NCBI GenBank assembly: GCA_000934665.2
Contig: KZ538182.1
Span: 1-64,000 of the forward strand
DNA length: 64,000 nucleotides
Source: Catajapyx aquilonaris
Taxonomy: Eukaryota
Direction: 5' to 3'
Under the pieces are notes generated by a model, which had not been told where the DNA came from, did no database searches, and saw nothing but the letters and a program-made list of their open reading frames with translations. A program made the translations under genes and the position numbers. Numbering within the stretch: position 1 is the stretch's first letter; every line of letters starts with the position of its first letter. Shown here in pieces: positions 1 through 64,000 of this stretch.

Positions 1-499
1 CCCTTCCCCCTCTTTCGAACACTGTCCCCTGCCCCCCTGGGTCTCCTCCGAAGAACGGAAGAAGAAGTGAGAGTGTGTGTGAAGAGACGAGTGCGGGAGG
101 AGGGAGAGCTGTTGTTGGGTGGAGTGTGGGGGACAGAGAGGAACGGACACACTGGGGAGGACAGGCAGGATGTGGTGGTAGCTGAGGAACAACACACGGG
201 GGACACACACACGGGACAGGGCAGCAGGACGACCCCCGCAACAGGTCAGGTTCACACCCTCTCTCTTGCCCTTCTTTGCATCATTGGGGTGGTCATCACC
301 ATCCCCTCTGTTTGTTGTTGACAGGTAGTGTGGAGGTTGTCCACAGTGTCCGGGAGGAGTGTCAGCGGTGGCGGGTGGGGGGGACGGTGGAGGAGGAGGG
401 AGCAGCGGCGGAGGAGGAAATGCAGCCGGAGGAGGAGGCAACAACAACAACCTGGCCGTTGCTGCGGCGGCTGCGGCGGCCGCTGCGGCCTCCGCCTCC

Positions 500-3400
500 C
501 TGGACTGGGAGCAGGAGGCGGACCACTTCTCCTTCGAGGACTCTGACAGGTTCGAGGAGGACTCCCTCTGCAGCTGGATCAGCGAGCCAGAGTCCGTCTG
601 CAACAACTGGAGGGGCTGGAAGAGGCCACTCCCGCAGCAGCAGCAGCAGCAGCAGGTGGCCGCCGCAGCCACCGGACCCTTGCCTCTCCTTCCAACCGCA
701 GCATACGCCTCGGGACCCAGGCGCACCTCAGAAGGTCTGTCCCTCCTATACCAGGTTCAAAATCGCTGCAGGGCGTACCACATGAACCGTATAAGTAATG
801 CCCCGCTGCGACTGGGCGTTGCCAAGTAATGGCAGTGTCCCGACGACCCATTCTAAACAAGTCGCGGACACGACAGTGCGGCTAACACTGGATCACCAAG
901 GTATTGCCACCTGCAAATATAGGGGAATTCGCAACCCATGAACAACGTCACCTACGCAGTTACCGTAGCCTGACCGAAGCAGGTTGGCATAGTGGATAAG
1001 GCGTCCGACTGCTAATCGGGAGGTCCTGGGTTCGAATCCCGGGGCCGGCAACCCTGACTGTGGTTTTCTGTGGTTTTCCACGGTCTTTCTAGGATAATTC
1101 CGGGGTCGCTTCCATATAATAGGCCACAGCCGCTTCCTTCCTTCCCTATCCTTGGAGGTTGAATGGCAAATGCTGGGCCAACCTCCTTAAATTTCAATTA
1201 TAAAGTTACCGTAGCTTTCTCATTCCCAGTCCAACGATCAGAGGGCAGAGTAGCGTAGCGCCCTAATGGGCTTTGTCCGCGCAGTGACTCATCACCAGCG
1301 TGCATGTAGTTCCGTTGCCTCCCAGGGAGTGTCCGGAGGATGAGCCTGTGCGCCAGCTGGGAGTGGCCCATTGTCGGGAAGGCAGTGTTTGGCCAAATCC
1401 GGGCAGTGGGTCCGCTACTGAATTGCGATGGGTTCTCTCCGGGCTCATGTTGGTTCTCTCCATTTCCCCCATTGAAATGTCAGGATGGCCAGGCGATCCC
1501 CAAGAAGGCTACGTACATATCAAAACAAACAAACTTCCCACACATTTTTCAGTTTGTCTTCTGGGAAAGGTCTGCTCCATTTCTTTGTTTGCAAAGATAT
1601 ATATTGACATTTCCCCTGACTTTCAACTCATTTTCCTTTGTTCCGGCGATGCGCAGATAATCAGAAACACTGATATTAATTATTGGGAGTACGGTTTATT
1701 TCTGTTATCGTGCAGTGGATTCAAGTGTGCAATGCACATTTTGGTTGCTGTCACTTTCATTTGACTGGAATGATTTATAAATAATAATCGTTTAATATTA
1801 AAGTGGTAAACAAGATCTGCCCCGGCGGCACTATTGGTTCAGCCCTATTACGGGTAAGTGAAACCTGCAGATGAGCCGTACGCACGTACAATTGACATAC
1901 AACTACGATTAGTTCAATTTACAGATTATACACAACAAGACGTGAGCAAACAGTCGGAGATATCCTTTAATTTGGGACACACTCAGCTGCTAACTACTTT
2001 CTGAAATGTACAATTATTTTTCCCTGCTTCCTGCATATTTGTAAGTGTGGAAAAATGAATTCTCTATATGCACGAGCTGCCAACTGTTTGGATGAAAGAT
2101 GAAGCGGTGAACAGCGAGAAAATTGGATGTGCGAGCATGAGAGTTAATCATTAGTTTGGCTGCAAAGTCTGCGCCAAAATTTTTAATGGCCCATGTCGCC
2201 ATGTGTGGAGGTTCCCAAGCATTTCAGGATTAATTAGGAGCCAGTGGCCATCATAATATATTGCGGAGTCATTGTTGACACCACCTACATGCCACGTGTA
2301 TCTGCCGAGGGTGGAACTTTCCACAAGTATTTGGTCGTCGTCCTTTTCCGTTATCGCAGAAATGCTGGGGATTGCAAGGTCCTGGTTTTATTCCGTTGCT
2401 TTAAGGGGGGGCATTCACAGCGCTTGTTGTTGTCATCAACTGATTACACTGGAATGTGTGTGCGTAACTAAGGCATTGTTTCCGCCCCCCCCAGCTGGTA
2501 TGCAAGTTTATTTTCTTGCTTCCACACTTTGGATGTTTTTCGAAGGGTTAGGATTCCTTTATATGAATATTTAATGAACGATATTGCACAGACAAGTACA
2601 GCTGGGGCAGTGCATTCGTGAAAGGAACTGGGTTATTCCGCCAGGTGCGGGCGGAATGAAAAGGCGGCTGTACCAGACTCGCTTTGTCTTGGTAAAAATG
2701 TAGCCCGCCAAGCAGGTGCGACATGCAACTTAATTTATTTAAATTATGGGGGGCGTCCTCAAATATTTATTTTTTTTTGATTTAAACATTATTCGGGTCA
2801 AAGGGTTGGCAGTCTGTTTACATTCAGGGGCCCTTTTGTGTACAATGTCATTTTGACGGCCACTTGTGTGCTGTAACAGCACTGATGTAATTATAATTGT
2901 GCTGATAATTTCAGGGACGTGCTGTGGATTTTTTTTAAAGGAATTTATGACAGTATGTGCTGTAAGTAATTGCTGTGATTATTTTAGTGGATGCGCTGTC
3001 ATTAATTGCGGTGATCGCTGTAGTGCAGTACAGTGATGCTGCACGTTGCACCACAGCTATTCCGAGACTAAGTGCGTATGTAACTGTGCCGCACCCGACG
3101 AATTGGCCGCAATAATTAGGGAAGCGGACTTTGAAACAAAGGTTTTTGTCCTCCACAAGTTTTATTTCCAAGGCTGCTTTTAAAACGTTAAAAAAAAATT
3201 GACCTCTTCTCTCTCATCAGTTCACTTTCTACCTCCCCCCTTCCCAACAACAAACCCTCTCCTCCTCTAACCAGTGGACCAGTCAGACTGGAATCTCTCT
3301 CTCTCTCTCTTTTTTTTTTATATAAACCATCTCCCCCCCAGCTCCATCTCTTTATATATATTTTTTTGTTGTTGAAAGGCCCATCCTTTCATTACTTTTG

Positions 3401-6400
3401 TGCTCCACCCCCCTGGTGGTGGTGGTGGGGGATTGTTGTTGTGATGCTCCGTTGCCACATGGGTCCAATGTTTATGTCCCTCTCTTTTTTTCTCTCTCTC
3501 TCTCTCTGTCTCCCAGAGGCACCACACCCTCTCTCTCTCTCTCTATACCCCTCTCTCCCCAATCCCACCACCACCACCACCGACCAAAACAGCAGCGTCT
3601 ACCTCCTGTCTGGGCCCTTGATCAATACCAACACCTCCACCCACCCACCCACAGGTCCACCCGCACAACCCGCCCAGCAACCATTTCAAGTATAACCTGT
3701 GGAGCCTTCTTTTTGATCGAACCAAGGGAAACACATTGTTGCATCCTTGACCCTCTTTTTTTACTCTCTCCCTCTCTAATTGTTGGAGGGGGGGGGGCCA
3801 CCTGGGCACACCCCATTGGCTGTATGCTAAAGAGAGGAAGGGAGGAAGTGGAGGGGTAGGGGTTGCATTATTGATTTGTAGAAGGGGGGCCGTCCGCACA
3901 CACCTTCCCCCCCTGCCGTGCTTATTAATGCCAGTCCGCCTGTGTTGTTTTAATGTATTTCACAAACTAATGCCGAGCATTGTTGTTTTTTGAACCGATG
4001 GGGCGCAGCCTGTTGCTTCCAACCAGCCGCAGAAATGGAATTTACAGAAAGGGGAGGGTTAACAATGCCGTGTTTTTTAAAAATAAATATGGCGAAATGA
4101 AATAAACGAAGAATTAATATGAGAACGGAAAATATGGCAATACAGACAGAATAAATATGACCGTAAATGCAGCATCGACGTGAAAATAATTTGCAGAATT
4201 AATGTGGAAGTAATAACGGAAATATCTGCAGAATTAATATGGAAATAAACACCGGAAGAATTATGGAAATATCCCCAAACAAACCTGCGGCTTGACCAAC
4301 GGGGGTATGAAAATGAAATAACAAACGAAATGTGTAGGAAAATATATTCGGAATAAATATATAAAAATGGATGCGGAATTAGTCTGGAAATTAATTCAGG
4401 GCACGTACGTGTAATGCGAATAATTTTTTCCAAACTTGTCTGGAAAATAGTGCAAAGCTAGAAAACTTGTATGGATATTGTTGTGATATTAATTTGGAAA
4501 ATTACTTGAAGTAATGACAAAGTGTCAGATAATTTTTTAAAGAAATGTATATGTAATGGACACTTATGATTGTTTAAACGGACAATGAGAGAGCCACACA
4601 TCGTCGGTGATCATGCAAAACCTCGTATCTCCTGCAAAAACCAATGGAAGATACGAGGTTTTGCATGATCACCGACGACATGTTATACGAGAGAGGGAAT
4701 GTGCTTGTAATGCAGCTGACCGGTCAATGAGGTCCCGTTGCTTGGGCATCTCAATCGACATGCATTTGCGTTGCATGTATGGAAATGCATTCGGCACTTT
4801 TCGTGAGGGACTTGGACGTGAGGCGCATACGGTCGTAGGGTGAATCGGGCAGCGATTGAATTCATTGCCAATGCGGCGGATTGAGGTAGGCCGTGCTGCG
4901 GATTTCATTGGAAAGAATCGGCCTGCCTTATGAAACTGGTTGCGATGGAAGGCAGCATGTCAGAGGGTGGGCCATCTCCTGAGTGTGCAGCTGGTCCATT
5001 GAACTTGCGATTGGAGGTCCAGGTGAGGGGGACAAAGGCTGAAGGGAGAGCAGGTGGGAAGTGAATGAAACTGATGGAAATCCCCCCCTCGTGCCCACTG
5101 CGGTAGTAATGTCACATTCATAAGTGGAAGCAGCTGCTCCTCCATTCGCAGGAATTCCCCCTCCCCTTCCTCTTTTCTTTTTTTGTCCGGATTGGGTGGG
5201 GGTTTGCAGCAGGTGGACCCTTGCGAGGGGGGGGACACAAAGCAATGCAAGGGGTCATTGTGTCACCCTCCACTTGGGCCGGGATATTCTCCCAGAGTCC
5301 CAGGGATTAATGCGTGGATTCCTGGGATCATCTTGGGAGCTCCGAGGGAATAATGACCTTCCAATGCATGCAGCCGATTGAATCCTAATATTGCGATACA
5401 CTTGTCATCAACAGCGATTGATACGCAGGAAATTTGCCCCATTCATACGTAGTTCCCGAATTGTCCCCTCATGTGAGTCCGCTTCTGTTCTTTGTCAGAA
5501 CTTGTCGCATAATTTCATTACGGTACGTCTCATCCCATTCGTATGAATTTTGTTTATTGACTGATTCATCATATTGAGCGTACATCCTACGGGATGACCT
5601 TGGTGCAAGTAGCAATATCGTCGGTGACAAATCTGCGCTGTAAACGTTGTTTGTACGTTACATTTACATACATTTTAATCCTGAATGACATTTCCGTAGG
5701 AATTGGGTCAGTCAAGTGCAAGTTAGATTAGCGCATTTACAGTTACAGTGAGGCGGAGTTCACCGACATCACTTTTCTGAAAATAATTTTAGCCACAGGA
5801 TCAGAATTGCATTAAGCAACTTTGTTCAGCTCGACCGGCATCAAATGCTGTGGTCATCCTTTTGAAGTGGCGTACAGTGCACAGCCGCATCGAATGGCCC
5901 CTAACTAGACCCTTTTTATGATGCGGCTCGGGTTCATCGGAGGCTGATTATGTAGTAAACATATTGGTGCCGAGCTGCTGCATAATGCGTGATGCTCAGC
6001 GTCAATGGCGTTACGTCACATGCCGTCCGTAATGCATGCGAGTTATTGACCTGGTCTTTTTTCTCCCCTTTCCCAGACGGCCAGCTTCTGTCCCTGGTGG
6101 AGCTGTCGGCCAGATGCGTGGCCTCCCACATTGCCTTTGAGCTGGTGGAGCGTGTCTACCCCCCTGTGCCGGAACAGCTCCAGCTCCGCATAGCCTTCTG
6201 GTCCTTCCCGGAGAATGAGGAGGACATCCGGCTCTACTCCTGCCTGGCCAATGGAAGCGCAGACGAGTTCCAGAGGGGCGAGCACCTCTTCAAAAGCAGG
6301 GCCGTGCGGGAGCCGCTGCAGATCGGATTCCACCTCAGCGCGTCCGTGCTCTCGCAGCAGTCCTCGGCCACGGCTGCAGCTGCGGTTGCTGCGGCCGCGG

Positions 6401-9400
6401 CGGCTGCAACCGGGCCGCAGCCACAACCGCCTTTGCCGGCCAAGGGCTCCTTCAACGTTGCCGTCACGTTCGACCGCCGCCGGATCACGTCATGCAACTG
6501 CACCTGCTCGTCCACCGCGTACTGGTGCTCACACGTCGTGGCCGTTTGCCTGCACCGCATCCACCTTCCGACGCAGGTCACTCTGAGGGCACCTGTGTCC
6601 GAGTCGCTCTCGCGGCTCCATCGCGACCAGCTCCAGAAGTTTGCACAGTATTTGATCAGCGAGCTCCCGCAGCAGATTCTCCCAACCGCACAGCGCTTGC
6701 TGGACGAACTGCTGTCTGCGCAACCGTCCGCCATCAACACGGTGTGCGGTGCGCCAGACCCAACCGCCGGTGCGTCCGCGTCCGACCAGACGTCGTGGTA
6801 CCTGGATGACAACACGCTGCACGAGAACATACACAAGATCCTCATAAAGTTCTGCGTGCCATCCCCCATCGTGTTCAGCGACGTCAACTACCTGAGCACC
6901 ACCGCACCTCCTGCAGCTGCCGAGTGGAGCTCGCTGCTGCGTCCGCTCAGAGGCCGCGAACCCGAGGGGATGTGGAACTTGCTCTCCATTGTTCGGGAGA
7001 TGTTCAAGAGGAACGACCGGAATGCGGTCCCCCTTCTGGAGATCATCACGGAGGAGTGCATGGCCTGCGAGCAGATCGTCGTCTGGTGGTTCAACACCAA
7101 AGTGGCGCTCCATAACGGATCGTCGGGGCACGGCGGCAAGCACGGGATCAACAGCAACAGCCACGCGTCGCAGCATGCCGGATCCAGCCTGTGCGACGAG
7201 CTGGTGTTGCTCTGGCGGCTTGCGGCGCTCAACCCCGGGTTGGCCCCAGAGGAGCGCCGCATGCTGCACGACCAGTTCCGCGACTGGCACCTCAAGATAA
7301 TCGACCGCGTCACCAAAAGCAGGGCTGGGAACGGCGGAAACAGCGCCAAGAACTCGAACGGGCTGCGGCACGACATCGAGGTGTTCTCCGGGTTCAAGCC
7401 GGCGATGGAAGCGTGCTACTTGGATTGGGAGGACTACCCCATCCCGGGAATAACCTTCTCGCATGAGAACCGCCTGTACCACTGCCCCTTCACCTGCTTC
7501 CGGCACCTGGAGTCGCGGCAGGGGGCGTCTGCGGCTCCGGGCCAGATCAACTCATCCAATGCGGTGCTCAACTGCCGCCTGCACCCCATCTCGGAGTCCG
7601 CACCCGCCCTGCGGCAGGGTGCGGTTCGAAAGGGCAACCGCAGCAGCAGCGCAAGCAGCGAAGGCTTCTGCGAGAACCGCGCAGCCGCCAACCCAGACGA
7701 CGCAGATTCAGACTCATCCGGGTCGCCCGACAGACGCAGGAGATGCTCGGAATCGGAGCTGCCTGTGCCGTACCGCCACCGCCTGTCCGACTCGTCCGCA
7801 TCCGACTCGCAGCAGTCGGGCGATGAGTACCAGGTGTACTACTACGATCCGAAAGCGCTGGATAAGAAGGCTGAACCGCCAGACGAATCCGAATCCAAGA
7901 ATGTCCGCGGCGCTGTCGGCGCCGGGATGTTCCAGTCGCTGAAGCGGATGGAGGACAGGTGGGACATACTGTTTGCGCGTGCTGAAGGCCTACATGCGCA
8001 CGGGCACAGCAAGGAGGCATGCGTGCTTGGAGTGCGGCTAGCAGAAGAGCTGTTGGCTCATCCGCCCGATTTGGTCGGCGCAACAGTTGCTACGCCGCCA
8101 ACGACGCCGCCGCCTAGTGGCGAATCCCCTCCGACCCCTCCGCCCTTGCCCGCTGTTCCCCCTCCGCCTCCCCCGCCGCCCAAGGGCAAACGGAAGCGAG
8201 CCAACAACGCAGGCAACAACCCGGTGAGCCACCAGTTGTCTGTCCTGGCATCGGCCACGCTGTCAAAGTCCGCCTTCCTGTGCACGGTGCTGGCGGAGAA
8301 CTCGGAGCACCACCACCTGGCCTTCCGCGTGGGCACTTTCGGACTGGAGATGGCCAGACCCCCCGCCTCGACCAAGCCGCTGGAGGTGAAGCTTGCCAAC
8401 CAAGAGGCTGACCTGGTGCAGCTGCTGCGACGTATCCCGCCAACATCACGTGAGCTGGGGGTCATCAGGCAGAAGGCACAGCAGCTGCGGGATGGCACGC
8501 TCAGGTCCCGCGGAGAGGCACTGCTGCCGCTCACCCTGGCCGGGTACATATTCGAGGCCCTGGCCGCACCCGTGTCCCTGCTCCCGAAGAAGTCGGCCTC
8601 CACGGACGAGGACCTGGGGTTCGAGGCGGCCGTCGCGGCCCTCGGGTTGAAGGCGAATGTGTCGGAAGCCGACCATCCGCTGCTGTGCGAAGGGACTCGC
8701 CGGCAGCGTGGCGACCTGGCCATCGCCTTGTTAGTCCACTACAAGGACGACCCGGAGCGACTGGCCCGCATCATGGACAAGCTGCTGGACAAGGAGGTCC
8801 ACCAGCTGTACAAGGCGCCAATTGTAAGCTCGTACTACTCCAACAATCCGCCGACCGGGGGCGTCCCCTTGAAGCCAGCATGCGCACACAACGCACAGCC
8901 GGGGTGCCACATTGACATGGTGCCGCCTTTGGTGCCACCCAGGGACGATCCGCTGATGCCGGGCCTGGACGGCGGGAGAGTCCCTCCGCCTCCGCCGCTG
9001 GTGAACAACAAGGTCGCAGTCTTGCCGCTGCCGCTGTCTCCTACAATAGCCAGCCCGCCGAACAACGCACTGGACGTCCCGTCGTCGTCAGCGCAAGGCG
9101 ACGCCGCAACTGGTAATTGCGCCGCTTGCCCATGTCCGTATGTAGGTTCTAACTGTTGCTCATTGCAGGTGGGCGTCCGTGTGGTGTGGAAACGCCGGAT
9201 CAGAGCCAACCGCAAGTCGGGATGGCTGGACCAGGCGGATGCATCATGCCGCCGCCGACCTCCGCCGCATCGGGCGGTTCGACCCAAACCAACAACGGGG
9301 GTGCCAGGAGCAAGGAGCCGCGCGGCGGCGGGTTCAAAGGGAAGCGAGCCTACCCGTCCCTTCCGAACCAGCCGTCGGAAGCTGGCGCCCACTTCATGTT

Positions 9401-11031
9401 CGAGTTGGCCAAGACGGTCCTGACCAAAGCGGGCGGGAGCAGCACCACCTCCTTCTTTATGCAAACCCCGTCCTCCCAGAACCCCCGCGGCCCGCACCGC
9501 GCCCTGCACGTCTGCGCCTTCCAGATAGGCCTGTACGCGCTCGGCCTCCACAACTGCGTGAGCCCCAACTGGCTCAGCCGCACCTACTCCTCCCACGTCA
9601 GCTGGATCACCGGACAGGCGACGGAGATCGGGGCGCCGGCCATTTCCTTCCTGATTGACACCTGGGAGGGGCATCTCACTCCGCCTGAAGCCGCCTCCAT
9701 CGCGGACAGGGCGTCCAGAGGGTGCGACCCGGCCATGGTGCGGTCGGCGGCACGGCTTGCCCTCTCGTGCCTGCCGCACTCGCACGCCTTGAACCCGAAT
9801 GAGATTCAGCGAGCAATACTGCAGTGCAAGGAGCAGTCCGATTTCATGCTGGAGCAGGCTTGCCTGACGGTTGAGACCGCCGCAAAAGGCGGCGGCGTCT
9901 ACCCCGAGGTTCTGTTTGACGTTGCGCGGCACTGGTACGACCTGTACAAGAAGCATGCGCCGCCGCCAATGCTGCATGAGTTGGAGGACGAGTTTGTGGA
10001 GATGCCGCCTGCACCGCCACCGCAGCCGCTTCCTCCGCAGCCCATGCCGCCACCCATGCCCACGCAATCCATATCGTACCCGGTGGCCACACCAGTGCCA
10101 CTTGGCGTACCGTACGCTCTGCCATACAACTTCATCGGGTTTCCGCCGCATCTGCACATACCGCACGTGCCGCATCCGCTCCAGATGTACCTGTCCCCGG
10201 CAGCGTTCATACCACAGCCGTCGCTGCAGTACTACCCGGCCGTGACAATCGGCGGGGCCAACCGCGCGACGTACACCACGGTCGCATCGTCCGCGCCCAG
10301 CTCCCCGCCGACCCCGCCGTCGCCTCCGTCGCAGTCGCTCCCGTCGTCATCCCCTCCGTCTCCGCCATCCCCGCCGCACCACCACCACCATCACCACCAC
10401 CACCACCACCAGCAGTTCAGCCCAGCGCAACTCAAGTGCCTGCTGGCCGCCTACCGGGTGGGGATGCTGGCCATGGAGACCCTGGCGCGCAGAGTCCACG
10501 ACGACCGTCCGCAGGCCAAGTACGCGCGGAACCCCCCGTACGGAGAGGACGTCAGGTGGCTGGCCAGCGTGGCCAAGTCCCTCGGCACCCAGTACCTGCA
10601 CCAGTTCTGCGTGTGCGCCGTCAACGGGATCGTCAGCCCCTTCCTGCTCCAGGAGATTGCGCTGGAAGCGGCGCAGTTCCTGGCCCGCAACAACCCGGCG
10701 CTGGTGATGCAGAACCTCAGGTCGGCCCTGGCGCCGCTGGTGCAGAAGTGCCAGCAGATGTACATCCACTGCATGCACCAGAAGCTCTACCACATCACCC
10801 CGGCGGACTACGAGGAATTCGTGGGCGTGGTCTGCTCGGCCAGGACCGCCTTCCAGATCACCCCGGACGGCGTAACGCAATTTAAGGAGTGGCTGCAGTC
10901 CATACGCAGGTACGTCCAGCCGCACTGTCCGCTTCCGGTCCATTAACCCGTCCCCCCGTTTCAGGTCCAAGTCGTGCAAGAAGGACCTGTGGGCGCAGAT
11001 CACCACGGCTCTTCAGTCCAACAGCAAATGA
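500..11031 (+). CDS. ZSWIM8: Zinc finger SWIM domain protein 8 (Dora/EBAX-1; Cullin-RING substrate receptor for target-directed miRNA degradation). Exons 500(?)-734, 6077-9112, 9169-10909, 10965-11031; ~1692 aa counted from the CTG at 500; start codon unresolved
   Basis: FSFEDSDRFEEDSLCSWISEPESVCNNWRGWK, then DGQLLSLVELSARCVA...PPVPEQLQLRIAFWSFPENEEDIRLYSCLANGSADEF, SWIM motif CNCTCSSTAYWCSH, and C-terminal PNQPSEAGAHFMFELAKTVL / HNCVSPNWLSRTYSSHVSWI. Introns 735-6076, 9113-9168 and 10910-10964 are GT-AG and phase-consistent; TGA at 11029-11031. Confidence 0.96.
970..1203 (+). mobile_element. tRNA-derived SINE inserted in ZSWIM8 intron 1
   Basis: A box TGGCATAGTGG 985-995, B box GGTTCGAATCC 1029-1039, anticodon-like arm CCGA-CTGCTAA-TCGG, non-tRNA body, A/T-rich tail; 12-bp direct repeat AGTTACCGTAGC at 958-969 and 1204-1215 (TSD). 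Confidence 0.88.
4075..4435. repeat. Degenerate AT-rich tandem/low-complexity repeat (AATATGGAAAT / GAATTAAT-like units) in ZSWIM8 intron 1
   Basis: Recurrent gaattaatatg(g/a) and cggaaat units visible by eye; no credible coding. Confidence 0.55.
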
Positions 11032-14000
11032 TGCCGGTAGAACTTAGGGGACGCCAAATTCGGTCGCATTGTGGACCACCAGTGCAATGCCTGGTACACA
11101 CGAAACACGCACCACCAAATAGACGCGGTCCATCGCATGAATCTGTCCATCGTATGAAAAGATGTCACTTCTCTTAACCATACTCAGGGGTTTTTAGCAA
11201 AATGTAGCAAACACCAACACACTGTGACGACTCTTCGAAAAAAAAAGAAGGTGCACCAAGTGGGCGACAAGTGCCAAGTGGCATCGTGTGTGTGCGCAGT
11301 TCCGTTCATTGGAGGGATTTGTTTTCTTCGTGCGGGGGCCATAGTTAATAAGGTTCTTTAAAAAAAAAAAAAGTGCCAACCAATTCATTTTTTTTTTCTT
11401 CTGGTGCCCCCATCGTAGCCATGTGCATATCATGGTGGTTTAAATGCGTGTACACGACACGCATACCTTCCAGTGCATTAAACGTTTTTGTCGTTTCATT
11501 ATTTCCCGCCCCCCGACGTTTCGTGGACAAGTCGGGAGAGGCGGACGAGGCCGGATTAATTTAATTAGTGTGGGGTCGTCACCGCCTCCTCCGCCCCTCC
11601 CCTTCGTTTCATTAACCATTTTTCCCCCGGTTGAAAAACTGTTGACTAAGCAATTTTGCCGTCTGCTAATGTGTCGTTGTGAAACTTGCTGCCTTCAGTA
11701 ACTTATTGCGACAAAAGTGTGTTTTTTAGGTGTCGTCCGCACTTTCTCCGTTTTTTGTTCGCTAAATGTGTGTGCGTGTTGTTTTTTTAAGATAAAAAAT
11801 TCACGTCCTTTTTTTTTTCCCAAAAGCTTCGACCCAACCCTCTCCTAACTTCAACCCCCGTATGTGTTGCACTGATTAAAAGTTCCGATCCCAACCGTAG
11901 CTCAGGTGGAGACGAAATCGGATCCGTCGCAGTTGCCCCATTAAATTGCAACCGACGCAATATCGAGGAAATGAAACCCGACAATCGCAGTGTTGCCGTA
12001 GCGCAACTGCAGTTTAATTTCTAGTCATGTTGCGATGTTTTTGACAGAACGACGAACCGTCGGAAATGCGACGCGATCCGATTTGCGTTTGACTAAGTCA
12101 ATCGAAGGGAAGTGCAGTCTTTTAATTTATCGTCCGCAGATCACCCGCCGTATTATTTTTGGGAGAGGGCCCCACAAGTGCCAGAGGATCTCATGTTCTT
12201 TTAATTTTTTCGTCAGACACTTGTCATTTCGTTTGCCAACCCAAGGTGTGCCAAGTTTTTAACGGAAACGGCAGGCTTAAACGTCCCCCCAAATTTTTTT
12301 TAAATCCCCAATTTTTTTTGCCAAAGTTTTTACCTCTTTAAAAAAATGAAGCGTTCGCAACGTTTCGTTCATCGTCACTTCGTTTTTTGTACATTTTGCC
12401 ATCATCAGCTCTTTTAAAAAACCTCCGCTAGGGAAGAACCGGAAGACTTTAAATCGCAAAGAGCTAGGAAAAATAAAAAAAAAGAGGAAAGTGAAAAAAA
12501 AATGCAAAGTATAATTATATATACAATTTATATATCTACTTATATATGAGACAACATATTCTCCTTGAGACGGATGATTTTAAAAGACCGTAAATTCTAT
12601 ATCCTTTTTTTTTTTTTTGGAAAAATCGTAACGAGAATTGATCTATTATTTAAACAAAAAATTTAAAGTGTGGTGTGTGTGTATTGTATAGACAAATGTG
12701 GGAGCGGTTTCTTCGGATTAATTTTGATGCTGTAAATACCTCGTTAACTCAAAGCGGATCAGTCGCCAGCACTTTTTTTTTAAGGCGGTTCACACGCATT
12801 TCAAAAATTATTAAAATCCGAGAGAGTTAGGGAGGTTCAGCAGCTCCGGAAGCTTAACGTGTAATGATGCGATGGAAATGTACGTAGGACAGTACGGAAA
12901 AAAAAATGGGGGGGAAAAAGAGCTGAGGTATCATCTCGGGTATTTTGTATGTTTGAATGTCTTTTTAGGGATTTTTCTGGGGGTTAGTTGTCGTACGACG
13001 GTTTATTTTCATTTTTTTTGTCGTCGTCCCACCCCCATTTAATTAGCTTAATTAGCTGACCAGTAGTGTTGTTCCTGTGCCCCCCCCTCCCAATTTTTTG
13101 ATAATGCATATACAATATATATTTGGAGCTACTTAGGTACTGTAGCGGTGTAGGTCGAATCGGATAAAACCATTTTTTTCTTCGCGTCCCTGAAACGTAA
13201 TAGGCGAGCTAACAATAGTGCAGTAAGGAATTTTAAATGTAGGAAAAAAGTTTAGGATAGTTTCCAAGAGTTAGACAAAATGGGATTTTTCAAAGTAGGG
13301 GCGGACGCCACTGGGTCGCTCCAAGGTCGCCTCCGACCCTTTGACCTTTCCGCGGCCGAGTGACGACCGCCACCGAACAAAAGTGAGGTTTTTAGTGTGT
13401 CTGCGATCCAATCCCATCCAATCTTTTTTCCCCCCCCCCTCTTTCGCTTCTCTTCTACTCTTGTACGGGGATAATATACATATTATATATATAAATATAT
13501 ACATTTAAAAAAATTTATTATATATACCAAGTACATACACCGGGGGGGATTTTAAAAAACGTACCTTTTTAAGCAGGTCAAATTTCTTTTTAGAAACCCT
13601 TGCCCCCACTTTTTTCCCCCCGATGCTTTTGCTCACGGCCGTCATCAGGTGACCTCGACCCCAGTGCAACCCCAATCGCCAGTTGCCGACCCGACATTGC
13701 AATATATTGGCGGTCGCATTCTCAAAAATTCATAATTGCAGCTCGGTCGGCGATTGCGCTCGCACTGTTGTTGCCCCCCGACCTTTGACCTGCGCAAATT
13801 TGATGACACTAATTAAAAACTAAGGTTTTAAGTAAATAACCTTTGTCGTTGTGTGTAGGCCTGAAAACGTTGGCCCCATGTGTTTTTGTAGGTGTAGTTT
13901 TTGGTGTATGTGAAACCCCCCCTGACCTGACCTTTTGACCTTTTAGTAAGCCAATCTGTAGCTCACGCCCCCCTTTAAAAAGTTGGCAAATTTTTTTTTT

Positions 14001-14648
14001 CTTCCCAGGAGGAATTTGCAAAGTAAAAAAAAACTCCACGGTTTTCTCCTTTTTGCTCAATTTAATCCCCGCAGGATTTAATGAAACCGACCGGTTTGAC
14101 CCCTGACCTCTCACGGAGAGGGAAAAAAAGGTCAAAAAATTTATTCCTCCAACTTTCACCCCACTTGTTATACTGTAGATGATTTTTTTTTTAATTAGTA
14201 GGTGGACCTTATTTCTTACATGTGCTGTTGACCCGCCCCGTCGACCTTTGACCTCTCAATACCAAAATGATCGTAATTACCTACAAAATGCTCAGTCCCA
14301 TTTTTCTTTTTTAATTTTTAAGTGTGTGGAAATTTTTTTTTTCTCTCCTACCCCCCCAAACCTTTGAAAAAAAATATATATCTGGATGATTTTTTTTTTC
14401 CCGTCCCCATTTGTAGTTAAAATTTTTAAAAATCCGCCGTGGGAACAACTACCAAGGGAAAAAAAAAAATTATAAAAAAAATGTTCTTTAAAAAATGGAT
14501 CGTACGAGAAAAAAAAAGGGATTGGAAAACAAGCTGAGAAGGGAAATGAAGTGATTGTGGAAAAGCTGAGTTAGCGCATTTTAATTACGACCCTTCCCCC
14601 GTTTAGCAGGATTACATTGGTTTGCGAAATAATTGCGGCGATGCAAAG

Positions 14649-16199
14649 TCAGTTGGGTCGCAGGTAGATGCGGGCGGTCATCTTCAGCCGCTGCGGCTCC
14701 CGCTGCTCCAGTGCGGCCACGGTGTTCACGTAGTCGTAGCACAGCTGGAAGGAGGCCAGAGCGGCTTCCGACTTGCCCTCCGCTATTCCCAGCTGGATGG
14801 ACGCCTTGTTGGCCTTCCGCCATACGACAACCCTGGAAAAAGCAAGACTTGTAACGCCAGTTGTGACACAGCCGATTGCTGCGTACTTGGGATCGTCATC
14901 GAACGTGTGCGAGTCGCCAAACTCGTCGTACTCGGCCGTGTCGTCCTTGGCCGGCAGCAGCACCTGCGAATTGGGCAAGGACAATCGCACTGTGGGAGTC
15001 GGCCCGATCGAAAAGGACGCCTGGCACACTCCGTCGCCTTCAGGCTGGCTCCTGCCGTCGTCCGCAGGCAGCATGGACACCAGCATCTGGTACGGAGACG
15101 GGTTGCTCACCTTCACTACGACCACACCCTCGGCCAAATCGAACCGGACCAGCCGCACCTCCGGAACATGGTAGCTGCAACGAATCGCATCAGTCGCAAT
15201 CAAACCAGAGAGCGCGTAACGTACAATGCGGCCAGCTGGATCTTGAACTTGATGGACGTCGGGTTGTACTCCGGCTTGGAGAGGTTGTGCTCGCACTGCT
15301 GGCACCGCTGCGACCGTTTGATCATCAGGTGCTTGTGCGGCGGAGGGGTCATCAGCTGACCCGCGGACTGGACCTCCGGTTGGGCCAGGCGCTGGCTCAT
15401 CCCGCTGACGTCGCTCAGGTTGAGGGCCAGCTCCAGGAAGGTCAGCGGGAGAGCGTCGACGTCCTCGGTGGCCACCGCGGGTGCCAGCTGCTGCGTCATA
15501 CCCGGCGATCCCTCCAGGCTGTCCTCCTTCCCCGTGGGTGGCAGCCCGGCCCGCTTCCGGCTCTGCGATGCGCTCAGCCCGAACTTGTCCTGAAACGCAG
15601 CCGCACGTTAGGCATGGATAGGCATGGATGGGGGGGGCCATACTGACGGCGTAGTTGAGGTAGGAGCGGCGCGGGAGGAACCGCTTCTTCTCCTTGTCCA
15701 TCTTCTCCCGCTGGGCCAGCGCCCGGTAGTGGTCCAGCAGCGACTGGATGCGGCCTGCATGCGGGTTCTCAGCGTCGCCCCACCCTCCGCTTGCAACGGG
15801 CTGGTCCTTAATCCCGACGTCCCTGGAGGTCCACCGGCAGAAGCTGCATGCCAGGTAGTAGACCTTCTTGGGAGGGGGCTTGGGGTCCTCCTGGCCACCA
15901 CCGCTTCTTTCCGGCTGGAGGGTGGAGGCCCGTGTGGAGAGGGTGTGCAGGCAGGAGGGGCAGTCGAAGCAGTTGGCGCAGCGGTTCTTCTTGAGCCTGG
16001 CCTCTGCGGAGGGCATGTTCTCCAGGCAGTTGGGGCAGTAGTGGGAGTCCACCTCGTGGGTGACGCAGCGGCCGCACCTCAGCTTGAGGCAGTGCCTGCA
16101 GAAGTAGGAGCGGGCCAGCGGGCGGAGGAGGCCGCACCCGCACAGGTACTGCACGGGGGACGGCTGGAACAGGTGGTGCGGGGAGTGCCAGCTGGACAT
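14649..16199 (-). CDS. DCTN4: Dynactin subunit 4 (p62). Exons 16199-15648, 15589-15225, 15174-14887, 14832-14649; 462 aa
   Basis: HEVDSHYCPNCLENMPSAEARLKKNRCANCFDCPSCLHTLSTRA, YYLACSFCRWTSRDVG, HKHLMIKRSQRCQQCEHNLSKPEYNPTSIKFKIQL, WRKANK; introns of 58, 50 and 54 bp restore one frame. Confidence 0.96.
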   Translation of the reverse strand: MSSWHSPHHLFQPSPVQYLCGCGLLRPLARSYFCRHCLKLRCGRCVTHEVDSHYCPNCLENMPSAEARLKKNRCANCFDCPSCLHTLSTRASTLQPERSGGGQEDPKPPPKKVYYLACSFCRWTSRDVGIKDQPVASGGWGDAENPHAGRIQSLLDHYRALAQREKMDKEKKRFLPRRSYLNYAVSMAPPIHAYPCLTCGCVSGQVRAERIAEPEAGRAATHGEGGQPGGIAGYDAAAGTRGGHRGRRRSPADLPGAGPQPERRQRDEPAPGPTGGPVRGSADDPSAAQAPDDQTVAAVPAVRAQPLQAGVQPDVHQVQDPAGRIVRYALSGLIATDAIRCSYHVPEVRLVRFDLAEGVVVVKVSNPSPYQMLVSMLPADDGRSQPEGDGVCQASFSIGPTPTVRLSLPNSQVLLPAKDDTAEYDEFGDSHTFDDDPKYAAIGCVTTGVTSLAFSRVVVWRKANKASIQLGIAEGKSEAALASFQLCYDYVNTVAALEQREPQRLKMTARIYLRPN

Positions 16200-16427
16200 G
16201 GTGGTCGGCAGCCTGCGGTGGAGGTGTCCGCTTTGACCTGCCTGCCTGCATATAATGGAATATGTTACATTACCCACTATAGGTAAGGCCTGTTGCGTGC
16301 AAAAGCAATGTTACGTTACACTCTACTTGTCAGTAAGGTCTGCAAGTGCGCAAGTAATGCTACATTACACGTTCAGAAGGTCATACAATGCAAACCAACT
16401 GGAGGAAATTCTAGGGCTGGTCAAGTC

Positions 16428-16545
16428 AACGTGCTCCTCTCCGGCGAGATGTTATATCAACGGCGAGAAGCGATATCGGCAAAACCCGATGTGCGTCCCT
16501 CCGGCGAGGCACATTCGAATGTGCTCCTCGCCGGAGAGAAAGTCA
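16428..16545. repeat. Short imperfect palindrome / MITE remnant
   Basis: CTCCGGCGAGGCACATTCGAATGTGCTCCTCGCCGGAG is self-complementary, with a partial upstream duplicate (GTGCTCCTCTCCGGCGAG). Confidence 0.45.
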
Positions 16546-17194
16546 TTGGGTGGCTGCCGGTGGCTGCAATTTATTCTAAATTCCGCCTTGGGGGCAGGGG
16601 GGGACACAATTTATAATTCGAATTAATGGTAGCCATAATTGCAATGGAACATGACCCCACGTATGTATTAAAATGAGTTCGGTAATAGTGGCAACCCCTT
16701 CAAAAATTGGGCAACGTTGCATTTGGGATCCAATATGGCGCCGCATGGACAGCCCTAATTTAAATAACGATGCAAATTGGTTCCATAATATTAATGCAAG
16801 CAATGCTGGATTTTTGCCATCCCATCGCAATGTTTAAATCGGTTTAAATTAGGGCAAACCAGGCCGTTCTTGCAACAACGGCAACACTGGCTCGTACTAG
16901 CTAGACATGGCAACACTGTCCGCGAACTATTATCTGCCAGCAGCTCACAAGCAGCTACATGAATATTACGCACTTCATGCCTCTTAATTGCAGGCTGTTG
17001 CATCGTACAAATTTTGCGGTACCGTGTGGTACGACCTGGCAATTAGTTCCAAGCCCATGCGCCCATAGTCATGCTCATCGTGGCCCTGGACGTGATGTAG
17101 TCGCTCGCTATTCCTTTTCCCAGCCACAAGCGGCTATCTTGTGTGCCCACCTAGCTGCTGCGCTAACTTCCGCCCCGACGTTGAGTCGGCCATA

Positions 17195-17224
17195 TTTGTT
17201 TCTTCCATCACTTTTGGTGAGGAG
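17195..17224 (+). promoter_or_regulatory. Probable RPS14 TCT-type start site / 5'TOP non-coding first exon; 5'UTR intron 17225-18018
   Basis: Pyrimidine tract TTTGTTTCTTCCATCACTTTT followed by strong donor GAG|GTGAGT; acceptor TTTCAG at 18013-18018, 21 nt before the RPS14 ATG. TCT/TOP starts are typical of ribosomal protein genes. Confidence 0.65.
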
Positions 17225-17582
17225 GTGAGTCGCCGTTGGGCCTTTTCAAATCCGGAGACATTCCCCTCAACCCGTGGCCATCCGCCATCCCCACCCGGAT
17301 CATCCGGATCCACCCTTCGCGCAGTGCCTGTTCCGGATCGGCTTCGACAGGTGAACGGTAGTGCAAAAGGGCCAGGAGAGGGGAAAGAAAAACAGGTGGA
17401 GAAAAAATATGTATTCGAACGTGGCCGAATCGGGCAAAAAAAATTAATTTTAATTCGTGCCGATTTTGACATGAAGATTTGCCAAATTTAATTCCGAGTT
17501 CGGGCCGGAAGTGCCACGGAATTTTTATAGCCATTTACAAGGTCGGCCCCAAAATGTCTGTAATCATCATTAATTGTAATGC

Positions 17583-17609
17583 TTATTACCCAGTGTGAGC
17601 TACCACCAG

Positions 17610-17677
<68 letters not shown>

Positions 17678-17834
17678 AATCCTTGCGTTGTTTGTATAAG
17701 CATTCTGATTGGTCCGCCACATATTGTCACTGCCACGCTTCCGATTGGCCCCTGTCTATTGTTACCGCGAAGGGTCGATTGGCCCTCGTTATTATTATTA
17801 TGAGGAGCTGGTGGTAGCCCATACTGGGTAATAA
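17583..17834. mobile_element. MITE-like foldback in the RPS14 5'UTR intron enclosing a (TTA)n microsatellite (~17613-17676)
   Basis: 30-bp inverted repeats TTATTACCCAGTGTGAGCTACCACCAGCTC (17583-17612) / GAGCTGGTGGTAGCCCATACTGGGTAATAA (17805-17834); partial end copies near 17865 and 17928. Confidence 0.7.
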
Positions 17835-18039
17835 CTACTACCTCTATGTATAATAATCGTGCATATTATCCAGTATGAGATAGTACGACCACCGTATTGT
17901 TTTTATAATTATTAAAATGCACATTAGTTATTACCCAGTGTGAGCTCCTTGTAGCTATGATATACCCAGCGCGGGATGCTGTCAACTTGTTAGTAACGAT
18001 GGACTTGTGTGGTTTCAGAGAGACGAGCCCTGAGTGAAG

Positions 18040-18557
18040 ATGGGTCCTCGCAAAGGGAAGGTGCAGCAGGAGCAGGTGCAGGTGTCCCTTGGCCCGCAGG
18101 TCAGGGAGGGGGAGCTGGTCTTCGGGGTGGCGCACATCTTCGCTTCCTTCAACGACACCTTTGTTCATGTCACTGACCTCTCCGGAAGGTTCGTTACCAG
18201 CCTCTCCTACTGTGACCTCGTGCTTGACCTATTTTTTGTTGTGCAAATAGGGAGACGATAGCCCGTGTGACTGGCGGGATGAAGGTGAAGGCGGACCGTG
18301 ACGAGGCCTCCCCTTATGCGGCCATGTTGGCGGCCCAGGATGTGGCGGAGAAGTGCAAGATTGTAGGCGTGACTGCGCTGCACATTAAGCTGCGCGCCAC
18401 TGGTGGGACCAAGACCAAGACGCCTGGCCCAGGGGCGCAGTCTGCGCTGAGGGCCCTGGCTAGGTCCGGCATCAAGATCGGGAGGATCGAGGACGTCACG
18501 CCCATTCCAACCGACTCCACTCGGAGGAAGGGAGGCAGGAGGGGAAGAAGGCTCTAA
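18040..18557 (+). CDS. RPS14: 40S ribosomal protein S14 (uS11). Exons 18040-18188, 18251-18557; 151 aa
   Basis: MGPRKGK...[55 protein letters not shown]...[14 protein letters not shown]. Confidence 0.99.
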
Positions 18558-19029
18558 TTTTGTGGTGGGGTTGGCTCGGTACGGAGCAGGCGCCTAAATA
18601 ATAAAAAATGTGAGCAGTTGACTCCATTTGGATTGTTCAGTACTCATCCTCTCTCACTTTTAAAAGCCATTCATTTCACAGAGGAAAAACTCCAGAGTCT
18701 CACCTTCAGACATTTGTTTAAATCACGCTTGCATGTATGACTTCACTTGCAACAGGGAAGATGTTGCATTGACAGATTATACAACAACACCATCACGACA
18801 TTTCCCTATAAGGGATAGTCAGCGATGACGGGAGCCACAAGCTAACCCAAAATAGGAACTAAATTAAAACTTGTGAAAATCAGCCATTGTGTAATCACAG
18901 CTTTGCACGCCCATGCCGCAACACTGCGTATGATAGACCATCGCCAACCACTCTTCATACAATATCACAATTGATGTTATCTGGATTGATTCTAGCTGAT
19001 ATGCATTTTTTTAAACTTTTCTTTCTGTT

Positions 19030-19810
19030 TTGAAATGAACTGGTGTATCCGAACTGATTTTTATTCTGCAGATTACGAAAATGACCTTGAAAGATCAATA
19101 ACACGTCAGGTTTTTTTCGCAAATCGTGAAAATGTTTTTTTGAATGTATTTTTAAATGACATATTCTGGATTAGCGTGTAGTTTTAAATTTTTCGCTTGC
19201 TACTTACACATCCGAGTCTTGACCCAACAACTCATGAACTCATTGGTCGCAAAACTACTTACCATTTTAAGGTCTTATAAATGTATACATAAAAAGTGTA
19301 ACCCAAAGCATGACAAGAGTTGGTGGGTTTTTCCCATCTACCTAAAATTCCCCACCACTTTGAAAATGCCTCAGTTCCGAACAATCTTAATTGGCAAAAG
19401 GGTTCGGAAGAGTCAGTTTAATAAAAGGAGACGTTGCAATAATATTGTGGATCTACGGTTATTATGCAGTACCGGTACTTATAAGAAATAATTGAAATCT
19501 GGCTGTGCCCACGACACTGTTCCAACATTTGTACTGGGCAACACCGTATTCCTGTCTGACTCTTCCGAATTTTGCTTTGAAATATGTATTTGTGTTTATC
19601 TATTTGTTACATATGCATTCCGTGCCGCCAGAGAACGTTTTCGCACCCTACAAACGATGTGATGTGTCAGTGTCATTTAAAGAATTACCTTTTGTTACAT
19701 TTTCACGTTTTCGTGATTCGTGAAAAAACCAGACGTGGTACGGATTTTTCAAGGATCTGCAGAAAATAATCCGTTCAGACAGACATTTCCATATCAAAAC
19801 AACAAGACCT
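19030..19810. mobile_element. Degenerate foldback DNA-transposon remnant
   Basis: Imperfect inverted arms ~19060-19140 (TTCTGCAGA...CTTGAAAGATC...ACGTCAGGTTTTTTTCGCAAATCGTGAAAATG) and ~19695-19770 (CATTTTCACG...TTCGTGAAAAAACCAGACGT...TTTCAAGGATCTGCAGAA). Confidence 0.5.
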
Positions 19811-20237
19811 TGCGTATCAGTGTTATTTTCAGAAAAATCCAAGATGGTCTAGCAACATTTAGGATTTTAGGCCCACTTGATTGGGGGAAAAACTGCTATA
19901 TTTGAGGAGGACTTTGGTTTTCCAGTGCTGTTTCTGTAAGTTTAGGCTCTGAATCACATTACAACTCTTTCTGTCGATGCAATTATGCAAATTTGTCATT
20001 GACGTGCATGCATTTTTTGCCGTTTCCCCACTCGACTTTGGGTGAGCCACGAGATATGAAATTCGCATTAACCAGATTACGTTCTGGTCATTTTTTCCCC
20101 CCTAGTGATAAGACACTTTGTTGGTATCTGGGCTGTATTTCAATAATAATGATATTAGGTAATGAGAGTAATAATGTAATAAGCAACGGTGGTTTGACAG
20201 TGGTGAGCGATGATGTGTGTTGGCTGTGGTCAGTCAG

Positions 20238-23200
20238 TCAGACTTGTAGGATGGAGTCCTGAGCGAACAAGCTCTCGTAGGCCGGAAGAGGAGCGGTGGC
20301 CACCACCACCAGCCTGACGTCGTCGTCGTGGCGTCCATTGCTGCTGCCTGATGGGGCGGCCACAATGGGCTCTGGAAGAGTGTCGTCGAGGAAGCCCTCG
20401 GACGACGCCACCGACGCCACCACGATGGCTTCCCCAGCAGCCATCACGTCCGTGGCCGATGCGGCATTGGAGGCGCCTATGCCATCGTCGGGCGAGTCGT
20501 CGTCCTCTTCCTCCCCGTCTTCGTCGTCCTCGTCGTTGTTGTCGTCCGGATGCTCGTGGTGAGTGTGGTAGCCTCTAACTGCTGCCAGAGAGCCTCTGTG
20601 GGACGGCAGCCTGGTGAGGAGCGGTCGCTGGGGCTGCAGGCAGAAGCCGAGGTGCATGTGCACTATGGCCAGCAGCACCAGCATGGCCCCTGCGCCGGAG
20701 CAGAGCCAGAGCCGGTGCGGCCTGGCCAGGAAGAAGCAGCCCAGGGCGCCGTACAGCACCGACTTCTTCCATCCGGAGAACCGGAGGATGGCGGCCCAGC
20801 AGGACGGGATGGACTGATGGGACATGTAGTGTGGCTGCTGGTGATGGGACTGCCTGCGGCTCATGCGGCGCTGCTGCTGCTGGACACCGTGGTGCTGGTG
20901 GCTGCAGTTGTAGGACAGCAGGGTGGGCGACGGGAGGGAGGACGGGGAAGGGGTGGACGACCCCGTGGCCATCAGGTCGTTGGACCGGTGGTGGTCAATC
21001 AGGTCTGGAGGCAGCAGGAGGCTCAGACGCCTGCCCGACGCCTTCCGTCTCAGCTGCAGGAAGAGGGTCACCACCCAGGCCGTCTCCAGGAAGAACAGCA
21101 GGATGGACGAGCACCTGAAACGGTCATTGTCATGCCCTCTGGTATATACACAGTACTGGCCGTCATGGTACGTACAGAGCCGCGGTGCCCCAGGTGTGCT
21201 GCCCGTGGTAGGTCAGGTCCACCCCGACTCCCAGGAGAACTGGTCAAGGGAGAAAAACGGTTGCCATCATTGCACTGGAAACAGTTAAAACATGTTTATA
21301 TCAAATGTGACATTGCATTGGAAAAGGTCAGGTCGCAGCCGTTGCCTCCGGAGAGAGTAATGAGAGGCGACATTTGCAATTAGTAATCAGGCTGTAATTA
21401 TATGGGTAGGGTTTTGGACATGGCCTGAATTTGCATTTACATGATGAGGGGGGGCTTCCACAGCTATATAGGGATCATCGATCTGACGTTTTGAGTGGGC
21501 GGAGGCGACGGATGCTGCGGATAGGGAAGGGGGAATGGACCAGCACCCCCTCCAAAAAATTTCTAGAAGAGGATATTATTACATCTCAGCAAAGTTTGCC
21601 AAAGACACGTGCCGCATAGTGGGTGGGGGGTTCTCAAACGTCACTAGGTTCATTCCCTTCCCCTGCACCCCACTACGGATACATCCCAAGAGTTAATTTG
21701 GGGCCACTTCTTCTTTCTGCAGACTCAGCCACTAATTGAGACGAAAATAGAATCCCTCCTCCTCCTCTCTTAGAAGAGATGCTCTGCTCCACTTGGGCTG
21801 CCCCATTTCCACCACCTCTCATCGTTATGTAATAAGTGTTGTTTCACAACAAAAGACCAGCAAAACAGCACTCGTTCAAAGAATCATGCGAAAACAGGCA
21901 CGCACTGTTCACATACACGGGATGACATGGGAAGTGGACCGGGGGTTGAGACCATCACTGTTCGAACCGCAAGTGGACCGGGTCCACTTGCGGTTTCGAA
22001 CAGTGATGGTCTCAACAACACTTCGATTCAATTGTTGCTGGGGGGTTGGCTATATACACACACGACTGCACCGATTGTTGCTGGAGGATTTGAAGCACTG
22101 CCCAATATTGTGGACCGGGTCCGGAACGGGTCCAGTTTCAGGCGGCACTGTGATATTGAGCTCAAATAATTCCTCTGCATGTTGACCATCAGGCTGATCA
22201 ATCTGTGTGCACACGCTGTTTGACCATTCAATAGCGGACCGGGACCGGGACCGTGTGAATGGCCCCTATACCAATTCCTTCGTGTTTTGTCTGTACACTG
22301 TTTGAACAATTAAAAGTGGACCGGGTCCGGTTTCAGGCGGCAAGTGTGAATTGCTTCAACAACATGTTGGCCATGGTTGATCAGGCAATCAGGCTGATCA
22401 CATATCAGTAAGCGGACCGGGTTCGGTTCCATTCGGGCCGTGTGAATGGCCCTTATGCGCGCTTATGTAGGGGCCATTCACACGGCCGGAATGGAACCGG
22501 ACCCGGTCCTCTTATACTGTATGTGCACCAAAAGTGGACCGGGACCGCTGTTTTCTTCGCGGCTGTGTGAACGGTTCCGTACCTGGTCCGATTCCATTCC
22601 GGTCGTGTATGTTGACCAGGTCATGACCTGTATACACTGACGAATCCAAAGTGGACCGGGTCCGGTTGTGGTCGTACCGGTTTCACCTATAAAATGTTTG
22701 TGCATTTTTTTTTTAAGGAGAGCTGTAAATAAATAGTTGGAACCAGTTGAGATGATGCCTGGAGGTCAAGGTCATCGGGTGACCCTCCCTCGGGCAATCC
22801 TCCAGAAACTTAATCGGTGCGAAGCTTATTCAATCAACTCCGGGTCGGCCCCCCGAATAATTATCATCGATGGGATTAATTAGCGCAGGTTTTGCCGCGT
22901 TTCCAAAAAAATTAAAAATGGTTCTAGTACAGGGTGTGTGTGTGTGCTGTAGGCCTACTATTATACACACACGCAAGCGAGCACGTGTTGCGAAAAATCG
23001 TAAACTTGAAACAGTGTACATGTGTGTGGATGGTGACCTTGGTGTGTGATCAGGCGAGGTTTCAACCAGCCAATCAGTAGCCGATTCCTATTTTCTGTAT
23101 GTATTTTTTTCTCCCCTGTCAATTATTATTGCTGCAGAGAAACTCTCCGTAACATATCGGATGTTCGCACCTAATTGAAGCAATCACTGACGCACGTTGT

Positions 23201-24652
23201 CTAATTATGGCCAATACATTTTTTTTGTGTGTGTCGTGTGTGCAAATCATTCCTTTGTGAGACGGAGTGGCGCCGCAAAGTTGCGGTCCCGGGTTCAATC
23301 CTCGCGGCCCGGGGTTATTCCCACCTTTATCCGTGCAGAGTTGGGCCATCTCTGGCTTCGTTTCGGGTGGGAATTTCCGCTAGACTAACCCACCCGGGGG
23401 AGTTCACAAAATGACCAAGCAACGACATTGCACTTGCACTTTGCACATCCCCTACTAATTACCCTTGGAGTAATTAAATACATATATGTATATCGCGCCA
23501 AACCCCCAAATGGTGGCAATCCACCCCCCATAGAAATGGCCTATCGGCCAGATAACGGGGTACAACTAAAAAATATTTAAAAAAAAAAAAAATCATTCCT
23601 TTGTACACGTACGTACTGCACGTGCAATCGAGGGGCGTTCACACGGCCAGAAAGTGGACCAGACCCGGTCCGCTTTTCCATAATATTCCAAATTGTGTCT
23701 CACTGCGCAGGTCAACGTTGATAAACTGGGCAACACTGACCCCTTGAAACCAATTGTCACTCGAAAAACGCCAGCGAAGCGACGATGAGTCCATCTCTGA
23801 CCGCAGGCCCAGAAAAAAAATGCGAGCGAAGCGAAGTTATAATTTTAGTCGCGCAATTTACAGTTGTATATTATTAGAAGCGGAGATGTTATTGCTATAG
23901 GAGGTTGCTAGTGGAGGAAATGGGCCGCGTTCGAAACTATATAATGTGATGCAACTATATATACTGACGATCGCAACTGCTATATATATATATATAGCGC
24001 AATGATGGATTGTTTACAATTGCGACTCCGGGGAAGTAATTTTTCGCAACAAACTCTCGTCGTGTCGAAACGTGCGAATATTTGACGCGTTTGACGTCAC
24101 AGTTGTTGCCGATTGATTCAATGCGTGCGAATAACTGCGGACAATAATAATTCATTGTTTGATCGGTATACGATATGGATTGTTCACCCCACAGCAACAA
24201 TCGGTGCCAATTTGGGGGGGGGGNGGAAGTGTGGACTAATGAGCAAAGGTTATGGCCCGTGTGACATGATGGGGTAGTGCGTTGCCTTTAATTGTTTTCT
24301 TGTATAGCAGCAGTGCACTGAGAGCAATAATAATAATTGTCTGCACACTCTGAATGAAATGCCTTTCCTTCCAATATAATGATCAGAAAGGGAAGTGCAA
24401 TTACCGGTCCATCAGGAGGCAGGGATGCTGCATGCGGGGGAGTGGTAGGTCCTGTGTGTGGCGACACATACCGACTGCTGTGGATATCCCGAGTGCCCTG
24501 CACGGAAGCTGCAGGGCCGCGGCCATCCTCTGGCAGCAGGTCACAGGTCGTCTGGACATGACCTGGGTCACCCCTCCAGCAGCAGACCCGGCCAGACTGG
24601 AGGCCCTGCTCTGCGGACGCTGCGTCGTCGTCGTGGTCTGCTGCTGCATCAT
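20238..24652 (-). CDS. TMEM72: Transmembrane protein 72-like. Exons 24652-24472, 21239-21176, 21114-20238; ~373 aa, 4 TM segments plus acidic tail
   Basis: Spliced product LPCRALGISTAV|VLLGVGVDLTYHGQHTWGTAAL|CSSILLFFLETAWVVTLFLQL...WKKSVLYGALGCFFLARPHRLWLCSGAGAMLVLLAIVH resembles TMEM72 as recalled (CRLLGITTAAVLIGVG...). Phases 1 and 2 are consistent; exact start Met uncertain. Confidence 0.75.
21890..22690. mobile_element. Cluster of nested or fragmentary non-autonomous DNA transposons, PIF/Harbinger-like; related pieces at ~23631, ~54870-55040, ~56110-56350
   Basis: Ends CCGTGTGAATGGCCCC (22251, 22438) and GGGGCCATTCACACGG (~22470) next to TA/TTA; internal AAGTGGACCGGGTCC repeated many times. 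Confidence 0.6.
23262..23410 (+). mobile_element. Degenerate tRNA-derived SINE remnant
   Basis: B-box-like GGTTCAATCCT at ~23292 preceded by GGAGTGGCGC; no intact cloverleaf or TSD recognised. Confidence 0.35.
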
Positions 24653-25028
24653 CGTGTACGTGCCGCACAACCGGCGTCGTCTGCTGCACGTACTCCACTG
24701 CTGCTGCTGTCTGTGTGTGCTGTGCACCTACGCTGTACAGTATGTGTCACAAGTGTGTATGGATGGGAATGCAGCACCCACCCCGATCCATGGGGGAAGG
24801 AAAGGGTGTGTACATGCGCCGAGACGTCTGCGTCGTAATAACAGGGGACGCCGGATTGGACCGGCCTCCGTGCCAAAAGACCGGGGCGGGAAATACCACA
24901 ACACTGCGTTGCATGTACCTGCACTATACTCTTGTAGTGTCGTAGCTATACAGCAGATGATGCAGCACTCTTTTCGAGTCTTCTTTTGGCAGATATATAC
25001 AGACGACTTCTCCATCGGAAATCCACAG

Positions 25029-25125
25029 TCTTATAATGGAACGGCTCTGTCCGTCTGTCTGTCCGTGGACAGGCATCAGGGCGGCCTCGAGCGACAACAA
25101 ACGGGTTTTCGGATTCATTGGGCCC
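25029..25125 (+). mobile_element. Short dispersed repeat, DINE-1/Helentron-like (copy 1)
   Basis: TCTTATA...AACGGCTCTGTCCGTCTGTCTGTCCGTGGACA...AACGGGTTTTCGGATTC; homologous to 52820-52929 (-) and 61868-61970 (+). The GTCY microsatellite is a DINE-1 hallmark. Confidence 0.6.
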
Positions 25126-25945
25126 TGCTGCTAAATCCATGCGGCCAACTTCAGGTGACCCCGCCACTTCCGGTTTATACCAGCAGGTTCACTCTATATC
25201 CGCCAAGTAATCGCTTTTCTTGGGTTATACTTGGCAACGGGAAATGAGACTGACAACATCCTATGTAATGCAGGATATTGTTGTTGTCCAATTTCCCTGG
25301 CAATGAGAAAAAGTCCACTCGAATGACGCTCACGTGATTTGCGCCAATCTCGTTGTAAACTGTCTCTCTCTTTTTCTTCAAAAATATATAAAGTGGGTGT
25401 GTACAGGTAGATATAATCACTGCGCTTATTTCCAACGCTACGCTTGAAGGGGGCCGACGTTTGCTACGTTGCCAAGGCTCTGGAACGAACCTTAGAGGCA
25501 ACCGCGGTGTGGCAACATTGTTGTCGAAACAATGGAGCTGCGCGAGTGTGAGTGCGCACTCGGTTGTCCTCGTTTAAAACAATCATCTGTAGTATATACG
25601 TGGAAAGCATTTTTCTTTCCCCTTAAACATTTAAGTGGAAGTATTTTCCACCTATGCATAAACCAATGGAAGAGCTGCGATCAAAAGACACGTTGAAGTG
25701 GGATGCAATAAGCGAAATGATTCGACGGAAACAATAAAGTTTCGCTTTATTGTCTTCATTGTTGGCATTATTGCGATGTCTGTTTTTTACTATCCATTCT
25801 CGGCCCGTATATCATCCGGAGAGAGTGGTGCAGCATCAGCAGCATCTCTTCCAGCAGCATCAAGAGAGAGTGTAGAGATCATCGATCTGCATGAGTATTA
25901 TTCCGGGCGTGGTCGTCGTCGTCGTCGTCGTCGTCTCTGCAGAGT

Positions 25946-25977
<32 letters not shown>

Positions 25978-26314
25978 CGTCGCGACGTCCCCTGAATTCC
26001 CAAAGAGCGTCCCAATTGTCAGTCCAAAATGCGCCCGCCTTATTCTTTACGCCTCGAGGGAACACTCGCTCGCCTCATATTATATGCCAATGGAAAGGGT
26101 GCTGACCCGCATAGTATAAGACACTACTCCTTCTCGTTTTATTATTGCCAGCATCGACCCCTTCGATGTATTGTTGCCATGGAGTTTGTTGTGCTTTGCC
26201 AACAATCGGTTTGCGTTGCCAGAGAGAGAGAGAGAGAGAGAGACGAACAATCGGGTTGGTGCCTCGTTTATTAGGAGGAGGGGAATCGGCCTGTCTCTGG
26301 TGCAGGTGAACACG

Positions 26315-29055
26315 ATGCTGCCTACCAAACATGTGGAGATCTCCCCCACCACTGTCGTCGTAAGTCTTGCTTATTTGCAGCATCCTTATAATTAATTAAT
26401 ACAACAATGCTAGTGGCTTGGTTCGACAGCGCTCAGTCTTCATTTCCCAGTATATAATTGCGGCGTGTGTAATGCCTGATGCTGCAAAGTCTGCTTCTGG
26501 TTATTCAGTGGCAATAATTATGAATAACTCGTCGTAACAGTATATAATAATATCTATGTGCAACTGCTCCCCCCATCAGCAAGTTCCGCATGAGAAGCGT
26601 CAACAATCTCGCGCTGGCCGTTCTCGCGGTTCGTCCGGACTCGACTCCAAATCATTCCTGAAGTTCATCCTGTACCGAGCGGAAGAAAAGACCAACTGGA
26701 TCTTCTGCTTTGTCAGCGCCATGCAGGTATCATAATATACCATTATTATTACTAATAATCCTATTGTGTAATAATGGCTCCTCTAATAATTTATAATTAT
26801 TGTGCTCCTGTGTTCCACCGACAATAATAAAAGTACTACGCGTACTTGGCCTACATCGTAACGAACGTGCTGGACCTGACCAAGCGATACTTTTGCTCCC
26901 CGAAAGAGTCGTCCTACTACTATCTGATCGGAGGATGCTTCTTCATCAAAGGCATGGTCATCTTTGTCCAATCCGTGATGGGAATCAGGTTCGTGCTTCT
27001 GCTGGACCCTCCTCTGTCCTGTCTTCTTCTTCTTCAATCGCGGTTTTGCTATAAACAAAGGGCCGTCGGTCGTCGTCATCTCCTTTAATAATATATAGGC
27101 TTCCCATGGCATCTGGCCCTTACATCGGTCAGGCGAGGGTGATGCTGCAGGCCGTGAACAACCAAGTGAACGGTCCTGGCAACACGCAGACCTGCAGCCA
27201 GCTGAGCTCCATGTCCAGGGTGGACAGGCAGAACAGGTTCCTCGACATGTTCGGCCACTACCAGGGATGCATCATCATCTGCGGAATCTTAGAAATCGGC
27301 ATGGGAGTACTAGGTCAGAGGGCTATCCTCATCATCATCATCATCATGTATGTATGTATGTATACTTGGACTCTCAAACTGACGATGACTCTTGTGCAGG
27401 CCTGGTCGGAGTGGTCCTGCAGCACATGTCCCCACTGGTCATCGGGGCAAACATCATGATCATCCCTTTCATAGCGGGCAAGGACGTCTGTCTCGCAATG
27501 GCCGAGAATTGGATCATCTCATTGATGTGAGTATACGTATATAATAGACCATCAGTCGCAACAAATAGCTTTTATCGTGTTTATGCGCGGTGCATTATGG
27601 CATATTATGGCATATCGTACTATAGAAGGGGAAAGTTCAAGACCTGTGCCCTATACAGCAAATTGCGAGCGAAGCGAGGGTTTTTTCGAGTTTTCTATAT
27701 AGGGCGCAGGGCTTGAAAGCCACTCGCTTCGCTCCCCCCTTTTTGTCAGGTCCTGCGGCCTATACGGTGGTTTTTCTGGTTTAATAATAAGCGTGTGATC
27801 AGGTAGCATATATATTACATAAAAGGCGCAAACTTCTGTCGGCGCCTTTGATGTTCACGGCCATGGCCATTTCGAAGTGTGTGGAACGCCAACGAGGTAT
27901 AAATAGGGTACAGGCAAAAATTGGGTCCGCCATCTTTGATGGTTTTGGCCGCCATGGCAACTACACGGCAAGAACACGCGAGAATCAAAGATGGCGGACC
28001 CTATCTTTGCCTGTACCCTATTTATACCTCGTTGGCGTTCCCCACGCTTCAAAATGGCATCCAGACTTGGCAACGACCCCAAACAGAGAGACGCGGAAAT
28101 CGAATGTTTGCGCCTCTTATGACGTAGTATATGCTCCCTGGTGTGATGAAGCGGGTAGCGTATATAATATATTGTCTTTTGTGTGTACGTGTGTCTGAAA
28201 ATGTCAGGACGATGTCGTTCCTGGGCTTCTTCTCCTTCGTGATGGGCAACCTTCGTCTGGTGGTTCCGTTCCACTCCAAGAGTGCTGGCTGGCACCTGAG
28301 GAGGTACTACTTCTTCCAGATATTCTCTGTGAGTATAGGGGCCGTGGTCCATCTCACGACCCCTTCCTCTCCATCATAATAATTATTATGTCATCTCCGC
28401 GTCGCAGTTCCACCTGACCCTGGCGATCATGCTGCCCGTCTGGTACCTGGTTGGACTCACCCTGTACCCGAACTCGATAACGGAGGAGGAAGAGCCCCAG
28501 GCCAGGCCCATCCCGGACGCCGACGACATCTGGTTCAAGACCCCTTCCCCGGGGTACTTTGGTCTCCCGAGGTTCGTGGGCGCGGGGTTCCTCCCGTCGC
28601 TGATCATCGCCCTGATGGAGAACACCTTCTACTCGGTGGGGGCCTACTACAACGTGGCTGCCGCGGCGGGGATGCCCAACCCTCCGGTGCACGCCTTCAA
28701 CCGGGCCTTCGCCATCAACGGGCTGTCCTCCGTGCTCGGGGGGATGTGGGGCAGCCTCGGGGGGATGGTCGGCTTCAGGCCCTCCGCGCCCTACATCGCC
28801 ATCACCAGGGTGGCCGCCAGGAGGGTCGGCTACTGCATCGGGCTCATGCTGATACTCGTGGCCCTCTCCCCTAGAATGGCCATGCTCGTGCTGGACCTCC
28901 CCAAGCCCATCCTGGCCTCCGTCGCCTGCATTCTCTACGCCATGACCGCCGTGCAGGGACTGGGCTACCTCAAGTACGTCGACCTCCACTGCAGGAGGAA
29001 CCAGCACATCATCGGAATCGTCTTCATCCTCTGTCTGGTCAGCTGCAGTATATTC

Positions 29056-29128
<73 letters not shown>

Positions 29129-30161
29129 GTCGCGCACACCTGCTGCAATCGTGTTGGGAGACCTCCTTCACTTGGTAGTTCGTTCCTACCTCTGCCAGGG
29201 AGCATATACTACAACATAAGAGGCGCAAACTTCTGTCGGCGCCTTTGATGTTCGCGTCTCTCTGTTTGGGGTCGTTGCCAAGGCTGGCGGCCATCTTGAA
29301 GTGTGGGGAACGCCAACGAGGTATAAATAGGGTACAGGCAAAAATAGGGTCCGCCATCTTTGATGATTGTGACGGCCATGCATGGCAACTACGACACGGC
29401 AAGAACACGCGCGAATCAAAGATGGCGGACCCTATTTTTGCCTGTACCCTATTCATACCTCGTTGGCGTTGCCCACACTTCAAGATGGCCGCCGGCCTTG
29501 GCAACGACCCCAAACAGAGAGACTCGGAAATCGAATGTTTGCGCCTCTTATATGTATAGTATATGCTCCCTGCCTCTGCACCGATCAGCTCTTTGTTATT
29601 ATTATAGCCACAGTGACACGTCACATGGAAATGGCGGTGTTCTTATTATCGGCTCATCCTCCATCTCCTCCATATGCTTGTATATATATATAGGGTGTGC
29701 CAGAGTGGATATCGAGCGACAAGGAGGCGCTGGCCAGCCTGAGCAGCCTGACCCAGTACCCGGAGGTGAACATGATCATAACGACGACCATCCAGTCGTC
29801 GCTGATGATGTCCCTCATCCTGGCCTACGTGCTGGACCTGACCGTCCCGGGCACGGACGAGGAGCGTGGGATGGTGATGTGGAGGGAGAAGAACACGGTC
29901 GGGGAGACCCTGGAGGAGCTGGTCCACTACAGCCCCTACGCCCTCCCCATCGGGATGAACTCGGTCCTGAGGAACTTCCAGATCACCTCCCGCCTGCCCG
30001 TCTGCCCCGTCTTCAACCCGGAGATCAGCCTGCTGGACGTCATCACCGTCTTCTGCCAGGTCTGCGCCAAGAAGTCCAAGGCCGCCGACATCATGAAGAA
30101 GAACAGGAAGGCCAACCTCAGTCTCGGAGGGGACGTCGGCATCGAGGACGTCACCGCCTAG
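26315..30161 (+). CDS. Divergent SLC23 / nucleobase-ascorbate transporter (NAT/NCS2). Exons 26315-26359, 26580-26726, 26834-26988, 27099-27313, 27400-27526, 28208-28328, 28408-29037, 29694-30161; 635 aa
   Basis: LYRAEEKTNWIFCFVSAMQ, FVQSVMGIRLPMASG, YQGCIIICGILEIGMGVLG, SPLVIG, ENTFYSVGAYY, PPVHAFNRAFAINGL, GLGYLKYVDLHCRRNQHIIG, VLDLTVPGTDEERG: the SLC23 motif order is intact. Confidence 0.9.
27800..28140. mobile_element. MITE family A, copy 1 (CAGG..CCTG ends, 7-bp TSD GTGTGAT), in an SLC23 intron
   Basis: TIR CAGG(G/T)AGCATATA...GGCGCAAAC; internal inverted repeat AATAGGGTACAGGCAAAAAT-GGGTCCGCCATCTTTGAT; TSD at 27793-27799 and 28141-28147. Confidence 0.9.
29057..29126. repeat. (AAT)n microsatellite in an SLC23 intron
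   Basis: About 23 ATA units; the poly-Ile/poly-Tyr ORFs here are artefacts. Confidence 0.95.
29196..29572. mobile_element. MITE family A, copy 2 (7-bp TSD CCTCTGC)
   Basis: CAGGGAGCATATACT...AGTATATGCTCCCTG; TSD at 29189-29195 and 29573-29579. Confidence 0.92.
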
Positions 30162-30366
30162 CCACATATACTACCTACGCGCCTCTCGTTTTATTATACC
30201 CGTCATCGCAAACATGTACATGTTCATCTGAAAATTATACACACACACACACGCCGTCACTCTCTGAGTCTCTTATTATTATTATTGGTTATTGCAGATG
30301 GGTCGATGTAAGAATGCAACCGAGTGCGCATCCCGCGTGCGCACGGGATGCATGAGAAGTCACGAT

Positions 30367-30926
30367 TAGGGCTGTGCGATATTTCGATATATCGACTGTG
30401 GATACGATATTTTCCTAATATCGAAGTTGCGATATCCGACGCTTGGCATGTTCGATGTATCGAATATCGCGATTTTTCGATGTCGGTTCGATGTCGGTTT
30501 TCGATCTTTTTCGATGTCGGTTTTTCGATTTTCGATATATCGACTTCAATTCGATATTTTTCGATGTCGGTTCGATTCGGTTTTCGATCTTTTTCGATGT
30601 CGGTTTTTCGATTTTAGATATATCGACTTCGATTCGATCTTTTTCGATGTCGGTTTTTCGATTTTCGATATATCGACTTCAATTCGATATTTTTCGATGT
30701 CGGTTCGATTCTGTTTTCGATCTTTTTCGATGTCGGTTTTTCGATTTTAGATATATCGACTTCGATTCGATCTTTTTCGATGTCGGTTTTTCGATTTTCG
30801 ATATATCGACTTCGATTCGATAATTTTCGATGTCGGTTCGATATTTTCTATGTCGGTTCGATGTCGGTTTTTCGATTTTCGATATATCGAAAGTAGATAT
30901 GTAATTTCGGATATCGCACAGCCCTA
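30367..30926. mobile_element. hAT-type non-autonomous element with an internal TCGA-rich tandem repeat
   Basis: TIR TAGGGCTGTGCGATAT / ATATCGCACAGCCCTA; 8-bp TSD GTCACGAT (30359-30366, 30927-30934); internal units TCGATGTCGGTTTTTCGATTTTCGATATATCGACTTC. Confidence 0.92.
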
Positions 30927-31444
30927 GTCACGATATATGAGCTGTTTTGGTGGGCTTCTCTGCGGCGTTGCCAGAGCCACTCAAAGGACAGCACATGGTG
31001 AACGTGGCAACATTGTGGCGCGAACTGGTGTGCGCACTCGGTTGCGCTCTTGACCGATCTGTAGTGTGTACAGGCATGTCGGGTGCAAGCACTCGCGGCA
31101 TGCCTGTACTTTATATGCACGATATGTGAACAACCGGGAGTGGGTTGCACACATATTGCATCTGCCCGTCGCTCGTTTCTTGTTGTTGCTGTCGTTCGTC
31201 GTTGGTCGTTGGGTGATCCGTGTGATCCACTGTCTGGCTGCTGCGTGGACCTTGTCTACTAGTTGCACAGGACAGCTGGTGAGGACACTGCGACCTGCAC
31301 GTGGTTGCCACAGCATGCTGCGTACAGTGCACCATAGGGCATGCACCGGTGTACACACCAACCTTATTAATTATTATTAATGTACATTTATTCCTGCTCG
31401 TTTCGTTGATGACCCTGCCTGTGAATGGCACAGGCGCACAGGGA

Positions 31445-33592
<2,148 letters not shown>

Positions 33593-34991
33593 CACCAGTT
33601 CCGCAAGTGAGGATCCATCCAGGTGATTCATGCGCGGTGTCGCACCTTACCTGAACTGTCCGCTGGGAAATTGCAAGAGGACAGCACACCCCCCCTGCCA
33701 CTGCGGGCCATTTGATGGCTGCGGTGGAACTTTGTGTCAATGTTTTTTCCACTCCAAATGTACAGTTCGCCTCTCCCTTTGTTACGAGGAAAAGTTGAAG
33801 TCACTCGCTTGCTGAATGCTTTGGATTGTTGACAGAAACTTTGACGTCTGATTTACACTGTGTCGCTCCTTTCCCAGTCTGTCTGTCAGGTCATTTTGGG
33901 CTGGCAAGTATTGGACTGCCTTCAGGGTATACAGTATTTACATGGAAATTTGGGCAATAAATGCAGTGGCACTAGCGGGCTAATTACTACGGATCACTAG
34001 CATAATAGGAGTAGCAATCCATCTAAACTGAAGCGCCAATTTGTCATGAACGCCAACTGAATTCCTTGGGAGTAAACTGGATTATGTGATATCCAATTCT
34101 GTTGCTGTAACCTCCACCTTGCTGGAGCTGTGCTTCACGGCACTTGTGCACCAGAGGGTTCAATGTGCGCATCTCTCTGAACTTTCTCCCCATGTAACGC
34201 CTGAGTATTCGTACTTTGCGCCACTCGGAGTATTTTCTTCTAATTTATTCGATTTATCCCATCTGCGGCTAAAGGTTGTTGGTCGGTTTTTAAGCAGCGC
34301 CAACAACCAGCAGCCAACATGTCATAATATTTTAAGTGGGTAAGGGTGTCTTCATTGTTGGATGCAAATTTCTTGAGTGTCTTTTTTTGGTTTTATTGGA
34401 AAAGGATGTTGGCAAGTAATTTTCATTGCCATTTTATAGCCTTCAATCTTCCTGTGATCATTTCGCATAATTGTACACTGTCCGCATTAATTCAACATCG
34501 GGTTGTTTGTGGGTTTAGTGTATAGTTTCGTTTCAGCCGAACGAAAGCAGACGTTTCCTGGAGTCTTGTCACTCAGCTGAATTACCATATGGCTTCATGG
34601 GAAAAACACACGTGTGTCGATATGTAAATATGTAAACATTGCGATTGGCGAGCTCAAGCGTAAAGTTGAAAAATTGTGATTTAGAAAAAGATTGCTTAGC
34701 AATTATGCAGTTTTGCACGTGTATAGTGAGAGTAAAAGTTGGTCTAACCTGACACTGGCCTATCATTTGCGCGCCTTATTTATTTTATCTCCATTTTAAA
34801 TGCGCAAGTTGTTATTGAATTATTGTAATTAATTACTTCATTCTGCAGGCAGGGGGGAAATAATGACTGCTACGTATGAATAAACACAGCACCGATTTAT
34901 TAGATGGTAATTTACGTTTGCATGTCACAGTTGTGTCTGATTATTGCTTACATTATGTTTAGCAAGAGGAGTAATAGTATAATTGCAGGGC

Positions 34992-35393
34992 TTATGACCC
35001 AGAGGAGGGAGGGTCAAACTCATCCTGGCACCGGTGGAACATGGGCTGAAATCGCCTGGTCCTTCCCGTGGGCTTAGGCAGTGAGTCCACGACGTTCCGG
35101 TAGTCCCTTGGCGCCTGAGGGTAGGTCTTTCGGAAGGCCGCCTTCAGCTGCAGGTGCTTGCAAGCGCTGTAGAGGGTGGAGGCTGGGACGTCGCTGAACC
35201 TGGCCACGTTCGTGTCCTCCTCCGACCTCTCCTCGTCCTCCCCGCCCCTGCATTCCAGCTTGGACATGATGGCATCCGACAGGGCGGCGTAGCTGCGCCT
35301 CAGCACAAACTCGAACCCGTCTGCCGAGACCAGCTTCACGTACTCACTCTCCGCTGCATCCTGGGACGGCTGCTCTGGTAGCGCCTCGGCCAT
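34992..35393 (-). CDS. Divergent Elongin C (SKP1/BTB-fold) paralog, 133 aa, lacking the canonical C-terminal helix
   Basis: EYVKLVSADGFEFVLRRSYAALSDAI...TNVARFSDVPASTLYSACKHLQLK aligns to Elongin C [25 protein letters not shown]...[23 protein letters not shown]. Probable 5'UTR intron 35469-35407; minus-strand AATAAA at 34901-34896. Confidence 0.8.
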   Translation of the reverse strand: MAEALPEQPSQDAAESEYVKLVSADGFEFVLRRSYAALSDAIMSKLECRGGEDEERSEEDTNVARFSDVPASTLYSACKHLQLKAAFRKTYPQAPRDYRNVVDSLPKPTGRTRRFQPMFHRCQDEFDPPSSGS

Positions 35394-36026
35394 CCTGCTC
35401 CCCCACCTGTCAGTCAGGAAACACTTATTGCCACATCCGACGCACTAGACTCAATCACACAGTAAGCACCTGTATTCCCTTCTGAGCAGGACGTTGGGTC
35501 GTCCAATGTTCTAATAATCTGAATAATGTTCTGAGCCTCCTTCCGACTGGTGTCCGTGGTTACCTCCTGTTTGTTGACACCCATTTTTGGCTAAGCCTGT
35601 GCGATGCCTATGCCGCCAGTACAGTAACTACAACATACTATGCGCAGGGTATAGTAATAATGATTCAGACTTGTACGTGTGGTAAACATTTATGTCATTT
35701 ATTCATTATATTTCAATTTTTTTCAGAGAGAGAGAGAGAGGAGGGGTGTTTGGTGAATAATTGATCTGGTCACTCGCAATGGACAGGGTGTATTGTTGGA
35801 AGAGAGGGCAACAATGTGGCGGGAGTGTGCAGCAGTGTGTATGGCAGCAGCAGCTTCATTCGCCTCCGTACAGTTCATTTAAAAACGTGGTGTTCCTTGG
35901 TAAATGCGGTCGTGAAACGACGAGCGTCCAACAATCATCACCTTCATGCTGCAACAAAAGGCACGAAACGCATTGTTGTGAATTGCCTCTCATGGCCCAC
36001 GGCAAGCCCACGGTAATTGCAACGTA

Positions 36027-37938
36027 TTAGCGACTGGTATGCAACGTACCGTCTCCATGTATGGTGCACTGCTCCGTGAGGCAGATCCAGATTGGCTGTA
36101 AGTAAGAAAACCGTTACACCAATGACATGCTGTGACTGTTGCATTGTTGTACTTACAGGTGCTAATGCTTCGAAGATGCACTCGGCACCTTCCCACGACG
36201 CCTTGCACCGTGTCTCCTCCGTGATCTCTGTAAAGTAAGACAGTACATATCAGTTGATCAACAAAGCGAGACAGACAGCATATGTATACCTGTGCGGTTC
36301 TTGGTGACCTCGATGACCTGTTCCTCTACGCACTCGTCGATGAGCTTCTCCATCTCCGTGTCCTTCTCCTTGTTGTGCTTCTTTGCGATCAGGTCGGTCA
36401 CCAGGTGAGCCAACTCCTTACCTGAAGCCAGCTCATTGCCGTCCAGCTGCAATAACCAATGCGACCAACAATCAGGCTAGGGGGTTGAGAAGAACCATAA
36501 AACGTATACTAACCAGGTCCAGCTTCTTCATGATGCATTGCGCCTTGCACTGTCCAAATAATAAGGAAGAGAGAGGTCGTGATAGTAGGTACATGATATG
36601 GGATGAACTATTATTATTATTTTATAAAGGCTGCATGACTGACCTTCTTCTCTGCCTCGTCGAATATCTCTAGGAGCTGCTCCCTGGTGAAGGCCTTGAC
36701 GCAATCGTCAGGCTCCCTAGGGATGGTCGTGGACATGTCCATCATCCAGCAGGGCAGCTTGACCCCTACCTCCCTGCTGCACTCCAGGAAGGCCGTCATC
36801 TCTCGCTCCGTCAGGTGGATGCACTCCTTTGAAGGAATTTCAGAGGTGGGCACATCAAACAACAATGCAACTTATTATTGTCACTATTGCTAATATAATA
36901 CATACCTTCCAGACTTTGTTGGCGTGTGGGATACACTTCTCCTGAGCCTTGGTGTCATTCTCTTCACGACATATCATCCAGGAAGACAGCGTCAAAGGAA
37001 AGAGAATCATGCACTTTTCACTTTGCGCAAGAGTTTAATGACTAACGTAAGTAGACTACTGTATCTGCCTAAACCGCAAAGCATTAATATACATACATAC
37101 ATACATACATTTCCTTCACGGCATATTCCCATCAAGATGGGGTTACCAGCGATGACCAGGTAGGAACAGTCCACCTGGCCATCTCGAACGACCAGTATAA
37201 TGAATCCTCTGGTGACTGGTCAGGCCACGCAGAGGATATAATGAATAGGATGATAATGAAAAGGATGACATGAATACATACAGATACACAAACACACGCA
37301 CAATACACACATATAAATATACAAAAAACCATATAAAACTATGTAAAATCTATGTACAAATGAGTCTCCGGTTAAGCATTAATATGGAGAATCAATTGCT
37401 CTTTCATGTTTTTAGTGTTGCTAAAAAGCATCAAAAGACATTTAAAGAGCATTAACAATTGATTCACCATGAGAGACTCGGTAGCGATGCTCTTGTAATG
37501 CTGTTTGTTTCTAATTCAAAGAGAATTAAAAATTTAACTGTCCGTGGGATGCTCTTTTGATGGTTTGCGGTTTACAGCGTATGTGACCTACAGAAATTAC
37601 GTTCTCTTCTCGCTGAGAAGCAGCATTATGGAACTGGTACATTTTTGGCAAATGCTGTGATTTTAGACCTGTTTCGATCCCCCCAAAAAATTGCCAGGAT
37701 GGCCGAGTCACTACATGAAATGCACAAGCTGGGAGGGTCACACAATGCACTAAATTTTCCACTGCTGATTAATTAAGAGAAAAGGTCCAAACTCACGGAT
37801 GGCAGCGACGACCTGAAATGATGCAAATTGTGATAATTAGCGTGTCTAATTAAAACGTGGAGTTCATGCCGTCATAGGCAGACTTACGGAGAGGAGTGTG
37901 GCTCCGACGAGGACGACCAGATTGGATGTGGAGGTCAT
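36027..37938 (-). CDS. OBP-like secreted 12-Cys protein 1. Exons 37938-37888, 37812-37797, 36961-36906, 36826-36644, 36549-36514, 36446-36290, 36227-36157, 36095-36027 (~212 aa; optional extra exon 37215-37109 possible)
   Basis: Signal peptide MTSTSNLVVLVGATLLS|VVAA; ECSREVG...|CKAQCIMKKLDL|LDGNE...LIDEC...RCKASWEGAEC...|WICLTEQC: OBP spacing C2-x3-C3 and C5-x8-C6. Confidence 0.8.
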
Positions 37939-40322
37939 GGCGGGAGGTCACTCGGGGGAAGGGAACCACCACCAGCCAGCCAGCCAGTTCCTCCTCACCA
38001 GCAGCAGATATAGAGCTATTTTCTGACCCCCTTTTCATATTTATATATTTAGGAAGCCCACGTACGCCCCTGCATCATCAGGGAGTAGGGGGGGGATCGT
38101 CCTCTCTCTCATCCTTTTGTTGTGTGCTGTGTTTGTCGAGCGGGGGTGGATGGGGGTGGCACCTTTATTATCATCATTATCCTTGTGGGCCATCGAGAGG
38201 CCCACACCCATTGGCACCAGCAGCTCTCCCATTATTGTTGTGTGCTTCCAGAGAGTCCTTCCATCCCGTTGCAGGAAGGGCGAGCTCCATCGTGTCTATA
38301 TGTATACGAATGGAGCTGGGGGGATTATCCGGTGGCCCCGATGCAATATTATTATTATTATTATTAACAAGCGTCGCTGGAGTGTCATATGTGCTGCGTG
38401 CCTCACACGCTAGAAAAGGAGCGGGGCATAACAATAACGTTGTCGAGGTCTTCTTTGTCCCCCTCAAACACCCTGTATATGAGCAGTGTGACGTACGTCG
38501 TCTGCATTTTGTGACGTGTCCTCATCCTCTCTCTTCAAAGATAATAATGATTTAATGGCCGTCGTCGTCGTGACGCTTCCAATAAGAGGAGCTGGGCCAC
38601 CTTCGAAATAACACGTCCGGTCTATATAAACTGACCGTGGTCAAGTGTTGCGTGTGAAGTTATATACCGTGGGAACAGAGTTGTCGTGTCCAGCATTGGA
38701 GAAATGAATTGGACGTACAATCGGGAAGCTCAAATGTAGGTCCTGCATGTCGTATAAGGAAATGGGGCCCGATACAGTCATTTTGTCGCCAAACGAGGAC
38801 TTGGTATTATGACACTGTGAAGCAGGATATTTGTCAGGACAAAAGCCGCCTACAGATGAAAGTAAATTATTGTGGCTCATTCATTCCCACTGTCAATGAG
38901 ATCCTATCCTACATTTTGCGAACTCATGTCAAAAAAAAAGTCCCGAATTTTAAACGAATTTCGGTGTTTTTTGTTTGACTAAATACGTATTAGTTTTCGA
39001 GCTATGATTGATCTAAGGTCCTAATAATTATACGGTGTTGCCCCGCCCCCCCTGACGTCACTGTGGCTAAACAGATCGGTGCAGAGGCAGGAACGCACCC
39101 GGGATGATTTGTTTGCTTCACGGTTCGTTTGCTTTGTTGGCGCCCCTGCCAACCGGGAATCGAACGACAGCCAAGCAAAGCCGTGGTCTGCTGACGTCAC
39201 TGTGGTCAGGCAGGAGTGGGAATGCGCCCATTTATGCCACGCCCCCCTTTTCGCACCAATTTGAACGCTACTTTTAAATTATCGCGGTGCTGAAAGTGGT
39301 GGAATTACAATGTTGTTTGGGTGTACTTTCCCACATCCCATAACAAGGGTGTAGGACCGCATGGGGGTCCTATTGGTCTGGGATTTTGGGTTTTTATAGA
39401 AATGTGTTTGTGGATCACATATGTGACTTTAAAAAAAAAAAAAAAAGACACGCAGCTTCTCTTAAAGGTCCTTTCAATATTATTGTCTGGAGGCGAACAT
39501 ATCTCAACTTGACAATTATTAGGCCTATTGGTTTGGCTGTTGCACATACCTTTGATGCCTGAAGTTTCCCTCTCGTTCAATGTCAGGGAATATCCTGCCG
39601 GTTATGCCACCATTCAACCCAGCAGTGGCATATCCCGCAGGATAACTGCGTATAATAACGACGTGTATGTATACTTTGAGGAGCATGTGAGTTTTTGGGT
39701 GTGCAGCTTTTTTTATTTATTTTTATTTCCTCCCGTTTTCCCCTCCCTTTATATGACCTGAAATTAAAATGATCCCGAATGTGCACGGAATAAAAGCAAC
39801 CAGCTTCCGTTGTAGTCCGTCCCGCGTGATGATGGGCGTGGACTCCTCTTCTGCATCACATTCTGCCGTACAGCACCATACATCATTGTCGACCCTCCCT
39901 GCACGACATGCCGCACTCAAAAGCATTACCCTTACGTAATTATTATTGACGGGACCTCTCCCTCGAACAAACTCTTCCCAAATGAGCCACCCGGTTCCTG
40001 TACCAATAAGTAGTGTATGTGTACAGAGGGTTTCATCATGAATCAAACTAGCCGGTGTAGATGAATGTTTTAACGAGTGCGCATCCACACTCGCGCAGCT
40101 CCATTGCTCTGAAAACAACGTTGCCGGAGTTACTCTCCAGGGATCAACACACGTTCGTTCAAGAGTATCGGCAACGTCGCAAACGTCGGCCATTTTGTTC
40201 CCATCACAATCGTAGCGTTGGAAATATACTTACTATACAGAGAGCTTACCAGCTAGATATCACTGATAATTCCAACGGTGAAAGATGCGCGAACTGTTGG
40301 TGCTCATTGCGTTCGCAAAGAA

Positions 40323-40411
40323 ATAATTGAATCGGTCATTTGGAAAAGAGGTCATCTCCAGCGCATTTCCAGAGGATATATGACCCCTTTTCAAAATGAC
40401 CGATTCAATTA
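40323..40411. repeat. Small foldback (mini-MITE-like hairpin)
   Basis: ATAATTGAATCGGTCATTTGGAAAAGAGGTCAT ... ATGACCCCTTTTCAAAATGACCGATTCAATTAT. Confidence 0.7.
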
Positions 40412-40854
40412 TAGTACGACCTCGTCCTCTCTCCGCCAGTTATAATCAGTAGCATTGCGGTGCAGTTGGGCAATTTTCGGGTCATATTTATTAATTATGT
40501 AGTTTAATGACAGAGATTTTTGGGTTAGTAACGGGGGTTGAGTGCGGGGTAATTATTAATAAAAAGTGAGCAATTGTTCCATCCAATTTCGAACTCTCCA
40601 GTTCATTGTTGTATATATCGGTTATTTTTACAGCCGTTTCGAACATTGTTGGAAGACTGCAACAATGCGCCTTTTTTGTGTGTGTGTGGGGGGTAGGGGT
40701 TGGGATGAGGTCGAGAGGAGGGGTTAGTAACAATCTGCCGACGTTTTACAGGCCGATGGGTTCTTGTATCCAATTGTTGCGTCGGCAGTGGTTGGTGACT
40801 TATGTTTTTTTTTTTTAAACTGTCCATTGTTGTTTAGTATATAGTTCCAGCCGA

Positions 40855-42078
40855 TTAGAAGCCTGGGAGGAAGAAGGACCTCTTCTTCCTGGCTCCCTGC
40901 TGGTCCTCCATGATCCTTTGGCACACGCCGGACATGCAGCTCATCACGCGCTGTTGATGGTGACAGAAGCGATTGTTACATTCAGCGGGGTCAACAATGA
41001 CCGAAGTCCGAAGAGAACTTACGTCAACAACGATGGGGATGCTGCACTCGATGGCGTTCTCTGCGGCGAAGCACCCGATGGCCCTCTTTCCATCTGGAAT
41101 GAACCCATGTTTATAGCATATATGCTGGACAGGGCCCCGCTCATTACTTGGACCATCATCATGCACTTACTTTCCTTCTCTCCGAATGGGTTGAACATGC
41201 TGGTCTCCGGTGGGTTCTGCATGCACATGGTGAAGTTGTTCCTGTGGGCGTCGGTCAGGCCTCCGTCCTCGAAGAAATGGGTGTGCAGGTAGTGGAAGAA
41301 TCGGCTCTCAAGAAGGAGGCCCTCCTCGTCCATCTGATGGTGATGGTACAACACAGTCGTGTTAAGGCCTGTTCACGCGACTTGAGCCTCGGTCGCACGA
41401 CCAAAAAAAATGGGGAACCCCCGAAAAGAGTGTGCGTACTTACCAATCCAAGACCCTGGAATGCGCACTTGGCCAAGCACTGAGGAATAAGAAACGTGTT
41501 ACATAAGATTATTATGATGCGTGGATGCTGCTGCGAAGGGAGGGCAACGTGTGTCGACCTTACCTTCGACCTGACCTGGGTACCGAACTCCATCCAGATC
41601 TCGATGTCGTCGTCGCATTCGGACCAGTCCTCTCCGTTGATGATGGCAATGAAGGCGCAGGGGATCTTGATGTCCAGGTGCTTCGTGCAGGTCAGGACGG
41701 CCTCGAGGACCTGGGGGGTCACCACGTTGCAAGCCTATAATATAATGAGGAGAAAAATTATTGTCAGGACAGCGCAACAATGAGAATAAGCCACAACAAT
41801 AATAAACCTTGAGAGCTGCAGGGACCAACTTTCCGGGGCAATCCAGGTCGCCAGCCTTGCCGGCCACTTCTGCAAAGATATAAGAGCGACGATTGTTGCA
41901 GCAGGTACTACATACATCAACAATGCGGCTTAATAATTACCTGCGGCGTTCATTGCAGTTGCGCTGTGCGCCTGCAACAATGGGACGATTATTCGTTCAA
42001 TATTATTTAAAAAGGGCTGTAAATGATATTATTCCAACGTACCACTGCGGCGACTAGGAGCAAGAGTTGGTACATCAT
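40855..42078 (-). CDS. OBP-like secreted 12-Cys protein 2. Exons 42078-42043, 41971-41941, 41869-41808, 41734-41564, 41479-41444, 41333-41171, 41093-41023, 40950-40855 (221 aa)
   Basis: MMYQLLLLVAAV|AHSATA; DCPGKLVPAALK|ACN...TCTKHLDIKIPC...EC...|CLAKCAFQGLGL|MDEEG...TMCMQ...|GCFAAENAIEC...|SCMSGVC; TATA-like TATATTTAAA on the minus strand at 42207-42198. Confidence 0.85.
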
Positions 42079-43267
42079 GATGATGGGTATGTTCCTATGT
42101 GTCACACTGATGCTGGGTAATGTCTGTCTGTCTGTTTGCATGTGTCGTTCACGAATGACTGGTTCAAGAAAGACTGTGGAGTCGGGCGGGGTCGACCTTT
42201 AAATATAACGCGTGGTATGTCCTCAGTTACGTCCGGACACTGCACATCCTCCCGCTGCCTCCCCCCTTTTTTTCCTCATGAAAAGCTTCCTTCCCATGGA
42301 TGATCGTGATGCTGTGTGTATGGTGGGTCGACAGACCTTGAGGGGAGAGGAAGAGGCCTCATCGCCACTCATGTTCGGGGCACAGGAATGTCCGTCATGC
42401 CGTTACGCAATATAGGCAAAGACGCCGCCGACCGACAACAATAATTGTCAGCCATATTTATCACCTAGCCTAAAAATCAGAGTCATTTCGGACAAGATGG
42501 GATTGTCATATACCTTCGCCTTCATGACAGTGGTACGGTAACATAATTATATAGGTGATTTTTTTTACGAGCTCAACCGTGTGCGCAGCCACATTCGCGC
42601 AGCTGCACAACGTTGCCAGAGTTACTCCCCAGGTAGATCTGAGGTTCGTTCTAGAGCCTTGGCAGCGTCGCAAATGTGGGCCATCACCCCAGCCGTGTAG
42701 CATTGGAAATAAATGCAGCACTCTATCATTGATAATGCCAACCCTGCTCGTTGCGCAAAATATGCGTTGCGTTCGTGTAAAAATCTACAGTGGGAAGATT
42801 CTTGTATGCAAATTGCGACGGAGTATTTCCTAATTAGATTTCGCAATTCTGCCTACATTTTTTGCAATTGAATTATTTCTGCATGGTTCTGGGCATTATT
42901 GGGTGGATGTGCCTACATGAGTTGCGACACATTGCTAGTGGCATTGTCTCTGCTCACCTGAGGCAAGGACACCCCCCATTCATCTGATGACGGACACAGC
43001 ATACACAGCTGGTACATGAATTATTCAGAATGTGGGGAGGTTTTTGCGCAGGTGACGCTGGTTTCTGGATGATGAATAATCGCGTGTGTAAAGGTGTGTA
43101 CGACATCCAGGAGAAGATTGGAGCCGCAGATACACTTGAGGCCGCCCCTGCTGCCCCTCTATCATGAGGATGCTGTAGAGATAGATTCGGTACAGCGTAG
43201 CATCAACCACTGCACCGAGGAAATATACTCACTCGCTTATTGGCATTTAACTCTGTCTACATGTGGG

Positions 43268-43613
43268 CAGGGAGCATATACTACATAAGAGGCGCAAACT
43301 TCTGTCGTCGCCTGTGATGTCCGCGTCTCTCTGTTTGGGGCCGTTGCCAAGGCTAGCGACCATTTTGAAGTGCGGGCAACGCCAACGAGGTATATTAAAT
43401 ATGGTACAGGCAAAAATAGGGTCCGCCATCTTTGATTCGCGCGTGTAGTTGCCAAAACCATCAAAGATGGCGGACCCTATTTTTGCCTGTACCCTATTTA
43501 TACCTCGTTGGCGTTCCCCACACTTCAAGATGACCGCCAGCCTTGGCAACGGCCCCAAACAGAGAGACGCGAAAATCGAATGTTTGTGCCTCTTATGTAG
43601 TATATGCTCCCTG
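43268..43613. mobile_element. MITE family A, copy 3 (7-bp TSD ATGTGGG)
   Basis: CAGGGAGCATATACTACATAAGAGG...CCTCTTATGTAGTATATGCTCCCTG; TSD at 43261-43267 and 43614-43620. Confidence 0.92.
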
Positions 43614-43694
43614 ATGTGGGTTCAAAAGTGCGAGGGCTGCATTACATGGGAAATAAACATCTAACTATTGCCTATATAGGCGTTGAGTTATGTA

Positions 43695-43835
43695 CAGGGC
43701 GACCCTAAAGTCAGGACACATTTGTCATTGGATTGTATTGTTGGTTTCCAGTTGTGCCAACTTGTGCCAACTCAGCCTTTACTTGCTGTCAACAATCTCC
43801 TAGTTGGCACAACTGGAAACCAACAATGCATCTAC
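43695..43835. mobile_element. Tc1/mariner-type MITE fragment; related fragments at ~45765-45833, 48860-48961, 53400-53490
   Basis: TA-CAGGGCGACCCTAAAGTCAGG end and internal palindrome TTGGTTTCCAGTTGTGCCAACT...AGTTGGCACAACTGGAAACCAA; matching opposite end CCTGACTTTAGAGTCACTCTG-TA at 48941-48963. Confidence 0.6.
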
Positions 43836-44585
43836 ATGTATTAAACGAAGAATGTTCATATTAATTAGTAGCTTTAACTGCAAAGGTGTCATCGTCTCTG
43901 TATTGTGAGTCATTCTAGGATATGCCCCTTTTTTTTGGAAAAAAAACTAATAACGTGTCGTTTCTTACGCGTGAATATCTCAGTTTCAACAATGGTATAT
44001 ATGTCTTGCATTCTCAGATCCTATCGGGACAATAGTACGGGATGCCTTTTATGAGACTGGTTGCCCCGGAGGATTCCGATGTCAGCTTTTTTGCAATAAT
44101 TTCAGTAGCCTTCTGACAGGTAAATCGACTGATTATTTCCTGTTTGGGTGACCGACAAAGAGGATGATCGTCATCGATTCTTCTTCAGCAAACTGTATCC
44201 GTGGTGCAATCGTGGGAGTATTTGCGACGACCCTCGTTACATGAATCGGCCTGTGTATTCGTGCGTGTATGCCATATAAGGATTGACGATGGGATGAGGA
44301 AGGTGTGTCCAGCACGCGATGGAAGGCCCCACAATCGCCTTTCCCTTTATTGTTGCACGGCCCGACTCTTGTGTCGGCAGCAGGAAACCCTTTTGTTGTG
44401 GGGCAGCATATCGGCCTTCATAATAATGGGACGTCGCTTGATTGGACGAGCTGCCTGCTGGATGTGCCGTATATGGTGGTGGTATGTGTACAGTACAAGA
44501 ATGAGACTGAGCCCGATCAAGGTCGAACATTGTTGCCGTTGCACTTTATTGTTGCGTGACAATGTGTATAACAACAGGCACAGTG

Positions 44586-46536
44586 CTAGACCAATTCAAT
44601 GGCTGCGGTGAGGCTCTCGCACTCTGCGTCCAGGCAGGCCTCCACCTCCTGAAATACCGAGACATGTATTTAATAGGTACCTACCCAGAAGCTGTGCACT
44701 GTGCTGTACATACAGGCAGTACAATGTCGGCGACACATGTCAGCGCCCAATACGCGGCTGCACAGGTCTTGTCCATTGGGACCAGCCCTTCATCTGCAAT
44801 TAAGGAACGATGGCGTCTCATGATATGTTGTGAACGCAAGGTCACTCTTTATGTATAGAGGTGTCATTAATGGGCCTGTACATGGCACCTAGCTGTGGGA
44901 ATAATCATTTGTCACTGTTAATTATTGATGAGCCCTCACCTGCTCCTGTCTCCAGGGCTCCTATTTCCTGCAGGGCTCCCGACAGAGAGAGGCATTTGAC
45001 CAGCCTGTCCTGAGCCTTCTGAAGCTTCTGAAGCTGAAGGAGGTTCCTGTCCTGCAGACCGTGATTCAGGAGCCAAGAGTGGGGGAGATCACTCCCTGAT
45101 GCAGGAGCTGCGGGAGAACTGTCTGATGCTTCTGGGTCCTTCATCTGCAGGAAGGGCAGCTGGGACAGCAGCCAAGACATCCTGGACGCGTCCGGGAGAC
45201 CGTCCGGACCAAGCTTTAGTAAGGGATTCGCCAGATTTATAGTCAGGGATTTGGAACATTTTACGTAATTTCTTCAAACAAAAAACATCCGAAAAAAACA
45301 GTACAATTTTTTACATGCTGGGTTTGTCAATATTGTCGGCTATGACCACATTTTGCAAATATATTGCAGACATAAAAATATGACCAAATTTAATATGCGT
45401 CATCCTGTATAGATGACATCGCGGCAAGCCAAAGGTAGATCTGAGGCCATCTGATTGTTGCGTATAGTTGCATGTTCACGCCTATTGTGATTCTAGCCAT
45501 TTTATATTCAATAAAAACATGCCTCCAAGGCCGCCCTCCCGTGTGACTCGCACCCACAATCATGCATGGATCTAGTGCCCCTGTGGCAACAATACTCACC
45601 AGTTCCATCTTCCTCCACACGCATTGGATGAAGCACTGCAACAATGCGACGGGATGTATACAGTAAGAAGCCAGATTTGGAACAGAAATGATAAAAAAAT
45701 CATTAAAATCCCACACTATAATACATGGTGACCCTACACAGTCTTGACACATAGGTAATCATATTGTATTGTTGGTTGACAATTGGCAACCAACAATGCA
45801 ACCTATATGTGTCGAGTCATTAGAGTCACCTTGTACATTGCAACTAATGAAGTTTCTTTGACAATTTCTTTGACAATAATGTTCTCATTGGTTGACTGTC
45901 GTGTGCGTCAATGACATGTAATAGCAGCTTCAATATTATTGCGAGGATGACCCCCAATAATGACCTTGTCCTGCATGTCCTGAGTCAGGTTCCAGAACGA
46001 CGTCCCTTCCTTGCACTTGGCTTGGTCTCTTGGCTGTTGCTGCACGAATAGACGGTACATGTCGCAGGGCAGCTCCACGTCCAGTTCCGCAGAGCAGCTG
46101 ACCACTGCCTCTCGGAGGTCGGGACTGACCAGCCCGCAGTTCTGCAGGGCATGAGGGCAGCAGTCAATAAGTGTTGGTGGTGTACCTTTGGGGTACTATG
46201 GCAGCACGTACCTCGTAGATTGCGTCTCCGAAGAGCTCCTCACAGTCAGCGGCTCCCAGCACCAGACTTCCGTTGACCACCTCTTCCTCTACCAGCAGGG
46301 CCGTACCCGGTACCCCCGATGCACCGCCGACCACCACCACCTCGTCCTCTTCCCACTGACCCACGCTTCCGTTTCTGGCAGAACCAACCGCATCGTCCTG
46401 TACCTACTCAAACAACGTTACCTTCCAACAGTACATACGACAGATGACCATACTATATACGGACCAAGTACATGGAGCGTGTCCGTCCAAGAGTGCAGGC
46501 GACCAGCAGGAGAAGCATCAGTGTCGGACCCTTCAT
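44586..46536 (-). CDS. OBP-like secreted 12-Cys protein 3. Exons 46536-46465, 46403-46212, 46141-45965, 45635-45600, 45213-44940, 44793-44714, 44648-44586 (~297 aa; first junction less certain)
   Basis: MKGPTLMLLLLVACTLG; ADCEELFGDAIYE|NCG...SCSAELDVELPC...KC...|CFIQCVWRKMEL|LGPDG...LVKCL...|TCAAAYWALTC...|ACLDAEC. Confidence 0.83.
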
Positions 46537-47142
46537 GGCTCGGAGCTGGTGTGTCCAGCACTGGCTGACCATCAGCTGTCGGTCCTCGGTGTTTGTTATA
46601 GTGGGCCATCGGAAGCCATGACCTACCCCTGATGCTGACCACTGACCACGCTCTAGTTGGCTCCACTTCTTTTATGCCATCAATCACGCAAATGCAGCGT
46701 TTTTTTAAAAAGGACCCACTTTGCCCAAACACATGTCAGGTGACGGGACAACAATGGTGCTGGAAATACGACAATGAGACTGGAACCGCACTCTTTTATT
46801 ATTGTACCGTATAGTGTTGTTGTTTCTCTTAGGATCAGCGCACCAGTTGGCTCTCCTTTTTTTTGCTTTCGAAACAATGGCACGCTCGTCCTATATATGC
46901 ATTTTTGGGGCTACCGTACTGTATACAGCCCACTATACAGAGGACCAGAGGATGTGATTGTCAAGAGTTTCAGCTGACGTCACCATTGTTGACTTGCTGT
47001 TAAACCCCAACAATGGTGCGACCTGAAAAACTGCAGTGTGCCCATTTTTTTGCGAAAAACATGCGATATATTTGCAGGGTACAAAACACGGGTGGTACAA
47101 CGAGAGTATGATCTACAACAATGCTACGGAGGGTTCCTTTTC

Positions 47143-48339
47143 CTACAGGAAGTGCCAGATCATACGCATGGTTGATGACCTCCGACCTCTCCTGGGCGTC
47201 GGAGTGGTTGATGCTCCGGTTCCAGTCAGAAGCCGACGGCAACTGTTCTCGAAGCATCCGTGCAGACGCTGCAAAATGGGTCAAAGGTCAGAAGGTCAGA
47301 AGTGGAGGGTTCATGTATTATAGACGGACACATACGTTGAGAGTGGGTGTGGCGGTGCAGAGGACCCCGCTCCAGATGGCCTCGCACGTGGGGCCGCCCC
47401 GGGTCTCCTCCTCGACCAGCCTGACCTCCCTCAGGCACTGCCTCAGACTCCTCTTCTCCTCGTCGGTCAGCACTGACCATCCGCGAACCCTCATGAACGA
47501 GTCCAGCGCAGTCACCGTCTTGTTCTCATCCAGAAGGTCATTCGAGCCCATCTAATAAACACATCCGTACAGTACATGTCATAAGGTCAAAGCACCCTCT
47601 GTACGTACCATGTTGAGCTTTCCATAGTAGCACCGTTCGAAGCACTGGAAAAGGACAGAAGGTCAAAGTTCTGTTGGTGCAGCATCGTACTGTCATGTAT
47701 ACTGACCACGTCCCTGGTGGACCGCTCGAATGCCTGCCACTCCTGCCTGACCTGACCTTGCCTGAGGTCGCACACTTCTTCGACAGGCTGCACCGGAGGC
47801 TGTCCGGGCCTCTGTGTAATACCTGCGCTGGAACCACCGGCCAGCATCCTGTTCCGGAGGGTGCACGGAAGCTGGATGCCCAGCTCCTCCACGCACTCCA
47901 GCTTCTTCTTCCGGTGGTCCTCGTCCGCAGAAGTGCTGCACTCCTTGTATGCGCAGTCATCAGACCCACAGAATTCAACACAATGTGCGTCATATACTTA
48001 CGGTGTTGATGCGTCTCCACTGTCTCAGGCACAGGCTGGTCTCCCAGGGCCGCAGGTCTGAAATCACAGCACTCGGTATAATAAACTCGTGAGAATACGG
48101 CCATTGTTGCACTTACCACCTTCGTCGTTGCTAAACTGAGGAGCAGCCTGGAGAAAGAAGAGGAGAAAAAGGCTTAAAAGAGTACAAGCCTATATAACAT
48201 TTCCAAGTAAGGCTCTCTCTCTCTCTCTCTCTCCGGATATGCTTCGGATATTATGGCAAAGATCATGTCTCACCCACGAGGTGGTGGCCGACGAGTAGAT
48301 GACGACGAGAAGTATCACTGTCGCAGGAACCAACGCCAT
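47143..48339 (-). CDS. OBP-like secreted 12-Cys protein 4. Exons 48339-48274, 48147-48117, 48057-48002, 47943-47707, 47644-47609, 47551-47336, 47268-47143 (255 aa)
   Basis: MALVPATVILLVVIYSSATTSW|AAP; LCLRQWRRINT|ECS...ECVEELGIQLPC...VC...|CFERCYYGKLNM|MGSND...RQCL...TCEAIWSGVLC...|GCFENSC; TATAAAAA on the minus strand at 48440-48433. Confidence 0.85.
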
Positions 48340-48793
48340 TGTTGTCCGTCTCCGTCGACTTTTGGAAGGGCTCAACACAGAACTGGACACAACCAAGCGT
48401 CTTCTATACGCAGAGTTAACATGTTCATGCTCTTTTTATACGTGCCTGTCCCAATAATTGGCCTCCTCCCCCCCCTCCTCCAACCACCTCCCCAATCCCT
48501 ATAGGTTCCATTGTTGTCCCCCCTCCCTTCCATGCCCATCTCTCTCAATCCCTTACCCCCCCAACTGGAGGTGACCTCGCCGTCTCTCTATTTTTCTATG
48601 CCCCGATGGAGCACAAAACGGTTTATTTTCAGAGGAGGGATGATGGAGAGAATGGAGGGTATACCATGAATAGAGAGGTAGTTTGCCCCATTATTGGAAC
48701 GGACAACAATGGGCAGGCGGTGTCATCACAAGCCATCGCAACCGCCTCCAAATGACGGAAGCAACAGGCTTTGCATAATGGCAGCTATATATA

Positions 48794-49066
48794 CAGGGTG
48801 GCACGACTTGGAATTTCATTATTGATTCTTACGCTCGTTTCTATTTATTTTTAATTAATTATTGCCAACTGTGCCAACTCAACCTTCAACAATCTCCAAG
48901 TTGGCACAACTGGAAACCAACAATTCAATTATTTATGTGCCCTGACTTTAGAGTCACTCTGTAGTCATCAACACATGCCTGATTAACAATGCAAAGTTTG
49001 AATCCTCGATGGTCGGAATTTTGCCAGTTTACAAACACCCGGAGACATACTTTTGCAGCCACCCTG
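48794..49066. mobile_element. Tc1/mariner-type MITE (composite or nested)
   Basis: TA-CAGGGTGGC ... GCCACCCTG-TA termini. Confidence 0.5.
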
Positions 49067-50202
49067 TAGAGATGTCATGTACAGTTTTGCGTTTTTTTTT
49101 TTTTTGAAATGTATTTTGGACTAGGGTCATATTTGGGTGTACGGTACATCGAGTAAGTGCGAGTATGATCCGAACAATTGAAATTTTGAGGGCTGTTTCC
49201 TCAGCCAGCCGGATAAGAGTGATTGGCCTTTATTATTATGTCACTTATTTTTGGAACGAGCGGATTGCATTATTCTATATACCCAGCATATGATGCAAAA
49301 TAAGAGCCCTACTTTGCGAAGGAAAAAAAAGCATGTCATCCGTACCATTCAAAGGTCGGGCTGTGAGACAACCCTGCCCTTTTAGAGGTCGCGACCTCAA
49401 TTTTCGTTATTATTACACACAAAATGGGAGTGCTTGGCCCCCTTTGAATCCATTTCGAGTAAAAGTTTTTCAATTTGGAATTCCCCCCTCCAGCCAGCCT
49501 GCCCCCAGTGCAACGTTGCAGGCCGACAAAAAGAGATGTGAGAGTGAAATTTTCTGCCCACCCCACTTGGAATTGCGCAAGTGCACGTTTAGTACACTGC
49601 GTAAACACTCCAATTACTCGGGCTTTATTATTGTGTTCCAGCCTGATGACCCCGTTTGCATTATATGCTGTAATGCAGGGGATTTAGCATAGGGAAAGAC
49701 ACGCGGTTTATACAAGCTCGGATTTGCCTCCGTCCGTTTATAACAGCAATAATAATTATAATACGTATTGTGTGTGTCCCATTAATTTATGGGGATTTGG
49801 GAAATTAGTACAAGCTCAACCATGCATGTAAATAAGCATTCCACACATTACACCACTTTTCATTACCAAGATGTCGATTAATTATCGCGGGTTTAAAAGT
49901 CACTTTCAAATTGGCGGGGGAAAAGGGGGCGTGGCCTAAAGGGCGCGTTCTGACTCCTGCCTATTGCGTCAGCAGACCGCTGCACCTGATTTACTGGCCT
50001 GGGAATGGGCGCTTTCATAAAATAAAATTTGAAATGCAGGGGAAAAAAGTCGTCTTTATGACTGTCCAATACATAATTATTTGTACTTCCAGAGAGATGG
50101 ATTTAACATACGTATACATTTGGCAAGAAAATAGTTTGCGACGTGGAAACGTCTTCGTTGCTTTTGATTTTTGGCATCATCCAAAGAGCGTGCTACGACT
50201 AG

Positions 50203-53200
50203 TTAAAAGTGCGGCCTCCTGCACCAGTTCTCCATGCATGAAAGTGTCGGCTGGAGAGAGAAAAAAGAAATGAACGGGACATGTTAAATCACGGTTGAAT
50301 GAGCAGCATCTAATCGAATAATAAGTGAGAGGGGGATTCACCTCCATGTTGACGTGTGTCCACCAGCACAAGTGTGCCTCCCATGCCGCCTGGCACTTGT
50401 CCCCATTGGCGCCGTGCTTGTGGACAGCCTTCTCCTCCAGGCACCTGTCCAATGCGGCCATCTTGACCCGACTCACCTCGTCCCATCGGGACATGGTCCT
50501 TGAAATGAAATGCTTGAACCGATCCTTGTTGATGTAACCGTGACCACCCATCTGCAAATATGCCCGGTTTAATACAATGCCACGAGAAATTAATGCGCAC
50601 AATATACTGACCAGTCCCAGCTCGGACCAGACGCAGTGGGACCAACACTGCAAAGAAATATCGCGTATAAGTCATGGCTGCATGCTTCGACCCCCTTATC
50701 CTCCTGAGACCCCTGGTACAGTATACTGTACCTTGGTTTTTGTTTGTTTTTGAATGGAAAAACAAAGGTACAGTATACTGTACCAGGGGTCTCAGGAGGC
50801 TATGTCAGCAGCCAACTCAACTGACCTTCTTGGCTCCCGGCATCTCCCAGTCGTCCACTTCCTGGTCGGAGAAGCAGCCTCCGTTCTTCTGGGACTGGTC
50901 CTTCAGACGCAGCCAGAAGGGAGGCTCCATGCGCTTGCGCTCGCAGCACTTCAGGTAGGCCATCTGAACTCCGCGGTTCTCAACCACGCACGACTGAAAT
51001 CGATGGCAATGAGGATTCAAATACAAACAACAATGGACCCACTTTATATGGTATGAGTTGGGTACTTGTGGCGCCACGAGCCACTGGGGGCAAAATAGCG
51101 AATTCGCTCTTTTTGTCGCCAACGGTTCGTGGCGCCACCAGTACGACATCATTAATTCCCAGCACTAGTGTACATACCAGCCTGGCCTTGGAAGAGAACT
51201 TGCACTCGCAGTCCGGATCGTCCCTATTGTTGTTGCCTCCACCTGTTGGAAAAATGTCGTCGCGTCATTTTAACAATTGGGTTCATTGTTGCCCTATAGT
51301 CGAGAAGTGGAAATATGTCGCGGATATTGCCGACTTCATTCTCTTTCTCGGCCTGATCCGCCGTACTTTTCAAGTACTTAGGCCGTTCACTATATGGTAT
51401 GAACCTAGCAGAGGTCAGAGGTAGTTGCGGTTACGTGGCTTCCGAATTGCTTCATCTCAAAACCGCCATATCTCAAGGCCGCATTCTTCCTGCTTTGATT
51501 ATTCTGCTCGATTAATACTCTATTATTACATACAAGCCTCGTTACAGGTTTATTAGAAGCATCTCTATGCACCTATATGCTGCATTGGGATCGAATTCAC
51601 GTGTTGCTTCAAACTGGTTGATGGAGAGAACAATCTTGGGCAGTGCACCACCCTGTATATACATTATCCGTAGCTAATATGACTTTTCCTGTCGTAAAAA
51701 AAATACCCGACGTAATTGGCATGGTCATCGTTCTGCGTCTCTTCCTCTCGTGCAGTGCTAAAAAAATCGCAAATGCAAAAAAAGAGAGACGCTTGATCCT
51801 GAAGGCCATGAACTTTTTGGTGACGACAATTGTGGCATTCAGGTAACCTGCGCAAGGGCACGTCCACTGATTTATTAAGTTTGGCGTCTTTGTATTATTT
51901 GCCTTCTTTGACGCAATTCGTGTTGCCAAATATCCTGCGTAATTTCCGCATGTTTATGCCAACACTTGCTGATCTAAAAGATAGTTCCAGGGGGGTTCGA
52001 CTTCCGCGGTGTCGATCTAGTTTAACCAATTTAAAACAAAGCAAGAAAACAATCTGGATAGTAATTAAGTGTTGCGAAGTACTAAATGCGTGCCATGCGT
52101 CACGCGTCGTGATCAAGTACAGAGAGACACTTCTTGCTGAGCACGACATACGTACGCACTGGAGCGTGATGTAACGACCGCAAGTGAATGAGATGCTTTT
52201 TTTAAAAAAAATACATTAATTGGCAAGAAAAAGTCCTGAGAAGCCACGTCACGTCAGGGGGAATTCCTCTGGACGCGTGCTAACACGTCATATATAGTCA
52301 TCAGGTGTGTGTGTGCAAAGGTCAACGCTGTCCTCACATCCTCGACTCTCACCTGTTCCACCATTCTGCAAGAGAGAGAGAAAAAAATGAAAAGTTTTGC
52401 ATAAGTGACAGCGTCATACAGCAGCAGGTGACATGTCACGAGCGGATGTCGCAGCGAATTGGGGTGACACACTATCAATGGAGGTCAATATCAGTAGGTT
52501 GATAGCCAATCCAGCCAGAATATGTTACCTAACGTAACAATCATAACCCGATCAAAAATGTTGGAGAATCTAAGCCAATGTAAATCATCATCCCAACAAG
52601 AGCGTGATTCGAGTATCCTTTTTTCTCATTGGGCAGCGGAAAATGAGACCGCGACCATGTTGTTATGAATACGATGCGATTCTAACCCTGGACAACAATG
52701 GCATAGAATGTTGTCGGTGTCATTTTCCAAATTTATATGGTGTACATTTGACCTTGGCGGATATATAGCGAACCCGGATATCCGGAAGTGGCCTGTCGCC
52801 GGAAACATATTTACTGTAGGGTCGGCTGAATCCGAATCCGAAAACCGTCTGTCGGTATCTCCTGCGGTTTAGTATAGGGCCTGACACCTGTCCACGGACA
52901 GACGGACATAGCCGTTAGAACTATAAGATTTTTAATGAGAAAAAGTCTTTATTATTTTCATTGCTCCGAATTTTAGTCACGTTCTGACGTTTTGGCTTTT
53001 TTCCCCCCCTTTGACAATGTAACGAAAGTGCAAAGAGAAAAACTACATGAGACGACCAGAGAGCTTCCGTTAAGACGAAAGATTGAGACCCCGCACATTA
53101 TACGGTATCGTCATGCAATGGACGTGCGGACGAAACGTGTGTGTCAGATTGGAGCGAAAGTGTACGTGCCCCGATAATGACACCCACCCACGCCATCACA

Positions 53201-53831
53201 TGACATTGCGATAATATAATCCACGCAATGCACTTGAAACACTTTCCCCAGCATGTGCGGGTCATGCCTCACATATACAGTCAACAACAACAATAGTACG
53301 TGTGTGATTGATTGGAGCAGTTTACACAGCATTGGCCTCTCACAAGCATGCGCAATTAATATCTCTCTCTATACCACAGTCTGGATACATGCATGTAATT
53401 GGATTGCATTGTTGGTTGCCAGATGTGCCAACTCAGCCGAGTTCCAATAATCTGCTGTAGTTGGCCCAACTGGCAACCAACAATGCGGTATAAATCAGAA
53501 AGTTTGTCCGTATGTCCGGGCTACCTGTCAGACTATTGAGAGAGCTGAAACTTTGTCTTATAAGTATATTTATCAAACCATCAGGTGCGAAGCTGCATAG
53601 TTCGTGTCCAATATATGAGCGTGTGTTTACCTGGTCCTGAAGAGATCCCCATTGTTGCAGCTGCTGAGGAGACCAGTCCCTTCCGTATTGTTGAGGCTGC
53701 TCCGGCTGCCATCTCCTCCACTCCTGATGCTGATGCTGCTGGCCCCTGTAGCCCTGGACGCCCTGCTGTTGGACCAACAGGAGGACCAAGACCAGCACAG
53801 AGCAGATGATGGCCTTATTGTTGGCGATCAT
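50203..53831 (-). CDS. OBP-like secreted Cys-rich protein 5 with Gln/Trp-rich N-terminal extension. Exons 53831-53631, 52365-52353, 51242-51178, 50993-50826, 50647-50612, 50551-50342, 50250-50203 (246 aa)
   Basis: MIANNKAIICSVLVLVLLLVQQQGVQG; DCECKFSSKARL|SCV...KCCERK...GCFSDQEVDDWE...|CWSHCVWSELGL|MGGHG...DRCL...KCQAAWEAHLC...|SCMENWC; TATATTTAAA on the minus strand at 53917-53908. Confidence 0.85.
50700..50799. repeat. Perfect 34-bp-arm hairpin (mini-MITE) inside an intron of OBP-like gene 5
   Basis: CCTCCTGAGACCCCTGGTACAGTATACTGTACCT ... AGGTACAGTATACTGTACCAGGGGTCTCAGGAGG. Confidence 0.85.
52820..52929 (-). mobile_element. Short dispersed repeat, DINE-1/Helentron-like (copy 2)
   Basis: Reverse complement of the 25029 and 61868 copies (GAATCCGAAAACCGT...TGTCCACGGACAGACGGACA...CCGTT...TATAAGA). 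Confidence 0.6.
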
Positions 53832-55518
53832 CGTCGTATTGTTGACAGATGCTGATCCGGTGAGTCTGTCTGGATGACTGAGTAGATCGGGGCTGGTGCT
53901 CGGATCATTTAAATATATCCGCCGGCCAATCCCATCTGCATATCAAGTATAGACGCCGGGAAAAACCACCACCACCACCACCTCCTCCTCCTCCCCTACC
54001 CACCCACCCTGGCAACCTTCCACCTCCTCAAGCAAGCAGAAGTTAACACGGAGGAAGTCATGTCCTCCCTATACCACAAGCCCCGATAAAGACGTTGATT
54101 AGCTTGAATATATTATCAATGCAAACATTGGTCCCAACCGCGCATACCTTACGTAAAACAAAAACAAATATAAATCGTGTGCGTAACTCCTGTTGAACTT
54201 GCTCAAGGACAAGCCAATAAGAGTACGTTTCAGCAAGACGTTCTCCTGGGGGATTTTAGACCGGTTTTTCTCAGGTTAAAAGTTCATCCATGAACGTGTC
54301 ATGCTCTGATGCTGATGCTTCGGAAGGAATCCGAGATTCGCCAATTTATTGCACCTGAAAGTACGGGTAGGTTAGGTTAGATTATCAGATGGCTCTGATG
54401 CGATCTGGAGAAGCGACATATATCCAATGTCCAACAATGAAAACGATGCGGAATGTACAAAACAATGCGTTTAATGCAAACTATTACACACTGATAATAA
54501 TAATATTATGATCTCTCTCTTTCCCATGCTGTATAGTTTTTAAAAAAGGCCTCATCACACTCCAGTGGTGTTATTGGCCATCCTGCTGGTCACATGATCC
54601 AGATCAGCCAATGGCTGCTGCCTGATTCGTGCCACCAGCAGACAAATGGAGCCTTTTACACACATCCCCTTGTATAAACAGGACTCGCTCTAGGAATAAT
54701 GTAGCAAACACTGAGAGAAACATGCATGATTTCCATGACACAAGGATTAATTATGTCGGTGCAGTACTTGCAGGTGTACTTGCCAACATAATTAAACCTT
54801 GTTCGGGTAGAGTAATTATTTTTTTCTCTCTACTTCTCAACATTGGTAACGCTGTTGAGCCCACCATCCAAAAAAGTGGATCGGGTCCAGACCGGGTCCG
54901 CCTATTCGGGTTCGGTGTAAATGACCAATTCACGAAAATTCCACGATTGTGCTACGCATTGTTGACTCTGCAATTGGTGACAACTATGAAAAGCACGACC
55001 CCATCGCGGAATCTTCGTGCTGCATTGTGAATGTGGCCTTCGTGCGACCTCTAATGCATCGTTTAAAAAGGGCTGCAACTATACTTTATACACTATACCC
55101 TCTGTATACAAAAAAATAATAATGAGATAACTGCTGGGCAACAATGGCGGCCAACAAATTGAACTACCACATGATGATGATTTTTGCATGTATTGCACTG
55201 AGTAGACGCTTACAATATACGCACTTGGTAAATGCGTCAATCAGGTGCGTTTATCAGGTTATTGCTTAAAAATTGGCACACTTGTATTATATGCATATGG
55301 TAATTTGAGGCTGACCATTGCTGATGGATGGGGGTCGACAACAATTGGGAAGGTTTTTTACACAATAATGAGGGATGGTAAGGGGAATTAAATAATGCGC
55401 GGTTTGTATAGAGGGGTAAAAAAGAATGATAAGGACTAGCAAAATTGGTGCTGTGTTGGCCAGCATCACCAGCATCCCTGCTGCATTGTTGGCTTATTCC
55501 TCTCCGGCCGATTGTTGG

Positions 55519-58500
55519 TTAGGCCAGGGCCAGATGCCGGTGCCACTCGCACCAGGACTCCATGCACAGCTGCGTAGGCTGCAAAAGCACACACACATCA
55601 GGTTGCATAACAAAACAGTCGTGCCCAACCTACATTACATGATAATAATCACCGATGGGCAAAATAATGGCCGACAGACCACCACCTGCAATTTTTGCAT
55701 GAGAAAAAGACAAATTTCCCTGGAATTGAGGGAGGTAATGGTAAGCTGCTGGTGCAAATGTGGTCTTATCGTGACGTCGTCTCAACACTGGCTGATGTGT
55801 TGCAATGGAAGGTGAGGCGTGACGACATGCGCGTGATATTATGCACACCGGACGGGTAATATTTCTGTCACGATTTCGGCGGACTCGATTCGCGGAAAGG
55901 AAGTTTGGGTCACTCCCAGCAAGCCGGACAAGTGTGCGCAATATGCAAAACACTATGCAAAGATTGGTCCAGCAGTTTAACCTCCACTCCGATGAGTGAT
56001 GAAATATTTGCACAAAAATTCATCGGAAATTCCCGTCCTTAATTATTATGATGAATAGCCTCTCTATAGACCGGAACTTTGGTTTACTCATACTTCAAAA
56101 ACTGCGGCAATGGGACCGTTTACACGGCACTGCCAAGTAGTGAACTAGACCAGATACGTACTCGATCCACTTCATTTGGTTGATATACAGTAGATGAATT
56201 TTGTATTAGCGCAACCGGGTGCGCAACACAGTTTGCGCAACTTGCAGTGTTTATCAGTGATAACTGATCCTGCATATACACTGTTGGATGGCCATTTTTG
56301 GCAACACTGCTCGAAGTGGACAGGGTCCGGAACGGGTCCAGTTTCTGGGCTATAACAAGAGTAGAGGAAGAACTGGAGAAGTACTGACCTCGGCCCAGAC
56401 CTTTTCCCACCAGCAGAAGTGAGCGTTCCAGGCAGCTTCGCAGGGGCCTGCCAGGGGGAAAGAAATAAGAAAAAACCGAGTAGTGTCAGTGTACAGGGTG
56501 TGTGAAAAGGTGGCTGACCTCTGTCGTAGTGGACTGTGGCGTTGGCCGAGAGACAGTCGATCAGCTTGTGTCGAAGGGGCAGCGAGAAGTAGAGCCCGTT
56601 GCCCTCCAGCTGCGACTCCACGAATCGGACGAATGCGCCTTGCTTCACCTCACCACTCTTGGACAGCTGAGGAGGAGGAGACAATCATTTCACAAGGATA
56701 ATCATAATGATAAATAATCAGGACTCGATCAAACTCACCAAGTCCAGCTTCCTCCAGACGCAGACAGACCAGCACTGGACAATGGTCGAGGGGAAGAGAA
56801 GCCATGAATATAGTATATACCAGGAAGATGAGCCAACCGAACCGGATCCGGAACCGGCCCACTGCAGCGAGCGCGGCTCCGTTGTGCTGCGCGAATGTGG
56901 GTGCGCACTCGGTGCTGTGGGCCGGTTCTCGGATCTGTGTATCATACTGACCACGTCCTGCGAGAGGGTCTCCCAGTCGTCGACCTCGTCGTCTGAGAAG
57001 CAGGATCCGAAGGGCAGCAAGGGATGCCTCTCCCTCATCCAGAATGGGAGAGAGATGCCCTTCCTGCGGGAACACGACGCGAACACCTCCAGGACGTGGA
57101 AGTCCTCCATTATGCAGCTCTGTATGTTGGGGGGTCACGGGGTCACACACACACACACACACAGGGCATGGGAGGCAACAATTAAAAGCACGTCGACATG
57201 TCACATGTCGTGTTAATGTTTGAGGGAAACACATTTGAATGTGGCCATCGAGAGTAGCCAAAGTGACTATACAGGGTGGTCCAAGTTCAAGTGTCGTTTT
57301 ATAACGGCGATTAATATCAGTGATTTTGCGATGACGTAGCAGCGACGCGTAAAATGTCCCACTTCGGCGCATCTTCGGCGCAATCTAAGTGGGCAATTTT
57401 ACACGTCGCTGCTACGCCATCGTTAAGCGCTTCTATTAATCGCCGTTATAAAACGACACTTGAACTTGGACCACCCTGTATATAAAAGCAAATAAGCCCT
57501 CGGTTCGCCCGATACGATTTTAATATTATAGATAAATGTAAATAAGTGGCGACTGACCCTTCTTGCTCTTGAGGAGTCGTCGCAGGCGCAGGAGGATGAG
57601 AAATCTGTCGGAAAGGGTGGTCGTCATTTTGGCCCATTTTTAGTGGAGGTCCGGATTGACCTGGTCGGGGTCGACCTCTGTATATAGCCCTTGGTGTGTG
57701 CAGGTACAGGGTACTTGCATCGTCGTGTAGGTACACGGGCATATCTCCCCCGCCCTTCTTACCCAGCCCACCATGCAGCCAACCGCATGCCCCAATTAAC
57801 TCCAGTTATTAACGCGATACCCTCCTAATTACTCTCGATTCCCCCACTCTATTATTATCCTTATTCTCTCCTTTTTTGGGCGGAATTGGACCAAAATTTA
57901 TTACTCCCTAGGTGAAAAGAAAAAGCGATGCTCCGTCTACAACAAAGAGGGCAGCCTATTCATTCGAGATGGACTGTGACGCAACAATAGAGCGGCAAAT
58001 TCGCACTAAATACGACTTGTAATTATTAACAGAACAAATGTGGAGCTATACGAAGAGGCATGCATATATGCAACAATGTGTGTAATCGCACGTGTGTGGG
58101 CGGGTAGACATGTTCGACGAGTACACGATTTGCACGTGCGAATCATTAGACCGTACGTAACAAGGTCGCGGTGTTACATTATTTTATTGCCGATACATCA
58201 CTCGCCATGATGTGCATTATAGGTCATCCAAGCGCATCGGAGTGTCTCGCAGCAGGTCACACGGTATACCTTTTGACAAAGCCGGAAGCAACTCGCGAGC
58301 ATATCACATTATAACCAGAGCCAGTTTTTGCAGTCTACTGGGCACCTTCTCAGATTCTTATCCAATCAAATAGATATTATATGCTCGGATTATTTAAAAG
58401 TAGGCCATCAACAGAGAAAGAACCTGGCTGCAGATCAGACGATCCACATTCCTATACCCCTTCCGATCACATGTGACGTTCTCAACCTGCGATGCCAGCA

Positions 58501-60286
58501 CCTTTCCGCATTTGCATATGTACAGTTGAAGACCCAATTGCTTCAGATAAGGGGCCTAAAGGTCACCAGGTCGTCCTGGCGTCCTTAGCAAGAGAAAAAA
58601 AAGCCGCGCATCTATACAGTCGTTGCAGAAACAGAGGGGCAGAAATTGCAACAATCATTTTTTTTTTGCATAATCAGGACTCGAAGTTATAAGCAGAAAT
58701 CAGTAGTAAAACTTGGGGAGGAAAGTTATCTGTCTGTTTAAAAAGCAGGAAAGTAACGGTGTTCCGATCCAGTCCATTTCCGGCATTTTTACAACATCAC
58801 TTCTAGTCAGATGTATTATAACAACTAGTGGATCGGAAGCAGTGTTGCCATGGCCACTCCAAAAATGAACATCCGCGGTCATTCCGTGGGAAATATAACA
58901 ACAACAAGAGCCAGCAATTAAATAAGGGAGAAAGGATCGTAAAAATGTACTGGAGAAAAATGCGAATGAAAAGAAAAGGGGTATCGCAAAAGAGGTGATT
59001 GGCAGGCAAGGACGGTCGCCTCTCGTTATTTCGATGCCATTGTTTATATACACACGACACGCTGTACTTACACTTTACACGACCTGCTTGCTCCAGTGCG
59101 CGTGCACTACACTAATCACTCCTAATTGCTGCATATTGCGACACTTGTTATACAGGTCGTTTCGAAACTAGACGTTTGTTTAACATAATATTGACTGTAA
59201 CATGCACCATTATGAAATGTAACCAGCCATTAACTCTATCCCGAGAGGAAATATGAAATAAATGCAATTGCACATTGTCATATAGGAATTCTGATGGTAC
59301 TGGTATACTGTCTTAATGAGACATCCATTTTGCGTGATTTTTCTCTAATTTTTGCTCGTACAATGGGAGACATTAATAGGTTTACTCGGAAATATTCCGT
59401 TAATTTGTCTCCTGAAAACCAGACCCTGGAAATGCCTATAAACTTATAGTTTGGCGCCTATGCTGCATAATACATTGATTTTACAATCGTTTGAAGCCTA
59501 TACCTTGCATTCCTATCTCGTCAATGCCAAAAATCTCGTATTTATGGATTTCGGGTATTACGCATAATAAATAATTGTTATCTTTGCATTTATGCAACGG
59601 GGCTCGACTCTCGTAGATTTCAATGCTTACTATATAGTGGCCACTCACATCAACAACCCCCCAACCCTTTTGTAGGTACATTTTATTACTCGAAATTATA
59701 TAGGGGACCATATAAAGAACTATTGCACTAAAAGTGCAAGTTTATACCCACTGGGAGGGGGTCAGCCCGGCAACAAAAATGGAGCACTTTCAATATTCAC
59801 AAATGTATAGCCCATGCAATGCCAACAAGATCACGGCCCATCCCTGAACCCACACTCTGACTGACCACTGTCCACTCCCATGCCGACTAATTAGTGGCAA
59901 CCTCATTTCCCTATTGGGCATTTTGTATTCGGCCCCGATTCAGCCATAAATAAATAAACAAATAAAGCGACCCCCACAAGGACCCCCCCGACCATGCCAC
60001 CACCACCACCCTCCAATAAAAATGGGCCCCTTTCGATCCGGAATATCCGTACCAGGAATCTGCGAGAAAGGTATAACAAAAAAAAATGGAATCAAGCAGT
60101 AGGTAAAGAGAACCGTTACCCTGCTTATTAAACGCTGGCCAGCACTCTTTCCAGGAAACATGCCAGCCCAGCTTTCTATCCGACTATTATTGTTCGCTAT
60201 CACAGCTGATTGCAACTTACCCTGGAGGAGGCCAGGGTGACCATGGTCCAGAGGAACACCAGGGTGGCCGTTGGGTTGGTCATCAT
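55519..60286 (-). CDS. OBP-like secreted 12-Cys protein 6. Exons 60286-60221, 60059-60053 (7-nt microexon), 57604-57558, 57119-56952, 56774-56739, 56666-56519, 56447-56389, 55578-55519 (~196 aa; further small N-terminal exons possible)
   Basis: MMTNPTATLVFLWTMVTLASS; SCACDDSSRARR|SCI...SCSRRK...SCFSDDEVDDWE...|CWSVCVWRKLDL|LSKSG...IDCL...|PCEAAWNAHFC...|LCMESWC; closest paralog of gene 5. Confidence 0.83.
57272..57478. mobile_element. Tc1/mariner-type foldback MITE with TA TSD, in an intron of OBP-like gene 6
   Basis: TA-CAGGGTGGTCCAAGTTCAAGTGTCGTTTTATAACGGCGATTAATA ... TATTAATCGCCGTTATAAAACGACACTTGAACTTGGACCACCCTG-TA. Confidence 0.92.
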
Positions 60287-61867
60287 CGTCGTCGTCAACT
60301 GAACTGGTCACTTCCCTACCTCAACCTTGTTTCTTCTGCTTCTTATTCTTTGAGAGGTTGGTTGGTTCCTTCCCCGGCCAATCTCCCGACTCGGAATGTC
60401 GGTCGAGCGAGCTCCGACACACACTCTTGTCCTTTTTCTTTTCGGTTTTTACACTCCCCCCCATCCACCCACCCACCCCTTCAACCGCCCCTTTCTCTCT
60501 CCTTCCCTCCCACCCTCTTACGGTACTTCCACCATGTGTGTGTGTGCACCCCTGCAAAGTAATGATTCGATATGGATGGCACGCACATTTCACCACCAAA
60601 AAGACCAGTTGGGAAACTAACCGGAAGGACCATCACTTTTGGCCATCAGGCGGACGACCACTGGTCGTGACCACAACCAACAACAACAGCAGCATCAGAG
60701 ACCGCAGGGGGTTTTCTCCTCTTTTCCTCCAAATTCCCCGGAGGTCATCCCCGTATTTATTTCCGGTTGAAACGATAGGTTGAAGGCCCTCTTGCTCCAC
60801 ACCAAATATTGGCACCATTAGCTGATAGATGATGCAACTATAGATACATTACACAGTCATGGAGGAGTCGATTGTTGTGTTTTGGGAACTATCGTAAAAG
60901 CACATAAATTCGACCAAAAAAAACCGGGTGTATCTGGGTTAAGGTGCTTTTCGTACAGTATACAAGCCCCAAATATTTTTCGACCGCAATGAAACGCAGC
61001 TCGGGCATGGCATTACATGCATCGTGTCGCAAAAAGTACGAAATGTTGGGTATACCCCCCAGCTGAATACATCCCCGACGCAATCGGCATGCATCGGAGT
61101 CAAGGATCGATCGCACGTGGCATATTTATCTATGCATCCAGCACATTTCTTGTTGGTTTGTTTGTTGCCTATAGCCCACGAGCAAGACCTTCGCATTGTG
61201 CGAAACCATCACAGTGTTGCACATGGGGTGTCGCAATTGGGCCTGTCATCCGCGGTTCCTTCCTCCGACTGCTGGACACCGACAAAAAATTTTAATCGAA
61301 GAAAATATCGAGGCGGCAGCGAGGATGGATAATAATGAAGGAAAAAAGCGGACGACAAAAATTGAGGTCAGGGTGAATCAACCATCCATGTTGTTATTAT
61401 TACTGCGCTCCCTCGCATATATAATAACAATGATGATTATGATTGCAGAATTATTATTATTATTATTCACCTCCTGGCCCCCATATGGCCCCTGCCAAAC
61501 CGACACGCGACCGCATTTCCTCTTCGTTATTCGTCCTTATTTTATTCCAGCCAGCAAAACTGCTCGATCCACACGATTTCTCCAGAAAGTTTTTCGACCG
61601 GTCAAGACGTATACATACTAGTGACAAAATATCCAGGGGATTGACCTGTGGTTGACAGCTATAGGTCCAAGGAATGCCAGCTTGCGTCACTCGTATACAA
61701 GAATTCTGTTGGCATCTTTTGTTGACACACCTTGTGGCACAATTAGCTGATCTATTTGTGCGGTGTGGTCAACAAAGAACAAATGGCACAATACATTATA
61801 TTCCAAACTCTTGTACCAAGTGCCGAATGGGTTGGGACTATTTTAGCCTCTTTTCTCACTTAAAACG

Positions 61868-61970
61868 TCTTGTAGAACGGCTCTGTCCGTCCGTCTGTGG
61901 ACATGTATCAGGGGCAAAACCGCAAGAGACAGCGACAAACGGTTTTCGGATTCGGATTCAGCGGACCATA
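61868..61970 (+). mobile_element. Short dispersed repeat, DINE-1/Helentron-like (copy 3)
   Basis: TCTTGTAGAACGGCTCTGTCCGTCCGTCTGTGGACA...AACGGTTTTCGGATTCGGATTCAGC. Confidence 0.6.
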
Positions 61971-62230
61971 AATAGGTTACATGAGAGAAATCTCGACTGA
62001 CAACATTCAAAGTCATTGCTGTCCTATTAAAATTTCATTGGCCGCAAGAAAAACGTCTACTCGAATCGCCCTCGAGTGATTTGCCCATCTTGTTTAAAAT
62101 TATACCTCGTGAATATGTGCATGAAATTGAGGTATTTTTTGGAATCTTTGTTGCAACTGCTTGACTTTATTTTATCTATGCTCTACATATGGATTATTTT
62201 GAACTTTTTTTTTTTTGGGGGGGGGGGGGG

Positions 62231-62241
62231 NNNNNNNNNNN
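62231..62241. other. Assembly gap (N run) after a poly-T/poly-G tract; a single N also at 24224
   Basis: N characters in the sequence. Confidence 0.99.
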
Positions 62242-63046
62242 TCCCCAAATATATGGATATTATTATTATATGTGAACCGAGTGGACATGTCCGTAATCAG
62301 CCGAGGTTGTCCATCCTATCGTGTGATTGTGTGTGCACAGCTTCGGACATGATCGATTGTTTCACTTTATTGGCAACCTCCTCCGGGCAATAATTTTTTT
62401 TCCTTATTCCCGCAAAAGGTGTCACTGGGGCGACTCTGTTTTACTGCATATAATGTATGCCCGCCTTGTTTTCTGACTGGAAGTGACGTCAATTTCTGGC
62501 TGGCTCGGATGACTGGCCAAACCAGCAGGCCTTTGACTCGTTGTGTGTGGGCCGATCCTATATGACTGTGTGTGTGTGTGCTGACTGCCCTATTTACCTC
62601 CTCCTGACACCACACACCAGCAGAGAGAGGGAAAGTGACATCCCGCGCACCATACACACAAGGCCTGGTGTGTACGCAGCAGGTACCGTCCTTTTGTCTC
62701 GTCCACTTTGTATAAGACCCTTCCGCCTTTTCCTCTCTGCTGCGATGGCAGTATAATTAACGGCGTCACATAACTCACATTAACCCGTAGCATATTAGGA
62801 AAGAGCGTGTGTGTGCCTTGTCTTGCATGTACAGCATGTATATAGAGTGAGCAGTGTGTGTGCGGAAGAAAGTGAACGTGAGCCGACCAATCGGAGACGA
62901 AATGAGGCCAGAAGAAGCACGACTCTGCCTCAGTTAATTATTGCACAGAGGAATTGCCCTCCAGGCGATCGAGAGGCCCATCGCAGGGTTTATATGGCCA
63001 TACAACAAAGACCAAGACTCGACTACTCATATCAGTTCACGTGTCT

Positions 63047-63208
63047 GGAGGCGTACACTCATCCAGGTCACTCGCAATCGACAAAGTCGATTGACGTCAA
63101 AATGACGTCGCCAATGATGACCAGGGCTGGGCGAGGAGAATTGGCGACGTCATTTTGACGTCAATCGACTTTGTCGATTGCGAGTGACCTGGATGAGTAT
63201 ACGCCTCC
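63047..63208. repeat. Near-perfect foldback, ~69-bp arms with a 24-nt loop
   Basis: GGAGGCGTACACTCATCCAGGTCACTCGCAATCGACAAAGTCGATTGACGTCAAAATGACGTCGCCAAT and its reverse complement (one mismatch seen). Confidence 0.9.
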
Positions 63209-63271
63209 TGGTCTTCACAAACTTATTGTGGCGACGGTGGACCTCGGACTGTGCAGCAGTTGGGACCTCCA

Positions 63272-63428
63272 CCACCGTAGACCGCAGGCCGAGAAAAAAG
63301 CGAGAGAAGAGAGTGCCTTTCTAGGAAAATGCGAGCGAAACGAGTGATTTTCTAGTTCATTTAAGAGAATTGTAGAAAACCACTCGCTTCGCTCTCTTTT
63401 TCCTAGGCCTGCGGCTTACAGTGGTGGT
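63272..63428. mobile_element. Small MITE-like element; related pieces at ~27655-27772 and ~23760-23835
   Basis: CCACCGTAGACCGCAGGCC ... GGCCTGCGGCTTACAGTGG ends with internal GCGAGCGAA(A/G)CGAG / CTCGCTTCGCTC repeats. Confidence 0.55.
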
Positions 63429-63818
63429 GGAGGCCGCAACTTGCTGAGTAGTCCAAGTCCACCGTTGCCCCCCAGGCACGGCAACCCCCCAGGCGTAACA
63501 TGTGCAAATTCCGCCAAACCCCTTTTTCATTCCATTATTGGCCACCGCCTCTATGATAACAACAGTGCAACACGACAATTCTGCAACACGCAGATCGTGG
63601 GAATAAATCGGGCAAGGTCCTTGAAAGGGGCTCCAAGCATCACGTGCTGATCTCTTTCTTGTTTTTTTTTAACAATATTTTTTTGCGTGGTTTTGTGTTG
63701 ACCTGAAGGATGGGGAAGAGGTCATCCTCCTGGCAAAAAGGCTTGCCTCCCCTATAGTCATTATGTTACCAGGAAATGAATCGTGGTTCGGACTGATGAG
63801 GAAAAACCAGTCGTGAAA

Positions 63819-63840
63819 ATGGGAAATTGTTGGGGTCCGG
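63819..63840 (+). CDS. Possible first coding exon (MGNCWGP-) of a downstream N-acylated protein that continues outside the window
   Basis: GAAAATGG start context, MGNC myristoylation/palmitoylation-type N-terminus, perfect donor CGG|GTAAGT. Too short to confirm. Confidence 0.3.
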
Positions 63841-64000
63841 GTAAGTTGCCAAGATGTATGACTGACACGAGGAGGAGGGTGCGAGCATGTAGACCGATAC
63901 TTGCTTGGTCGGGGGGAGGGGAAGTCATGCTGACGATGAGGTATAATATGAAGCAGGAATCGAGGGTAAGAGGAACTCGACGGAAAGGAAGGGGCTCGGT

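What the first reader, a model, noticed from the sequence alone, without database searches (positions are those of the whole stretch)
36027..60286. Hidden tandem array of six highly diverged OBP-like secreted proteins with a 12-cysteine pattern
Seen: six minus-strand genes, invisible as long ORFs. Each has a signal-peptide exon and the skeleton C-x~10-|xC-x13-14-C-x9-(C)-...-C-...|C-x3-C-x7|...C...C-x8-C-x7-8|x4-C-x4-C, and every model splices in frame. Established: C2-x3-C3 and C5-x8-C6 are the spacings of insect odorant-binding proteins. Inference: the extra Cys (two N-terminal, two inside the C1-C2 loop, and a C-terminal C-x4-C) do not match the Plus-C signature as I recall it (C6a-Pro...C6b). 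With little identity outside the Cys, this may be an old, lineage-specific and undescribed OBP subfamily: a clustered carrier system for odorants, pheromones, lipids or gland secretions.
Basis: partly seen in the sequence, partly recalled or inferred. Interest (0 to 1): 0.88.

Follow-up and report, generated by a model that had tools for sequence, protein, structure and literature searches.

The report
Six divergent 12-cysteine OBP-like genes
A hidden row of six very different but related genes for small secreted, cysteine-rich, helical proteins that most resemble insect odorant-binding proteins; it is a real gene cluster, but an unusual version of a well-known family and not a new kind of thing.

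Summary
Six multi-exon genes lie on the minus strand between 36027 and 60286. Leave-one-out profiles recover each gene (E 2e-4 to 4e-11) and nothing else in the window. Contigs of run X5 skip exactly the predicted introns of two genes, g2 and g5. They also corrected two of my models, including a 13-nt micro-exon.

The odorant-binding protein (OBP) reading is moderately supported. One exon peptide of 11 matches Pfam PBP_GOBP in register but below cut-off (20.4 vs 22 bits). C2-x3-C3 and C5-x8-C6 are invariant. Two folded half-domains are helical, with OBP-family structures as top but non-significant Foldseek hits. Spliced full-length proteins could not be passed to Pfam or AlphaFold.

Neighbouring genes place the host among hexapods, where OBP clusters are normal. 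Twelve-cysteine OBPs (Plus-C) are already known. This arrangement differs from the published Plus-C motif: no C4a, no proline after C6, four N-terminal cysteines and a C-terminal C-x4-C. No relatives of the N-terminal exon were found.

Verdict: a new variant of a known kind, of moderate interest.

The parts
36027..37010 (-). g1: 6 exons, 206 aa, 12 Cys after the signal region. The signal peptide is weak; an alternative signal exon at 37938..37888 is possible.
   Evidence: Reading of the sequence. In frame with GT-AG at 5 of 5 introns. Cys spacing. Leave-one-out E 1.5e-6. Alternative first exon. Not covered by the read-laying run.
40455..42078 (-). g2: 8 exons, CDS 42078..40855, 221 aa, 12 Cys. 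The 3' UTR runs to about 40455, where a contig ends in a poly(A) tail.
   Evidence: X5 contig joints 40950>41023, 41093>41171, 41333>41444 and 41479>41564 (depth 498); the last joint moved my donor from 41576 to 41564. A 25-nt poly(T) loose end lies before 40455.
44586..46536 (-). g3: 7 exons, 272 aa, 12 Cys after the signal region, with a long acidic N-terminal insert and a long C3-C4 loop (x57).
   Evidence: Leave-one-out E 2.5e-7. No RNA joint listed.
47143..48339 (-). g4: 7 exons, 255 aa, 12 Cys. The intron between C4 and C5 is absent (fused exon 47551..47336). Basic C-terminal tail.
   Evidence: Leave-one-out E 2e-4. The fused exon folds as three helices, pLDDT 78.5.
50203..53831 (-). g5: 7 exons, 246 aa, 13 Cys after the signal region. 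Exon 1 is a signal peptide plus a Q-rich stretch (53831..53631). There is a 13-nt micro-exon (52365..52353) and a fused C4-C6 exon (50551..50342).
   Evidence: X5 joints 50250>50342, 50551>50612, 50647>50826, 50993>51178 and 51247>53631 with 8 letters between. Those 8 letters are found once in the intron, within the AG/GT-flanked 13-nt micro-exon. Exon 1. Pfam PBP_GOBP match at 20.4 bits.
55519..60286 (-). g6: 8 exons in my model, 196 aa, 12 Cys. It is closest to g5 (36% identity).
   Evidence: The acceptor at 57604 needs one extra base of phase, so a 7-nt micro-exon 60059..60053 is proposed; this is inference only. Leave-one-out E 4e-11. No RNA joint listed.

Best explanation
The region holds a tandem array of six old paralogues (16-36% identity). 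At least two are transcribed and spliced as modelled.

Each gene encodes a secreted protein of about 180-250 residues, built from three parts:
- An odorant-binding-protein (PBP/GOBP superfamily) core with the six classic cysteines. C1 lies in the large N-terminal exon. C2-x3-C3 sits on its own 12-codon exon. C4 and C5-x8-C6 follow.
- An N-terminal extension carrying four more cysteines.
- A C-terminal C-x4-C placed 11-12 residues after C6.

By analogy with solved OBPs, the classic pairs (C1-C3, C2-C5, C4-C6) would lock a helical bundle around a hydrophobic cavity. The six extra cysteines would add three disulfides that fasten the two extensions onto it. The proteins would then act as extracellular carriers or buffers of small hydrophobic ligands such as odorants, pheromones or lipids.

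Shown here: the genes, their splicing, the cysteine scaffold, their paralogy, transcription of g2 and g5, and the helical nature of the C-terminal half.

Inferred: OBP homology (near-threshold evidence), secretion, disulfide wiring, ligand carriage and tissue.

The arrangement is a Plus-C-like 12-cysteine variant that does not fit the published Plus-C motif.
For: - Gene models are in frame with GT-AG at all 37 modelled introns.
- Intron positions and phases are shared between the paralogues; the C4/C5 intron is lost in g4 and g5.
- Cys spacing is invariant at C2-x3-C3, C5-x8-C6 and the terminal x4 in 6 of 6 genes. C2-C3 and C5-C6 are the two OBP spacings reported with a coefficient of variation of 0 or nearly 0 (at most 0.09) across insect orders (PMC2808328, table passage read).
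- C1-C2 is x16-21, inside the general OBP range X15-39, in 6 of 6 (PMC2808328).
- Leave-one-out profiles show true paralogy.
- Pfam PBP_GOBP matches the g5 exon at E 5.6e-4, 20.4 bits, profile 60-112 of 113, and again on the read-through at 20.1 bits.
- The PDB profile search ranks aphid OBP3 (4z39, 4z45) 2nd and 3rd with C4, C5 and C6 aligned.
- AlphaFold half-domains are helical (pLDDT 62 and 78.5).
- Top Foldseek rows are AgamOBP20, honeybee PBP, Chrysopa OBP4, AgamOBP22a, D7 and GOBP2 for g5. For g4 they are sand-fly SP15 proteins, AgamOBP5 and AgamOBP4.
- Spliced contigs and a poly(A) end appear in X5 and are absent from DNA run X1.
- N-terminal hydrophobic stretches are present.
- The neighbouring ZSWIM8 gene nests among hexapods, SH-aLRT 97, the group in which OBPs occur (PMC5850775, PMC4145409, passages read).
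Against: - No test reached a formal threshold. The Pfam score is below the 22-bit gathering cut-off and came from 1 of 11 exon peptides; the equivalent g4 exon gave no PBP_GOBP match.
- All Foldseek E-values are 0.65 or worse.
- PDB searches with the N-terminal profile and with the g5 exon alone found nothing at E<=10.
- C3-C4 (x43-57) lies outside the general OBP range X21-38 in 6 of 6, and C4-C5 (x13-27) lies outside X7-15 in 4 of 6.
- The folded pieces are half-domains with six-row alignments.
- Run X5's kind is not on record, and its depth cannot rank genes.
- There is no evidence on ligand, tissue or disulfide pairing.
Confidence: 0.65

Rival explanations
1. The six genes are ordinary, very diverged members of the already described Plus-C OBP subfamily. 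They would nest inside it in a tree, and the odd cysteine positions are just drift within that class.
For: - Plus-C OBPs are described as having 12 cysteines and 170-245 residues (PMC2258175, passage read). Here 5 of 6 genes have 12 Cys and the proteins are 196-272 aa.
- C3-C4 of x43-45 in 5 of 6 fits Plus-C X39-47, and a Cys 11-12 residues after C6 roughly fits C6a at X9-11 (PMC2808328).
- Plus-C proteins share only about 17% identity with each other (PMC3595023, passage read), so drift is large.
Against: - There is no Cys between C4 and C5 (C4a) in 0 of 6 genes.
- The residue after C6 is I, S, V, T, W, W and never proline. The position of the Plus-C proline is recalled, not read.
- There are four cysteines N-terminal of C1.
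- No phylogeny was possible, so nesting is untested.
Confidence: 0.2
2. This is an unrelated lineage-specific family of secreted cysteine-rich helical proteins. It only mimics the C-x3-C and C-x8-C spacings and has no common ancestry with OBPs.
For: - Every homology signal is sub-threshold.
- Three-helix fragments match many folds equally well.
- The word-index, full-HMMER, Atlas and PDB searches found no relatives.
Against: Independent weak signals all point to the same family and the same register:
- Pfam positions 60-112.
- C4, C5 and C6 aligned to aphid OBP3.
- OBP-family chains top two separate Foldseek lists from paralogues that are 23% identical.
- C1-C2 spacing is in range, and the host is a hexapod.
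Confidence: 0.12
3. They are OBP-fold proteins whose job is not chemosensory carriage. Instead they are a gland, salivary, seminal or haemolymph secretion that scavenges or inhibits, like the mosquito D7 or sand-fly SP15 members of the same fold.
For: - g4's best structural rows are sand-fly SP15 contact-pathway inhibitors, and a short D7 appears for g5.
- The extra disulfides and charged tails (g2 RKKR, g4 Arg-rich) suit stable secreted effectors.
- OBPs are widely expressed outside olfactory organs (PMC3428353, introduction passage read).
Against: The structural rows are non-significant. There are no tissue data. SP15 and D7 belong to blood-feeding Diptera, and nothing here suggests that life style.
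Confidence: 0.2

Closest known systems
Plus-C odorant-binding proteins of Diptera and other insects
   Same: - Secreted OBP core with the six classic cysteines plus six more, 12 in all.
- Length near 200 aa.
- Long C3-C4 spacing (x43-45 against X39-47).
- A cysteine about 11 residues after C6.
- Genes in tandem clusters.
- Very low identity between members (PMC2258175, PMC2808328, PMC3595023).
   Different: - No C4a between C4 and C5.
- No proline directly after C6.
- Four rather than fewer cysteines ahead of C1.
- A second C-terminal cysteine only four residues after the first (C-x4-C).
- Nesting in the Plus-C clade was not tested.
Classic insect OBPs (Pfam PF01395 PBP_GOBP)
   Same: - C2-x3-C3 and C5-x8-C6 are invariant.
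- C1-C2 spacing is within range.
- Near-threshold Pfam match over C4-C6.
- Helical C-terminal half.
- Signal peptide.
- Hexapod host.
   Different: - Twice as many cysteines.
- N- and C-terminal extensions of about 50 and 20-45 residues.
- C3-C4 (x43-57) and mostly C4-C5 (x13-27) are longer than the general motif allows.
Atypical / dimer (two-domain) OBPs with 12 cysteines
   Same: Twelve cysteines in one polypeptide (PMC3595023, PMC3428353).
   Different: There is no second OBP domain. Each protein has only one C-x3-C and one C-x8-C, and the N-terminal extension is about 50 residues with four Cys.
OBP-like proteins of chelicerates and myriapods
   Same: Distant, near-threshold similarity to PBP_GOBP, with assignment resting on cysteine pattern and modelling (PMC5381604, passages read).
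   Different: Those proteins resemble Minus-C OBPs, lacking C2 and C5. Here C2 and C5 are present in 6 of 6 genes and cysteines are gained, not lost. The host here groups with hexapods.

Membership tests
Insect OBP superfamily (Pfam PF01395 PBP_GOBP) | Match to the PF01395 profile at or above its gathering score (22 bits) | tested here: inconclusive
   Only unspliced pieces could be scanned. One of 11 exon peptides (g5, 50342-50551) scores 20.4 bits, E 5.6e-4, profile 60-112 of 113. The read-through 50342-50647 scores 20.1 bits. The full-length spliced proteins were not scanned.
Insect OBP superfamily (Pfam PF01395 PBP_GOBP) | Six conserved cysteines with fixed C2-x3-C3 and C5-x8-C6, and C1-C2 of X15-39 | tested here: met
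   x3 and x8 occur in 6 of 6 genes; C1-C2 is x16-21 in 6 of 6. The motif comes from PMC2808328 (passage read).
Insect OBP superfamily (Pfam PF01395 PBP_GOBP) | Classic spacings C3-X21-38-C4 and C4-X7-15-C5 | tested here: not met
   C3-C4 is x43-57, so 0 of 6 are in range. C4-C5 is x13-27, so 2 of 6 are in range.
Insect OBP superfamily (Pfam PF01395 PBP_GOBP) | Compact six-helix fold enclosing a cavity | tested here: inconclusive
Insect OBP superfamily (Pfam PF01395 PBP_GOBP) | N-terminal signal peptide | tested here: inconclusive
   The 9-residue hydropathy maximum is 3.2-4.0 in g2-g5, 2.04 in g6 and 1.94 in g1. No signal-peptide predictor was available.
Plus-C OBP subfamily | Twelve cysteines | tested here: met
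   12 Cys in 5 of 6 genes and 13 in g5, counted after the signal region. Definition from PMC2258175 (passage read).
Plus-C OBP subfamily | C4a between C4 and C5 (C4 X17-29 C4a X9 C5) | tested here: not met
   No cysteine lies between C4 and C5 in any of the 6 genes. Motif from PMC2808328.
Plus-C OBP subfamily | Conserved proline next to C6 (the position is recalled; the paper passage says only 'one proline') | tested here: not met
   The residue after C6 is I, S, V, T, W, W. Prolines occur 3-9 residues later.
Plus-C OBP subfamily | C6a at X9-11 after C6, and C3-C4 of X39-47 | tested here: met
   C6-C6a is x11 in 4 genes and x12 in 2. C3-C4 is x43-45 in 5 of 6 and x57 in g3.
Plus-C OBP subfamily | Nesting inside the Plus-C clade in a family tree | not testable with these tools
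   No OBP sequences could be obtained, and spliced proteins cannot be handed to the search tools.
Atypical / dimer two-domain OBPs | Two OBP domains in tandem | tested here: not met
   Each protein has a single C-x3-C and a single C-x8-C.
Chelicerate/myriapod OBP-like (Minus-C-like) | Absence of C2 and C5 | tested here: not met
   C2 and C5 are present in 6 of 6 genes. Feature from PMC5381604 (passage read).
Chemosensory proteins (CSP) | C1-X6-8-C2-X18-C3-X2-C4 | tested here: not met
   No such spacing occurs in any of the six genes. Motif from PMC2808328.

The most novel reading that the evidence does not exclude
The six genes represent a separate, old 12-cysteine OBP class. It reached six disulfides by a different route from dipteran Plus-C, using an N-terminal four-cysteine cap and a C-terminal C-x4-C staple instead of C4a and the proline. 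Multi-disulfide OBPs would then have arisen at least twice, or be ancestral in hexapods. The switch seen in g5 and g6, where the x9 cysteine is lost and a new cysteine appears two residues from the first, would record a disulfide being rewired within the cluster.
Probability: 0.3. Interest if true: 0.55.

Novelty: new variant of a known kind. Interest (0 to 1): 0.35.

Why it matters
OBPs are the main soluble carriers of insect chemical communication, and their subfamilies are defined largely by cysteine patterns.

- A cluster with a new 12-cysteine arrangement, in a hexapod with no closely related annotated proteins in the collections searched, would add a data point on how extra disulfides and terminal extensions were added to the OBP core.
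- It would also bear on whether Plus-C-type architecture is old or convergent.
- In practice, it shows that such genes are missed by ORF-based or word-based searches. They have short exons, a 13-nt micro-exon and under 25% identity, so OBP counts in poorly annotated hexapod genomes are probably underestimates.
- It does not touch a long-standing open question, because divergent lineage-specific OBP expansions are the rule.

Tried and rejected
- Word-index protein search with the g5 exon, longer proteins only: no hit.
- ESM Atlas with the same exon: no usable hit.
- Full HMMER scan of 1.84 billion representatives with the N-terminal-exon profile A2: 2 hits. One is a leucine-rich-repeat/dockerin protein and the other has no Pfam family. 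Both are long repeat-type matches and were judged spurious.
- PDB sequence searches with A2 and with the g5 exon: nothing at E<=10.
- MAFFT alignment of separate C4 exons with the fused exons misaligned C4 onto C5/C6 (A1) and was dropped. A3, A4 and A5 use only the 2 fused exons and the 4 C5-C6 exons, leaving out the 4 C4-only exons.
- My first guess for g5 exon 1 (51809..51707) and my g2 donor at 41576 were wrong and were replaced after the read-laying run.
- The run search listed no holder on record as RNA. X5's RNA nature is my inference from its joints and poly(A) end.
- For g3, g4 and g6 no spliced contig was listed; 85 joints were not shown. g1 lay outside the 20-kb stretch laid.
- VIA-align wide and second-look searches gave only middling Z, tied with generic helical bundles.
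- No whole genome is held, so the family size in the genome is unknown.
- No further family exon was found elsewhere in the 64-kb window.
- The earlier-findings index returned nothing.
- Rejected on spacing: a two-domain OBP, a CSP and a Minus-C-like OBP-like protein.
Full report
**What is there**

The window is eukaryotic and has no long ORFs in the flagged region. I read the minus strand in three frames and checked the result by coordinates.

This gave six genes, g1 to g6, between 36027 and 60286. Each has 6-8 exons, and all 37 modelled introns are bounded by AG and GT. All six CDS are in frame and end in a stop. The stated start, 36027, is the end of g1's stop codon. The stated end, 60286, is g6's ATG. 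The longest exon has 79 codons, which explains why the genes do not show as ORFs.

**The cysteine scaffold**

After the signal region, g1-g4 read C-x10/11-C-x13/14-C-x9-C-x13..30-C-x16..21-C-x3-C-x43..57-C-x16..27-C-x8-C-x11-C-x4-C, which is 12 Cys.

- g5 and g6 lack the x9 cysteine and carry a C-x1-C at the first site. That gives 13 Cys in g5 and 12 in g6.
- Exon boundaries are shared. One lies one residue before the second cysteine. One lies directly before C-x3-C. One lies seven residues after it, so that motif sits on a 12-codon exon. One, in phase 1, lies between the next cysteine and C-x8-C; this intron is absent in g4 and g5. One lies 7-8 residues after C-x8-C.

**Not chance**

Pairwise identity is only 16-36%. 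Even so, a profile built from any five genes finds the main exon of the sixth at E 2e-4 to 4e-11 among 2,820 six-frame pieces of the whole window. No piece outside the six genes, on either strand, scores better than E 1.9. I found no seventh copy in the window.

**Transcription and splicing**

The run search listed four DNA-type runs of one sample and a small 2022 run, X5, of the same coded organism, with kind not on record. I laid X5 and DNA run X1 on 40400-60399.

- X5 contigs skip 40950>41023, 41093>41171, 41333>41444 and 41479>41564 in g2.
- X5 contigs skip 50250>50342, 50551>50612, 50647>50826 and 50993>51178 in g5.
- All of these joints have CT..AC ends, which is GT..AG on the minus strand. 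None is present in X1.
- One X5 contig ends in a 25-nt poly(T) before 40455, which is a poly(A) tail for g2.
- I therefore read X5 as transcript-derived.

The X5 contigs also corrected two of my models.

- g2's fourth exon uses the donor at 41564, not 41576.
- g5's first exon is at 53831..53631, a clear signal peptide followed by a Q-rich stretch. It is not the exon I had guessed.
- The joint 51247>53631 carried 8 extra letters. These occur once in the intron, within a 13-nt piece flanked by a polypyrimidine-AG acceptor and a GTGAGA donor (52365..52353). This 13-nt micro-exon restores the frame.
- g6's Cys-bearing second exon starts at an acceptor (57604) that likewise needs one extra base. 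A 7-nt micro-exon at 60059..60053 fits, but it is inference only.
- g1's signal peptide is weak. An upstream exon at 37938..37888 with a GTAAGT donor is an alternative.
- For g3, g4 and g6 no joint was listed, and g1 lay outside the stretch laid.

**What the proteins are**

- *Pfam.* Of 11 exon peptides, one matches PBP_GOBP: g5's fused C4-C6 exon. It aligns to profile positions 60-112 of 113 at E 5.6e-4 and 20.4 bits, against a cut-off of 22. A read-through that adds the C2-x3-C3 exon across an in-frame 60-nt intron did not raise the score (20.1 bits).
- *PDB by sequence.* A profile of the C-terminal halves (A3) ranks two aphid OBP3 structures second and third, with C4, C5 and C6 in register, but at E 0.16-0.34. 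Rank 1 is an exportin.
- *Folding.* AlphaFold models of the g5 piece (pLDDT 62) and the g4 fused exon (pLDDT 78.5) are helical.
- *Foldseek.* The top rows are OBP-family chains in both cases. For g5 they are AgamOBP20, honeybee PBP, Chrysopa OBP4, AgamOBP22a, a short D7 and GOBP2. For g4 they are sand-fly SP15 proteins, AgamOBP5 and AgamOBP4. Every E-value is 0.65 or worse.
- *Spacings.* C2-C3 = 3 and C5-C6 = 8 are the two OBP spacings with essentially no variation across insect orders. C1-C2 at x16-21 is inside the general motif. C3-C4 and most C4-C5 spacings are longer than that motif allows (PMC2808328, passages read).

Taken together, several independent weak signals agree on one family and one register. 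I put OBP-superfamily membership at about two in three.

**Host and context**

Upstream lie a ZSWIM8 gene (5986-10943, +) and a dynactin p62-like ORF (14652-16310, -).

- ZSWIM8's best relatives among long proteins are springtails, a damselfly and a thrips, at 62-72% identity.
- In a quick tree, ZSWIM8 falls inside the hexapod group (SH-aLRT 97), to the exclusion of the single crustacean sampled.
- Dynactin's best hits mix insects and decapods.
- No near-identical protein exists in the collections for either gene.
- The host is most likely a hexapod with no closely related annotated proteins in the collections searched.
- OBPs are reported only from hexapods, where they form divergent tandem clusters (PMC5850775, PMC4145409, PMC3595023, passages read).

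**Comparison with known classes**

- *Plus-C OBPs.* They are described as having 12 cysteines and one proline and 170-245 residues (PMC2258175). Their motif is C1 X8-41 C2 X3 C3 X39-47 C4 X17-29 C4a X9 C5 X8 C6 X9-11 C6a (PMC2808328). The six proteins share the count of 12, the size, the long C3-C4 spacing (5 of 6) and a cysteine 11-12 residues after C6. They differ in having no C4a, no proline next to C6, four cysteines ahead of C1, and a further cysteine four residues after C6a.
- *Two-domain OBPs.* Excluded, because each protein has only one C-x3-C and one C-x8-C.
- *Minus-C-like OBP-like proteins of chelicerates.* Excluded, because C2 and C5 are present in all six (PMC5381604).
- *CSPs.* Excluded on spacing.

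Whether the six nest inside the Plus-C clade could not be tested.

**Relatives elsewhere**

- The only wide search open to me was a profile of the N-terminal exon against 1.84 billion representatives. It gave two spurious repeat-protein hits.
- The word-index search and the Atlas gave nothing.
- This is weak evidence for a lineage-restricted N-terminal module. A 59-position profile of a fast-evolving exon has little reach.

**Mechanism**

The most likely reading is secreted, disulfide-locked helical carriers of small hydrophobic ligands. The extra three disulfides would tie the N- and C-terminal extensions to the OBP core. Only the parts list is shown here. Secretion, disulfide wiring, ligand and tissue are inferred.

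**Verdict**

The OBP-like interpretation is moderately supported. 'Undescribed old subfamily' is possible but unproven. Because 12-cysteine OBPs and divergent OBP clusters are well known in hexapods, I class this as a new variant of a known kind, with interest 0.35.

Noticed in passing
window 52353-52365 (-): A 13-nt micro-exon in g5. It is flanked by a polypyrimidine-AG acceptor and a GTGAGA donor, is present in an X5 contig, and is needed for the reading frame. g6 probably has a counterpart (7 nt at 60053-60059), which is inferred only.
   Followed up: partly
g5 and g6, exon 51178-51242 / 57558-57604 and exon 50826-50993 / 56952-57119 (-): The two closest paralogues have lost the x9 cysteine (replaced by Phe after Pro). 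They have gained a cysteine two residues before the first conserved one (C-x1-C). This looks like a compensated shift of one disulfide partner.
   Followed up: no
window 43250-43620, 27800-29650, 57135-57500: A repeated element with copies inside and beside the cluster. DNA contig depth there reaches about 40,000-65,000, against about 32 for flanking unique sequence, so it is a very high-copy repeat. Pfam found no family in its ORFs.
   Followed up: partly
window 5986-10943 (+): A ZSWIM8 homologue in two long ORFs (1145 and 597 codons) that overlap in different frames. The stretch has 56-65% G+C and Pfam finds TPR_ZSWIM8, SWIM and ZSWIM4-8_C. The junction between the two ORFs (an intron or a frameshift) was not examined.
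   Followed up: partly
window 14652-16310 (-): A dynactin p62-like ORF of 553 codons without obvious introns. Only the first third is 55-72% identical to arthropod dynactin subunit 4, and whole-length identity is about 33-38%. It may be a retrocopy or contain unrecognised introns.
   Followed up: no
g2 C-terminus (40855-40950, -) and g4 C-terminus (47143-47268, -): g2 ends with an RKKR dibasic site followed by seven residues. g4 has an Arg-rich tail. These are possible proprotein-convertase sites after the last cysteine.
   Followed up: no
window 30472-30890: A tandem repeat with a 133-nt unit, 3 copies at 95% match, with 50- and 83-nt sub-periods.
   Followed up: no
window 51218-51879: A low-depth (6.8) unspliced X5 contig lies inside the intron between g5's micro-exon and its Cys-bearing exon. 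It overlaps the first 25 bases of the Cys-bearing exon (51242..51178) and covers the ORF I first mistook for exon 1. It may be pre-mRNA or a separate transcript.
   Followed up: no
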